From: Neoconidiobolus thromboides FSU 785
Taxonomy: Eukaryota; Fungi; Entomophthoromycota
Reading direction: 5' to 3'
NCBI GenBank assembly: GCA_025603075.1
Contig: MU626286.1
Location: 62,001 to 126,000, forward strand
DNA: 64,000 nucleotides
Shown in pieces: positions 1 to 64,000 of the stretch (its first letter is position 1; the number at the start of each line of letters is the position of its first letter). The translations under genes and the position numbers were made by a program. Under the pieces are notes generated by a model. It made no database searches. It had not been told where the DNA came from and worked only from the letters and a program-made list of their open reading frames with translations.

Positions 1-3000
1 TGGATGATTTAAAGTCCTAAGACGACTCAATTCATTTTCAGTTAACAATTGTAATAATCGACGGCTCTTTTGAAATTGTAAAATGATTTCTTCTTTTGAT
101 TTATCTAAAATAAATCGATCATTGGCTTTGGCTGATTTAAACTCATTGGTATCATTGAACAAAATTGATAAGCTAGAATTCTCTCTACTGCTTGCTTTAG
201 TCAAATCTAATAAATTCATATTTAAGATCTCAGTATCCATATCCAAACTTTGTTTAAATCGTGCCATCATATTAAATTCATCTATACATAATTGTTTATT
301 TCCAGAACTATTCCATCTAATAAAATAATAAATAGTAAGATTTCTATTCTTTTGCTATAAATATAAATTTTTTACCTTGGAGGAGTCATAAACCATGCAA
401 AAGCAAATCCATAAAGTTCACTACGGAATCTAGTTTCATAAATTGGATCCAAATTATTTTTTCTCAACATTTTAAGTCCTAATAATAATAATCGAAAGCG
501 AGGTTCTCTAGCCACTGGATTGGTAGTAGTATCCTTTGCATTTTTAAATGTGATAAGTAAAATACGCGCAATAATCTGTAAGATTTCTGGATTCGTATTT
601 GTGAATGCGTCATAACGAGTGACAAAGAATTTGATCCAAGTAGCATGAGGATTGATAGAGTTATACACCAATTTAAATTTACTTGATTTAACTTGTGGGT
701 CCGTAGGTGTATACTCCATCTTTTGTACAAATGGATTGGCGGTATCTAACTTGATGGAAAATAACCCTTTCTTTTGTACGATTGTCCAAATCCAACAAAA
801 TTGTATCTCATTCATTAATCTAACTTCAAGATCGCTTCTTTCTGTAGATACCCACGACCAGATACTTGATGCTAACTTAATTGATTCTGTAGTAAATATA
901 TAAACTGGAATCCAACATACATAACGTATTAAATCATAATCTACTTTATCTTTTTGTAATACTAACCAAGCAGCAGCTTCATTGAGGGTAATCTTAAGTT
1001 CATTCTTACTTATAGGAGTATGGGTTTTTGACAGTCCATAAAGCTCCTTAAGTTTAACCTTTAAACTTATGAGGTATTCTTCTGCTCCCTTTCCATTGAC
1101 TCCATATTCTAAGGATGACACTCGGCCATTAAAGTACGATTTCATTATTGAGCTTCCTGAAAACTGGGATGTATTATCGGGTGGCGAAGCTGCCAATTGA
1201 TTGATTAAATCTAAATTTATTATTATCTCATTGTTATAAAATCAAATTAAGTAAGATTACTTGAAGATTGATGAAATTGGGGAAGTAAACGACCATATTT
1301 CATAGCTAATGAACGACCATAATGAATACCAGTTGAAGTTTCATAAGTAGCGGTTTCATAAAGATAAGCCTATATCAATAAATAAATAAATTTTTTGATC
1401 AATTATTGAGATAAAATCAACCTGTAAATGATTATCCATTTCTGAGGCAGCTACATTTTTACCAGAATGCAACCATTTATTAACTGAGTCACTAAATTGG
1501 GACAGTAGTTGCTTACGATAGTTATAAGAATCAGGTAGCTGAATTGTAACGCCCACTAACTCTGAAGTGAATTCAAATACTGGGCAATACTAACAAAAAA
1601 TAAGTTTAGATCAAAACTGAAAGTATATTAAATAACCTACCTCATCCTGCATTTCCCCTTCACAGCCTTGCCATAACAACTGTAACAATTCTAAAGCAGT
1701 ATATAAGATCCTACGGTGATAAATTAACTGTGGAAAAGCATCAAAGAACTTTTTAGCACAATGTAAAGATACTAACACCATCTTTTCAACACGATGGCAA
1801 CAATTAACCAACACGTTTTGAAGCTGAGAAATAACTGAATTATTGAGGATTAATCCTAAGCCCACATTTTGAGATTCTGCCAAGAATTTAGTCGATACCT
1901 ATGATAAATTTAATAATATCAAAATAAGCTTTTAAAACGATATTACATCATCAGCGATGGCTTCTACTAATACAGCCAATTTACTAACATTAACCGATTC
2001 ATTTGAGAAATAATTTAAAATGAAACTAAAATTTCCAGAGTTACAACGCATAATCTCAATATGGTATAATGAAAGTAAGAAGATAATTTGAGCAAAGTTA
2101 AGATATCGAATTTCGTTACTATGGGAGGGAAGTACTTGAATCAATTGATTTCTCATTTTTAATAGCTCCTAAAAAATAATGAACACAAATAGTATCGTCA
2201 ATAAATTAAACTACCTGCTCACTAAATGCCCTTCTTAATACAGAATTATACTCCAAATCAGTATCCAAATAATTACCTGAAGAATTTGGAACCAAAATTG
2301 GTGATTTAGCAGCAATGTCTAACATAGAAGAGCGCCATTCTTTAACCCAAGTGGATTCAGAAACAAAGTCGTACAGCACACAATGGAACCAGAAATTCCT
2401 AAAAGCACCTTGTAACTCTTCATCAGGGTTTAAGTGAGGGCTAAAATCCTTAGTGCACAAGATTTGACTTAAAATTGGTAATAAGATCCCTAATTCACCA
2501 GAAATAGCAGTGATCTGTACACCTTTCCTCTTTTCTTTCAAAGATCTTTGAATGTGCACCCCTTTTTCATTTGCTAATGCTAACATATATCTAAAAAAAG
2601 AATCACATTTGTCGATATTTGAGTGAATTTGATAGGAAATAGAATAATAGCACTTCAATATAGTTGACATTAATGTTTTGCTATCAGCTGATGTTTCTGC
2701 TTTACTGATAGCAGAAAATATTTCTAAGATTTCTTCATATGATCGATCCGATACTGATAATACAATATCTGATAACTTTTCCAATATAAAAGCACGTGTT
2801 GCTTGGGTACCAGTAGCAAATTGGCGACACAACATAGTCACTGCTAAATCCGATACATCATTGTTTTTTGCATTTTGGCCAATACTTGCTATAGCAGAAA
2901 TAATGCTTTCAATTAAAACTAATTTTCTATCTCCACTTTCACTGAAGCTGTTGCAATTTTCATTGATAGAAAACATATGATTAACTAAAAAATGAATTGT

Positions 3001-4525
3001 TGATATTGCTGTTTCAGTATTGAATTTGACGCTGTTAGCCAATCGAGAAGAGGACACCTCTCTGATCTCAAATAAACTGGCTTCGCTCAAGTTGCGCCCA
3101 TTGTCTGATATTGGAGTAGTAATGAACTTACAACATATATTAGATAAAGAAGCATGTGATTCTGGTAAGTTGATAGATAAGATAGAGATACATTCTAAGG
3201 TAACAGTAACCAATTTAACAGCATCCGCATCCTCAAGTTTTGGATACAAAATCATTAATATGTCCGTTAATTTGATAGTCAACTTTTCTTTTAACTCTCT
3301 TAAATGAACACAAGAAAGGGTAGCTACCCTTAAACTGCAAATAAAAAGCTCCAGCTGTCCCTTTTCAAGCTTCAATGTATCTCCCGCCTCTTTTTCAATA
3401 AAATATGTTTCAATTGAAGAAAATATTTCTAACGCCATATAACATAATCCATGCAAAGCAGTTCTTGATTCTTCATTCAATTCGATAGCTGATGTACCTG
3501 GATTGTTGGACAAATACTTTATACAACCACTTGTAGATAAAGTTTGACTATTTTTGGGCACTTTATCATAGTTTACTTTTCTAACCAAAAAATTCAAAGT
3601 GACTTGTAAATTTCTAAAGATAATATTATTGCTTGATACCTCCCCATAATTATATTTTAAAAAGAAAGCTTTAGCATAATCATTACCTTCTGAAGCTAAT
3701 AGTTGGTCCAACTTTTCATCTGCTGCATCTACAAAATCAGTCTGTGAAATAGTACGTGCTCTTTCTTCTAATTGAGATATAAGTGAAGAATCCCATTCGA
3801 AACTATTGTTTCCTAGAGCTCTTAATAAACCTAACCAAAAAGGAATATATTTGATGCAGATGTATTCATCACTGAGTTGTTTTAAATCTTCTCCTACTTT
3901 GATAAATACTTGCCATATTGTAGTGCAAATCTGATCCCTTAAGTCTGTTGATATACTTGCTATATGAAGTAATGAGTCAGTTAATTCAAAGGAGAATACA
4001 TCATTTGGTGGAATATCTATAAGAAAAAAAGATTGTTCATTTTAAATATAGCTGTTGAAATTATTATAAATTACTTTCCCATCCTTGAAACATTTCATAA
4101 TTTAAATATCTAGCCATTTGTAAAACTTTTAATAAGTTGATTACTGTTGGTTTCTGTAAATCACTGTTGGCATGTGCAACTAGTTTACTAACGCCACTGA
4201 TGATGCGCATGTCACTTTCAGTCTAAAAATAAAGATAAAACCAAAGTTTTATTTTTTGCTCTTTATAAATATTATATGTTTACTATTGTTCTATCCTTTA
4301 AAGCCTCCGGTTCTAAGTTTTCGCTTGTGATTCCAGAAAAAAAAGGACTTAGACTGATCAATCTAGCCAAGTCTTTCTCAGCTAATTCCATGGACGGATC
4401 TGATAATAATAGATCCATCTCGGAGATGATCAAAGATTGCAAGGTTGTGTCAAAGCTATTTATTGTTTAGGTCAATTTACTTGTTTTTATTTTTGTTTAT
4501 AGACATAAGGGGTTTACCAACTCAT
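1..4525 (-). CDS. STT4: Phosphatidylinositol 4-kinase type III alpha (Stt4/PI4KA), N-terminal portion; multi-exon, 3' end runs off the window
   Basis: ORFs 2206-3711, 1932-2156, 1611-1883, 1356-1556 and 372-1196 join through GT-AG introns. Segments FRNFWFHCVLYDF and RYVCWIPVYIFTTESIKLASSIWSWV resemble Stt4/PI4KA. Inferred start ATG at 4525 (8-nt first exon). The kinase domain is not in the window. Confidence 0.85.
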
Positions 4526-5339
4526 CTTCAAGTTAAAGAAATGAATGAAAGTGATTTTGTGGCTAAAATTATCAAGTGTTTTATTGGTTCTTCGTAAATA
4601 TTGGGTTGACAGATCAAAGGTTAAATGATTGGTTGAAACATTATTATTGTTAATGTTCTGGATGTCGGAAGTAGGTGTTGTCTTGTTTTTTCATGATTTT
4701 ACTATGTGTTCTAATAGTAGTAACATTAGATTAATTCGTATTTAATGCAACCTAAGCATTATAAATTGGTATGTTGTGAAATACTTTGGGGATTTAGTGC
4801 TTTCTAATAATAAATATAGCTAGAAATTAAATAGTAAGCAAAATTCTGTTTAGTACATTTTAATACCAAATCAAGATACACCCAATCTAGTTTATTAAAA
4901 TTTTACTAAATAGCTATTGAAGTATTCTGATTTTATCTAACTTAGAATTCGTATTTCTTTTATTTCCTTATAAAACGCTTCATCCAAGTACTTTATATTA
5001 GGTGTAATAAAGAGCAGGGAGATATTAAGTCTATATTCACTCTTTACACCAATACTTGTTAAAGAAAAATGTTTAATTTTTAGCGTTTAAGGGCTGGGAA
5101 AAACGATAGAAAATAAGAAAATTTTCAAGTGTATCGCAAAGCTGATAGGTCATAGTTTGTTTTATAAAGATATATTTAATAGATCACATTTTATATTATA
5201 AACAGTATTTTTATATAAATAAGATTTACTATACCTATCCTTTCTATTTAATTCAAAATAATCTAAAAAATAGTTTGAATATTAGATAATGAAGAAATCA
5301 ACTTTAGTAACTCTCTAGAAAAGATTTTAAACCAAACTC

Positions 5340-6237
5340 CGCTTATTAATGATGATTTTAATAAGCCATAATTATTTTTAGCTCTCAAATTAAAATATCG
5401 AACTTACAATATTGCTACTTTTTATTATCTTTTTGCTGAATCGTCAATATCGTAATTAGAGTCACTAAAACCTATAAAATTTATACTATTTAATTACCTT
5501 AAGTCTCCCAAATACTTATCTACAAAATTCAAATTAAAGTCTGGCTCAACTTCTAGGTCTAAATTCCAGTTCGAATTTATACTAAGATTAATCTAAGTAG
5601 AGCTAGCTATATGTGTATCCGTAAAATTTCAATCAGCAATTTTAAGTTACTAAACTTTGTTTTATGTTTAATCCATCAAAAATCGAACAACCTTTAGATA
5701 TCAACGAAAGTGATAATACTACCTTGTTTGGATTCAAAGGCTCAGTAATTCCTTTAATACTTAAATCGTATCCACAAACTTCGAAAGTCTGGAGTTAATT
5801 TAAATGATTTTGAATAATTTCAATGAATAAATATAGCTTATGAGAATCAACTTTTATCCTTTTTGATTTTGGCATTCTAACTGCTATTTTAACATTAACT
5901 CTATCATTAATCTACATATCATTATCATTGTTAGATGTATCACTATCATAACTAATGGGGACTATATTTGGACAATATTAAGTATTTAACTCTGACATAG
6001 TATATTTATATACATCATTAATGGTCCATTTTTCTTGATAAAATTCTCTTGATAGCTCCAATATTTCTTAACTTCGTACTGGTCATAAGTAGAATAAACT
6101 GGGTTGCATTTGATTATATTACTAATATTATTGAATAGGCGTTTACTTAAATATAAGTCAAAAAACTCTTCTGGATCCAATGGTCTGAATGCATTATCTA
6201 ATAGTATACTGCATAGTTGCTCGAATTTCAATAGCAT
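5340..6237 (-). pseudogene. Decayed LRR/RNI-like gene, copy A
   Basis: Starts MLLKFEQLCSILLDNAFRPLDPEEFF and later reads KYLGDLR*LNSINF. Colinear with the copy at 7422-8510. Multiple stops and frameshifts. Confidence 0.6.
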
Positions 6238-6364
6238 TATAGAGTAAGCTTTTTTCAAAGTACAAAAAACATACCTTTTATATCTTTTATATCTTTTTTA
6301 CCTTTTTATTTGTGTTAATGATCGCGTAAGTAATATTTTTAATAACAACATTGCTAAAACAATA

Positions 6365-6467
6365 TATGGGATGTTTTTTTGGGTTTATTACCTTTTCCAT
6401 CTTTTAAGCGCTATTTGAACGGAAAAACTGACAGTAAAATTCTTAAACATAAAAATATATCCCCATA
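6365..6467 (-). mobile_element. MITE-like foldback element, copy 1
   Basis: TATGGG...CCCCATA ends with core AAGCGCTATTTGA...AGTAAAATTCTTAAA. Confidence 0.85.
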
Positions 6468-7239
6468 TCGTCTTTAATTAAATATAGCTGAATTTTCTTA
6501 CTAAAATTAGACAGATAGATATTCATAAGTAATAAAGCTAACTCAGAATATTGATAACTTGTTGATAAAGGATGATGATGATGTTTTCATATTTTATCTT
6601 TATTTTCCTTGTAGTCAAATTTTTACAGTCAAATCAACTAATGATATCAACCTGATTTTATAGCTAGATTAAACTGCTTATGTAAACTCAGAGTTGCTTT
6701 GAATGCATAAAGCTCTTACTTTAGTAGACTTTGAAAGTAACATAATATAGAGATGCTTACATTTTGATTTATAGTATAACTACAAGCTACTTTTAACCTC
6801 TTTTATTATACATCATTGCCTTTCATAAGTTCTATTTTCTCTTAGAAATTAAATCAATGATGGATTCATTGTAACCATTTTGATAAAAATATAGATCAGT
6901 ATGATCAACTTATCAATGTACATATTGAATATCATAGCACCTAATATTTTTTAGTCTTACTAATGCTAGATGATTTATTAACTAGTTATAAATTGACAAA
7001 ATGCTAATAAGTTAATCAAATATTATAAATATTCAAAAATGAAAAAAAATCGAGCAAAAAATGATAAAAGTTAGGCAGTCGTTTGTTTATAATAACTATA
7101 ACTAATGATGCGTAGTCTTATTCTATCCAAGTTAACATTTGGACTTTTTTCTATCCCATTATAAACTACTGTATCTATATTTATTTTATCAAATAAAACG
7201 AGGAGTAAAGGGAAAATAAATTTACGATTGATTTCTACA

Positions 7240-7336
7240 TCTGGTGATGTATTTTTTAAAAATTTTGCTAATAATTTTCCCACTCAAATAGCGTTTAAAA
7301 ACGGAAAAAGTAATGAAGACAAAAAAACATCCCCAT
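7240..7336 (+). mobile_element. MITE-like element, copy 2
   Basis: GGTGATGTATTTTTT...CCACTCAAATAGCGTTTAAAA...AAACATCCCCAT. Confidence 0.8.
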
Positions 7337-7421
7337 CTGTTTCTTAAAAATTAATTTTTAATAATTGAAGGAGCTGGAAAAAAAGATGAAAAGACGAAAA
7401 AATTTAAGGATGTAAGTAAAA

Positions 7422-8510
7422 TCATTCATTTTGGTTTGCTTTACAAATTGCGCTTATTGAATTATACCCCTTATTACAAAAACTTCCTCTATAGAAATAA
7501 GACTTATCGAGTATTTTGTTGATATCAAACTTTAAATTAATTTTTTTTGAATATTGGGCAACAAAGAAACTGATCTTAATAATTCCTTTCATAACTTTGC
7601 TGAAATAAACTTCTTTCAATTTTGGTAATTTCAATAAAGGATTTGATTTAAGGATTTTGTATGGAAATATCCTAAGGTAGTAAATATTAGCCTATTTATC
7701 CATATTTGTAATGTTGTTTTCACTTTTAATGTCAAAACAAAAACTATCAAAATTTATATATTTTATGCTCTTAAACTGCCTTAAATTACCAAGGTATTTT
7801 AAACCAAAGTCATATTTAAGGTGGTCTTTAAGTTCTGATTTTAAGTTGGAAATAAACTTTGAAATCTGTTTAGAGACGTTAATAGTATCAATATCATCGG
7901 TACAATAGAGGTTTAGTATTTTTAATTGAGTAAACTTTGTCATAAATATATCCAATCCCTTGAGATTGAAGCGATCATACAACTCTAATTTAATTGACTT
8001 TAATTTGCTTAAGCTCAAATGAATTAAATAAATATTATCTATACTGTCTACTTTAGCTTCAAACAATTTCATAGCTTGTGTACAATCCTCAGAGTAGATG
8101 ATAAACTTTCATAAATTTGGTAATCCAATATTTACTCTAGCTTTATTATTAGTATTAGTCTTGATGCTACTATCACTATAATCCTTTTTCCTCAAATTAC
8201 TAGAATTATAATCCTCGTACATATAGTAAACAGACTCTGAATTCGGACAATAAATCAAGTTTCTGAGAGTATCATTATTTATTTCTATATGTCATACCAA
8301 CAATCCGTTTTCTTTAATAAACCTATCTTAATAGTTTTGATATTATATTAATAAAACTCATTCATAAATTGAATTGCGTTTAATTACATTACTAACTTTG
8401 CTGAATAAGTATTTAATCAAAAAGCATAAATTAAACAACCCTTCTGGGTCTGATAGTTTGAATATATCCTCCAAAAATATATTAGATAACTGCCTAAATT
8501 TCAATGTCAT
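7422..8510 (-). pseudogene. Decayed LRR/RNI-like gene, copy B
   Basis: Starts MTLKFRQLSNIFLED. ORFs 7692-8072 and 7422-7634 share one frame, separated by a single TAG. LRR-like periodicity (LSKLKSIKLEL, FTQLKILNL, LPKLKEVYF). The 5' part is broken by stops. Confidence 0.6.
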
Positions 8511-8729
8511 TTCAAAACAGATTAATAAACAAAATACAGAACTCAGCTAGCCTTTTATTCTTTTAATTTTAAGGGCAGCACTGTAATCAAGGTTATCAAC
8601 ATAGTTTGCTACTATTGGCTAAAGAATGTACTATTTTGTTTTGCTTTAAATCTTAAAAAGTCGACTAAATGTAAACTTAAAATTCAAAATAGATTCTATT
8701 TAGATGTATTTTTTTAACTATTTCTTTGA

Positions 8730-8828
8730 TATGGGGCTGTTTTTTAGTTTCATTATCTTTCCATTTTTTAAGCGCTATTTGAGTGGAAAGATTGTAGTAA
8801 AATTCTTAAACGAAAAAACATCCCCATA
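8730..8828 (-). mobile_element. MITE-like element, copy 3
   Basis: TATGGGGCTGTTTTTT...AAGCGCTATTTGAGTGG...AAAACATCCCCATA. Confidence 0.88.
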
Positions 8829-9137
8829 TAGTAATTTCATTTGAATTTATGTATATATCTTGCTTCATATTTATTTATTTAGAGTCACTCACATACCATA
8901 CTAGAGTACTTAAGTTTAGATGTAGTATTTTCATTAATATATGTAGACTTCCATGTTATTCTCATTTATTTTAGAATAGTTTAAAATTTTAAAAGTTATT
9001 GAGCTCTTTTTAAAAAATCCACATTCTTTGAATTATAGTCATCCTTGAAGTGATATCAAGCTTACAACAAAACGCTGCATTATTATTATACAATTTCTTT
9101 TACACTTCATTGTATTAAAAAATGAACTATTTTAACA

Positions 9138-9241
9138 TACGGGGATGTATTTTTTTGTTTAAGAATTTTACCAACGATCTTTCCACTCAAATAGTGCTTA
9201 AAAAATGGAAAAATAATGAAACTAAAAAAAACAGCCTCATA
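9138..9241 (+). mobile_element. MITE-like element, copy 4
   Basis: TACGGGGATGTATTTTTTT...CCACTCAAATAGTGCTTAAAA...AAACAGCCTCATA. Confidence 0.88.
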
Positions 9242-9823
9242 CCGTTAATTTTTTCAAAAAAATGATCAGTTTTTAAAAAAATGTTATTGTATCACAAAGT
9301 AAATCTAAATGGAGTTGAAAAAGTAATGAGGTCAACCTCAATTATTGTTCTTAATTATTTTAAAATATTTTATTTGAAGAATAAGTAATGAATATCCATT
9401 TATAGTAAATAAAATTTTAATTTTGATAATCAAAAAAATGCGTTACAGCTATTATTAAATAAACTTATAAAAGACTCGATGTTGAATAACTTTAACTTTC
9501 TTTAATTCATTTTTAAATTTATTATTATTAAAATGTTTGAATATGTAATAACTTCAAGCTTTCCCAAAACATCAATTCATTATTAATGTTTTGTATACAC
9601 TTATTTTTACGTGGTTTCATGAAAGTTTATTAAACATAAAGCCTATTCCTCATTTATATTATTTGATCAAACCACATGATACCGCTAATTTAATAAGCAA
9701 AATGGTTTAATTTAATATGAATTTATTAGCAAAAGTATTAAGAGTGTAATAAGGATTAGGTTTATTAACTGTAATAGTATATATATACATTTCTAAACAG
9801 AGGTAAAAAAAGCACAAGAATAA

Positions 9824-10408
9824 TTAAAGTTGGGATTTAGAAATGGTAGTAGCTATCTGATTCTCCGCTGGATAGATGGTCATTTGGAAGTCTTTAACTT
9901 TAAACCCACATTTCTCATAAAATGGCACATTTGATTCACTGCAATTCAATATAATTTTATAGCATCCTACCTTGACACCAATATATTTTAATGCATCGAT
10001 AACTCTTAGGCCTAATTTTTTGCCTCTTTGTGAATCATGTACTACAATATCTTCAATGTGTCCTGCAAGTCCACAGCTCCTTATAAACTTACATTCTGTA
10101 AGTAAAGTACCAGCGGCTACTATCTTTTTTTGCTCAGTATCCTCAATTACTAAAGAGTAATAATTGCCCGCTTTTAATATCCTCTCGTAGTTGTCATTGA
10201 ACATCTGTCTAGTAACGTTACCAGTGACTGTTAATTGAGATAAACACTGGATATATCCTTTATCATAGTCTCCTAACTCTAAAGGACGCATAACATAACC
10301 CTTTGGCAAGGCTTCTTTTACTTCTGGAGAGATTAAGCTTTCAGTAAATAAACTGGTGGTATTTAAATTTAGATAGTTATTCATGGTTTGTTTTAAACTT
10401 TGAAACAT
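9824..10408 (-). CDS. GNA1: Glucosamine-6-phosphate N-acetyltransferase (GNAT family), intronless
   Basis: RPLELGDYDKGYIQCLSQLT, GHIEDIVVHDSQRGKKLG and GCYKIILNCSESNVPFYEKCGF are typical Gna1 motifs. Confidence 0.95.
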   Translation of the reverse strand: MFQSLKQTMNNYLNLNTTSLFTESLISPEVKEALPKGYVMRPLELGDYDKGYIQCLSQLTVTGNVTRQMFNDNYERILKAGNYYSLVIEDTEQKKIVAAGTLLTECKFIRSCGLAGHIEDIVVHDSQRGKKLGLRVIDALKYIGVKVGCYKIILNCSESNVPFYEKCGFKVKDFQMTIYPAENQIATTISKSQL

Positions 10409-11153
10409 ATTGCTATTATCTTTGTTGGTTTATATACTCTTTTTCTTGATTATTATAAATTAGAAATTATAAACTCAACACAAGTTTTTTTTATCATTAA
10501 TAATAAAACCTAGCCAATAATTGTGGTTTATTATATTGGGTGATATGTCATGATAAGCAAGTTATCTATGACATATTATTGGTTAAGTTTATTTTTAAAT
10601 CCATTCAAACTTTATTAGTGAATATTTATAGCGGCCAATGAGTTAGGTCCTTTGCTACCCTACAAAATTAATTTATTTATAGACTGAAATGCTGATAAAA
10701 AATAACTTTTAACTTAAACTAATTAAAAGTAGTTTGACCGTTGCTGTTTTAGTTTTATCATGATAAGATTTAAATAATTTATTATTAAAAGTTATTTTAT
10801 TGCTTTACCCTTTTTTATATAAAAAGTTTAAACTATTTAATGATAATGAAAGTATACTTTATCAGCTTTTTGATAATAGATACTAAATAAGCTATATTTG
10901 TAATTTATAATAAAACTAATAGTGCTAATATAAAATTGTTAATATTAAGCAATATTGAATAACATTGTACAATATCATTTTATAAAAAAGTCATCAAAAA
11001 TTTGTAACGTTAGAAAATCATATTCATTCTAAGCTAAATAAAAATACTTATATTTAACTAACATTTGTGATGTAAGCAAACTAGAACAAATAACCAATCA
11101 AAGAAATAGGTTTAAAAAAAAGTTATCTATATGAGTGTATCTATTTTTTTTAA

Positions 11154-13842
11154 ATGTCAGAAGTAAAAAGTGGAGTTCCAGAGGAAACTAAAAAGAATGA
11201 AAAAGGAAATATAAAAGAAGAAAAAGAAGTGAATGAAAAGACAGTCACTGCTAACAATTTGTCGCAGCCCCAAATTATTGTTGAAGAGTTTCAATATCTA
11301 TTGGAAAAATCTCAACAGTTGTTTGCTGGATTGAGGTAGGCTTTTAAATAATAATAATTGGTAGGGTTAAGTTTATCGAAAATTTTAGAGAGCTATCTCC
11401 TGTTTCTGGGAGACAATGGCAAACCCATTTTCAAAGAACGTTTGAAATTTATACAAAAGTAAATTAAAAATAATTAAAAGTCTTCATTTAAAATGTTTTT
11501 TTAGCTATGGAAATTTCAGCAGATTCATAGGTAAAGAATTTCAATTTAAAACAATTCTAAGTAATAAATATTTTAAATAGAGTAGTTTTAGAAGATAAAG
11601 AATATTATGGATTAAAGCGGTGGGAAGTTGGAGAAATTGCTTCAAAGATTGGACAGATTTATTATCATTATTAGTAAATTAAATAATATCAATCAAAGTT
11701 AATATTAAAAAAGTAATCAAAGTTTAAGGACGAGCGAAACAAATTACTTATATGAATCCTACGTATTTTATGAAGCTATTCATGAAAGAAACTATTTTAA
11801 AGATGTATTAGATGCTAAAAAGTAAAAACATTCGTAATTTTTAAACACAATGTGATATTTACAAACTGATTAGTCCAGCCCAAATGATAAAAAAATTAAG
11901 ATATTATGCGCGATTTATTGTAGTCGGACTTCTATTATTAAGAAAAGAAAGGGTAGCTAAACTATATCAAGAGCTATCTAGTTTAGTAGAAGATTACACG
12001 AAATTATTTAAACCTGTGGATTCGATGGAATGGCAAATGGTATTACAAGAAATTATTACATTTCTGGAGGTAAGTCAAATTAAAATAAATTAAAATGATT
12101 GACATTTTAATGTTAATAAAGGTAGAGAAAAAGATATTACCTTTAGCCGAAGGAACGGCTCAAGCTTTACCTATTCAATTCCGCTTTCCAAATATTAATA
12201 GAATAGCCATCGACACGATGGACAGTGATAATACAAACGCTACCTTAGATGATAATAAGTTAAACAATTCGTCAAAAGTAACTGGGTTAAGGTTACAAGA
12301 AGTTATAATAGTTGGAAATAAAGTATCTCAAGTAAGTCATATTTCTATCAACCTCTATCAAAATTTTGACATGTGTTTTTTAGGTCAAATTTTCAGAGTT
12401 ATCATTAGATATGTATCGTATGGTATTAACATTAGGTATTAGTATTTAATCAATTTAACGTCCAAATTAACAAATTAAAGAAAGGGAACCACAACATGTA
12501 TCAAAAAGTACAACAACGGCAAATCCAGAGTCCACACTAGATGAGAATGATTTAAATAAAAAAAGTAATGAACTTAAAAATAAACCCAATTTTATAAGAT
12601 TACCAACCTCCAATCTTAAAAAAGTTCATCCACCACATAAATATTTATTATTTCGACCTACCTTCTCTCAGCTATTAGTTTATATTTCAAATTGCTACAA
12701 AGTAAAGTAATTTGTCATGCTCATTTGTTCAGCATTAATTATATTGATAGGATCTTTCAGATAATTCAGCTTTATTGATTTATTTATCTTCGGATGCTAT
12801 TAAATCTATTCCTTCTGAAAAAAGCACTCAATATGGTAAGTTTAGCTTATTATATTTTAACTATCATATATTAATAATAAGGCTATGTTGGTGGATGTGC
12901 AACATCGTATCGAAAACCAATGGATAAAGCATCCGATATTGCAGATTCTATTGCAGCAAGTCATTGTTTGCATCCAGGAGATTTAATTCCATTTACTCGT
13001 AAACCTTTATTTTTAATTGTGGAGTCGAATTCAAATGACTCATTTAAAGTAAACAATTTTTATACAATCATATATTTAATTTATTGTTTCGATAATAGAA
13101 AATGCCAAATTTATTTAATCAACCATTCTTATGTCTTATGGCACCTATCGATTCCCCCTTTAAAGGTAAGTTTAGAAATTATTGTCTATTACTATACAAC
13201 CTTTAATCTATTTTCTAGATAGTGCTATGGCAGGTTCAATAATGACAATGTTCCTTTCATCACCTTTGGTAGCATTTTGCTATATAGCGGATTTAGTTGA
13301 ACTAAGCCCAGAGATATGGACTAAAATGACAGAGCATTTTACTTATTTGGAAGAAAAATGTATTGAGTTATTACTTAATACAGGGTCATTAGGTAATTAA
13401 CTAAGATTATAAATGCTTTATGGTATTTTATGACAATATTTTTTAGATGCTACTACTAAATCTTTTATGTATGATGATTTCTTGAAATTATTGATAGCAA
13501 GGTTTATATTGGCAACTATAATTATGGGATTACATCGATTAATTAAAGATTCTAAAGTAACTAATACCAACTTTTATAGTTTTAATAGCTAACTCTTATA
13601 CACTTTTTTAATAGAACTTGCCTACTAGTTTACCTAGTTTTCCATCCTCAATATTTAGTAGTAACGAGTTAATATCTAAATTAAGATCAGTTATTGAGCT
13701 TACTGGCACTAGTTTGATATTCTCCTATTTAGATAAAACTTCTCAACCTTGTACTCCTTCCCCTTTAATGACTCATGGTGATAGTTATTTGACTATCCAT
13801 CCTTCAAGCACTACTGAACCAATACCACCTAAGTCAGCTTAA
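11154..13842 (+). CDS. SCAI: SCAI-family protein, many introns
   Basis: Spliced reading EEFQYLLEKSQQLFAGLR/...FQRTFEIYTK/LWKFQQIHR/...GLKRWEVGEIASKIGQIYYHYY/LRTSETNYLYESYVFYEAI...KKLRYYARFIVV matches the SCAI family. Confidence 0.9.
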
Positions 13843-14419
13843 GACCTTTTTAGTTTCATTTTATTAATAAATTCAATTTTGTTGCACTATTATTATCATT
13901 ATTGCCCGGTATTACTTTAATTAATTTTTAGGCATTTAATTTTGTAATTTAATTGAAATTATGCAATGTAAATTTTCATAAAACAATGATGAAAAATTAG
14001 GCAATAATTTCTGCCAAGTTGTTCTGAAAAGAACTTTATTACGAACAAATGGTTCTCACATAAATTCATGATCTTTTAGCCAAGGTAAAATTTTAATGGC
14101 TAAAAGTTTCAGATCTTTTGGTGAAATCATTAACTAAAAATGATAAATTAAGCTATTCAATTTACCCATTGCCTCCTTTAAAATTCACATTAAAACTAAA
14201 AATGATTTATTTATCACTCTAAAACAAACTTCATTTCCATCATATTGAGATAAAATAGTGGGAGCATCTTTAATGATTGGTTAAATCAAATGAAATTTCC
14301 CAAATAAACGAATCATTTTTTAAAAGCTAATTAAAACTTAATATGAATTAAAAATTCTTAAGAAAAGTTTAAAAGCTTATAAATCAATCTAAACCTTCGT
14401 ATATAAAAAAAAAAATTGA

Positions 14420-15843
14420 ATGTCTTTAAACAATAACATTGACGACGAAATGACTAAACATGAAGCAATCACAGGGGAAAACGTAGCAAGCAAAGATAAG
14501 AGTACTTTTTATTCGTTTATTAAATCTGTTGCTTCTTTTACTGGAGACTTATCCCAACTCACTTGTCCTGGATTCCTACTATGCGGTACTTCTATTATTG
14601 AGTATTGGTAAGAGTAGTGAAAATATTTTGAAAAAAAATTAATGAGTTTTCCAATTTAGTGCACATTATGCAGACCACCCTGCCCTTATTAAAAATATAG
14701 CTTTAGCACAAGATCCACTAGGTAATTAAATTAGTAATTATGAAAACTCTAAATTTAAGCAAAAAAATAAATAGAACGCACCCAAGCAGTAACCGCTTGG
14801 TTTTTGTCGAGTTTATATGGAAGCTTTAGATCTAGGAATAAAGATAATTTTGAAAAGAAACCTTATAATCCAATCTTAGGAGAAAAATTTATTTGTAGTT
14901 TAAAAGATGCCAGTGGTGATAAAATCGATGTCAACTGTGAACAAGGTAACATTGATTTTTTTAATGGTTTTATTTATTAAAAATAATTTTTTAGTTTCTC
15001 ATCACCCTCCAATATCCGCTTTTCACTTAGAAAGTCAAGAACATGGTATTTCTATTAATGGACATAGTATGACTTATTTATTTCTAAGAAACAACTTATT
15101 AACATTATTTGTTTTAGCTGGCCAAAAATCCAAATTTAAAGGAACAACTATCAAAGTAAGTAGATTATAGCCACGATTCAAAGTTCTTTTATTAATAAAT
15201 TTAACTCTAGGTCACTCAAGTTGGACATATTACAGTCAACTTAAAAAATAGTGATGAAACATTTATCATTTCATTACCAGAAATGCATATCCGCTCTTTG
15301 ATTACTGGTCGTCCATTTTTGGACTTATATCATGAGTCTTATGTATACTCAAGTTCTGGATATATTGCCACCATCAAATATGTACAGAAAGGATGGTTTT
15401 CAGGAGATTATTTTGATATAAGTGGGCATATTAAAGATAGTCAAGGTAACGTACATCGTACAATTGCAGGCAAATGGACCGAAGAATTTTCATTTAGTAA
15501 TAAAAATGGCGACAAACTATTCGCTTTTAATCCAGAAACCACACCAATGGCGGAAAGAATCATTGCTCCATTGGAACAACAAGAAGAAAATGAATCTCAA
15601 CGTTTATGGAATGAAGTTAGTAAAGCCATCGAAGAGGAAGAATATGCATTGGCTACAGAGAAAAAATCAGCCATTGAAAATAAGCAGAGGGCATTACGTA
15701 AACAACGTCAGGAAGAAAACATAACTTGGGAGCCAAAGTACTTTTCATTCGTTAAAGATGAACCAGAACGTATTAAAATAGAAAAAGCGCTTGGAACTGG
15801 ATTAGAAGGGATTGATGAAGGATCTTGGGTGTTTAAAAAGTAG
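14420..15843 (+). CDS. KES1: Oxysterol-binding protein-related lipid transfer protein, Osh4/Kes1-like
   Basis: FIKSVASFTGDLSQL, KKPYNPILGEKF and the EQ/VSHHPP OSBP signature, joined across GT-AG introns. Family is secure; exact ortholog is less so. Confidence 0.85.
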
Positions 15844-16055
15844 GATTCTTAGATTAAATAGCAGTAAAGCGAAGAGTTTTTATTTAAGGGAAAATTAAAA
15901 CTTGAATTATCTTTTTTTAGATTTTTATATCGATTGGTATCATTTTGATTACCTATTCAATTAAATTAAAAAAATTATAGTATATATTAATTTTTGTGTA
16001 TATTTTGTTTCATGTTATTTTACCAATAATAAATTAAAACTTTAATATTTTTATT

Positions 16056-16811
16056 TTAATTCCACCAAATACTTAAAGAAATACTAGGTGATAAAGCCTT
16101 AACATAATGCCACCAACCCTTAGGTAAATACAACATGTCACCCTCATTAATGATAGTATCGATGTATGGTACATCTACCGCATTCGGAAACAAACTAACG
16201 TCTAGATTCTCTGGATCAATCCTTGAAGTATTACTCAAATATTTTTCTTTAAATGGATATAACCTATCTTTATACGTATTATTATATAACCTTAAATATT
16301 TTGAACCTTTAATCTGTACAAATAAATTTTCGTAAGGATCAAAATGGATTGGAGTAATTGTATTCTCTGGTCCCATCCATAGCATCATCTGTTCAAAACC
16401 CACTCTTCCACAGTTGAGTAAAGTGGGTATTTTAATATCCTGTTGAAGTTGGGGTATGAAGTTAAGTAATGGGTATTGGGCTAGATAGCCATAGTTTGGT
16501 ATATCTTTTAGTTGTGCTTTAAGATTACTCTGCATAAACAACTTGATATATAAAGTTAGTGGTAACTCGGTTTTACTATCGATCTTATCATAGCGATCTA
16601 ACTCGACGGGTACAAGTGTAGTTCCATGATGTTTTATCCACCACTCCATATCTTGCCATTTATTTAAAGCATCCCAATCGTTTATTTGACCGCTTAGTTG
16701 TATGGGTTGGTTCTTTAGGTAATAGTTATCTTTAAATAAGGCATCTGTTATAGATGGTAGTATTTTTATGGGATTTGTAAGTTTGTTTAATAAAGTAAAA
16801 GTTTTATTCAT
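16056..16811 (-). CDS. JmjC-domain 2-oxoglutarate oxygenase, JMJD5/KDM8-like, intronless
   Basis: GYLAQYPL, WMGPENTITPIHFDPYENL (HxD) and GDMLYLPKGWWHYV (distal His). First ATG is at 16811; the ORF track starts from TTG at 16847. Confidence 0.9.
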   Translation of the reverse strand: MNKTFTLLNKLTNPIKILPSITDALFKDNYYLKNQPIQLSGQINDWDALNKWQDMEWWIKHHGTTLVPVELDRYDKIDSKTELPLTLYIKLFMQSNLKAQLKDIPNYGYLAQYPLLNFIPQLQQDIKIPTLLNCGRVGFEQMMLWMGPENTITPIHFDPYENLFVQIKGSKYLRLYNNTYKDRLYPFKEKYLSNTSRIDPENLDVSLFPNAVDVPYIDTIINEGDMLYLPKGWWHYVKALSPSISLSIWWN

Positions 16812-16873
16812 TTTAAAAAAAAATGAATTTCGAGACTGAAATTTCAAATATTTTTTTATAGTTTATTTGACAA

Positions 16874-18335
16874 ATGGAACCAACAAAGAATTATAGTTTA
16901 AATGTTAATTTTAATGTCAATGAGTATAAAATAAAGAGAAGAGTAGTGTTTAGTCAGGATTTAGAATATATATTTGATGTCAAGAAGATAGGAGATACAA
17001 AATTAGCAGTATCGGGATCAAACTTGAAGATTAATATTTATGACCAAAATAGTTTAAACTTAATTAGTACATTAGATCATCACAAGAAACCAATTTCAAG
17101 TATTAAAAGAATAAATCAAAAACAAGATATTTTCCTTTCTTCTTCAGAAGATAAAACTATTGCTTTATGGGACTTGAGAGCTAGCTTATCCCCAATTCAA
17201 ATTTGGACTGGTGAGTATTAGTAACATTATAATTATAATGATAGAATTAATAAAGATAATTGAAGATAACCAAAACTCAATCAACTCCATAGATATTAAT
17301 TGTGATGAAAGTTTATTGATTGCAGGCACTTCTTTTAGTACTTATTCACGGGAAGCTAAGATTTTATTTTGGTATTTTAATGAGTAGTTAAAGAAAATCA
17401 AAATAATAAAATCTCCATTTAGGGACTTACGCACAAATAATATAGTCCAAGAATTTATTGAGTGCCATAATGACGATATCACTTTAGTAAGTCATATTTT
17501 AATAAACGAAGGAATTAAACTTAATACATCCAGATTGAGCATCACCCAACAGATAAAAATAGATTTTTAAGTGGAGGGATGGATGGGTTAATATGTAGCT
17601 ATAATTTAATATCTCAAGAAGAAGATGATAATCTAGAGAAAACAATCAATTTTGGTAACTCTATAATGAGCTGTGGCTATTTTGGTCAAACACAACAATT
17701 TATCTTTGCTTTAAGTCACATGGAAACTTTTGCTATTTTTAGTTCAGAGGTAAACTAATCTTTGTTTATTATTTATTTATGTTACTTATTGCTATAAAAA
17801 GGGGGATTTAATCCATGACTTTGGTAGTATTAAAAATTCGTTCTGTCGTAAATCAGATTTTATTGTCGATTATGTTATCGGCTGCCACTACGATAAATTG
17901 GAGGATCAGCTCTATCTTATGGCAGGTTCTTATAAGTAATATTATGATATCTCACTACTATATATAATATAATATATTAATTTAATTAAAGTGGTAAAAT
18001 TGGGATATTCTTAGTTAAAGGGGAAGGTGAGTTACAACTATACCAAGTATTAAAAGATGGTCATAGTGATGTGGTAAGATCCGTATACTGGGACAATCAA
18101 GTAAGTTTAATAATAGTTATGATTGAACAACACAATTGAATTTTTTATTAAGTCAAAAGAAATAATTACTGGGGCCGAAGATGGAAAGCTAATATCCTGG
18201 ATCCATCAAATACAAAATAAACCTAATGTTGAAAGTAGACCGGGGAATATAAAGGTAATAATTGTTGTTCGATTGATTTAATACTGATCATCTTATTTAT
18301 AGAATACAAATCACATTCGTTTTTCACCTTATTAG
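16874..18335 (+). CDS. WDR89: WD40-repeat protein, WDR89-like
   Basis: WD repeats (SSSEDKTIALWDLR, ECHNDDITL/IEHHP, SGGMDGLIC, GHSDVVRSVYWD, TGAEDGKLISW), spliced across 7 introns. C-terminus RFSPY. Confidence 0.75.
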
Positions 18336-18621
18336 AAATAATAAGATTTATAGATAAATAATATAATAGACTAAATAAAAGCTGTTAATTTGATTTACTA
18401 AAAAATAGCAACTAATTCATTTTTAAAAATTTACTTTTAAATATAAACCACTCTATAATAAATATTGCATGAAAGTTAAAACTACGCTATTTTAATCCAC
18501 TCTAATATTGTATCTTAATTAATAAATAAATTCATAGTCCATTACTGAGTTAAACTTGCAATCTAAATCTTTTATTTTAATTTAATAATTTTATATAAAT
18601 TATAGCTACTTGTTTTATAAA

Positions 18622-19090
18622 TTATTTTTGATACATAGCTTGTGGAGGAAAACTTTGATTTGGATTCGCAGGGCCATCTGGTTTTTTAAAATTAATATAC
18701 ATACTTTTACAAATTAATAATAAAATTACTATTTTGAGGTCCCGGTTGTCTACCACCTAAAAAACAATTAACTTAAAGGATTTAAAAATTAAACTATTTT
18801 AGTTACCTGAATAAATACCAGTAATCCTATCAATTACAGTTTGTGTTGTATCTTGACCAAGGCCTTAAAATAGTATTAGTAAAAAGTTTTAATTTAATTT
18901 ATAAAACCGTTTAACATACCAGAATAATAATCCTTAACTGCAGCGGCATGTTTCCAACCCGAATTATGGGCCTTGCGTACTGCCATAGTATCATGGGTTA
19001 AAAAGATATCACAATAGTCTATTACTTTTATTAACTTTTTGTTCATTCTTAATTATTCTTATTAAACTCACCACAGTAATATTTAGCCAT
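18622..19090 (-). CDS. SNRPC: U1 snRNP protein C (matrin-type zinc finger); not in the ORF track
   Basis: Spliced reading [53 protein letters not shown] matches the U1-C N-terminus. Five short exons. Confidence 0.92.
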
Positions 19091-19282
19091 TTTATATATT
19101 TAAAAAAGAATAAAATTTAGTTTGTATTTTTTTGCTTAAATTATTTTTTTTGCACAGTAAGTTTTAACCTTATTTTTATCCCTAGAACAATTGCTATGAA
19201 TTACACGTGATTAGGGTTATCCAGAATGTATATAAAACAAACTTTAACAGTTTTATGACTTGACTTTGTTATAAGAAATAAG

Positions 19283-19768
19283 ATGGTACTCTATAAAGGC
19301 AGTTGTCATTGCGGTATTATAAAATTTGAAGTTGAAGCAGGAGAAGAGTTAACTATCATAGATTGTAATTGTTCCATTTGTTTTAAAAAGGGTAAGTTTT
19401 TAATTCTAGAACATAATAGATGAAGTAGTTAACTAGGTGTAGGTTTTCAACATTTAATAGTGAGTAAAGATAAATTAAAAATCAATAGTGATATGGAGTT
19501 GCTTTCTTTATATACATTTAATACCCATATAGCTAAGCATTATTTTTGTAAAAAATGTGGTATTTGTCCTTTTTATATTCCTAGATCTAATCCAGATGGC
19601 TTTGATGTAAGTTTATATCCTTTTATTCTTTAATTTTATCTTATTATTTTTTAGATTAACTATCGTTGTATTGACGAACCCAAACCAAAGAAGGTTGTTT
19701 TTGAACCTTATGATGGTAATAATTGGGAGCAACAACCTTCTTTAGCTCATCTTTCAGCTTCTAGTTAA
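19283..19768 (+). CDS. GFA/CENP-V family Cys-rich zinc protein; not in the ORF track
   Basis: MVLYKGSCHCG...CNCSIC...HYFCKKCGICPFYIPRSNPDGFD/INYRCID, with two introns. Confidence 0.9.
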
Positions 19769-19842
19769 ATTCATTTAAAATGACATCAAATAAAAACATA
19801 ATAAATATTTGAAGAAAATTGAATTAAAAATTATTTAATTTA

Positions 19843-20271
19843 TTATATAAAAACAACAGTAAGGTAGAATAAAGCCAATAATAAAATATGGATATCCACA
19901 ATAAAACTATTAGAAGTCTCCTGCTTTGATTGCTTAAAAGAATTAGTTAAATTACCCTTCTTATTTAACCCATTATTATCATTCTCATTTCCATCCACCT
20001 TTATTTGTTTAAATGTTTGACTTTTAGGCAACATACAACCCTTATCAAATGCATCTTTTTTATTAAAATAAAGTAATTGAATATCGTTTCCAGAAGCAAA
20101 ATCACTCAATATGTCTTTATGTTCCTTTTTAAACTCATAATATTTAAATGCTGGAATATCATTTCCTTGATCCATTTGATTTACCTCTATCTGGTTCGTT
20201 GATCTACTTGAACTCATTGATTTAGCATGAAGTGTCACTAATAATAAACCAGTTAATATTATATGCTTCAT
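19843..20271 (-). CDS. Small secreted protein, probably GPI-anchored, function unknown
   Basis: 142-aa intronless ORF with an N-terminal hydrophobic signal (MKHIILTGLLLVTLHA) and a C-terminal hydrophobic tail after TSNS. Confidence 0.65.
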   Translation of the reverse strand: MKHIILTGLLLVTLHAKSMSSSRSTNQIEVNQMDQGNDIPAFKYYEFKKEHKDILSDFASGNDIQLLYFNKKDAFDKGCMLPKSQTFKQIKVDGNENDNNGLNKKGNLTNSFKQSKQETSNSFIVDIHILLLALFYLTVVFI

Positions 20272-20396
20272 TGAAATAAATTGAAATTAAATATTAATAA
20301 TTTATAAATGTAAAGATTTAAAGTTAGTCTAATTGTGGATATTAAATTTTAATTTCAACCAATAATCGGAATTTTTAAAGCGTGACTAAATGAAGA

Positions 20397-20501
20397 TATG
20401 GGAGTGTTTTTTTTGGCTTCATTACTTTTTCCATCTTTTAAGCATCATTTGAGTGGAAAAATTATTAGTAAAATTCTTAAATACAAAAATACATCCCCAT
20501 A
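20397..20501 (-). mobile_element. MITE-like element, copy 5
   Basis: TATGGGAGTGTTTTTTTT...GAGTGGAAAA...ATACATCCCCATA. Confidence 0.88.
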
Positions 20502-20504
20502 TCT

Positions 20505-20587
20505 CTTTTATTTACTTTTTCTTGTCTATTTTCTAAATGCTATTAAGTAGAAAATTATCAATAAGATTCATAAAAAAACATACTTAT
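20505..20587 (-). mobile_element. Degenerate MITE-like element, copy 6, abutting copy 5
   Basis: CTATTTTCTAAATGCTATTAAGTAGAAAATTATCAATAAGATTCATAAAAAAACATAC aligns to the consensus; ends are eroded. Confidence 0.55.
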
Positions 20588-20712
20588 TTGTAGATAGATA
20601 GAACTTTACATTGAAATTAAGTTTAATATAAAAACTTGTTAATTATTGAAAAAATAGTTTTAAAAAATGAAATATATATTTAATGACTTTAAATAAAATT
20701 TTAGTTTTATTA

Positions 20713-20815
20713 TATGGGGCTGTTTTTTTTAGTTTCATTATTTTTCCATTTTTTAAGCGCTATTTGAGTGGAAAGATTGTAGTAAAATTCTTAAATAAAA
20801 AAACACATCCCCATA
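20713..20815 (-). mobile_element. MITE-like element, copy 7
   Basis: TATGGGGCTGTTTTTTTT...AAGCGCTATTTGAGTGGAAAG...CACATCCCCATA; very similar to copy 3. Confidence 0.88.
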
Positions 20816-20865
20816 TAATAATAGTAAATGATTGAAATTAAATTTCAATATACTAAATGACCTTA

Positions 20866-20901
20866 TATTTTATTTTATTTTATTTTATTTTATTTTATTT
20901 T
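20866..20901 (+). repeat. (TATTT)n pentanucleotide microsatellite
   Basis: About 7 tandem TATTT units, read directly. Confidence 0.85.
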
Positions 20902-21036
20902 AGTTGAAACTCAATTCAACTTTAGATTTAATCATAATCATATATCTTAATACAATCAATATAATTACATTTATAATATAATTCTAACTCTGTTTTATTT
21001 TAACTTAATAATTAATCATCTATCAAACCACATAAT

Positions 21037-21966
21037 TCATCTTTTTTCATTGTCATTTGGCCTTTTCAAAAACACATTCAAATCTGTAGTAGATTCTAAT
21101 AGAGAACTTGACTGTGTAGCAGTGTCCTCATTAGATTCTGAATTCTCATTTGTATGAGTCGATACAATACTAGTAGCATAACTTTGATTATAAAAATTAA
21201 TCTTTTGTAAACCTAAGCCAAATTGATTTAAACAAATTATGGAATAAATCACACTCATTAACATCAATAATACACATACTCCTTGAACTAGAAATAAGTT
21301 CAATATACTATTAATAAATATAGCTGAATTTTTATATAAGATATTGAGTTGAATTATGAATTGAATTTCATAATAAATTATTAAGCTTAAATAACCAACT
21401 GCCCCACTGAATAATATAATAAATAAAAACATAGAAATTCTTATTTCTTTCTTTAACTAAATGTGTAAATTAATAATCAAACATAAAAATATATAATATA
21501 AATTCTAACTTACTGATATAACCCCAATCAATAAAAATGCTATAAAGCACAAGAAGATTGTAGCAATATTGACTTTAATATCCGAAAACAATGGTGGTAT
21601 CTTTATATCTGTATTATTCCAAGCCAGTCTTAAATAAACATAATATGCTAATGCCATAATTAAATAACCAAATGTTAATTTCAATAATGCCCATAATAGT
21701 TGTCTTTTTTTCATTAATTTAAATGTATAAAAATTGGCGCCCATTTTTCGATAAACATTCCAAGTTAAATTACTTCTTAATACAAAATAAAAGGCTACTA
21801 TTAAGCTTCCCGTTATTGCTCGGAAAAGTAATTCGACCCCATTAATAATTAATGTTTTCCAACCATACAAACTAATATTCCCTATTAAATCACGTTTAAT
21901 TGGATCCGTTATAAAATACTAAAATAATAGAAATAAATTAATATGTTAAATATAAATATAAATATA

Positions 21967-22011
<45 letters not shown>

Positions 22012-22440
22012 TACCATCATTAAAGCAATTGTTTCAAAACAACACAAAAAATAAACAATAAAATTAAATAAAAAATAAAAATGTAATTGATGTAAATTTT
22101 TACAAATAATAGCATCTAATAAATAAATATTTAATATCAAATCATTAATTATTTTCATAATTGATTGATACAAATTCATATTAATACCCAAATCAAATTT
22201 AAATCCGGTAGTTGAACTGTTATACCCTATTATTTGTATAATGTCTAATAACGATGTAATAAATAATTGAAATAATATAATATATGTTATTATTCGTTTC
22301 TTTGGTGTATCTAATAAACTGCCTTTGACCTAATATAATGAATAAAATTATTTGAATATTTGAATTCTATTTTGTTATGGGAAATGAATTACTTCATGAC
22401 TTAATAGTGAAGATAAACTCGATCTATCCCCAACAGTCAT
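21037..22440 (-). CDS. Polytopic membrane protein, possibly UPF0658-like
   Basis: Spliced reading MTVGDRSSLSSLLSHE/VKGSLLDTPKKRIITY.../YFITDPIKRDL.../EFLCFYFIILF...SIICLNQFGLGLQK with about 7 hydrophobic segments. The family call rests on the C-terminal xxFGxGLx motif only. Confidence 0.65.
21968..22008 (+). repeat. (TTA)n trinucleotide microsatellite inside an intron
   Basis: About 13 tandem units just inside the GT donor of the membrane-protein intron. The poly-Asn in ORF 21946-22191 is therefore intronic. Confidence 0.85.
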
Positions 22441-23170
22441 TATTATTTGCTTTAATTAAAAATTGAAATTTATACTAGATAACAAATCAAAAAGATAGAA
22501 AGTAAAAAATTTAAATATTATTTCCTTCTTATTTTTTGATTTTTTTTTAAAAAATCGAGATGTGTGTTAATAAATTTACCGCTTTTGTTAATTAAGACAC
22601 TTAAAACTTTCAAAACGGATTCATAAAAGAATGAATACTGATTTGTTGATTTTTATTTATTTATTTTACGGACAAAATTAAAACTATCAATGCTCCGTTT
22701 TTTTACCAAGGTTGAAAATAAATAGGAAGTTCAATTAATTTATAACAATAGCTTTTTTATTTTAAATAAACTCATCTAATTATCATAATAACTATAACAT
22801 AATAAACTCTAATTTGATTCTATTTAATTGTTACTTTTACTAATTAAATGAGATTTATTAATAGACAGTTATTAAAACTAATATGTTAATTAATAAAATA
22901 GAATTTTATACAATCAATTATTGAGATAAAAATTAAATATCTCTAATGTTAAAAAAGGAATTACATCTATAAACCTATATAGTACAAATAAATGGTGTTT
23001 TTATAACCTCAATATTCTTAATTAAATTTAAATATATGACTATAATAATTAAACAATATAAATAATTTGAAAAATAAAAAATAAACTGTAAAAATTAGAA
23101 AACTAAAAATCAATATTTTTATTAACTTACTCATAAAAGAAAACCCAGCTTTAAATGAATTTAACATTAA

Positions 23171-26100
23171 TCAAATATAAAATTTCTTATTAATAAAATG
23201 AAGTAAAAGATTAACGTTGACTTTCACTTCTTCATCTAATAAATCAATTACCAATTGATTGTCAAATTGGGCTTGTAATAAAGATTCTAAAGAAATAATA
23301 GTATCTTCTCCAGGTAATTTTCTACCCATATAATAAGCTGCTACTTTAAATTGACCTACTTGATCCGAAGATATAATAAAATCAATTTTGTCAAACTGTC
23401 TTGGTAAATAATCTTTAATACTAATTAATATTCCTTTTTGATATAATCGATCAGCGGTATATTTAAAAGACCCAAATTTAGGTACACTACCTGATTTACT
23501 AATTTCTTTTAAATGAAAATATTGTTTTGTAAATGGTATTGCTTTTGTTTTTTTACTAAAAGAAATTAAAAAGGTTAATATTAATTCTTATTGTTTTAAT
23601 TTCAAATAAAAATCAACTTACTTCTTTTTACTACTATGCATATTCATACAAGAATCTAAATAATCTTGATAAATGGAATGTTGATCAATTAGGTATCTTT
23701 CTTTGATTTTTAAATTATTTATTGTTTGATAAATTCTCTTTAATTCTTCTTTTCTAGATATTCTTCTTTTAGATTTACTTCTTATATCGGCTGCTATTGA
23801 ATGAATCATAACTTGATAATTATCCTCTCTTTTAAGCATTCCTTCTGCTTCCAATTTTAAAGCATTGTTAAATGCAATTTGTTTTAATTGTGCAAATGAC
23901 ATACTATATTAATACTATTAATATATTTCTTTTTTAAATTAATTATTATTAATTTAATTTACCTTGTAACATCAATTAATTTTTGAGAAGATGAAGAATT
24001 GTTATCATTTTCATTTGATTCTTTTCTTTCTTTTTGTAAAAGATCTTTGAATCGAGTTTCTTCATTTTGACTCACTGGTTTTTGTAATACTTCTAATAAC
24101 GAACTACCCGATTGTACTCTTAATACATAAGTCATTAAACGTTTAGTTTCAACAAATAAATGTTTTAATTCACAATCTGATTCTAAAAATAAGACATTAA
24201 TATTCTAATATTATTATAAAGTAAATAATTAATTACCATTAATGGAAGGAAATCTATTAGACAAATGAAGAGAAATTTCTTTTGAGTGAGCTAATACTTG
24301 ATCTGCAGAGATAGTAGGTGGATCCCCAATTTCTTTTAATATAATTTTTAATTGATCTTTATCACCATTAGTTAACCAATCTAAATTATTAATTAACATT
24401 TTATGTAATGAATAAATTTCATTTGGTGATATATAGATCACTGGTCTTTTAGTAAAGGTTAAATCTAAAAACTCATCAATTTCAAATTGAATTTCAGGTT
24501 CTACTACTTCTGTTACTGAATAAATATATTTAGCAAATTTCTCAGAAGTGTAAGCAACATAAGTATTTAAAGGTTGCAAAAAGATATTATCTTCATTAAA
24601 TAATTTGCCCATTGAAACTTGATTTAACATTTTAGCTACCTAAAAAGGTTAAAGTTAACAATATTAATATTTTATAAATAAATAATAATAATAAATATAT
24701 TACTTCAGCTAAACATCTTCTATGATGTGGTGAAATTTCTACTTCAATAACATCAAATGATTCAGGTGCAACGATAGCTGGATTAATATATCGATAATAT
24801 ACCAAATGACCCACAATTTTAATAATTACATTTTCTCTTTCATTAGGGAATTTTTTTAATAAACTGGCTTTTAATTCTTTAGCTATATATCGAATACCAT
24901 ATGGCATTTGATCTAATGAAGAATAGATTCTTTCAATAAATTGATCTGTGATTGATCTTAATTGTTGTAAATGTTGAATCAATACACTTCTTGTTTCACT
25001 ATCATTTAAAGCTATTTCTGCTGTTACGTCATATGGTCTTAAACTCTTTTCACCCGTTCTTAATTCTTCTTGTTTAATTAAAGCACGATAAATCTATATT
25101 AAAATAAAAATAAAATCAATGAGATTATATTAAAAAAAGAAATTAAATTATTAATTACTAATAAAGGATTAGTTTGCAAATCAATATTTGGATCCTGTAA
25201 AATTTGTTGAATAATAGGTTGTAATAAATCTCTTAAATACTTTCTTTCTTTGACTCCTCGATTGTAATGTACGGCTAATTTAATAAACACTGGATTGCCC
25301 CTTAAAAAGTCTTCAATTCTATTGATAGAATCTAACTCAATATGAATTGCAGTCTTAAATAAATTTAATAACATAAACTCTTCTCTTTTATTTTGAGCAA
25401 AACCAAATAAAGTTAATACTACTGTTTCAAAAAACTTTTTATATTCATTAGTTAATACTGTACCCTTATTATAATTATTTAAATTTAACTCTGAAGTTTC
25501 AGTAATATTTTTTAACTTAGAATTGTTACCACAAGACAAACTATTCTGATTAATTAAAGTTAATAATTTACCCAGATAAATAGGTTGAGTTTGTAATAAA
25601 TAAAATAATTGTTGATAACCTTCTAATCGTTTACGATTTTCTTTATCTAATTTTTTCAAGGGTATAACTTTATTTTCTTTGACTTCTAAATCTGATAAAT
25701 TATTACTATTTCCACTATTACTTCCTAAAATTCCATTCATTCTTGTAATTCTCAATACTTCTTCTAAACTAATTCGGTTTCGAACTAACAACGCTATTTT
25801 AATATCTAATTCATTTAGTTGATTTTCCGTTTGTCCGATATCTCGTATTTTTTTAATTGATGATTTTCTTAATTCTTCTAATTCTAGTTCTTCCGCAAAA
25901 TCTTTATCACTATCTTCTAATAATGGTAAAAAGGATTGCATACAAGAAATCCCATTTTCCGTCATTAAATCTAATTTAGGTGGTATTGTTGGTAAAGTAT
26001 TACTTTGTATTCTTTGACTATTTGACGCCATTGTTCTTTGAATATTATCAACATATGGTCGATACTTTAAATAATTAGTTTGAAATTGCATTAATTTATG

Positions 26101-29100
26101 ATATTGTTTCATGTTTTCAACAGAAGGAGAGATTAATTTATTATTGGTATAAGGCATTACCTTTAAATCTTCTTCTGGTACTTGAAAACATTTACGATAG
26201 TAATCCCTTACAATAAATCCTCGAATTTTAGCTTGTAATTCAATAACTTGATTACTATGAAAATGCATTTCTGATAAACAATAAGTCCATTTTCTTTGTA
26301 CTAAAATCCGCCTTGATAAGGCTTGAAATTTATATAAATGATCAAAGAAACCTTCAGCTTGGGCTCTTGCTTCTAGTACTTTAGGTAAAAATTGATGACG
26401 AATTAATACTTTTCGTGCTACTGCTTGAATCTGTTGAACTAATTGAATATCAATACATTCTCTAATTGTACGAATTTGATAAATAGGTTCCATAGTATAC
26501 AATCGAGTTAAACAACCTCTACCAATGGCTTGTAATGCTTTAATTGATGTTTGATATTGTTTTAATTGATTATCTAATTCTTTCTTTCTTTTTCTTTGTT
26601 GTATACCACGAACATAACTTTGTGCCATTACTATAAAAGGTTCATACCTTTCCCATTCAAATGGTATTTCTTCTTCTTTATTATCATTATTATTTAAATC
26701 TCTTGAATCTTCAATTAAGATAGTATCAAATGAATAAGATTCTAATTCTAATTTTGGGTTGTTTTGTTGAGTATCAATTTGTTTTATTACTTTTTCTTCA
26801 ATTTGATTATCTAGACTTTCTGAATTAGGTGATAGTGTATAAATTAAACTATTTGCTTTAGTAACTGCTAATTCTGATGATTTATTTCCAATATTATCAT
26901 CTGATTCTAAATCTAATATTTCTTCTTCTGTTTTTGGTGAATTAGTCAAATCACTATCTAGTTTTAACATAGGTACTCCTGGGCTTGAATTAGAACTACT
27001 ACTTCCCTTATCAGTGGATATATCAAAACTCAATTCAACTATCTTTTCCTTTACTAACTCTTGATTCTTTAATTTATCATCCTCCTTAATCTCTTTTTTA
27101 ATAATTTTAGTTTCCAATTTAGGCTGATATCTTCTTTCACTACTAATAGCATTATTACCATTATTATTATCATTACTATTACTACTATTACTACTACTAT
27201 TATTATTATTATTACTCCCATTAAATTGATCTGATAAAATAGTTTTCCTATTTGAAGTATTGTTTTGTTTATCTAATTTTTGATCCATATTGTTAATAAA
27301 TTTAGCAAATTTCGATGATAAAGAATCAGAACCGTTTAATCTTAAACTTGAAGCTGGTGATGTTTGAGTAGTTTTTATATTGGCATCATAAGTTTGAGTA
27401 GTTGCAAAGGTCATCCTTGATACTCCTTTGGGACCATGACGTAATGAACTAGATTGTTTAATTAGACTCAAATTCATACTAGATCCTTTAGAAGGTAATG
27501 TTTTTAAGCCATATAATTTTTGATAATCTCTTATCGGTTTTTTACTTAAGCTGTCACTATTTGAAGATACACTAGATTTAAATTTAGATTTATCTTTATC
27601 TTCTGTTATTATACTAGAGGAAGTTAGCTCAACTCGACTGGTGGTACTATTAGTATAGGTACTACTGCTTGAAAGTTTATTTAAATTTAAAGTGTTAGGT
27701 TTATCTTCTAAACTTTGATCTGAATTCTTTGAATTCTTCAAAGTATCTTCATTACTCAATGAGGACTTCTTAATTGAATCAATAAATAATTTCTTTTTAT
27801 TATTACCTCTTAATAAACCACCTTTATATTTTTGTTTGTTAATAATAGTTGAATCCTTTTTAAACTCTTGAATCCTTTTTAATATAGATTCCGATTTTAA
27901 ATTTTTGACTAGAGTAGTACTTTGACTGGATGGTATACTTTTAAATTGAAAATTTTGAAAAATAGAGCCATTGTAACTATTTGAAGATGGACTTATCATT
28001 GATTGTTTAGATTGAACTTCTTTTGCTGTAATAAAACTAGCATCATCAGGTGAAGTATCTCTATTTGGACTAGATAATTGATCATTAATTTTAGGTTCTA
28101 AGTTTAAAGCAACAGGTACTTTCTTTATTATTATTGATTTAGTATCACTATCTGAAGTAGTAGAAGTATTAATTTTAGCTTCATCTAATCGCATTTGGAA
28201 TTTTCTTGATTTTCTTTTGCCAACTACTCGATAGCTGGCTGTTGATAACTTTGGACTATTACTTTTTAATGTTGAATTTGGGTTTTTATATGTTATATGA
28301 GACAATATTGAACGAGATTGTTTAGATTTAGAATTCAAGCTATTACTTAATCCAATACTTTTACTTGAATTGAGATTAAGTGCCAACGGTGATGAATTTA
28401 ATGTAGATGGATTAGAACGAGAAGTTGATTTAACATTAAATTCCTTATTCTTATAAGATAATCCTAAACTAGGTTTAAAAGTAACATCAGTAAATCCATT
28501 TTTAATTAAGTTAATAGCTGAATTAGTAGTCAATGTAGCTGTATGAGAAGGAATCATTCTTATTGATTTATTTCGAATACTATTATTGTTGGATTTTTTA
28601 CCGCTTTTACTTATACTTCCTTCCTTTCTGAATTTAGTTTTCAAGCTATTTTTAAGTGTACTACTCTTCTTTTTAATTCTTAATGAGGCTGTACCTTCCA
28701 TAGCTCTACTTAGATCATAACTTACATTTAAAAAGGCTGGAAAATGATATCCATTTATATCCAACTCTTTTTTAGTTAACTGTAGTTGATCATCTAAAAT
28801 AAAACAAAAAGTTAATAAGTATATTCTTAAAATATAAGATTTAATAAAATTACCAGTGAAATCTAAATAACCAACTAAATCCTGAATATTAGTAGTGAGT
28901 CCTTTTTTATAAAGTAAATGACTAATTAATAAATTAATAATTATTATTATTGTTGCTATTATTATTTATAGGTTACCTAAGAGCATGGATACAATAAATC
29001 ACTTTAGGTATATTTTTACGAGAATAAAGATCCGTTAATTCAAACAAGAAGACCTAAGAATACAATAAGTCTAAATATACATTTTTCAAATAATCAACAT

Positions 29101-29553
29101 TACCTGAGGTAAACCGATAGCTTTACAAGCTTCCAAGAAAAAATGGATATTATCGGAATGTTTATATGTTAGTTTTTCACCAAAATAAATTTTTTTAACT
29201 GAAGTAGGATGAAATATTTTGGCTAATTTAGCTAACAAAATGCCATTCTGTAAACTAAAACCTTCAAAATCAATCTCTTCAATTTCGATTTCTAAACAAG
29301 TTTCCAACCATTGTTTAGCTTCTGATAAATGACATAAATATTCATAGGCTTGTAAATGACTTCGTTCAATTTCCATCCAATTTTTTTTATAAGAACGTGT
29401 ATCATATAAGGGTAATTCAGAACCACATGGACTCAATTTTAACGGTGTTATTAACTGATTGATCGACGTCCCCGAATGTTTTTGTAATCGCATTCGTCCA
29501 CTCATCCCCTGTACGCTGGGATCTTCGAAAATGGAGGTGACTTTAGAATCCAT
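23171..29553 (-). CDS. IQG1: IQGAP-family protein (CH domain, IQ motifs, RasGAP-related domain, RasGAP_C)
   Basis: LQAYEYLCHLSEAKQWLE (CH lead-in), YKHSDNIHFF, IQ motifs (AQSYVRG, LQAIGRG, LQAKIRG), RLEGYQQLFYLLQTQPIYL, GHLVYYRYINPAIVAPE; ends VNVNLLLHFINKKFYI. Confidence 0.93.
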
Positions 29554-29746
29554 GACAGATATTGTTATGATTGATAATGTTTATTAGTTATTAGTTAGTT
29601 ATATTTGCATACACTTTGAAAGTTGAGTTGATGTGCTTTTTAATGATTTAAAATAGTATGATATGTTGTATGATTTGTTAAAGCTTTATAAATTCTAATT
29701 CTAATATATATGAAATAATGGTTTAATAGATCAACTATAATATCTA

Positions 29747-29818
29747 AAATAAAATAAAATAAAATAAAAATAAAATAAAATAAAATAATAAAAAGAAATA
29801 AAGAAATAAAGAAATAAA
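29747..29818 (+). repeat. (TAAAA)n followed by (AAGAAATA)n simple repeats
   Basis: Read directly upstream of the IQGAP start. Confidence 0.75.
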
Positions 29819-30673
29819 AATTAATAATATGACAATACTAATAATAAATAAATCAACAAATTTAAATAGTCAATAAAACTTATTGACATGTTATGAATTT
29901 TGAGCATTATTTTTATTAACGTTAGCCATTTTTTCTAAGAAATTTTCTTTAAGCACATTTTTTTTGTTGATTGATTTATAACGGTAAATTTCAATGAGTC
30001 TCTTAAAATAGTAAATTAGTTAAAATTTTGTGCATTTTTGTTAAAATTAAATCACTTTACAGCTGCAGAATTTGGTTAAATCACGTTGCTTCTTTTTGTG
30101 GCGTAAATTAGTTATGATTTTGTAAAAAAATACGTTGTTGAAAAAAGAGTTTCTAAATTGAATTTTTAATAGCATTGTATAATTGAGATAATATAAATTT
30201 TTTGAGATTAGGTATAGACCCAGTTTCTTTGGCTTTTACTATTATATTAGAGAAGATTTAATTCATCATTTTTTTAATGTTAACAAATTATAACTCCCTA
30301 TTTGTACTTGAAATAAAAGTTATTCAATTCATTTTTAAATGTTTATTAACTTACAACCTCCTACACTTATATTCTAATACAAAATCTACCAATTTTGATT
30401 TTCTATTAAAGATTTAAAAATATTTTGTTTCCTCCTTCTATTTACGTACTTATGTTTTGAGATAAATATTAATCCAAGTCTGATTTCTTATATTATATAT
30501 TATAAAGGTCATAAAAGAGCTTAGCTCCCGGCTATTTTAACTTATTACAAAATCTTAAATCATTCAATCAAAAAGCTAATTTATTGTTTAAATTACTAAG
30601 CTATAAAAGCTACAATACAGATTATAAAAAAAATTCAATGCTACATGGCACAAAATATTCCTCAAAAAATAAA

Positions 30674-31318
30674 TTATTTCTTTCCCCTGCTTCTAGTAGC
30701 TGGTTTCTTAGTGGGGGTACCTTTAGGTGTGGATTGCTTGGTAGTAGCTGTTTTCTTTGATACGGTTTTCTTAACTGGAGTAGCTTTCTTTGGTGCAGCT
30801 ACTGGTGCTTTCCTGGTAGCTGGTGCTTTTCTAGTAGAAGCTACTTTAGATTTAGCTACAGCTACTTTCTTTTTACTAACTACTGGCTTCTTTGCTACTG
30901 GTTTTTTAGCAACTGGTTTTTTAGCTACGGGTTTCTTAGCTACGGGTTTTTTGGTTACAGCAGCTGTTTTTGGTGCAGCCTTATCTTTAGAAGTTTTCTT
31001 AAAACGTTGACCTATATAGATTAATATCTAAGTTAATAAATTAAAAAAGAAAAAAGCTACCATCTTGAACTAAGCTACCATTTTCAGTACCACGTTTTAA
31101 TGCCAATCGAATGTTGGTTTTAGCAATTTTATCTTCCACTTTATAAGATTCAACAATGTATTTATGAATGGCTGGACGAGAACAACCTTTACGATCTTTG
31201 ATATTTGTTATAGCTTCCTAACATTATTAGATTAATTTTACAGCATATAATAACTACTTACACTAATCATCTCAAGATAAGTTGGACGACCGGACTTTGA
31301 TACAGACTTGGCTACCAT
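30674..31318 (-). CDS. HHO1: Linker histone H1
   Basis: MVAKSVSKSGRPTYLEMIS/EAITNIKDRKGCSRPAIHKYIVESYKV (H15 globular domain), then a KKPVAK-repeat tail. Two introns. Confidence 0.92.
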
Positions 31319-32421
31319 AATGTTATTAATTTAAAATTTGAAGTTTAAAAAAGTTTTATAAAAATACTTCAATTTTTCCTAATTTTATTGTTTATATAAT
31401 TTTTTCCACTCATTTTTTGTAATCCAAAGCTAGATCAACTGAAAGTTGTTCAATTTGAATTTGACCGATTCAAATAATAGCCAATAAAAAGCTGAGTTGG
31501 ACTCGAGTTTTAGGTACTTTATGCTACTTAATTTACCTAAATTTCTTTCAATTCAAACTTAATTAATTTTTAAAGCGTCAGCTTTTTTTAGCAAATTACT
31601 TATTATGATTGGATAATTTTTCAATATTCTTCAATTTAAAAATTGGACATAAAATATCAAACACGAACTTTGAAGGTCGCGTTCTATCAATGGTAGCAGT
31701 ATATACAGAGTGTATAAATATCATTCATAATTTATTTGTTTTATTCAATTTTAAAGTTTGAAGGAATATGCTTAAAAAATATTGGATTTCAAAAGCTTCT
31801 CCACATGGCTTTATAAGGTATTAAAGTTAATGACTTAAAATATACATAATCAGAAAGTAAGACACCTCTATCTTTAAGGCCAAATAGCGTTACCAATAGT
31901 ATAAATAATACCCTACGTATTATATATATAATCATAGATATACATTTGGAGAATATAATAGCTTGTTTTCCTACCAAATTTTTATAACTAAAATTCGATA
32001 TAATATCACTTTAAACTTTATTTTAAAACAATTCAAAATTATAGTTGAATTTAAATTTTCAAAAATCTATTATTGTCTACTTTTAATTGAAACAGTCTAT
32101 AAATATTATAATTTAATATTACAGTTTAGGTTAGTTTAATGCCAAAAGCCTATAGAATTAATGCCAATATAAAATTATCAGCCTCTAAAGCACTAATCTA
32201 TTATCATCTTTACTTCCCCATCTACTGCTTTATCATCTCCTCAATTTTTTTTCATTTTTTATTTTAGAACTAAAACTAGAAGTTGATTGGCTCTTACAAA
32301 AAAAGTAAAATAGCTATTTTCGAAATATTTTATAAGCAAAGCATAATTTTATAAAATAATAAATAGTAATAAAATTTATATTAAAATCAATTGATTAAGT
32401 TTATTAATTAATTTATTTAAC

Positions 32422-34011
32422 CTAATGCCCACCTACTGTAGGAACAACATTATCTTTTAAAGGAATATGTTTAAGAAATAGAGTAGAGATAAAAGATAAT
32501 GCAGCATAAGGGATCATAGAGAGATATAAATATTTGAAAGCGAGACAGTAAGCTTCAAAAACTAAATGCTGTTGTTGGTCTGATAATGTACGAATATTTG
32601 CAATAGAGCTTAAAATAAATTTAGGGTCAATAGTAGGAATCAATTCAGTCAATCCAGAAGCTAAACGATTGTTAAATACTGCTCCTTGAATTGCTAATCC
32701 AAACAACCCTCCTAATAAATTACTAAAATAAACCATAGAAGTAGAAAGAGCAATGTCTTCTGTTGTTGAAGCTGCTTGTGCAACCATTACATTATTTTGA
32801 TAGCATAAACCAACACCAATACCATTGATAAGTGCATATATAATTTCTTCTGCTCGTGTTAAATCTACTCTAAAAAGAGCACCAAATAAACTAGCACCAA
32901 TAACTTGGATAGCACCAGCAATAATCGAAAGGAAACGATATTTTCCGGTTTTTGTGGTAATTGCGCCAGTAACAAAATTACAAGCAACAGCACCTAATAA
33001 TAAAGGTAAAAGTTCTAAACCTGCATTGGTGGCATTTTGACCTTTTACTACTTGATAATAAATTGGTAAATAATAAATTGATACCATAAGTAATGCACCA
33101 ATAAAAAAGGAAGTGATATAAGCTGAAATAGTATTACGGTTTAAAATCCTACCAGGTACGATGGGTTCTTTAGCTACTTTAACTTCAACATATACGAAAA
33201 TAATTAAAAATACTACTGCTAATACTAAAGTCACAATAACTGGAGCTGAAATCCATTCATATTCGGCACCTCCCCAAGTAAGTCCCAATACCAAACAAAT
33301 AGTAAAGCAAGTTAAAGTAAAAGCTCCAAGGAAATCAATTCGTTTGAGCTTGTCGCTTATTTTTCCTTGTGGAATAGGAAGATCTAAAAAGAAGACTACA
33401 ACTAAAATAGTTATAGCACAAATTGGGATATTGATATAAAATGCCCATCTCCAAGTGACATGATCTGTAAATGCACCGCCGATTAAAGGTCCAATAATTG
33501 ATGCAATAGCAAAAATACCACCAGCTAAAGCTAAAAACATACCTCGTTTTCTTGGTGGAATAATATCGGACATAATAATTACTGATAAAGAATAGAGACC
33601 ACCACCACCTATCCCACTAATAGCACGAAATATAACCAAAGTAATCATATCCGGTGCTGCTCCACAGACAATGGAACCAATAGTAAATATTGATAAAGCA
33701 AATAAGACAGTATATTTACGACCAAAGATATCAGACAGTTTACCATACAAAGGTTGAAATGCAGTTGAAGTTAATAAATAAGAAGCCGCTACCCAAGTCA
33801 CTAAATCTAAAGCTCCAAATTCCGAAACTATACTCGCCATAGCAGTTGAAACAATAGTGTTGTCTAATGAAGATATAAAAATAGATAACACTAAACCAAA
33901 GATTAAGGCATTTAATTTTAAGCCTGATAGTTTGGGTTGTTCAATATTATTTCCTGTTTCAGTTGATTTTTCATTTATTGTAAAAGCATCTTCAATATTG
34001 GCAGGATCCAT
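32422..34011 (-). CDS. MFS drug:H+ antiporter, 14-TMS DHA2 type, intronless
   Basis: SLDNTIVSTA, PLYGKLSDIFGRK (motif A), GPLIGGAFTDHVTWRWAFYINIPI. Confidence 0.93.
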   Translation of the reverse strand: MDPANIEDAFTINEKSTETGNNIEQPKLSGLKLNALIFGLVLSIFISSLDNTIVSTAMASIVSEFGALDLVTWVAASYLLTSTAFQPLYGKLSDIFGRKYTVLFALSIFTIGSIVCGAAPDMITLVIFRAISGIGGGGLYSLSVIIMSDIIPPRKRGMFLALAGGIFAIASIIGPLIGGAFTDHVTWRWAFYINIPICAITILVVVFFLDLPIPQGKISDKLKRIDFLGAFTLTCFTICLVLGLTWGGAEYEWISAPVIVTLVLAVVFLIIFVYVEVKVAKEPIVPGRILNRNTISAYITSFFIGALLMVSIYYLPIYYQVVKGQNATNAGLELLPLLLGAVACNFVTGAITTKTGKYRFLSIIAGAIQVIGASLFGALFRVDLTRAEEIIYALINGIGVGLCYQNNVMVAQAASTTEDIALSTSMVYFSNLLGGLFGLAIQGAVFNNRLASGLTELIPTIDPKFILSSIANIRTLSDQQQHLVFEAYCLAFKYLYLSMIPYAALSFISTLFLKHIPLKDNVVPTVGGH

Positions 34012-34989
34012 TTTAGTTTGATGGCTAATTTAAAAGCAAAAAGTTTACCAGTTTCAAAATCAATCTCTTTTATAGTTTTTTAATTTATATTATTAATTTT
34101 ATTCTTATTGTTTTTACTTTAACATGTCAAAGGAGTTCAATTCCTGTAGAATATTTTGCTTAGAATTCCCGATAACAAGCTAATCTTAGTAAGTTTAATT
34201 AGTTGTTCTTGATTGGAGAATTTGGGGTATTAAATTAATCAAATATCAATAAAAATAAAATAGAGTTCTATTATATTAGGCTTATTATATTTTTATTATG
34301 AATTCATTATTAATTCTTTTTATATTAAAATAGGGGATTGTATTTTTATGTAGTAATTTAGAATTGCTATTTCCAATGATCTAATATAAATATTTAATTT
34401 TTAATTAAGTTTTATCCAAATGAGTTGCGTTAATTAACTTATTCCTTAAGTTTATCCCTTTAAATTACCCTTGTATTTCAAATAGTCGCTTTAGATTAAC
34501 AATAATTTTATGCATCAACTGTGTTTTTTATATTTATTTATAGTAGGTTGTAATATATTTTATTTAACATAAAAAAGAACATTTTGAGTGATAATTGAAT
34601 ATTTCTAAAAATAAAATATCTCAATACTTTAACCATTTTTGTCTATTTTCTGAAAACATACTTATTCCTGTGAACAAGTAATGAATTTATCTTAAAGAAA
34701 AGCTAAAGAAATTTCATTAATAAGACTCAATTGAAGATTTCTAATGAAAACGATAAAATGGCGGCCCATTGGAAGTCGTTGCATTTTTTGGTGGTAACTT
34801 TAATCGAATGCTCATCCTCTTATTTAATCAGAGCCATCCATTTCAAGAAAAGAACCTAAATAGGGATTTTTATGTTTTGTAATTTTATAATCAAGTAAAT
34901 TATTAAATCAATTATCAGAAAATGTACTATGGCAAAAATCTAAGAAAAGAACTACCTTCAATATAATTCCTTCTTTAAGCATTTAGTAT

Positions 34990-35610
34990 ATAAGTTGAAC
35001 AATTTCCCTAACATTTAATATTACTAATATGGTCCATGTATTTACTCAAATTACAATATTCCAATTGACTTTGGCTATTTATAGACAAAAAACATAAAGT
35101 TTCTAGACAAAAATAAAGATTGATGTTAGTTGATACAATATGATTTCCAACTAGATGGTTTTTATCTTTTAATTCAATATTAAGGTAACTTAATGAAGGT
35201 CCGAATAATTCACAAACTTTAGCTTCCATCTTTTATCATAGGAATTATACCCAAGATAAGGCATTGAAGTTAGTACAATTATTGGAGAGATGTAAGATTC
35301 AGCAAAGAAGAGGTATTAATGAATTTTAGATCTTTCTTTAGTATTATTACCCAATAATGCGCTATTTTTCTTTTTGTAAGTTGTATGTGATAGTATAGTT
35401 GCAGACTCTGTTAACATTATACCATCTTTAGTTTCAAAAGCTGGAGTTTGGCCCAATGGGGATTTTGTTAAATATTTGGAAGTTATGTTGTTTATACCAA
35501 ATAAAAAATTGGGGCAAGAATCTATTTCAATTTCATTAAGTCTAACGATTGCGATAATTTTTCTATTCGAGAATTTTTTAGTTCTTCGTATAAACGCTAT
35601 AAAGCATTAT
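34990..35610 (-). pseudogene. EF1B-gamma-type glutathione S-transferase-like pseudogene, copy 1
   Basis: Reads PNFLFGINNITSKYLTKSPLGQTPAFETKDGIMLTESA...LLGNNTKERSKIH*YLFFAE, then after a frameshift LNIELKDKNHLVGNHI (ORF 35008-35229). Resembles the EF1B-gamma GST N- and C-domains. Confidence 0.75.
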
Positions 35611-36078
35611 ATGTATAATAACATAAATATAGTGTACTAAACTTACACCGACTGATACCATAGCTGATTAATAATTAAAACCTCCATCTAATTAGTTATT
35701 TTAACTACTATTTATACTTACTTTATTAATAGTTAATTCAAGTAAATTAAAGGTATGAAATATTAAAATTGGACTAGGTTGTTTTACTATCCAGTTGTTT
35801 TATCAATAAAGATTAAAATGAGGCTTTATTATATCATCAACATAAAATTCAAAAGGTTGTTCATAATATCGATATAAGTTAACTCATATCTACACTATAA
35901 GCCATAGTTCAGTCTAATAATTTAATAAATTTTATTATAAGGTTGAATGTTTGAACATATCAAAGCTCCTATTTTTCTTTTTTATCTTAGTTGCTCTTTA
36001 ATAAATACGGAAAGCATTCGATTTTGTTAGTAAATCCTTGAATGAAAACATATTTTAAAAAAGTCTTATCAAATATTA

Positions 36079-36183
36079 TATGAGTATGTATTTTTTTTTG
36101 TTTAAGAATTTTACTGATAGCCTTTCCACCGAAATAACGCTTAAAAATGGAAGAAATAATGAAACTAAAAAAATACCCCCATA
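36079..36183 (+). mobile_element. MITE-like element, copy 8
   Basis: TATGAGTATGTATTTTT...TTAAGAATTTTACTG...AAATACCCCCATA. Confidence 0.85.
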
Positions 36184-36597
36184 TGGTATTTCTTACTATC
36201 TAAGTTGCGGTTTTTGTTAAAATCCTTCCCCGGTTCCCCAACAACTATTTTCTAGATTTTTGTTTTGTATTAGATCTTTTCATATCGTGACTGCCTTTTT
36301 TTGTTTCATTTCTTAAACAAAAAGAAATTAGAAAATATTGGCTGAATGCTAAGCAAGAAAAGTTGACAATTAGTAAGAAATTATATGTTACGTCCATAGG
36401 TTGAGGAATTGGAGATAAACGCACTGTCTCAGGAAACCAAAAATTGTTTATTTTTCAAGACTGCAACTTTTTAACAATATAGCTTAACAATCAATTAAAA
36501 ACGGATGGGTTTTTTAAATTATAAACCTGGTAAATAATGTGTTCGGATCTTGAGCTTAAAATTAAAAAATTAGTTAAAATTAAAAAACATTTAATTA

Positions 36598-36696
36598 TAT
36601 GAGGATGTTTTTTTTGATTTCATCACTTTTATATCTTTTAAGACCTATTTAAGTGGAAAGATTGTTAGTAAAATTCTCAAAAAATACATCCCCATA
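36598..36696 (-). mobile_element. MITE-like element, copy 9
   Basis: TATGAGGATGTTTTTTT...AAGTGGAAAGATTGTTAGTAAAATTC...ATACATCCCCATA. Confidence 0.82.
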
Positions 36697-37823
36697 TAAC
36701 GTTTTTAAAGTATATTCTTATAATAAGAATTTTATTATTTTTAGAAATTACTTATATATCAGGATAAAATAATAGTTTATTTATTTATGATTTATATCTG
36801 CAACTTAATTTAAACTTTTATTTTATTCTGATATATAATTTCTAACTCATATAACCCTTTTTCTGTTGGAATTATCGCTTTCCTGCTAACGACTCTGGAT
36901 TTGCTTCAATCTTACTGTTTATATTGAAGAATTCTTTCGAATTTTTTGTACTTTTCCACTATCTTTTTTGTGTAGCCAATCCTTTTACATTAATAGTTTC
37001 CTTTAACCTCTTTTTTGAGAAATAAACCCCTTAGCAATATTATAAGTAATATAATGTATATAGGTTGTTTTTTCTGTAGACAATCCTTGTTTGATGACCA
37101 TTACATACAAATACATTTCATCTTATTCTTGAAGACACACTTCTCCAGCTCTTATATTTCCTTTAGTTTTTTTCTCTTGATTAACAATGATTTTTTCGAA
37201 ACCGCAACTTATAGATAACTCATTATTACCTTCCCTTGTACTCTTTTTCTATTTAATTAATAGCTTCAATAAACTCCTTTTAGCTTTTTTCTTAATTTTA
37301 TAATATGACTGTTGATTACTATTGATTTGTTTCTTACTTACCTTTTTACCCATTAAGATTTAAAATTAAAATGGAATGAAACGTAATTTAAACTAAACAC
37401 TAATGTTTTAATTTTGACATTAAGTAAAAAAATTTAAATATTTTAAACTATGTTTTGCTTCTTACCTGATGGAATACTATGTTATCTTTCCAATTTTATA
37501 AAGTCTGAAGTCCTAAGCTTTGTACATTTGCTTTTTTTGTTAACAATTATAACAAAAACAATAGTAACTTAAGCAATAATCTTAAATCATTGTTAACTAT
37601 TTTATCTTTACTTCTTTCTAGGAATCTCTCTCTAAATAGCAATACTTCACTAAATATACTAATAATAAATCGCAACATCCTTTTGTCTTACTATGTCGAC
37701 GGTCTTTTGTCTATAAGATTAACATCTTATATTATTAAATACTGGAACTAGAAAGATATTTCTATATGCAATAAAGCCTAAAAAAATTATAATCATAAAA
37801 ATCAGACTGTTTCGAAAGCAATA

Positions 37824-37927
37824 TAAGGGGATGTATTTTTGTGTTTAAGAATTTTACTAATAGTTTTTCCACTCAAATAGCGCTTAAAAGATGGAAAAAG
37901 TAATGAAACCAAAAAAACACCCCCATA
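37824..37927 (+). mobile_element. MITE-like element, copy 10 (close to consensus)
   Basis: TAAGGGGATGTATTTTTGTGTTTAAGAATTTTACTAATAGTTTTTCCACTCAAATAGCGCTTAAAAGATGGAAAAAGTAATGAAACCAAAAAAACACCCCCATA. Confidence 0.9.
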
Positions 37928-37989
37928 AATTAAAATAAATCCAATTTTGTTTAATGTAAACTCCTCCTTGCTCTTTTTGGATAAATTTA

Positions 37990-38615
37990 GGATACTTGTC
38001 CAAATATTTATTACCCCCTAGTAACTTCTAATCTTTGACATATTATCCAGAATGCTCATATACCTACTAAAATCAGGATATTTCTTACGATCCTGTTTAC
38101 TTAATAGGAATGTAGTATTTCCTAACATAAATAAAGATTAATACCCATTATAGTGATCTGATTTCCGATTAAATATGTTTCCCAGTTAATTCATTATTAG
38201 GGTAATTTAGTAAATACTCAATTTGCTTATAATTTTTAGTTTGTAATGCTTCATCATATTCCCTATAACCAACATAAGGTAATAAAATTGGAATGAAAAT
38301 TTGAGAAATGAGAAATTCAGCAAAAAACAGATATCAATGAATTTTGAATGTTTCATTCGCATTTGGACCTAACAATGGGTTGTTTTCTTTTTGGGATGCT
38401 ATATACAATGGTATTGCTGCTAATTTTGTTAATATCAAACTATATTTGGTTTCAAATGCTGAGGTATGGCTTAAAGGAATGTTTTTACATATCCAGGAGT
38501 TCTGTTGTTTGTACCAAATAAAAAGTTGGGATCAAAGTCAATTTCTATTTCACATAGTTTGACAATGACTAAAGATTTGTACACTCGAAAGTTTTTTTAG
38601 ATCCGTATAAACACT
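37990..38615 (-). pseudogene. EF1B-gamma-type GST-like pseudogene, copy 2
   Basis: FRVYKSLVIVKLCEIEIDFDPNFLFGTNNRTPGYVK/PLSHTSAFETK...LLGPNANETFKIH*YLFFAE...TYLIGNQIT...KYPDFSRY. Colinear with copy 1; several frameshifts and stops. Confidence 0.78.
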
Positions 38616-39756
38616 ATAAAACTTATTAAATAAAATACTATAAATAAAACAATACTATAATTGCCTTCAATTGATATCATTGTTACATTAGTAGTTAAAA
38701 TCAAACTGAATCATAGTATTTTGGTAGATATTTATACTTATTTGATTATTGGTTGATGTAAATTAAGTATATAACAAAATAAATTTTAACAAGGTCATCA
38801 TCATCATCTTGTTTTAAAAAGCTCGATGAGGTTTTATCATTATTATAAAATGTAGTTAGAAAGTTTATTAAGATATCAACGCAAGTTGACCTGTATCTAA
38901 ATAGCAAGCTGTAGTTTATACTGACTATTTGATAAAAACTAGTCCATGACTAGCTGAATATATCGAAATATCTGTTTTTGTTTCTTTATTTCATGTATTA
39001 TGAAATATAAAATCTATATTATTGTTAGTTAAATCCTTAAAACACATCACAAATTATTTTTAAATTGACATACAATTATTATCTACTGTTCAAGTTTTGA
39101 GTTGAAAAAACATTGTTCCAGATTTTAAGCAAATATTATCAGCTTTGAGAGCTTTGTATAGAACTCCTTGATGTCTTTCAAAATATCATAGTTTGCACTA
39201 CTGAAATAAAATCTGAGCAAATTATTTACTTTGTCACTGCTACATTCATTTAATATAAAATGATGAAAAACAAAATGATTAGAATAAAAGTATTAAAAAA
39301 AATAGCAAATTACAAAGTTTGCCTACACTTAAGTTATTTTAGCAATATAAAATAAAAATTAGTGAATAGCTATTAAATTCGGAAATTCAAATTAGAACTT
39401 AAATAGAAAATGCTATATTAAAATTGATAAAGTGATGTTATACTTCTCAATTTTGTGTTCTTCATCTAATAGCTCCATAAATAGATTATTATTTTACCAT
39501 CATCTCTTCTTGATTGCCTGTATTACCCCTCTTTTTGGAATCCACCCCTTCAACTAAATTTTCATAACTCCTCTTACTCATTTCATTATGGCTCTCTTAT
39601 GGAACAAATCGTTACCCGACTTAGGTAAAGATCAAAGAAAACATAAACCATTGTAGTAAACTACATGTGTTTTCAAACAAAAAGTAAAAGAATCAAAATA
39701 ATTAATTAAAATATAAGTTTATTAATATACAATAACAATTAGATTGAGAGAGAGAA

Positions 39757-41415
39757 TTAATGTTTTTTACTTTCGAGCTTTAACTCACCTTGTAAAATTA
39801 AGTTTTCTCCTTCATGCTTGAGCTCTTCTTTATGCAATAACTTTCCTAATAATACTTTAGCTTTTCCTTTGAGTTTATCAGTGTGACCACCTGAGTTTCT
39901 TTTGTCATTTGGATCATGGCCATCAACATGATGATCCTTATTACCTATAGCGCTATGATCTTTGGTATTTGTAACTTTGTTTTCAGTTCTTAACACACTG
40001 GTTTCTTTGTGATCTAGATTTACATTGTTATTTAATGGATTGGCTTTAGCAACATCATCTGGTTTTGTTCCAACATGAATAGGGTCATTAGTGGCAATAT
40101 CATCTATATTACATTTACCATTATCATTTAAAGCCCCATCTTTGGTACCATGTAACTTAGCATCATGAGCTTTGTTATCATGTACTGTAGTATTGTGCAA
40201 TTTATTATCATGTACTTTAGTAGTATCCGATTCAGGATTAGGTACATTTGAGCTAGCAATAAGAGGATTGACGCTAGAAACTGCAGTTCCAGTTCCAGCA
40301 ATTGCAGCAGATGGGATAACAGAATGCTTTACTTTACTATTATGACTCTCTTGATGAATACCATGAGCATGGCTATCATGTCTCAAATCATGACTATCTT
40401 TCTCATGCTTTAATGTGTGACCATGTTTGTTATGGGTTGAATCATGTTGTACCTTTGAAGCATCAGGGTAATGAGTATCAATTATACCAGGCATTGGAGT
40501 CGCTGCTAAACCGGTTAACTTTTTTTCACCAGTATGGATATGAGGATGAGATTTATGTTCATCATCGTTAACATTATTAGTACCTGTAATTGATACATGA
40601 TGTTTATTATCAAGATCTCCATTTGAATTAACTGGGTAATTAGTATCTCTTACACCGTTATTTAAATGATGATCTTCTGTACTATTATTATGAAATTTGT
40701 CACTGATGGTATTGTTTAATGCTGGATTATTATGCTCAAATGGCTGGTTTTTGAACTCTTCGTTTGTAATATCTTCTGGGATTGGCTTAAAATTATTAGA
40801 GGTAACACCGTTATTATTTAAGTTGTCATGATGGCCAGCAGTGTTAGAAATACTATTTAAATTACCATGAGTATTAGACGTAGCCCCAATGTTGTTTAAA
40901 TTGTTATGGTTATCAGCAGTAACAAGGTTACTATTTAAATTTTTCTGGTTAGAAGTAGTAGAATTACTATTTAAGTTGTCATGGTGATTAATAGTAGAAG
41001 GAATGCCGTTTAAATCGCTATTATGATTATTGTTATCAAGGTTGATATTTAAATTAGTACGGTTATCACCAGTGGTAGTAAAACTATTTGATTTGTTATG
41101 TTGATTGCTATTAGTGGTGCTATCTAAATTGATATGATGGTTAGTAGGAGAAAGTTTACTATTTAAATTATGATGATTAGTAGTAGCGGTGGTAGGATTG
41201 TTACTTAAATCAGCATCTTCATTACCAGTAATACGGTTATCACTTAAACTAAGATTATCATTATTTAAAGCTCCATAGTTACCAGTAGTAGTAGTAGTAC
41301 CATTTAAACCATCGGTATGACCGAATGCAGAATTTGTGGTGTTAGAAATATTATCTTTAGGATATTCCGAGTTAAGGTGGTGGCTTTGAGTGTTGTTATT
41401 TTCTGTAAGATTCAT
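39757..41415 (-). CDS. Asn/His-rich low-complexity protein with a CsbD-like C-terminal motif
   Basis: 552-aa intronless ORF, hydrophilic throughout; ends DKLKGKAKVLLGKLLHKEELKHEG, resembling CsbD-type stress proteins. Confidence 0.75.
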   Translation of the reverse strand: MNLTENNNTQSHHLNSEYPKDNISNTTNSAFGHTDGLNGTTTTTGNYGALNNDNLSLSDNRITGNEDADLSNNPTTATTNHHNLNSKLSPTNHHINLDSTTNSNQHNKSNSFTTTGDNRTNLNINLDNNNHNSDLNGIPSTINHHDNLNSNSTTSNQKNLNSNLVTADNHNNLNNIGATSNTHGNLNSISNTAGHHDNLNNNGVTSNNFKPIPEDITNEEFKNQPFEHNNPALNNTISDKFHNNSTEDHHLNNGVRDTNYPVNSNGDLDNKHHVSITGTNNVNDDEHKSHPHIHTGEKKLTGLAATPMPGIIDTHYPDASKVQHDSTHNKHGHTLKHEKDSHDLRHDSHAHGIHQESHNSKVKHSVIPSAAIAGTGTAVSSVNPLIASSNVPNPESDTTKVHDNKLHNTTVHDNKAHDAKLHGTKDGALNDNGKCNIDDIATNDPIHVGTKPDDVAKANPLNNNVNLDHKETSVLRTENKVTNTKDHSAIGNKDHHVDGHDPNDKRNSGGHTDKLKGKAKVLLGKLLHKEELKHEGENLILQGELKLESKKH

Positions 41416-41489
41416 TTTGATTATTTATTTTTTATAAAGTATGCAATGCCCATTTGTTTATATACTATAGTTTTAGACATTCAATTTTA

Positions 41490-41497
41490 TGACGTAA
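41490..41497 (-). promoter_or_regulatory. ATF/CRE-type site (TTACGTCA on the minus strand)
   Basis: TGACGTAA about 75 bp upstream of the ATG at 41415, with a TATA-like TTTATAAA at about 41431-41438. Confidence 0.45.
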
Positions 41498-42680
41498 CTG
41501 AATGCGATCAGAGTTTAGATAGATGTAAAAATGACCTCATTTTTTAAAAGATTATTGAGTTTATGTAAGTTGATAATGTTATTTAATGGATGATTATTCT
41601 CACTACAATAACTATTACAAAAGTTTGTGATTTTAATTGATGAATTTGTACCAGTATATTATTTTTATTACAATGCTGTTTTGAATAAAGCTTATTAGTC
41701 TAAATTTTATATTATATTATTTTAATATCGAACTACTAATATAAAAATAGTAGTAATTAAAGGCCTGTCAATGACAAATATGAGCTTGTCTAAAGATATC
41801 AAAATTTTATGCCAGTAAAAAACCTGATATTTACAACTTATGACTACTTCATTACTTATATTATATCAATCAAAACTTTATATTTTTAATATTTTTGTTT
41901 ATTTTTAAACTTTAACCTTAAATTTAAAAATTCGGTTTTATTACCAATTATGAGATCACTTTAATTATTTTGTTAAAAATGTTTTAGATCATTTTAATTT
42001 TAAATTTCTAATTTACTATAAATATTTTGTTGTTACAAAAGGGCTAATATGATTGGTTCTTTCATGATTTTAAATGTTTATTAAAAATAAGAGTATAATA
42101 TTGTTTTATAAGTAATAATTCTATTTTAATATAAATTTTTATCTAGAATGTAGCTTCAAAGTGTAAGTCAAAAGTTTTATACTCTTTTTTTTTTCATTGT
42201 AAAGTGTTTATAAAGGATACAACATCTGCTTTTATTAAATAAACTAGTATACATTAATATTGATTTTTTGTATCCTGCTATAATTTATATTTCCGTTTGA
42301 TGATTTTTTAGTAAATAAGGTTTTAAAAAAGATTTAGAGTTCAAATTTACCTCAAATTACATACTTTCTATTAATTTACTGTAGATAAAAACAGTTTTGA
42401 GGGTTATTAAGGGGATGAGACAAGATATATCAACTGTTTAAACAAGGTCAACTTTTTCTAACAAAAAACCGTGTAAATAAAACCTCTGAATACTTCCAAG
42501 CTCCAATTTGGTCATTTTTAGTAAATGGTTCTTATTTTCTTATCGTACGATGTATATTCTAAGTTTTACTAGAAAATTCAAATTGTAGATCTGAAACTAT
42601 ATTTGTATATTTAGGTTTTAAGAACTTGTTAAAAATCCATATTACCTGTGTTTTTCTCGAAAAGTTTTCAAATAGAACAT

Positions 42681-42751
42681 TGACACATCATTTCTTTTCG
42701 ATGAGATCCGTGACATCATCATGATGAATCAAAAATATTAGAGTATATAAA
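42681..42751 (+). promoter_or_regulatory. Conserved promoter module TGACACATCA / GTGACATCA / TATA, paralog 1
   Basis: Same motif order is present upstream of the paralog at 44381-44458. Confidence 0.55.
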
Positions 42752-42793
42752 CAGAATGTAAATGTGTTAGAAGGTAAATAAAATAAAAACAAC

Positions 42794-43879
42794 ATGTATA
42801 GTGAAAATCAAGATCAATTAAATTACACTCATAACAAGGATTCTAATTTGAATAACCTTGACTCCAACCAAGCCCATACCACAGGCCCCACTGTTGTAAA
42901 GAATCCCACTTATAATAACAACGTTAACTCATCCAATACTACTGGTATAAGTAGTAATCCAACCCACAAACAATACAATGATTTAAATTCGGTGTCATAT
43001 AATCCTAATAATACCAATGACCTTAATAATCTTAATACTGCCACTGCCACTGCCGCGAGTGGTAAACCAAGTAACAACCATCTCAACAATTTGAATTCAG
43101 AGACATACAATAGTAATACTGTTAACACCAGTACCACCAACCATAGTTATACCCCAAGCGAGACCCAGAATAGCACCACGTTTAATAACTCTAGTAATAA
43201 CCCCGGATTAAGCAATAACCTTGATAATTCCTTTGGCGCCAATAAGTATAATAGCCAATACAGTAATAACAATGAAGCTTACGATCATGAACGTGTTAAT
43301 CCTAATACCAATATCCATTCTATCAATAATCAAGCCCATGGAAATAATACTTTAGCTGATCCTATTAATGATCATAGTAGAGTCAATAATAATCTTGACC
43401 ATTCTAATCCTGGCGATAAGCATCATAATAACCACTCTAATCATGGCAAAACTCATGGAACAGCACTAGGTAGCATGGCTATTGCTATGGGTGCTAATTC
43501 GGCAGATATGGCTTGTGTTATGGCATCTCAAGAAGAAAGCAGACAGCATGAAAATCAACTCAATGATTTTAATCAAACTCATCCAAATCAACAACATAAT
43601 GATTTGAATCAAACTCATGGTAATACTCATACTACTCAATCACATAACATGAACCATAGTAATTTAAATAAACATGACAATAGTTTAAATCAAACTCACA
43701 ACAATAACCTAAATCAGACTCATCCAAATCAACAATATAATGATTTGAATCAAACCCATAGTAACACTCATACTACACAACCACACCACAAGGTAGATCA
43801 CAGTGATACTAAAGATCATAAGGAGAGCGGTATTAAAGAAAAAGTGAAGCATGCTATTGATAAAGTATTTCACCATTAA
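42794..43879 (+). CDS. Asn-rich hydrophilic protein with a dehydrin/LEA-like C-terminal helix, paralog 1
   Basis: 361-aa intronless ORF with repeated LNQTHPNQQ(H/Y)NDLNQTH; ends ESGIKEKVKHAIDKVFHH. Confidence 0.8.
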   Translation: MYSENQDQLNYTHNKDSNLNNLDSNQAHTTGPTVVKNPTYNNNVNSSNTTGISSNPTHKQYNDLNSVSYNPNNTNDLNNLNTATATAASGKPSNNHLNNLNSETYNSNTVNTSTTNHSYTPSETQNSTTFNNSSNNPGLSNNLDNSFGANKYNSQYSNNNEAYDHERVNPNTNIHSINNQAHGNNTLADPINDHSRVNNNLDHSNPGDKHHNNHSNHGKTHGTALGSMAIAMGANSADMACVMASQEESRQHENQLNDFNQTHPNQQHNDLNQTHGNTHTTQSHNMNHSNLNKHDNSLNQTHNNNLNQTHPNQQYNDLNQTHSNTHTTQPHHKVDHSDTKDHKESGIKEKVKHAIDKVFHH

Positions 43880-43980
43880 GTTTAAGTTTTTGTAAATAAA
43901 TAATTTATGCTGTAATTTTGTTTTTAGTTTTTATTATAATTTTAATCATATTTTTATAATTGAAGCAATAATACAACTAA

Positions 43981-44066
43981 ATATTTTGTCTGTGTTCTTT
44001 ATCAGTTTTTCTACTCAATAGTGCTTAAAATAAGGAAGAATAAATTAAAATGAAAAAGTTATAGTC
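43981..44066 (+). mobile_element. Degenerate MITE-like element, copy 11
   Basis: CAGTTTTTCTACTCAATAGTGCTTAAAATAAGGAAGAATAA matches the element core; ends are lost. Confidence 0.55.
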
Positions 44067-44380
44067 CTATTTTTTATTTTAGTTTAAAATGGTCCCTATA
44101 AATTTTAAGTTATTGAGACGATAGGTAGCCATTTATCAGCTGTCTAAACAAGGTACATTTTTAATAATGAAAACTAAAATAACAATATCTTATCATGTTT
44201 TCCTCATTAAACCCTCAGTTATCTTTAACTATTCAAGGTTCTTATCATTTTTATCGTATGATTATTATTTCAATTCTACTGAAAGATAAAAATCCTTGAT
44301 TTAGAACTCCATATTTTTTGTATTGTTGAGTTTCTTATGTTTCATGTATTTTTCATGATAATAAGCTTTTAGAAAAAATA

Positions 44381-44458
44381 GTGACACATCATTCTCATTT
44401 TTTTGAAAAAAATCGTGACATCACCATGATAAGATAAGAAAATCCAAGTATATATAAA
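44381..44458 (+). promoter_or_regulatory. Conserved promoter module, paralog 2
   Basis: GTGACACATCA at 44381, GTGACATCA at 44415, TATATATAAA at 44449. Confidence 0.55.
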
Positions 44459-44503
44459 ATGCAAGAAAATGAGTAAGAAAATGAAAAATAAAATAAAATC
44501 AAT

Positions 44504-45358
44504 ATGAATAATCAAAATCAATTAAGCTCTACCCATAAGAAGGATACTAGTTTAAGTAACCTTGACTCTAACCAAGCTTATTCTACTGGTTCTCAACTTA
44601 GCTCTGGCTTAAACTCGGAGATGTACAATGCTAATAATAATAGTAATCTTAATGCTACCAATATTTCTACTGCTACTGCTGCAAGTAGTAAACCAAAAAA
44701 TAGTTATCTCGATAACTTAAATTCTGAGATGTTTAATAATAGTAAGGCTAATACTAGTAACACTAATCTTAGCTATATTCCAAGTGAGACCCAAAATAAC
44801 AGCTCATTGAATAATTCTAATAATAAGACTGGGTTGAACAGGAACTCTGATGACCCTTTTAAAGGTAATAAGCACAATAATAATCAATATAGCAATGCCA
44901 AATTATCTGGATCAGTAATTGATAATACTGCTGCCATGAGTGTCAATTCACAAGATATTGCTTCTTCTATAACTGCCCAAGAAAAGGATAACATAAATAA
45001 TAATCAATATAACAGCAATGAAACTTATAATAGTAACCAATATAATAATACTAAACCATCTGGATCAGTAATTGATAATACTGCTGCCATGAGTGTTAAT
45101 TCACAAGATATTGCTTCTTCTATAACTGCTCAAGAAAAGGATAAAAAGCATAATACCCAATATAATAATAATCAAGCTCATAGTAATGAACGTATTAATG
45201 CTGATAGTAATATTCATTCTATTAACAGTCAGACCCATACCAATACTAATACTACTCAATCACATAATGTGGATCATAATAATATAGATAAGCATCATGA
45301 GGAAGGTGGTATTAAAGAAAAGGTAAAAAATGTTATCGATAAAGTATTCCACAGCTAA
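44504..45358 (+). CDS. Asn-rich hydrophilic protein, paralog 2
   Basis: 284-aa ORF colinear with 42794-43879 (NLDSNQA, TATAAS.KP, PSETQN); ends EGGIKEKVKNVIDKVFHS. Confidence 0.8.
   Translation: MNNQNQLSSTHKKDTSLSNLDSNQAYSTGSQLSSGLNSEMYNANNNSNLNATNISTATAASSKPKNSYLDNLNSEMFNNSKANTSNTNLSYIPSETQNNSSLNNSNNKTGLNRNSDDPFKGNKHNNNQYSNAKLSGSVIDNTAAMSVNSQDIASSITAQEKDNINNNQYNSNETYNSNQYNNTKPSGSVIDNTAAMSVNSQDIASSITAQEKDKKHNTQYNNNQAHSNERINADSNIHSINSQTHTNTNTTQSHNVDHNNIDKHHEEGGIKEKVKNVIDKVFHS
44905..45144 (+). repeat. Intragenic ~87-bp direct repeat, two copies 153 nt apart
   Basis: ATCTGGATCAGTAATTGATAATACTGCTGCCATGAGTGT...GAAAAGGATA at about 44905 and 45058, encoding SGSVIDNTAAMSVNSQDIASSITAQEKD twice. Confidence 0.9.
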
Positions 45359-45769
45359 TATTTGCAAACAAATAATTTGTATTGTAATTCTATCATAATT
45401 TTTATTTAAAGTGATAAAACTTTATAAAGCAATAAATTAAAAATAAAGGCAATAATAAAAAGGCAATAATTTATTTATATTACAAATAAAGTTAGGTTAT
45501 AGTTATGTTAAATTTACTTCTAATTTGTATGATAAGTTAAATAATTTAGACATTACTAATATGATTTTTCCATTTAATAATAATGGCCGTAATACTTGAC
45601 CAGCTAAGATAATCTTTTGAAGTAAAATATATCAAAGTAATTAATTATAAATAGCTGTTTTGATCCATAATAAACCAACCTTTATGATTACTAGAGCAAC
45701 TATTAAATAACCCTTAGATATTGAAGTAAGTAAATATAAACTGCGAGTATAATAATATAATAATAGCTT

Positions 45770-46320
45770 ATTTACCTTTATATCTTTTCTCTAAATTAAA
45801 TAAGCTCTGATATACATGGGTTTTCACTAAGTACTTTAATTCATTAAGATCATTCCATTGAATTTTTCATAAGAAATTAATATCTAAGGGCAAATCTTCT
45901 TTATCTGAAGTTCTAAATACATTATATTTAATTAACTTATGCCAACTACTCTCCGTAATATCTATTTTATTACCAATTTTATAATAAATCCTACCATTTG
46001 CTCCCTATTGTGTTAATTTCAGTATACCATTAGTACCATAATTGTTTTTATTGTCATTTCTTCCTCTAGATGGCAATGTTACATAAGCATATAACTCACC
46101 TAATTTTTGATCCTAATTTCTTATCTTTCTTTAATTATAAATCCGTTTTAATTTCTCAACAACCTTTGGTTTTAACTCTAGTAACAATGAAGCAACAGAT
46201 TTCTCACTGTGACTGGCATCGCTATCTTCATCATCCGAATTTAGTAAAATATCCAATTCCTTAACACTGATGACTACAAGTTTATTTGAACATGAAGAGA
46301 AGGGTTGGATTAAATCATAA
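45770..46320 (-). pseudogene. Decayed coding frame of unknown origin
   Basis: One frame of about 180 codons (YDLIQPFSSC...SDDEDSD...QSLFNLEKRYKGK) with four internal stops. Confidence 0.4.
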
Positions 46321-46738
46321 GATTAATGTCTTTTATTAGAGTTTAGTTGATATAAATTTAAGATTTATCTATTTGTATTACCATAATCATGGGCCCATTA
46401 AGCTTGTTATTTGGGCTTTTATTAAATGATTCACATTCATTTTCGTTCCTATTCCCACTCCCAATTGAATAATCATATCCATAAATACTCTGTCTCTCCT
46501 CTCTCCTACCAATGTTCTTATATTCTTCACAACCATCTTGATATTGGCCTATTATAATCCACTTCCGTCTTAATCAATCTCTTACAATATTTCCCTTTAT
46601 TATCAAAATAAACATAACATCTCATTATATGGTCATTCTATTCTAAACAGACATACATAGAAACAAAATAAAATATACATCTACCCTGAGGATCTTTTAA
46701 ACTTAAATTCATCTCAAAGTGAAGATAGTAAAAAAGTA

Positions 46739-46844
46739 TATGGGGGTGTTTTTTTTAGTTTCATTACTTTTCTCTATTTTTTAAGCACTATTTGAGTAAA
46801 AAAGCTATTAGTAAAATTCTTAAACAAAAAAATACATCCCCATA
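46739..46844 (-). mobile_element. MITE-like element, copy 12
   Basis: TATGGGGGTGTTTTTTTT...AGTAAAATTCTTAAACAAAAAAATACATCCCCATA. Confidence 0.88.
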
Positions 46845-47158
46845 TAAATTTGAAAGAATTCTGATTTTAATATTATTCCGGATTATGAAAGATTCATAGT
46901 TGTTACATTGATAAGTTAGATTCCTAGTCAATGCATTAATATATAATGTTTTTTATGACTATTGATGCTTAAGGCTACTTTAGAGTAATAGTCTCTTCAC
47001 TTATTTCTTTATCTTTATTTGTTATAACATTATCTTTTGCACCCTGGTTTTGGTTTACCATTCTTTATTTTTCCTACTTTGTTTATCTAAATTAACTAAA
47101 TAGCTTAGCTAATAAATAAATAAATAAATACAAACAATTCAAATAGAAATAGTTAACA

Positions 47159-47263
47159 TATGGGGATGTATTTTTGTGTTTAAGAATTTTACTAACAAAT
47201 TTTCCGCTTAAATAACACTTAAAAAATGGAAAAAATAATGAAGTCAAAAAAGACACTCCCATA
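47159..47263 (+). mobile_element. MITE-like element, copy 13
   Basis: TATGGGGATGTATTTTTGTGTTTAAGAATTTTACTAAC...AGACACTCCCATA. Confidence 0.88.
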
Positions 47264-47697
47264 TATTAAACTATTTTTTAATATTTTTTAATATTTTTTA
47301 GCAATTTCAATACTAACTATAATAGCTAATTCAAAGCCCAATATTTAAAATAAAATAAATTAAAACTTAATGAAAACAGTTAAATTATCTTTTATTCATA
47401 AAAGTATAAGTGTTAAATTGTTTTTATTTTATAATAAATTAAAACATTGATTTTTACAAATTTTATCATTGACGCTACCCTCTATTATTAATAATTATAA
47501 AATATCAATGACTTTGGAACAAAAAACATAAACTACATTAACGTCATAAACTATAGTCTACAAATTATGAAAATTAGTTAGATCTTGTCTATATAATAGC
47601 TATAAAATTATTGAACTTTATTGATATAAAACCATTTCTTGCATCAATCAATTTGCTAGTAATTTTATATATTTTTTGTGTTATTTATTCATAGTAG

Positions 47698-47779
47698 GAC
47701 ACTTTGGCCGAGCGGTTAAGGCGTGAGCCTAGAAAGCTCATGGGGTTTCCCCGCGCAGGTTCAAATCCTGCAGGTGTCG
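47698..47779 (+). tRNA. tRNA-Ser, anticodon AGA, intronless
   Basis: Acceptor stem GACACTT/AGGTGTC, D-arm TGGCCGAGCGGTTAAGGC, anticodon arm TGAGC-CTAGAAA-GCTCA, long variable arm, T-arm GCAGGTTCAAATCCTGC. Confidence 0.96.
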
Positions 47780-47783
47780 TCCC

Positions 47784-47789
47784 TTTTTT
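47784..47789 (+). terminator. Pol III terminator (T6)
   Basis: T-run 4 nt after the tRNA 3' end. Confidence 0.8.
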
Positions 47790-48050
47790 AACCTAAGGGG
47801 GGGATATAGGTCAGTTACCAATTATTCTTTTTTGGGATTTTTAAAAGAGTTTAAATTTACAGCTAAACCCTGATATATTTTTTAAATCTAAGTTTAAATT
47901 ATTATAATTTTTTGTTTTTAAAACTCCTGATTTGGCTATTAAATATAATTTTATTTTTTTATCATTTTATTTTGTTTCTTATTAACAAAGTTTTTTAATA
48001 CATTAATTTAATAATTATATTATAAAATTATAGCTGTTGTATTTTTTGTA

Positions 48051-48155
48051 TATGAGAGTGTTTTTTTTTACTTCATTATTTCTTCCATTTTTTAAGCGCT
48101 ATTTAAGCGGAAAATTTATTAGTAAAATTCTTAAACACAAAAATACATCCCCATA
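48051..48155 (-). mobile_element. MITE-like element, copy 14
   Basis: TATGAGAGTGTTTTTTTT...AAGCGCTATTTAAGCGG...ATACATCCCCATA. Confidence 0.87.
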
Positions 48156-48430
48156 TAATACTTTAGTTTAAAAAAACTTTAATATAATAGCTTTTTTTGA
48201 AACTTTATTAAACTTAATTTAACAAGCTTTTTTTGTTTTTTAACTATATTTATTATTATTAATAAAACAAATTATTCTTCCATTTATTTCATATAACCTT
48301 TTTGATTACTCTATATTATTTTATTTATTTCTAAGCTTATTTTAATTTTTAAACTAAGATTTTATGATTTATTGTAAACAGTTAATTAAAAACAGTATAA
48401 ATCATCAATTATAAAAATAACTATTAATTA

Positions 48431-48533
48431 ATATAAAAGTATTTTTTTAGCTTTATCACTTTTTCTATCTTTTAAACATTATTAAGCAGAAAAATTATTA
48501 ATAAAATTTCAAATAAAGGAATACATCTCTATA
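48431..48533 (-). mobile_element. Degenerate MITE-like element, copy 15
   Basis: TTTATCACTTTTTCTATCTTTTAAACATTATTAAGCAGAAAAATTATTAATAAAATTTC...ATACATCTCTATA. Confidence 0.6.
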
Positions 48534-48552
48534 TATTAGAAAGTATGTTTAA

Positions 48553-48652
48553 TATGAAAATGTATTTTTTTAAAGAATTTCACTAACACTCTTTCTGTTG
48601 AAATAGGGCTTAAAAAATGGAAAAAGTGATAAAATTAAAAAAACATTCATAT
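48553..48652 (+). mobile_element. Degenerate MITE-like element, copy 16
   Basis: TATGAAAATGTATTTTTTTAAAGAATTTCACTAAC...AAATAGGGCTTAAAAAATGGAAAAAGTGA. Confidence 0.65.
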
Positions 48653-48723
48653 ATATCATTTGCTTTAAATAATATGGTTTTTTTAATGCCAGATTTTAAA
48701 AAAGTGAGTAATATTAATCTACA

Positions 48724-48829
48724 TAAGGGAGGTGTATTTTTGTATTTAAGAATTTTACTAAAAATCTTTCGGCTCAAATAGCGCTTAAAAGATAGAGAAA
48801 GTAATGAAACCAAAAAAAACATCCCCATA
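48724..48829 (+). mobile_element. MITE-like element, copy 17
   Basis: TAAGGGAGGTGTATTTTTG...CTCAAATAGCGCTTAAAAG...AAACATCCCCATA. Confidence 0.87.
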
Positions 48830-49031
48830 ACCTATTGCAAAATAACTATAAAGGAACAAGGAATTGGTGAAAGAAAATAGCAAGCTTACCCTCAAGCAAT
48901 GATGAATTTTATTTATTTAATAAAGTTGATTAATAAAGTTTGAGCTTAACTTTTTATTTTTTTTTATTTTTTCAATTAAACGAGTACAAATACAACTTTT
49001 TTCAGTAAATACCAAACAAGTTATTTCATGA

Positions 49032-49131
49032 TATAGGGATGTTTTTTTAACTTCATCACTTTTTCCTTTCAAGCGCTATTTGAGTGGAAAAACTGTTAGT
49101 AAAATTCTTAAACACAAAAAAACATCCTCAT
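49032..49131 (-). mobile_element. MITE-like element, copy 18
   Basis: TATAGGGATGTTTTTTT...AAGCGCTATTTGAGTGGAAAAAC...AAACATCCTCAT. Confidence 0.85.
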
Positions 49132-49492
49132 TGATACTATTTGTTTAAATTTTGTTAATTCTCATATTAACTTCTGGATTTCAGACTTGAGTTTGCAAAA
49201 TTGGATTTTTGCTAAACTTAGTAAAAATAGTATAGAGTATAGATACTAGATAGATTAAATAATACTTTCTATAATTTTGAATATTACTAGTTCTAATCTT
49301 AACCTTAAAAATTTAATGCTTACTCTAGACCTCCTCTATCTTAACCAAACTTTTATTCAAAATCTAAATTTTCGGATGTTTTTTTCAAATTAATTTTAGA
49401 CCTTAAAGATTCAAAATCTAATTTGGTTTGTTAAAATTGAATTGTTAAAATTTATCAATTTATTATTTTCTAATACTCACTTTCACCAACCA

Positions 49493-50467
49493 ATGTTTAA
49501 ATTGTACCAATCCTTCCAATTACCTTTAAAGGGCATAAAAAGGAGTTATTTCACCTCCCCAACAACTAAAAGCAGAAGTTTTTATTATGGATTAGGCTTA
49601 GGCGCTAGTGCCTTGCTTTATGGTCTTTATCACTTGGTCAAATCGGATGATAATATTAATGAAATTGATTTTGTTCCATTCACTTTAACTTCTAAAACAA
49701 AATTAAACCACAACACTTCCCTATTTCATTTACAGGGTACCTCTCCCATCAATTTTCCATTATTAAGTCATATTCAAGTGAAACATCATTTAATGCAAAT
49801 CATGCGACCATATACTGTACTTCCATTGGAGTTTCAGAAAACTAAAGACGGATTTTTACAGAAAGATATAGTATTGATGATTAAAGAATACAATGATGGT
49901 CCAATGAGTCAATTTTTGTTTCGCAAAAAAGTAGGAGATAAAGTAGAAGTAAGAGGACCTTATTATACAATTCGAGAAGAGCTTAAAAAAGAAGGTAAAT
50001 TAATCATGTTGGCAGCAGGTACTGGTATTGCTCCATTTTATCAAATATTAAAAGTGGTTTTGAATGGAGAAACAAAACAGAAATTCGAATTGTTTTATTT
50101 TAATAGGAATAAAGAAGATATCTTATTAAAAAAAGAGTTGGATGAAATGAAATTGAAATTTGAAGATCAAGTAAAAGTTTATTATTATTGTGAGGATAAT
50201 AAAGGGGATGATGAGATAGCTAATGGTATTGTTAATTTTGAGTTAATAAATAATTATTTGAAAAAGAATCCATTATCAAGTAACGATAAAATATTGATTT
50301 GTGGACCTGAAGGGTAATTTAATATTTAATATTTAATATTATAATTAATTGTTTTAAGGTTTTTAAGAGCGATAGGTGGAGCTAAATTAAACGATTATGA
50401 AGATGGAGAAGTAACCGGAATATTAGGAAAATTAAATATTACTAAAGAACAGGTTTATAAATTATAG
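49493..50467 (+). CDS. Mitochondrial-type FAD/NAD(P)-binding oxidoreductase (cytochrome b5 reductase/Cyc2-like)
   Basis: MRPYT (RxYT flavin motif), MLAAGTGIAPFYQ, LICGPEG; presequence-like N-terminus plus one TM segment; one intron; ends ITKEQVYKL. Confidence 0.88.
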
Positions 50468-50540
50468 ATAAATAAATATTAAATATTAAATATTAAAGAT
50501 TAAAAATTAAACCTATTTCTGTTTCTATTTTTATCTTATT

Positions 50541-52078
50541 TTAATAACGACAATGGTTGATATATCTAGGATAAGGAGAAGTATCTCTAATATGTTCTTG
50601 CCCTGTAATAAATTGTAAGAATCTTTCAATACCTAAACCAAAGCCACCATGGGGTACAGAGCCATATCTCCTTAAATCTAAATACCATTGATACTCATTT
50701 AACATAGTTGAGTTCATGTTATTTTCTAATATATTAATATCGTCTTCACGTAATGAACCTCCAATTAATTCTCCAATACCTGGTATTAATAAATCAAAAC
50801 AAGCAACAGTACTGTTATCTTGATTCAATTTCATATAAAAAGGTTTAATTTGCTTTGGATAATTAGTTATAAAAACTGGAGATTGATAGTAATTTGCTAA
50901 ATATTTTTCATGCTCTGATTGTAAAGATTTACCAACAATAGGCTGAAATTCAAATTTTTGTTTACTATTTTCTAATTCTTTGATTGCTTGTTGATAACTT
51001 AATCTATAAAATGGTTGGTTAATTACCATATTTAATTTATTTAACAATTGCCCTTTTTCTGTTCCATATTTATCAAAAAATTCTAATTCTTCTTTGCCAA
51101 CTTGTACTAAATATTTCAAACAATCTTTGATAACTACTTCAGCTAAATCCATCAATTGGTTTAAATCTTTAAGGAAAGCAAGTTCTAATTCAAACATCCA
51201 AAATTCAGCTAAATGTCGTGATGTCATTGAACCTTCCGCTCTGAATGTGGGACCAATTGTATAAACTCTAGATAAACTATTGGCTAACATTTCCAAATGT
51301 AATTGAGCTGAAACAGTTAAATAAGCTGGATTCCCAAAGAATTCTTCATTATTGCTTTTGATTTTGAATACTTCTCCTCCTCCTTCACAATCATGGGAGG
51401 TTATTATAGGAGTATGTACTTGAATAAACTCTTTTTGCTAACAATTATGTTAATAATAATTTACTTATTTTTTAAGTTCATATTTACATTTAAACTTTGA
51501 TTAATAGCAGTTAGTAAATGAGATCTAAGTCTTAATAAAGCGGACATTCCATTAGTACGTGGTCTTAAATGCCCATGTTCTCTTAAAAATTCTAAGCCAT
51601 GTTTTTTCTTTTGTAATGGATAGCTCTAATTGTATAAATAACTAATCTTTGGAGTAAAAAAATTGTTACCTCAGCATCGCTTTTACCCAAAATTTGTAAA
51701 CTATTTACTTTTAATTCTAAACTTTGATTCTTTCCAGGACTCTTTACAAGTTTACCATACGCTTTTAAAGAGCAACCGGTAGTTACACTATATAAATTAA
51801 TAAATAAAATATTAACCTGATTCTTAATTTGATTACTCTTTGATTAATTCATTCTTATCTAAATCTTCAAAAACGAGTTGTAATGGTTTTGTATTTGATC
51901 CATCCGATAAAGCCACAAAACCAATTGTTTTTTGAATTCTAGCTGTCTTAACCCATCCACTTACTTCCAACTCTTCACCTTCTTTTCCATTTTCAAGTAT
52001 CCTTTGTAAATTTCTCGTTAAACATGTGGTATACGGCCTTTTCAATATAGTTTTCAATGGACTTAACAAGCTTAGCAT
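50541..52078 (-). CDS. SLM5: Asparaginyl-tRNA synthetase, mitochondrial
   Basis: YLTVSAQLHLE, GPTFRAE..TSRHLAEFWMFE, KPFYMK, WYLDLRRYGSVPHGGFGLGIER; presequence-like N-terminus; three introns. Confidence 0.93.
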
Positions 52079-52273
52079 TTCAATTTTTTTTAATATTAAA
52101 AAAAATCAAAGGATGAAAATTTGGCTATGATTGGTTATTAAGGTTTTAGTACAGGTTTAATCAGTTGGAATTTTATTGGCTGCCACTAAAGTCGTTTCAT
52201 GTTACTTCATTTTAGAATCTAAAGATTAATGTTTATAAATTTATTTATTTTTTATTAATTTAACAAAGTGAAG

Positions 52274-53029
52274 ATGAGTTCAACTGCTTTAAAAAGATTA
52301 ATTACTGAATATAAGGGTAGATTAGTATTGAGTTTTAGTTTAATATATGTCTTAATTGATTATAGAGTTAACTGTCAATCCCCCAGAAGGCATTACAGCT
52401 GGTAAAAATAGGAAATAAATAGTTTCTAAAATGATACTAAATTCTATAACTTAGGTCCAGTATCTGAAGATAATTTTTTTGAATGGGACGCATTAATAGC
52501 GTAATTAATAATATGTTTATTTAAAACTAATTTCATTAATCAATATATTTTTAGTGGCCCTGAAGGCACCCCATTTGAAGGTGGTTTATTTTCAGCTACA
52601 TTAACTTTCCCAAAAGATTACCCATTATCCCCACCAGTAATGAAGTTTACTTGTCCAATGTTTCATCCAAATAGTAATTACTATAAATGTATTTCTATTT
52701 TTAGTTAATATATATAGTTTATCCCAATGGCGAAGTATGTATATCAATTTTGCATGCGGCTGGAGATGATCCCAATATGTATGAGTCATCTTCAGAAAGA
52801 TGGTCTCCAGTACAATCCATTGAAAAAATATTAATATCGGTAGTTAGTATGTTGGCTGGTAAGTTTAATTTATTATTGTTTATTCCATATTTTGAATTAG
52901 AGTATTATTATCATAGATCCAAATGACGAAAGCGGAGCTAATATTGATGCTTGTAAAGTATGGCGAAACAATCGTGAAGAATATGATCGATTGGTCAAAG
53001 AAAACGTTAAGCTTACCCTTGGATTATAA
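52274..53029 (+). CDS. UBC7: Ubiquitin-conjugating enzyme E2, Ubc7/UBE2G2; not in the ORF track
   Basis: Spliced reading [26 protein letters not shown]/...[53 protein letters not shown], with the Ubc7-type acidic insertion. Confidence 0.96.
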
Positions 53030-53128
53030 GAATTGCCTATTTTAGTAATAAAATAAAGTTGAGTAAAGTTGAGGGATATTTGTACTTTTTTACTTTTTTA
53101 CTTTTTTACTTTTTTATTTTTTAATCAG

Positions 53129-53640
53129 ATGAATTCAAACACAACCTTTCCAGTAGATACTAAACAAGCTAGTTATTTAATTCATGATATTGATACAGAT
53201 ATTATTTGTTTAAATTTTAATAATAAAATTGTGGCTATAGTGACTCAGATTGGTAAAGTTGGTAGCTTGGTAAATTTGTTTTCAATTTATGTCGAAATTT
53301 AAATTTAAATCCCTTTTAGTTACAATCTATTGTCACCAATCCTGATGGTGGATCAGTGAACTATGATGAATTTAGTGTACGAAGTATTGAAAAAATTGGC
53401 GAAAAGTATTTAGTTGATACTAAATTTTTATTGGGTAACCAAACTGAAACTGGATCGATTTATGAAATTATTGCTTCTCAATTATGTAACCTTATTGTAG
53501 CTGATAATCCTATGGAAAGAAGACCAGTTCTTTTAGCACTTGCTTTAGATAAAAGCTTATTTTTAAATGAAAACCAAAGAAAATTAAAGGATGCTATAAG
53601 ATGTATACCAGAATTAATTCAAGATAATAAAGCTTGGTGA
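53129..53640 (+). CDS. PSMG3: Proteasome assembly chaperone 3 (PAC3/PSMG3-like)
   Basis: FPVDTKQAS...TDIICLNFNNKIVAIVTQIGKVGSL and RPVLLALAL fit PAC3; one intron. The start codon is uncertain. Confidence 0.75.
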
Positions 53641-54202
53641 TAAACTTTATGTCCTCCAGCTGGTAAAAGCCGTATAAGCAAAAAAGTATCGTGTGTTTTA
53701 TATAATATTTATGCAATTTTAAATATTAAAAATGTCTATCAATATTTTAACAGAATATTTTCTTTATAATGTTAGTAAATTTATACAAATACTGCTTTCT
53801 GAATTATTTATCGTTTTAGATGATCTATTTGTTACTTCATTTAATAAAAAAGGTCCCAACTAATAACTTACATACTAAATGTAATTACATTTAATGTATT
53901 ATATTTCCTATGGTAAAGTTAAACTGCATTTTATAGTAAAAAATAACATTTTACTCTTATTATCTCAAAGTCTCATAATGTCAAATATCATTTGTTAGAT
54001 ATATTATATATTATTTTTTATTATCTTAATTTACAATACTTCTATAAATTCATGTCAACCATTTTATTAGAAATATAATATACCATTCTCATCAACATTT
54101 TAAAAAATCAAGCAAAACCTCAGCTAAATAGTTGATTGGTTTGTTCAAATCAATATAAGGGATGACGCATCAAAACTCCATTTTAATTTTTCAATTTCAA
54201 AA

Positions 54203-55067
<865 letters not shown>

Positions 55068-55112
55068 AATATTAATTTTAATAAAATCAAAGTTAAGTAA
55101 AAATATTGTACT

Positions 55113-56064
55113 TTATTTTAAATTTTCTAATAAATAAGTTAACATTATGGATGAGTTTTGTTCCACTTTCAAATCTGCTAGATCATCTGCTCTAGTTGGT
55201 CCAAGGTTTAATATATATACTTGCTTACCATTGTTTTTAGCTGATAAAGCTAAACGATAAGCTGAAGGAGTGGCCAGTGATGAGCCAATAACCAAAAGTG
55301 AGCTAGTATTTTCAATTTGAAATTTGGCTTCTTCCCTAGCTTTTTGTTTCATATTTTCACCAAAAAAGACCACGGAGGGTTTATAAAACCCATCATTACA
55401 TTTTAAACAAGAGGGTATATTAAATAAATTAAATGGTGTATTGTCTGGTAATAAAATATCGCCATCGGGGGTAGTTTGTGGTTGAGTTTTTGAATTTTCA
55501 AATTGTTGTAGATAATTATGCCATTTCGGATTCATATCGGATAGCATTTCTTGAAAACTCTCCCTTTTTATTTGATGTTTGCAACTTAAACATTCCACAA
55601 AGCTCAAAGTACCATGTATTTCAGTCACGTTTTTTGTGCCTGCTTTCTGATGTAAATTATCTACATTTTGTGTTATGACATGTTTAACATACCCTTGCTG
55701 TTCTAATGCAGCCAATGCAAAGTGTGACGCGTTAGGTTTTGATGTTGAAAATTTAGGAAATCCAAAATAAGAACGTGTCCAATACCTCTGTCTTCTTTCA
55801 TGACTGGATGCAAAATGTTGATACGTTATAGGCTTAAACCCTGGGTTAACAACATATGCTCCATTTGGTCCTCGATAATCTGGAATTCCAGAATCTGTGC
55901 TTATTCCTAGAATTTGATTAGTCGCCTTCTATCTTGATTGATAAGTTTTTACCTGCTCCAGTTAATACTACCATACCACCTTGATTTAGGTTGTTTATAG
56001 CTGCTTTTAATAGCTGATCTTTTAGCGATATTTCTTTTAGTGTTTTTGTAGCAATTGTTGACAT
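55113..56064 (-). CDS. SIRT4: NAD-dependent deacylase, class II sirtuin (SIRT4-like)
   Basis: LTGA/GISTDSGIPDYRG, RQRYWTRSY, TQNVDNLHQKAG, EIHG, two CxxC zinc pairs, KPSVVFFGEN. Confidence 0.92.
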
Positions 56065-56160
56065 TTTGAATTCTAAAAATCAAGAATAAATTAATTTCAA
56101 TTTTTACAATTAAATTCAACTTGTAAAGAATTCTAACTTTATTTTATTTGGATCGAAAAA

Positions 56161-57457
<1,297 letters not shown>

Positions 57458-58021
57458 ATTAACTCTATTCATATTGAATTATTAAAAATTATAGATTTTT
57501 AGAATGTATTGTTTGTTACTGTATTTAATTAATTGAGTGTTACATATACAAGATGGTGTTAAAACTGGATTTTAGACATTTAGAGGTAATAGCTATTATG
57601 TTTTTAGGATTAACGGTTTTACGTGGGTTTATGCAGTTTAAAGATGTTTAGTTATTTAATTCATAAAGCATAATGTTTTATTAAAGTTGTGATAAATGAG
57701 ATTCTAACTTAATATTGTCTTTGGTTTATTATATAGATTAATTAATATCTGTTAATTGAAGGGGCCGAAAGCAGTACTAATTTCTTTTATAAAATATTAA
57801 AAACGGCTCTTCAAACATATAGTTGAAGTTAAACTAAATTTCTAACTTTTATTGATTACATTATTTTACATTAGTGTACCAGTACTGCAGCTAAAAAAAA
57901 TTCTAATAAAAATCATCATGTAATTAATAAATTTAAAAACTATCAGTCGTATTATTTTTTATAGCTGGAATTATATATAAAGTAAATAACAATGGTGATA
58001 TGTATTTAATTTATAGCACAA

Positions 58022-59567
58022 TTAACTATTATCAACTGTAAGTCTTTTACGTCTAGCTTCTAAATATTCCATACACTCAGCGTATGATTTTGGTAATACT
58101 CTTGGTACTGGAAATTGATCACTGTCTGGTGTTTGGAAAGTAAAATGGAAAGTATTCGTAATTCCATTATCTGTTCTATCTGGGGAGATAACTCTAGCTT
58201 GTACAGAAACTTGAAGTAATGAATCTTCAATGGAAGAAGATCCATCATGCTTTTCAGGGGTATGGGCCACCTTGGAAGTTAACGTTAAAATAGAACCAAT
58301 TGGTACCGATTTTCTGAATAAAATTTCATCTGAAGCTAAAAATCTTGGTACTGTTCCAATATAGTTATAACCAGTTACCCAAGCGAGTTGGAAGGCTAAT
58401 CTCATAAGGTAGCCACCAAAAATAAAATTATGCACGTTTCGGTCCTAAAAGAAAGTTATTACTATCAAACACAATAGCTTTTTTTAAAATACCTGTGGCT
58501 GACACACAGTAACAGATTGTAATTGGGTAGAACTCATCCATTTAACATTAGATGGCATTGGACTGGTTTCATCTAAATATTTTAAACTTTCTAAATAAAG
58601 ATCATGTACAAGTAAACGTTCTTCGGCTGTAGGTGGAGCCTTAGTTAATGATTTTTGTACTGTAGCCATTTTACGAGCTTTAGAAGCCAAGCCATCATTA
58701 AAAAGTTTCTTTTCTCTATCTCCACGAACCAGTAATGGATGAAGTTGAGAAGCACGTTTGGTATACTTATCCCTAGCTACCATAGTAAACTTTGCTTCTA
58801 GAATAGCAGGGCTATTTGATAATGTGATAGCTTCATTTGTTCCTATTTTATTAGGATCAATTTCTTCCATCTTTATAAATATTTCCATGGAACTGTAACC
58901 AACATATGAAACATGTCCGCCCAATCTATAATTTTTTTCAGGATTGATTCGCTTGTGGATGGCTATACGGTCGACGGAAGCAGTGACAATAGTTAAATGA
59001 GAAGAAGCTACCTTTTCATTACAGTATTTGTATCCGATTCCAGCTGCTAATTTATCAAGATCTTCCATTACTTTACCTACTTTAATTTCACCCCAGGCGT
59101 TTTCATATTGTTTTAAAAGTTCTAAATCATCTTTAAAATTTAAATGGATCTCTAAATAAGAATCAGCCATAGTACGTAAAGTCAAATCAGTTTCTTTTTT
59201 TTCTGTTTTATTTTGATTTTTATCCTTGGTGTTTAAACTGTCTCTATACGCACCACTTGGTATTACGGAAAAAAATTCTTCTAATAAGTTCATACTTTCT
59301 GGTGTACCTATCTTTTCATGTTTGGTGCTCAAGATTTCATCTACTTGTTTGACACCAGAAGCTGATTAAGTTAGAGTTATGAGATTTAAAAAGCATATTT
59401 ATTTTACCTAGCGCATCTTTTAAATCAGATACAACACCTTTATATTCTTTATCGTTACTTTTGGGTGGCTCTGTTTTAGTATTCAATCCTCTGTTTAACA
59501 TGGGTTCATAATTGATCTTATTTCCTTTCAAAATTGTTTGAAAACTATTTTTGATTAACCTTTTCAT
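58022..59567 (-). CDS. Double hotdog-fold acyl-CoA thioesterase, ACOT9-like, mitochondrial-type
   Basis: VGKVMEDLDKLAAGIGYK, IVTASVDRI, GHVSYVGYSSMEI, CQPQ/DRNVHNFIFGGYLMRLAF; two introns. Confidence 0.9.
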
Positions 59568-60521
59568 TTTCAAACAATTGACTAAGTTTTAATAAAAGAA
59601 ACATTTTGATTTTTGATGAGGTAATATATAAATGGGGGATTACAAATTAATTGAAAGTTTTTCGAATTTTTTAAATTTCCGAAAAAATCAATAAAGTTTA
59701 AGGTTCTAGAATTTTAGTTTAAGAAGACATCTTCAATTATCTGGGCTATTCCTTAAAGTAAAATATTTTGAAGTTGATATAGGCTTTTCCTACCAAAATC
59801 TATAAAACGCTTTGATAAAGCTAAAGATATATTAGTATTGTTACATTTTTTAACCTCAAGTTGTATTTATATGTTTTAAAGAAATTTGATGGTATAGATA
59901 ATAAAATTTTTGTTCTTCAAAAATTCTAAACCATTAAATGAATAACTTGTATTAACGCGGAGCTACTTTATTATCAGTCTAAGAACATTATTTCATTTTA
60001 AAGTTTACCAGAATATTGTATATTTTATCATCCTTTAACATGCTATAAATTTAAAAATCCATTGATATATAGCAGATATATTCAAAGATGTATAAAGTCT
60101 TGACAATGTGTTATTTATCATTTAAAGTTAGGTAGCCTACCTTTAGCTGTAAAGAATTTAAGCTGAGGTCTTCGACATGAAGAATAGTTAATTTTTAATC
60201 TTTAAACTAAAAAGAGATATCCGCTTTATCAGAAAGCAGCTCATTAAATAAATAGATAAGAAACAAAACTTAGCAGTACTATGTTTAAAAACAATCTTTA
60301 TTTAATCAAATCTAAACCCTATTGCGTTAAAATTTACTATTTTGATACCAACTTAAAAAATTTACTAAATATGCTTAATCAATTACAAATTAGTAAATTC
60401 CAATCTAAAAAGATCCCATAAAATTTCATTGATCCATTTCGAATTAATTAAAAGAAAATTGAAATCAAAATAATTACTTTTGTAATAAAAGAAAAAGTTT
60501 GAATCTAAATAAAATAGAAAA

Positions 60522-62861
60522 ATGGGCTCCAATAAACGACCAGAACTTGATTCTTTAATTTATCAATATCTTTTAGATCAAGGTTTAGAAAAAGCAGCAA
60601 AAGCTTTAAAAAATGAAGCTGGTGATGTAAGTTTGTTGTTTTTTACATAGACTTTTAGCTAATGTTTTGTATAGAAAATATCCACTAAAGTTACTGGTGA
60701 TTTGAGTGAAGCTTTTGAGTTATATAAGTAATTTTAAATATTTCTATTCAATTAAGTATCTTATTCCATAATATTAGGAAATCTGATGCCACTTTGACAA
60801 AAGAAGGTAAATTACTCTCAAAATATAAGTACATAACGTTAACTTAATATTTTCAGGATCTGTTAAAAATGTAGAAAAAGAATCAGACTCAAGCAGTGAT
60901 AGTAGTTCAAGTAGTTCAGATAGTGATAGTAGCTCAAGTAGTTCAGATAGCTCAAGTAGTTCAGATAGCTCAAGTAGTTCAGATGGTGATAGTAGCTCAG
61001 ATAGTGATAGTAGTGATAGTGAAGAAGAATCTAAAGATTCATCATCTAACTCAACTGAAAGCAAAGAAGAAGACAAAAAAGAATCAAGTAGCTCAGATAG
61101 CGATAGTAGTTCAAGTAGCTCAGACAGTGATACTAGTGATAGTGAAGAAGATAAAAAAGAAGACAAGAAAGAAGAATTAAAATCAAGCTCAAATAGCTCA
61201 AGTAACTCAAGCAGTGATTCTAGCTCAAGTAGCTCAAGTAGCTCAAGTAGCTCTGATAGTGAAAGCGAAGAAGAGTCATCGTCAAAATCGTCTGAGAGCA
61301 AAGAAGAGGATAAAAAAGAATCAATAGAATCAACTAGCTCAAATAGTTCAAGTAGCTCAAGCAGTGATTCTAGTAGTTCAAGCAGTGATAGTAGCTCAGA
61401 CAATGATAGCAGTAGCGATAGCGAGGATGAGAAAGACTCATCAGATAAATCGTCTGAAAGTAAAGAAGATAGAAAAGACTCATCAGAATCAAGTAGCTCA
61501 AGTAGCTCAAGCAGTGATTCTAGCTCAGACAGCGATAGTAGTTCAAGTAGTGATAGTGAAGATGAAGATTCATTAAACAAATCATCTGAAGATAACAAAG
61601 AGGTACCAGAATCAAGCTCTAGTTCAAGTAGTGATTCTAGCTCAAGTAGTTCAGATAGTGACAGTAGCTCAGGAAGTGATAGTGAAGAAGAAGATAAAAA
61701 AGAGTCATCTGAAAGCAGAGAAAAAGAAAAAGAATCAAGCAGTAGTAGCTCAAGTGGTTCAGACAGTGATAGCAGCTCAAGTAGCGATTCTAGCTCAGAT
61801 AGTGATAGTGAAGAAGAAGATAAAAAAGAGGAACCAAAGTCAGAATCTAGCTCAAGCAGTGATAGTAGCTCAGACAGCGATAGCAGCTCAAGCAGTGATA
61901 GTGATAGCAGTGATAATGAAGAAGAGTCTAAAGATTCATCATCTAATTCAACTGAAAGCAAGGAAGACGAGAAAAAAGAATCATCAGATTCTAGCTCAAG
62001 TAGTTCAAGCAGTAGTGGCAGCTCAGATAGTGACGCCAGTTCAGATAGCAGTAGTAGTGATAGTGAAGATGAAAAAGACTCATCAGATAAATCATCCGAA
62101 ACCAAAGAAGAGGATAAGAAGGAGTCATCAGAATCAAGTAGCGATAGCAGCTCAGATAGTGATTCTAGCTCAAGCAGTGATTCTAGCTCAAGCAGTGATT
62201 CTAGCTCAGACAGTGATTCTAGCTCAGACAGTGATAGTGAGGATGAAAAAGACTCATCAGATAAGTCGTCTGAAAGTAAAGACGATAAAAAAGAATCATC
62301 AGACTCTAGTTCAAGTAGTGATTCTAGCTCCAATTCTGATAAAAATGAAACTGAAGAATCAAATGGAAAACGTAAGAGTGCCTCACCACTCCCAGAATCT
62401 AAAAAATCAAAAACTAATGAGTAGGTGATTTATTTGATTATATAGAATAAAATTGTTAATATTATTTTTTTATTTTTTTATTTTAGTGTAAAGAGAATTA
62501 ACCATAATACTAAGGTAAAATTTATAGTTGGATTTAAAAGAGTTTGTTTAATATTAATAAATTTTAGGGAGCTCCAAAAGAAAGATTTTGTCGTATTAAA
62601 GATGAAGATGCCGTAGTTCATGACGAAAGACTTATGGATAATCGATTTACATCCAAGGTAAAGTTCAATTCAATGGTTAATTCAATTTCAAATTAATTAT
62701 TATTATAGGGTGGAGCTTTTGGTTCATATGGCGAAAAAGCACATAATGACTTAATTGTTACTCGTGGTAAAGGATTTACTAAAGAAAAAAATAAGAAGAA
62801 GCGTGGTTCTTATCGTGGCGGTGCTATTGATTTCCAATCTCACTCCATTAAATTTGAGTAA
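60522..62861 (+). CDS. SRP40: Nucleolar Ser/acidic-repeat phosphoprotein Srp40/Nopp140
   Basis: N-terminal LisH ([18 protein letters not shown]), long [10 protein letters not shown] repeats (about 60858-62420), C-terminal [33 protein letters not shown]. Confidence 0.93.
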
Positions 62862-63269
62862 ATGATATGGAATTGAATGAAAGTTTTTGATAATTGATTG
62901 AATAATACATAACCCATGGATTATACTATAGACATACTTTAATAAATTAAATGTTTTTTAAAATATCAAACATAAAGTTCAATTCATTTGCTTTTGTTTT
63001 ATAATGGAAATTAATAGAATAAGCAATTAGTTGTTGATATATAGTAAATGGGTTCAGTATGCTTATACTGACTTTAACATAATATTATATCAAATGGTTT
63101 TAATAAAATGTAATAATGTAGATTAATGTTTAAACTATTTTATAAATAAGAATTAGTTATATACATTCAATTAAACTTTTGATGTAATGCACATAAAGTA
63201 TCTAGATTAATAAATATATAAAATAAACTACACAAGATAAATAATAATTATATATTGAATCATTTATAT

Positions 63270-64000
63270 TTATAACTCCTTTTTAAAGACATCTAAAACC
63301 TCCTTTGCTTGATCCCAATAGATAATTTTAGCTTTAATTTGGTGGCTATCAGTAGTTAATATTTTAGCTAATTTACGTCCTTTTCTAACTAAAAATAAAT
63401 CACCCCTAAAAGAAGATTACAAGTTAACATATGTTTCTGTTAAATTCATGTCAGCGCTTACTCGTCTAATGCACAGCCAGCACAGAAATCATTCATACCA
63501 TCCCCAATATAAATTGTTTTCTTGTAGTCGAATCGATTTTTTAATTGTTTCACTTTAATTCCTAAATAAAACAATTCCTAAATATACATGACCAACTATA
63601 AACTATTTATCTTTTACCTTTACATAAATTAACAGAACAAGTATTCTCAATCCCATTAGCTTTTGTATTACAATTTGGTGGTGTATTAAATACGGGTAAT
63701 AAAGTGATCAAATTTCCCTCAATCTTAGCTTCATTAGTAATAATATTATCAAAACAATCAATTAACTTATAATTCTTTAAAATAGTTGATAAAAATAGTG
63801 AGTTTCCATCTGATATAATATTAATTGAATGATCTTGTTTTTTAGCTAATAAAATAGCTTCAACCATATTAGAGGAAATTGGAAATGTTGATAAACATTG
63901 CTGAATTTGTTCGGGTGTAGTTCCCTTGGAATGAATTACTTTTAAATTCGATTGCTAACAGAATCAATATAAACATAAATATAAATATTATGTTTAGTCT
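63270..64000 (-). CDS. HAD phosphatase, PHOSPHO1/PHOSPHO2 type; 5' end lies beyond the window
   Basis: IISDGNSLF, NIITNEA, CSVNLCKG, YIGDGMNDFC motifs across GT-AG introns. Confidence 0.88.

Follow-up and report, generated by a model that had tools for sequence, protein, structure and literature searches.

A 98-bp MITE of Neoconidiobolus thromboides best assigned to the Sola2 superfamily

The 64-kb stretch of N. thromboides DNA analysed here, the window, carries many copies of a short repeat, and these raise the question of what kind of element the repeat is and which enzyme moved it. A preliminary description of the window, made from its sequence, had called the repeat a MITE and had taken an apparent TA duplication to point to Tc1/mariner. 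A literature search for a description of the MITE, or of N. thromboides transposons, found none.

Structure and abundance of the element

An nhmmer search of the window, with the copies themselves as the source of the profile, found 16 full-length copies and two fragments (Table 1). They lie on both strands and all within 6365–49131 (first to last copy 6368–49129), in agreement with the 18 copies in both orientations counted previously. The copies are 92–100 bp long and diverge by 2–24% from a consensus of 98 bp, GGGGATGTATTTTTGTGTTTAAGAA...AAAAAAACACCCC. The element itself measures 97–100 bp with the ends GGGGATGT...ACAYCCCC, and its terminal inverted repeats of ∼19 bp match imperfectly when GGGGATGTATTTTTGTGTTT is aligned with the 3′ end in reverse complement, GGGGGTGTTTTTTTGGTTT. 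The inverted repeat had earlier been drawn with AT/TA inside it; this was misplaced, as the true ends are GGGG...CCCC and the AT/TA is part of a 4-bp target-site duplication. An alternative parse offered at the same time, with GGGG...CCCC bounded by AT on either side, was nearer the truth.

Table 1. Copies of the MITE in the window, with the 4 bp flanking each copy on either side.
Feature	Position	Strand	Flanks	Remarks
MITE copy, full length	6368–6464	-	ATAT/ATAT	3′ end without one C
MITE copy	7243–7334	+	ATCT/ATCT	92 bp, internal deletion
MITE copy	8733–8825	-	ATAT/ATAT	
MITE copy	9141–9238	+	ATAC/ATAC	
MITE copy	20400–20498	-	ATAT/ATAT	95% identity to consensus
MITE fragment	20521–20579	-		profile positions 7–73
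MITE copy	20716–20812	-	ATAT/ATAT	
MITE copy	36082–36180	+	ATAT/ATAT	5′ end eroded (GAGTATG)
MITE copy	36601–36693	-	ATAT/ATAT	
MITE copy	37827–37924	+	ATAA/ATAA	best-preserved window copy, 98% identity to consensus
MITE fragment	43999–44057	+		profile positions 31–89
MITE copy	46742–46841	-	ATAT/ATAT	
MITE copy	47162–47260	+	ATAT/ATAT	
MITE copy	48054–48152	-	ATAT/ATAT	
MITE copy	48435–48530	-	ATAT/ATAT	eroded
MITE copy	48556–48650	+	ATAT/ATAT	eroded
MITE copy	48727–48826	+	ATAA/ATAA	5′ end GGGAGGTG; flanks with boundary one base left of the profile's
MITE copy	49035–49129	-	CAAT/ATAT	eroded, duplication degraded

No Pfam or transposase signal was found in the element, and coding capacity is absent. 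Judged by ORFs only, no copy in the window overlaps an ORF of at least 80 aa. A transposase was sought in the window by tblastn and blastn and none was found, so that the autonomous partner is indeed absent from the window, as had been stated. Being short, non-coding and of high copy number, with inverted repeats, target-site duplications and empty sites, the element is a MITE, that is a non-autonomous cut-and-paste DNA transposon.

The 21-nt core named in the preliminary description was matched 13 times in the window at up to 3 mismatches, where none would be expected by chance; this criterion therefore recovers 13 of the 18 copies. Applied to the 24.6-Mb genome, it gave 2,650 matches on one strand and 2,633 on the other, 5,283 altogether, and 0 for the reversed core used as a control. 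This translates into ∼7,000 copies, or ∼3% of the genome, so the density seen in the window is typical and the earlier expectation of thousands of copies genome-wide was sound. The genome load of the MITE is thus about 5,000–7,000 copies, evenly divided between the strands and dispersed over the contigs.

The target-site duplication

Identical 4-bp flanks were present at 15 of the 16 full-length copies in the window, including the non-palindromic ATCT, ATAC and ATAA (twice), and at 38 of 44 young copies sampled elsewhere in the genome. Taking all non-redundant copies together, 68 of 91 had perfect 4-bp flanks and 57 of these 68 (84%) were ATAT. The other direct duplications of 4 bp seen were ATCT, ATAC, ATAA, ATTT, AGAT, AAAT, CATA and ATGT.

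Two MITEs were nested in copies of the transposon described below, and each could be compared with six paralogous empty sites. For the MITE at L063:1398-1495 the empty sites have a single ATAT and the filled site has two. The MITE at L065:1324-1422 has CATT duplicated, or ATT on an alternative reading (3–4 bp). The paralogous segments within the window, 35107–35779 and 38125–38795, reach no MITE and yielded no empty site. The target is an ATAT-like tetranucleotide in the palindromic setting A-w-T/ATAT/A-w-T, and the target-site duplication is 4 bp, mostly ATAT.

A 2.47-kb transposon in the same genome

Contig-end repeats from a masked all-against-all blastn comparison led to a longer transposon; the sequence sampled outside the window amounted to ∼110 kb of the genome. 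A fragment of its transposase was matched at least 139 times genome-wide, and the elements are decayed fragments of a transposon of 2.47 kb. Complete elements are found at L064:661-3131 and L065:549-3023. Their inverted ends of 15–22 bp start with GGGGYTGTC (GGGGYTGTCYKAATT) and lie in AT-rich flanks of the ATAT type. The 4-bp flanks of the two complete copies are non-identical, AATT/ATAT and TATT/ATAT, and the flank at single ends of other copies is mostly ATAT. The transposase is ∼600 aa in size. All copies examined are decayed, with no intact transposase ORF among them and a longest open frame of 415 aa, and in the 20 small contigs sampled no ORF of at least 150 aa recurred.

Sola2 DNA transposons were reportedly introduced by Bao, Jurka, Kapitonov and Jurka in 2009. 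The transposase of the 2.47-kb element matched no Pfam family. It has a conserved triad, D282/D365/D406, in the motifs DFK(E/Q)N, WxDxGxHF(R/K)S and HGKSxVDGHFG, each residue being either invariant among 49 homologues or conserved in 90% or more of them. The AlphaFold model (mean pLDDT 86.6) predicts an RNase H-like core of order beta1-3/alpha/beta4/alpha/beta5/alpha, and the best PDB matches of this model were the DDE transposases IstA, MuA, Mos1 and TnsB. Cluster names, profile search and the ESM Atlas supplied no Sola label for the protein, only 'hypothetical protein' and sub-threshold hits to DUF7869. When four conserved blocks were compared by eye with Sola2_DFa-2 and Sola2_PPa-1, as printed in the supplement of PMC3627910, identity within the blocks was ∼35–60%; the Sola2 label, a putative one, rests on this visual block-by-block comparison with Sola2 references. 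The closest named homologues, from the Harpellales Smittium angustum, S. culicis, S. megazygosporum and Furculomyces boomerangus and from Dentiscutata erythropus, have the same DDD motifs and 31–40% identity (E = 1e-114 to 1e-60 against the family profile). All are annotated as 'hypothetical protein' and none is described as a transposon.

The family can be compared with DFa-2 of Dictyostelium fasciculatum and PPa-1 of Polysphondylium pallidum (PMC3627910). Common to them are short inverted ends, AT-rich 4-bp duplications (AWWT, ATAT, AAAT and ATTT are given for Sola2 in the text and Additional file 3 of that paper), and a DDD transposase without a Pfam family and with the ordered motifs RSTFxKxxPS...TDxCxxC, DFK(E/Q)N, WxDxGxHFKS and HGKSxVDxHF. 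The differences are that the host here is a zoopagomycete fungus, that the element is 2.47 kb with a transposase of ∼600 aa whereas the dictyostelid chimeras are 10–15 kb and encode 888 aa, that it starts with GGGG rather than GAG/GAA, that no Fanzor passenger gene was seen, and that its main product is a 98-bp MITE in thousands of copies. Among fungi, Sola2 turned up once in a genome survey of 2017, the host being Aspergillus flavus (PMC5751038).

The MITE and the transposon have the terminal 8 bp GGGGnTGT in common, with one mismatch, as well as the ATAT target. The 3′ end of the MITE is identical to the 3′ end of the 2.47-kb element at 31 of 40 positions (z 5–7), a score reached by at most 1 in 2,000 shuffles. 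Similarity of the 5′ ends is weaker, with z ∼3 in four of five copies and none in L042, and cross-comparisons were not significant. Positions 9–15 of the inverted repeat differ, being ATTTTTG in the MITE and CTGAATT in the transposon, so that the surviving 2.47-kb family is not the direct parent of the MITE; its transposase is a candidate for cross-mobilisation of it. The MITE insertions within transposon copies indicate that both resided in the genome while the MITE was active. Judged by these resemblances, the MITE appears best assigned to Sola2, not Tc1/mariner.

Origin of the MITE and alternative explanations

The explanation that we hold with considerable confidence is that of a Sola2-type MITE with a 4-bp duplication, likely moved by a resident Sola2-type DDD transposase. 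The MITE inserts at an ATAT-like tetranucleotide and duplicates these 4 bp. As it encodes nothing it would have to be moved in trans, the likely mover being the DDD transposase of the 2.47-kb family. The MITE itself looks as if the two ends of an element of this kind had been fused and had then diverged, retaining the terminus and the ∼40-nt 3′ subterminal match but less of the 5′ end. Given the decay of every transposase copy examined and the divergence of the MITEs, the family is probably no longer moving.

A Tc1/mariner MITE resembling Stowaway would have duplicated TA and would have T/A as the outermost bases of the inverted repeat (TGGGGATGT...ACATCCCCA). Stowaway duplicates TA, and Stowaway and other Tc1/mariner MITEs are, like this element, ∼100 bp, AT-rich, present in thousands of copies with inverted repeats, located outside ORFs and tied to an autonomous element mainly through their ends. 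Formally, A-[TA]-T is a possible reading of ATAT both in the flanks and at the empty site, the element then beginning at T. However, the outer bases of the tetranucleotide vary in step between the left and right flanks (ATAC/ATAC, ATAA/ATAA, CATA/CATA). A 2-bp duplication predicts that the discordant class should be ahead by ∼4:1, but genome-wide there were 14 cases of ATAA..ATAA against 3 of ATAA..ATAT, the opposite of the prediction, which contradicts that model and with it the earlier step from a TA duplication to Tc1/mariner. The candidate enzyme is also not a Tc1/mariner DD34E/D transposase, as the DDD protein of the element with matching ends gave no match to the Tc1/mariner Pfam families DDE_3, Transposase_1 and DDE_1. 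This origin is therefore very improbable. Equally improbable is that the repeats are genes for structured small RNAs, a SINE derived from a tRNA, or an 'introner' element that generates introns, even though a single strand folds better than shuffled sequences (z = -3.1), seven copies cluster round a tRNA-Ser gene, and element plus duplication come to 102 nt, which is divisible by three. The fold amounts to pairing between the inverted ends; RNAalifold on 36 copies gave no conserved pairs, and no Rfam match was obtained other than the tRNA, the only one in the window. The two orientations are equally common, the target-site duplications and the empty sites show insertion of DNA, and no recognisable ORF was found with one half on either side of a copy.

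It is also conceivable, though distinctly unlikely, that a MITE with a 4-bp duplication was moved by something other than the Sola2-like family found here, its termini having converged on the same target or having come from an element that is extinct or outside the sample and may belong to a different superfamily. The differing inverted repeat positions and the weak 5′ subterminal match would fit this, and other autonomous families may exist outside the ∼110 kb sampled. Against it stand the shared terminus, the identical preference for ATAT, the orientation-specific match of the 3′ ends with its null cross-comparisons, and the co-residence recorded by the nested insertions.

A Sola2-type MITE belongs to a kind of system that is already known. 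Its assignment would correct the superfamily from Tc1/mariner to Sola2 and add a well-documented fungal case to the latter. One 98-bp element makes up ∼3% of the genome of this insect-pathogenic fungus. A wider proposal is that no larger MITE expansion derived from Sola2 has yet been seen (∼7,000 copies, 3% of the compact genome), that its Sola2 lineage was passed down vertically in early-diverging fungi (Zoopagomycota, Glomeromycota) and did not come by rare horizontal transfer, and that some copies, in view of their strict absence from ORFs and of the palindromic target, might have been recruited as regulatory sequence or can still be mobilised. Taken as a whole this is unlikely. Of more practical use, much of the fragmentation of the assembly is accounted for by the MITE, the 2.47-kb partner and two further contig-end repeats, all of which should be masked before gene annotation.

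As regards the coding content of the window, GC is low and ORFs are few, which raised the idea of a mollicute genome read with genetic code 4. This was rejected, since coding density does not recover under that code, the genes are eukaryotic (RasGAP, PI4K, JmjC) and the tRNA-Ser has the anticodon AGA.

Copies of the MITE and their distribution

The core of the MITE, CCACTCAAATAGCGCTTAAAA, was matched 13 times in the window at ≤3 mismatches, the chance expectation being none, and repeat finding in the window placed direct and inverted repeat families of 100–120 nt at the same places. Searching the window with an nhmmer profile built from an alignment of 16 copies recovered 16 full-length copies and 2 fragments; of these, 8 were in plus and 10 in minus orientation, and all fell within 6365-49131. 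This total agrees with the preliminary description, which had counted 18 copies in both orientations over that interval. The window copies were 80–98% identical to the consensus with no near-identical pairs seen among them, and the variable columns in the consensus alignment of 91 copies were almost all transitions, C/T or G/A. Read on the minus strand, the consensus has one frame that stays open from end to end, and the MITE plus its duplication measures 102 nt (3 × 34).

In the whole genome, the core 21-mer gave 2,650 forward and 2,633 reverse matches at ≤3 mismatches and the reversed control gave 0. The resulting density of one per 4.7 kb is close to the one per 4.9 kb of the window, so the window is typical and the earlier expectation of thousands of copies holds. 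Since the core criterion catches only 13 of the 18 window copies, the genome total would be near 7,000, amounting to ∼0.7 Mb or 3% of the genome. The core was matched 49 times in 20 small contigs (81 kb in total).

The position of the MITE relative to genes was judged from ORFs. No window copy overlapped a stop-to-stop ORF of ≥80 aa and none was closely flanked on both sides by the halves of one ORF. The proportion of the window's free ATAT sites lying inside ORFs of ≥80 aa is 36%, giving P ∼3e-4 under random ATAT insertion, although there is some circularity in this test, as any ORF would be disrupted by a copy inserted into it. An RNA family was also considered and rejected; the only Rfam match in the window was a tRNA, the DNA fold (z = -3.1) merely reflected pairing of the inverted ends and RNAalifold on 36 copies predicted no conserved pair.

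Termini and target-site duplication

With the boundaries placed at GGGG...CCCC, and those of two window copies shifted by one base, all but one of the 16 full-length window copies were flanked by identical tetranucleotides. Most of these flanks were ATAT, but ATCT/ATCT, ATAC/ATAC and, twice, ATAA/ATAA were also observed. Perfect 4-bp flanks were present in 38 of the 44 best genomic matches to the copy at 37820-37930 and in 68 of 91 non-redundant copies. ATAT accounted for 57 of these 68, the remainder being ATTT, AGAT, AAAT, ATAA, ATAC, ATCT, CATA and ATGT.

The preliminary description had linked a TA duplication to Tc1/mariner and given AT|GGGG...CCCC|AT as an alternative parse of the ends. 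Since ATAT can be parsed as A+TA+T, ATAT flanks by themselves are compatible both with a 4-bp duplication and with duplication of TA around an element with T...A ends, and flank patterns were therefore counted genome-wide. The pattern ATAAGGGGATGT-N(75-95)-CCCCATAA occurred 14 times and the same pattern with terminal ATAT 3 times, with controls at 0. A 2-bp duplication would make the discordant class dominate, so the observed 14 concordant against 3 discordant elements contradicts it. About half of the 14 concordant elements lie in the opposite orientation, so that co-variation extends to the first position of the tetranucleotide.

Empty sites were available for two MITEs nested in copies of the probable partner, a Sola2-like transposon family found elsewhere in this genome. 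Around the MITE of L063:1398-1495 the sequence is ...TTGATTG ATAT [MITE] ATAT GTTC..., and six paralogous copies with the site empty have ...TTGAT(C/T)G ATAT CTTC... At L065:1324-1422, the empty sites are CCCATTATTAACAG and the filled site is CCCATT [MITE] ATTATTAACAG; the duplication is the 4-bp CATT if one terminal C is assigned to the target, otherwise the 3-bp ATT. Reconstruction of the targets gave a palindrome, A-w-T|ATAT|A-w-T. Two oppositely oriented MITEs at L013:105-299 (G000:C37) have a single ATAT and nothing else between them, as expected if the second had entered the duplicated target of the first.

The probable partner transposon and its transposase

Neither transposase nor partner DNA was found in the window, in agreement with the preliminary description, which saw no autonomous partner there. 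The partner search started from a masked all-against-all blastn of the small contigs, which exposed contig-end repeats. A high-copy repeat of 545 bp begins ATAT|GGGGTTGTCCGAATTG, and larger contigs carrying it yielded ORF fragments. A 99-aa transposase fragment had at least 139 genome matches, with open frames of ≤415 aa, many of the matches being interrupted by internal stops. Two complete copies, at L064 and L065, have inverted ends of 15–22 bp of the form GGGGYTGTCYKAATTrGTTTCA; their flanks do not match, and most single partner ends have an ATAT flank.

The terminal octamers of MITE and partner, GGGGATGT and GGGGTTGT, differ by a single base. The 3' 40 nt of the MITE aligned with the partner 3' end at 31/40 identities (z 5–7, a level attained in no more than 1 of 2,000 shuffles). 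The 5' ends matched weakly (z ∼3) in 4 of 5 copies with no alignment in the L042 copy, two cross-comparisons of MITE and partner ends were not significant, and positions 9-15 of the inverted repeat differ. Taken together, these comparisons lead us to read the MITE as an end-to-end deletion derivative, now diverged, of a related Sola2-type element and not of the surviving family itself.

No Pfam family was found for the partner transposase. Its homologues numbered 3,004 cluster representatives at E ≤1e-3, the closest named ones being hypothetical proteins of Smittium, Furculomyces and Dentiscutata. Related clusters in the ESM Atlas came from rotifers, Zoopagomycota and molluscs, some with DUF7869, a domain matched below threshold in a few transposase relatives. 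Alignments showed a conserved TDxCxxC...H and a triad, D282/D365/D406, within the motifs DFK(E/Q)N, WxDxGxHF(R/K)S and HGKSxVDGHFG. The AlphaFold model (pLDDT 86.6) has an RNase H-like order of strands and helices around the triad, and its best PDB matches were the IstA, MuA, Mos1 and TnsB transposases and retroviral integrases.

In the printed Sola2_DFa-2 and Sola2_PPa-1 transposases (PMC3627910, Additional file 3) the conserved blocks of the partner transposase recur in unchanged order, as judged by eye; there they read HRSTFYKFVPS...TDTCPYC, MDFKENIALG, FDVFSDVLNH...LFK...WSDGAKHFKSAEIL and YHGKSDVDRHF. Sola2 duplications are reported to be AT-rich and of 4 bp: AWWT, ATAT, AAAT and ATTT (PMC3627910). 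The assignment to Sola2 is probable, the by-eye block comparison being its main residual uncertainty. Sola2 as a superfamily and MITEs as a kind of element are already known. A 2017 fungal survey, which did not include N. thromboides, reported Sola2 once, in Aspergillus flavus (PMC5751038), and our literature search found no paper describing this N. thromboides MITE family.

One environmental relative of the transposase, P0102 (1,136 aa), carries a C-terminal UCH (ubiquitin carboxyl-terminal hydrolase) domain fused to a Sola2-like core. The high-copy non-coding repeats at L042:4684-5228 and L042:5242-5700 (G000:C470), which tend to lie at contig ends and together gave 787 first-look candidates, differ in kind: one forms the 5' end (545 bp) of the Sola2-like element and the other is an unrelated family of ∼460 bp. 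At L068:2556-3993 (G000:C28:123355-124792), the longest open frame of the transposase, of 415 aa, has a MITE on either side and runs into one of these over its last 17 codons, so that MITEs truncate transposon copies. Such chimeric transposase-MITE frames may be annotated as proteins.

Other features of the window and host genome

Features located in the window and in partner loci
Feature	Position	Strand	Remark
MITE fragment	20521-20579		nhmmer
MITE fragment	43999-44057		nhmmer
Repeat-bearing ORF	39757-41415	-	no Pfam family
Repeat-bearing ORF	42794-43879	+	no Pfam family
Repeat-bearing ORF	44504-45358	+	no Pfam family
tRNA-Ser, AGA anticodon (eukaryote-type)	47698-47779	+	only tRNA in window
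Long Ser/Asp/Glu-rich low-complexity ORF	60774-62430		18-nt periodic repeats
Complete partner copy	L064:661-3131		2,471 bp
Complete partner copy	L065:549-3023		2,475 bp, nested MITE included

The assembly comprises 24.6 Mb in 799 contigs and the window has a GC content of ∼27%. A bacterial origin for the window was rejected given its low GC content and coding density (the latter under both genetic codes 11 and 4), eukaryotic domains, apparent introns and the AGA anticodon of its tRNA-Ser. Its ORFs contain RasGAP, PI4-kinase, JmjC, MFS and class II aminoacyl-tRNA synthetase (asparaginyl/aspartyl/lysyl type) domains, the PI4-kinase being in pieces as if split by introns. Around the tRNA-Ser, a stretch of 4 kb (45.4-49.4 kb) is free of ORFs and holds 7 of the 18 MITE copies. 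One of the three repeat-bearing ORFs has 39-nt internal repeats and the other two are paralogous and His/Asn/Thr-rich, with tandem repeats of 141/153 nt. The antisense ORF overlapping the Ser/Asp/Glu-rich frame is an artefact of its repeat.
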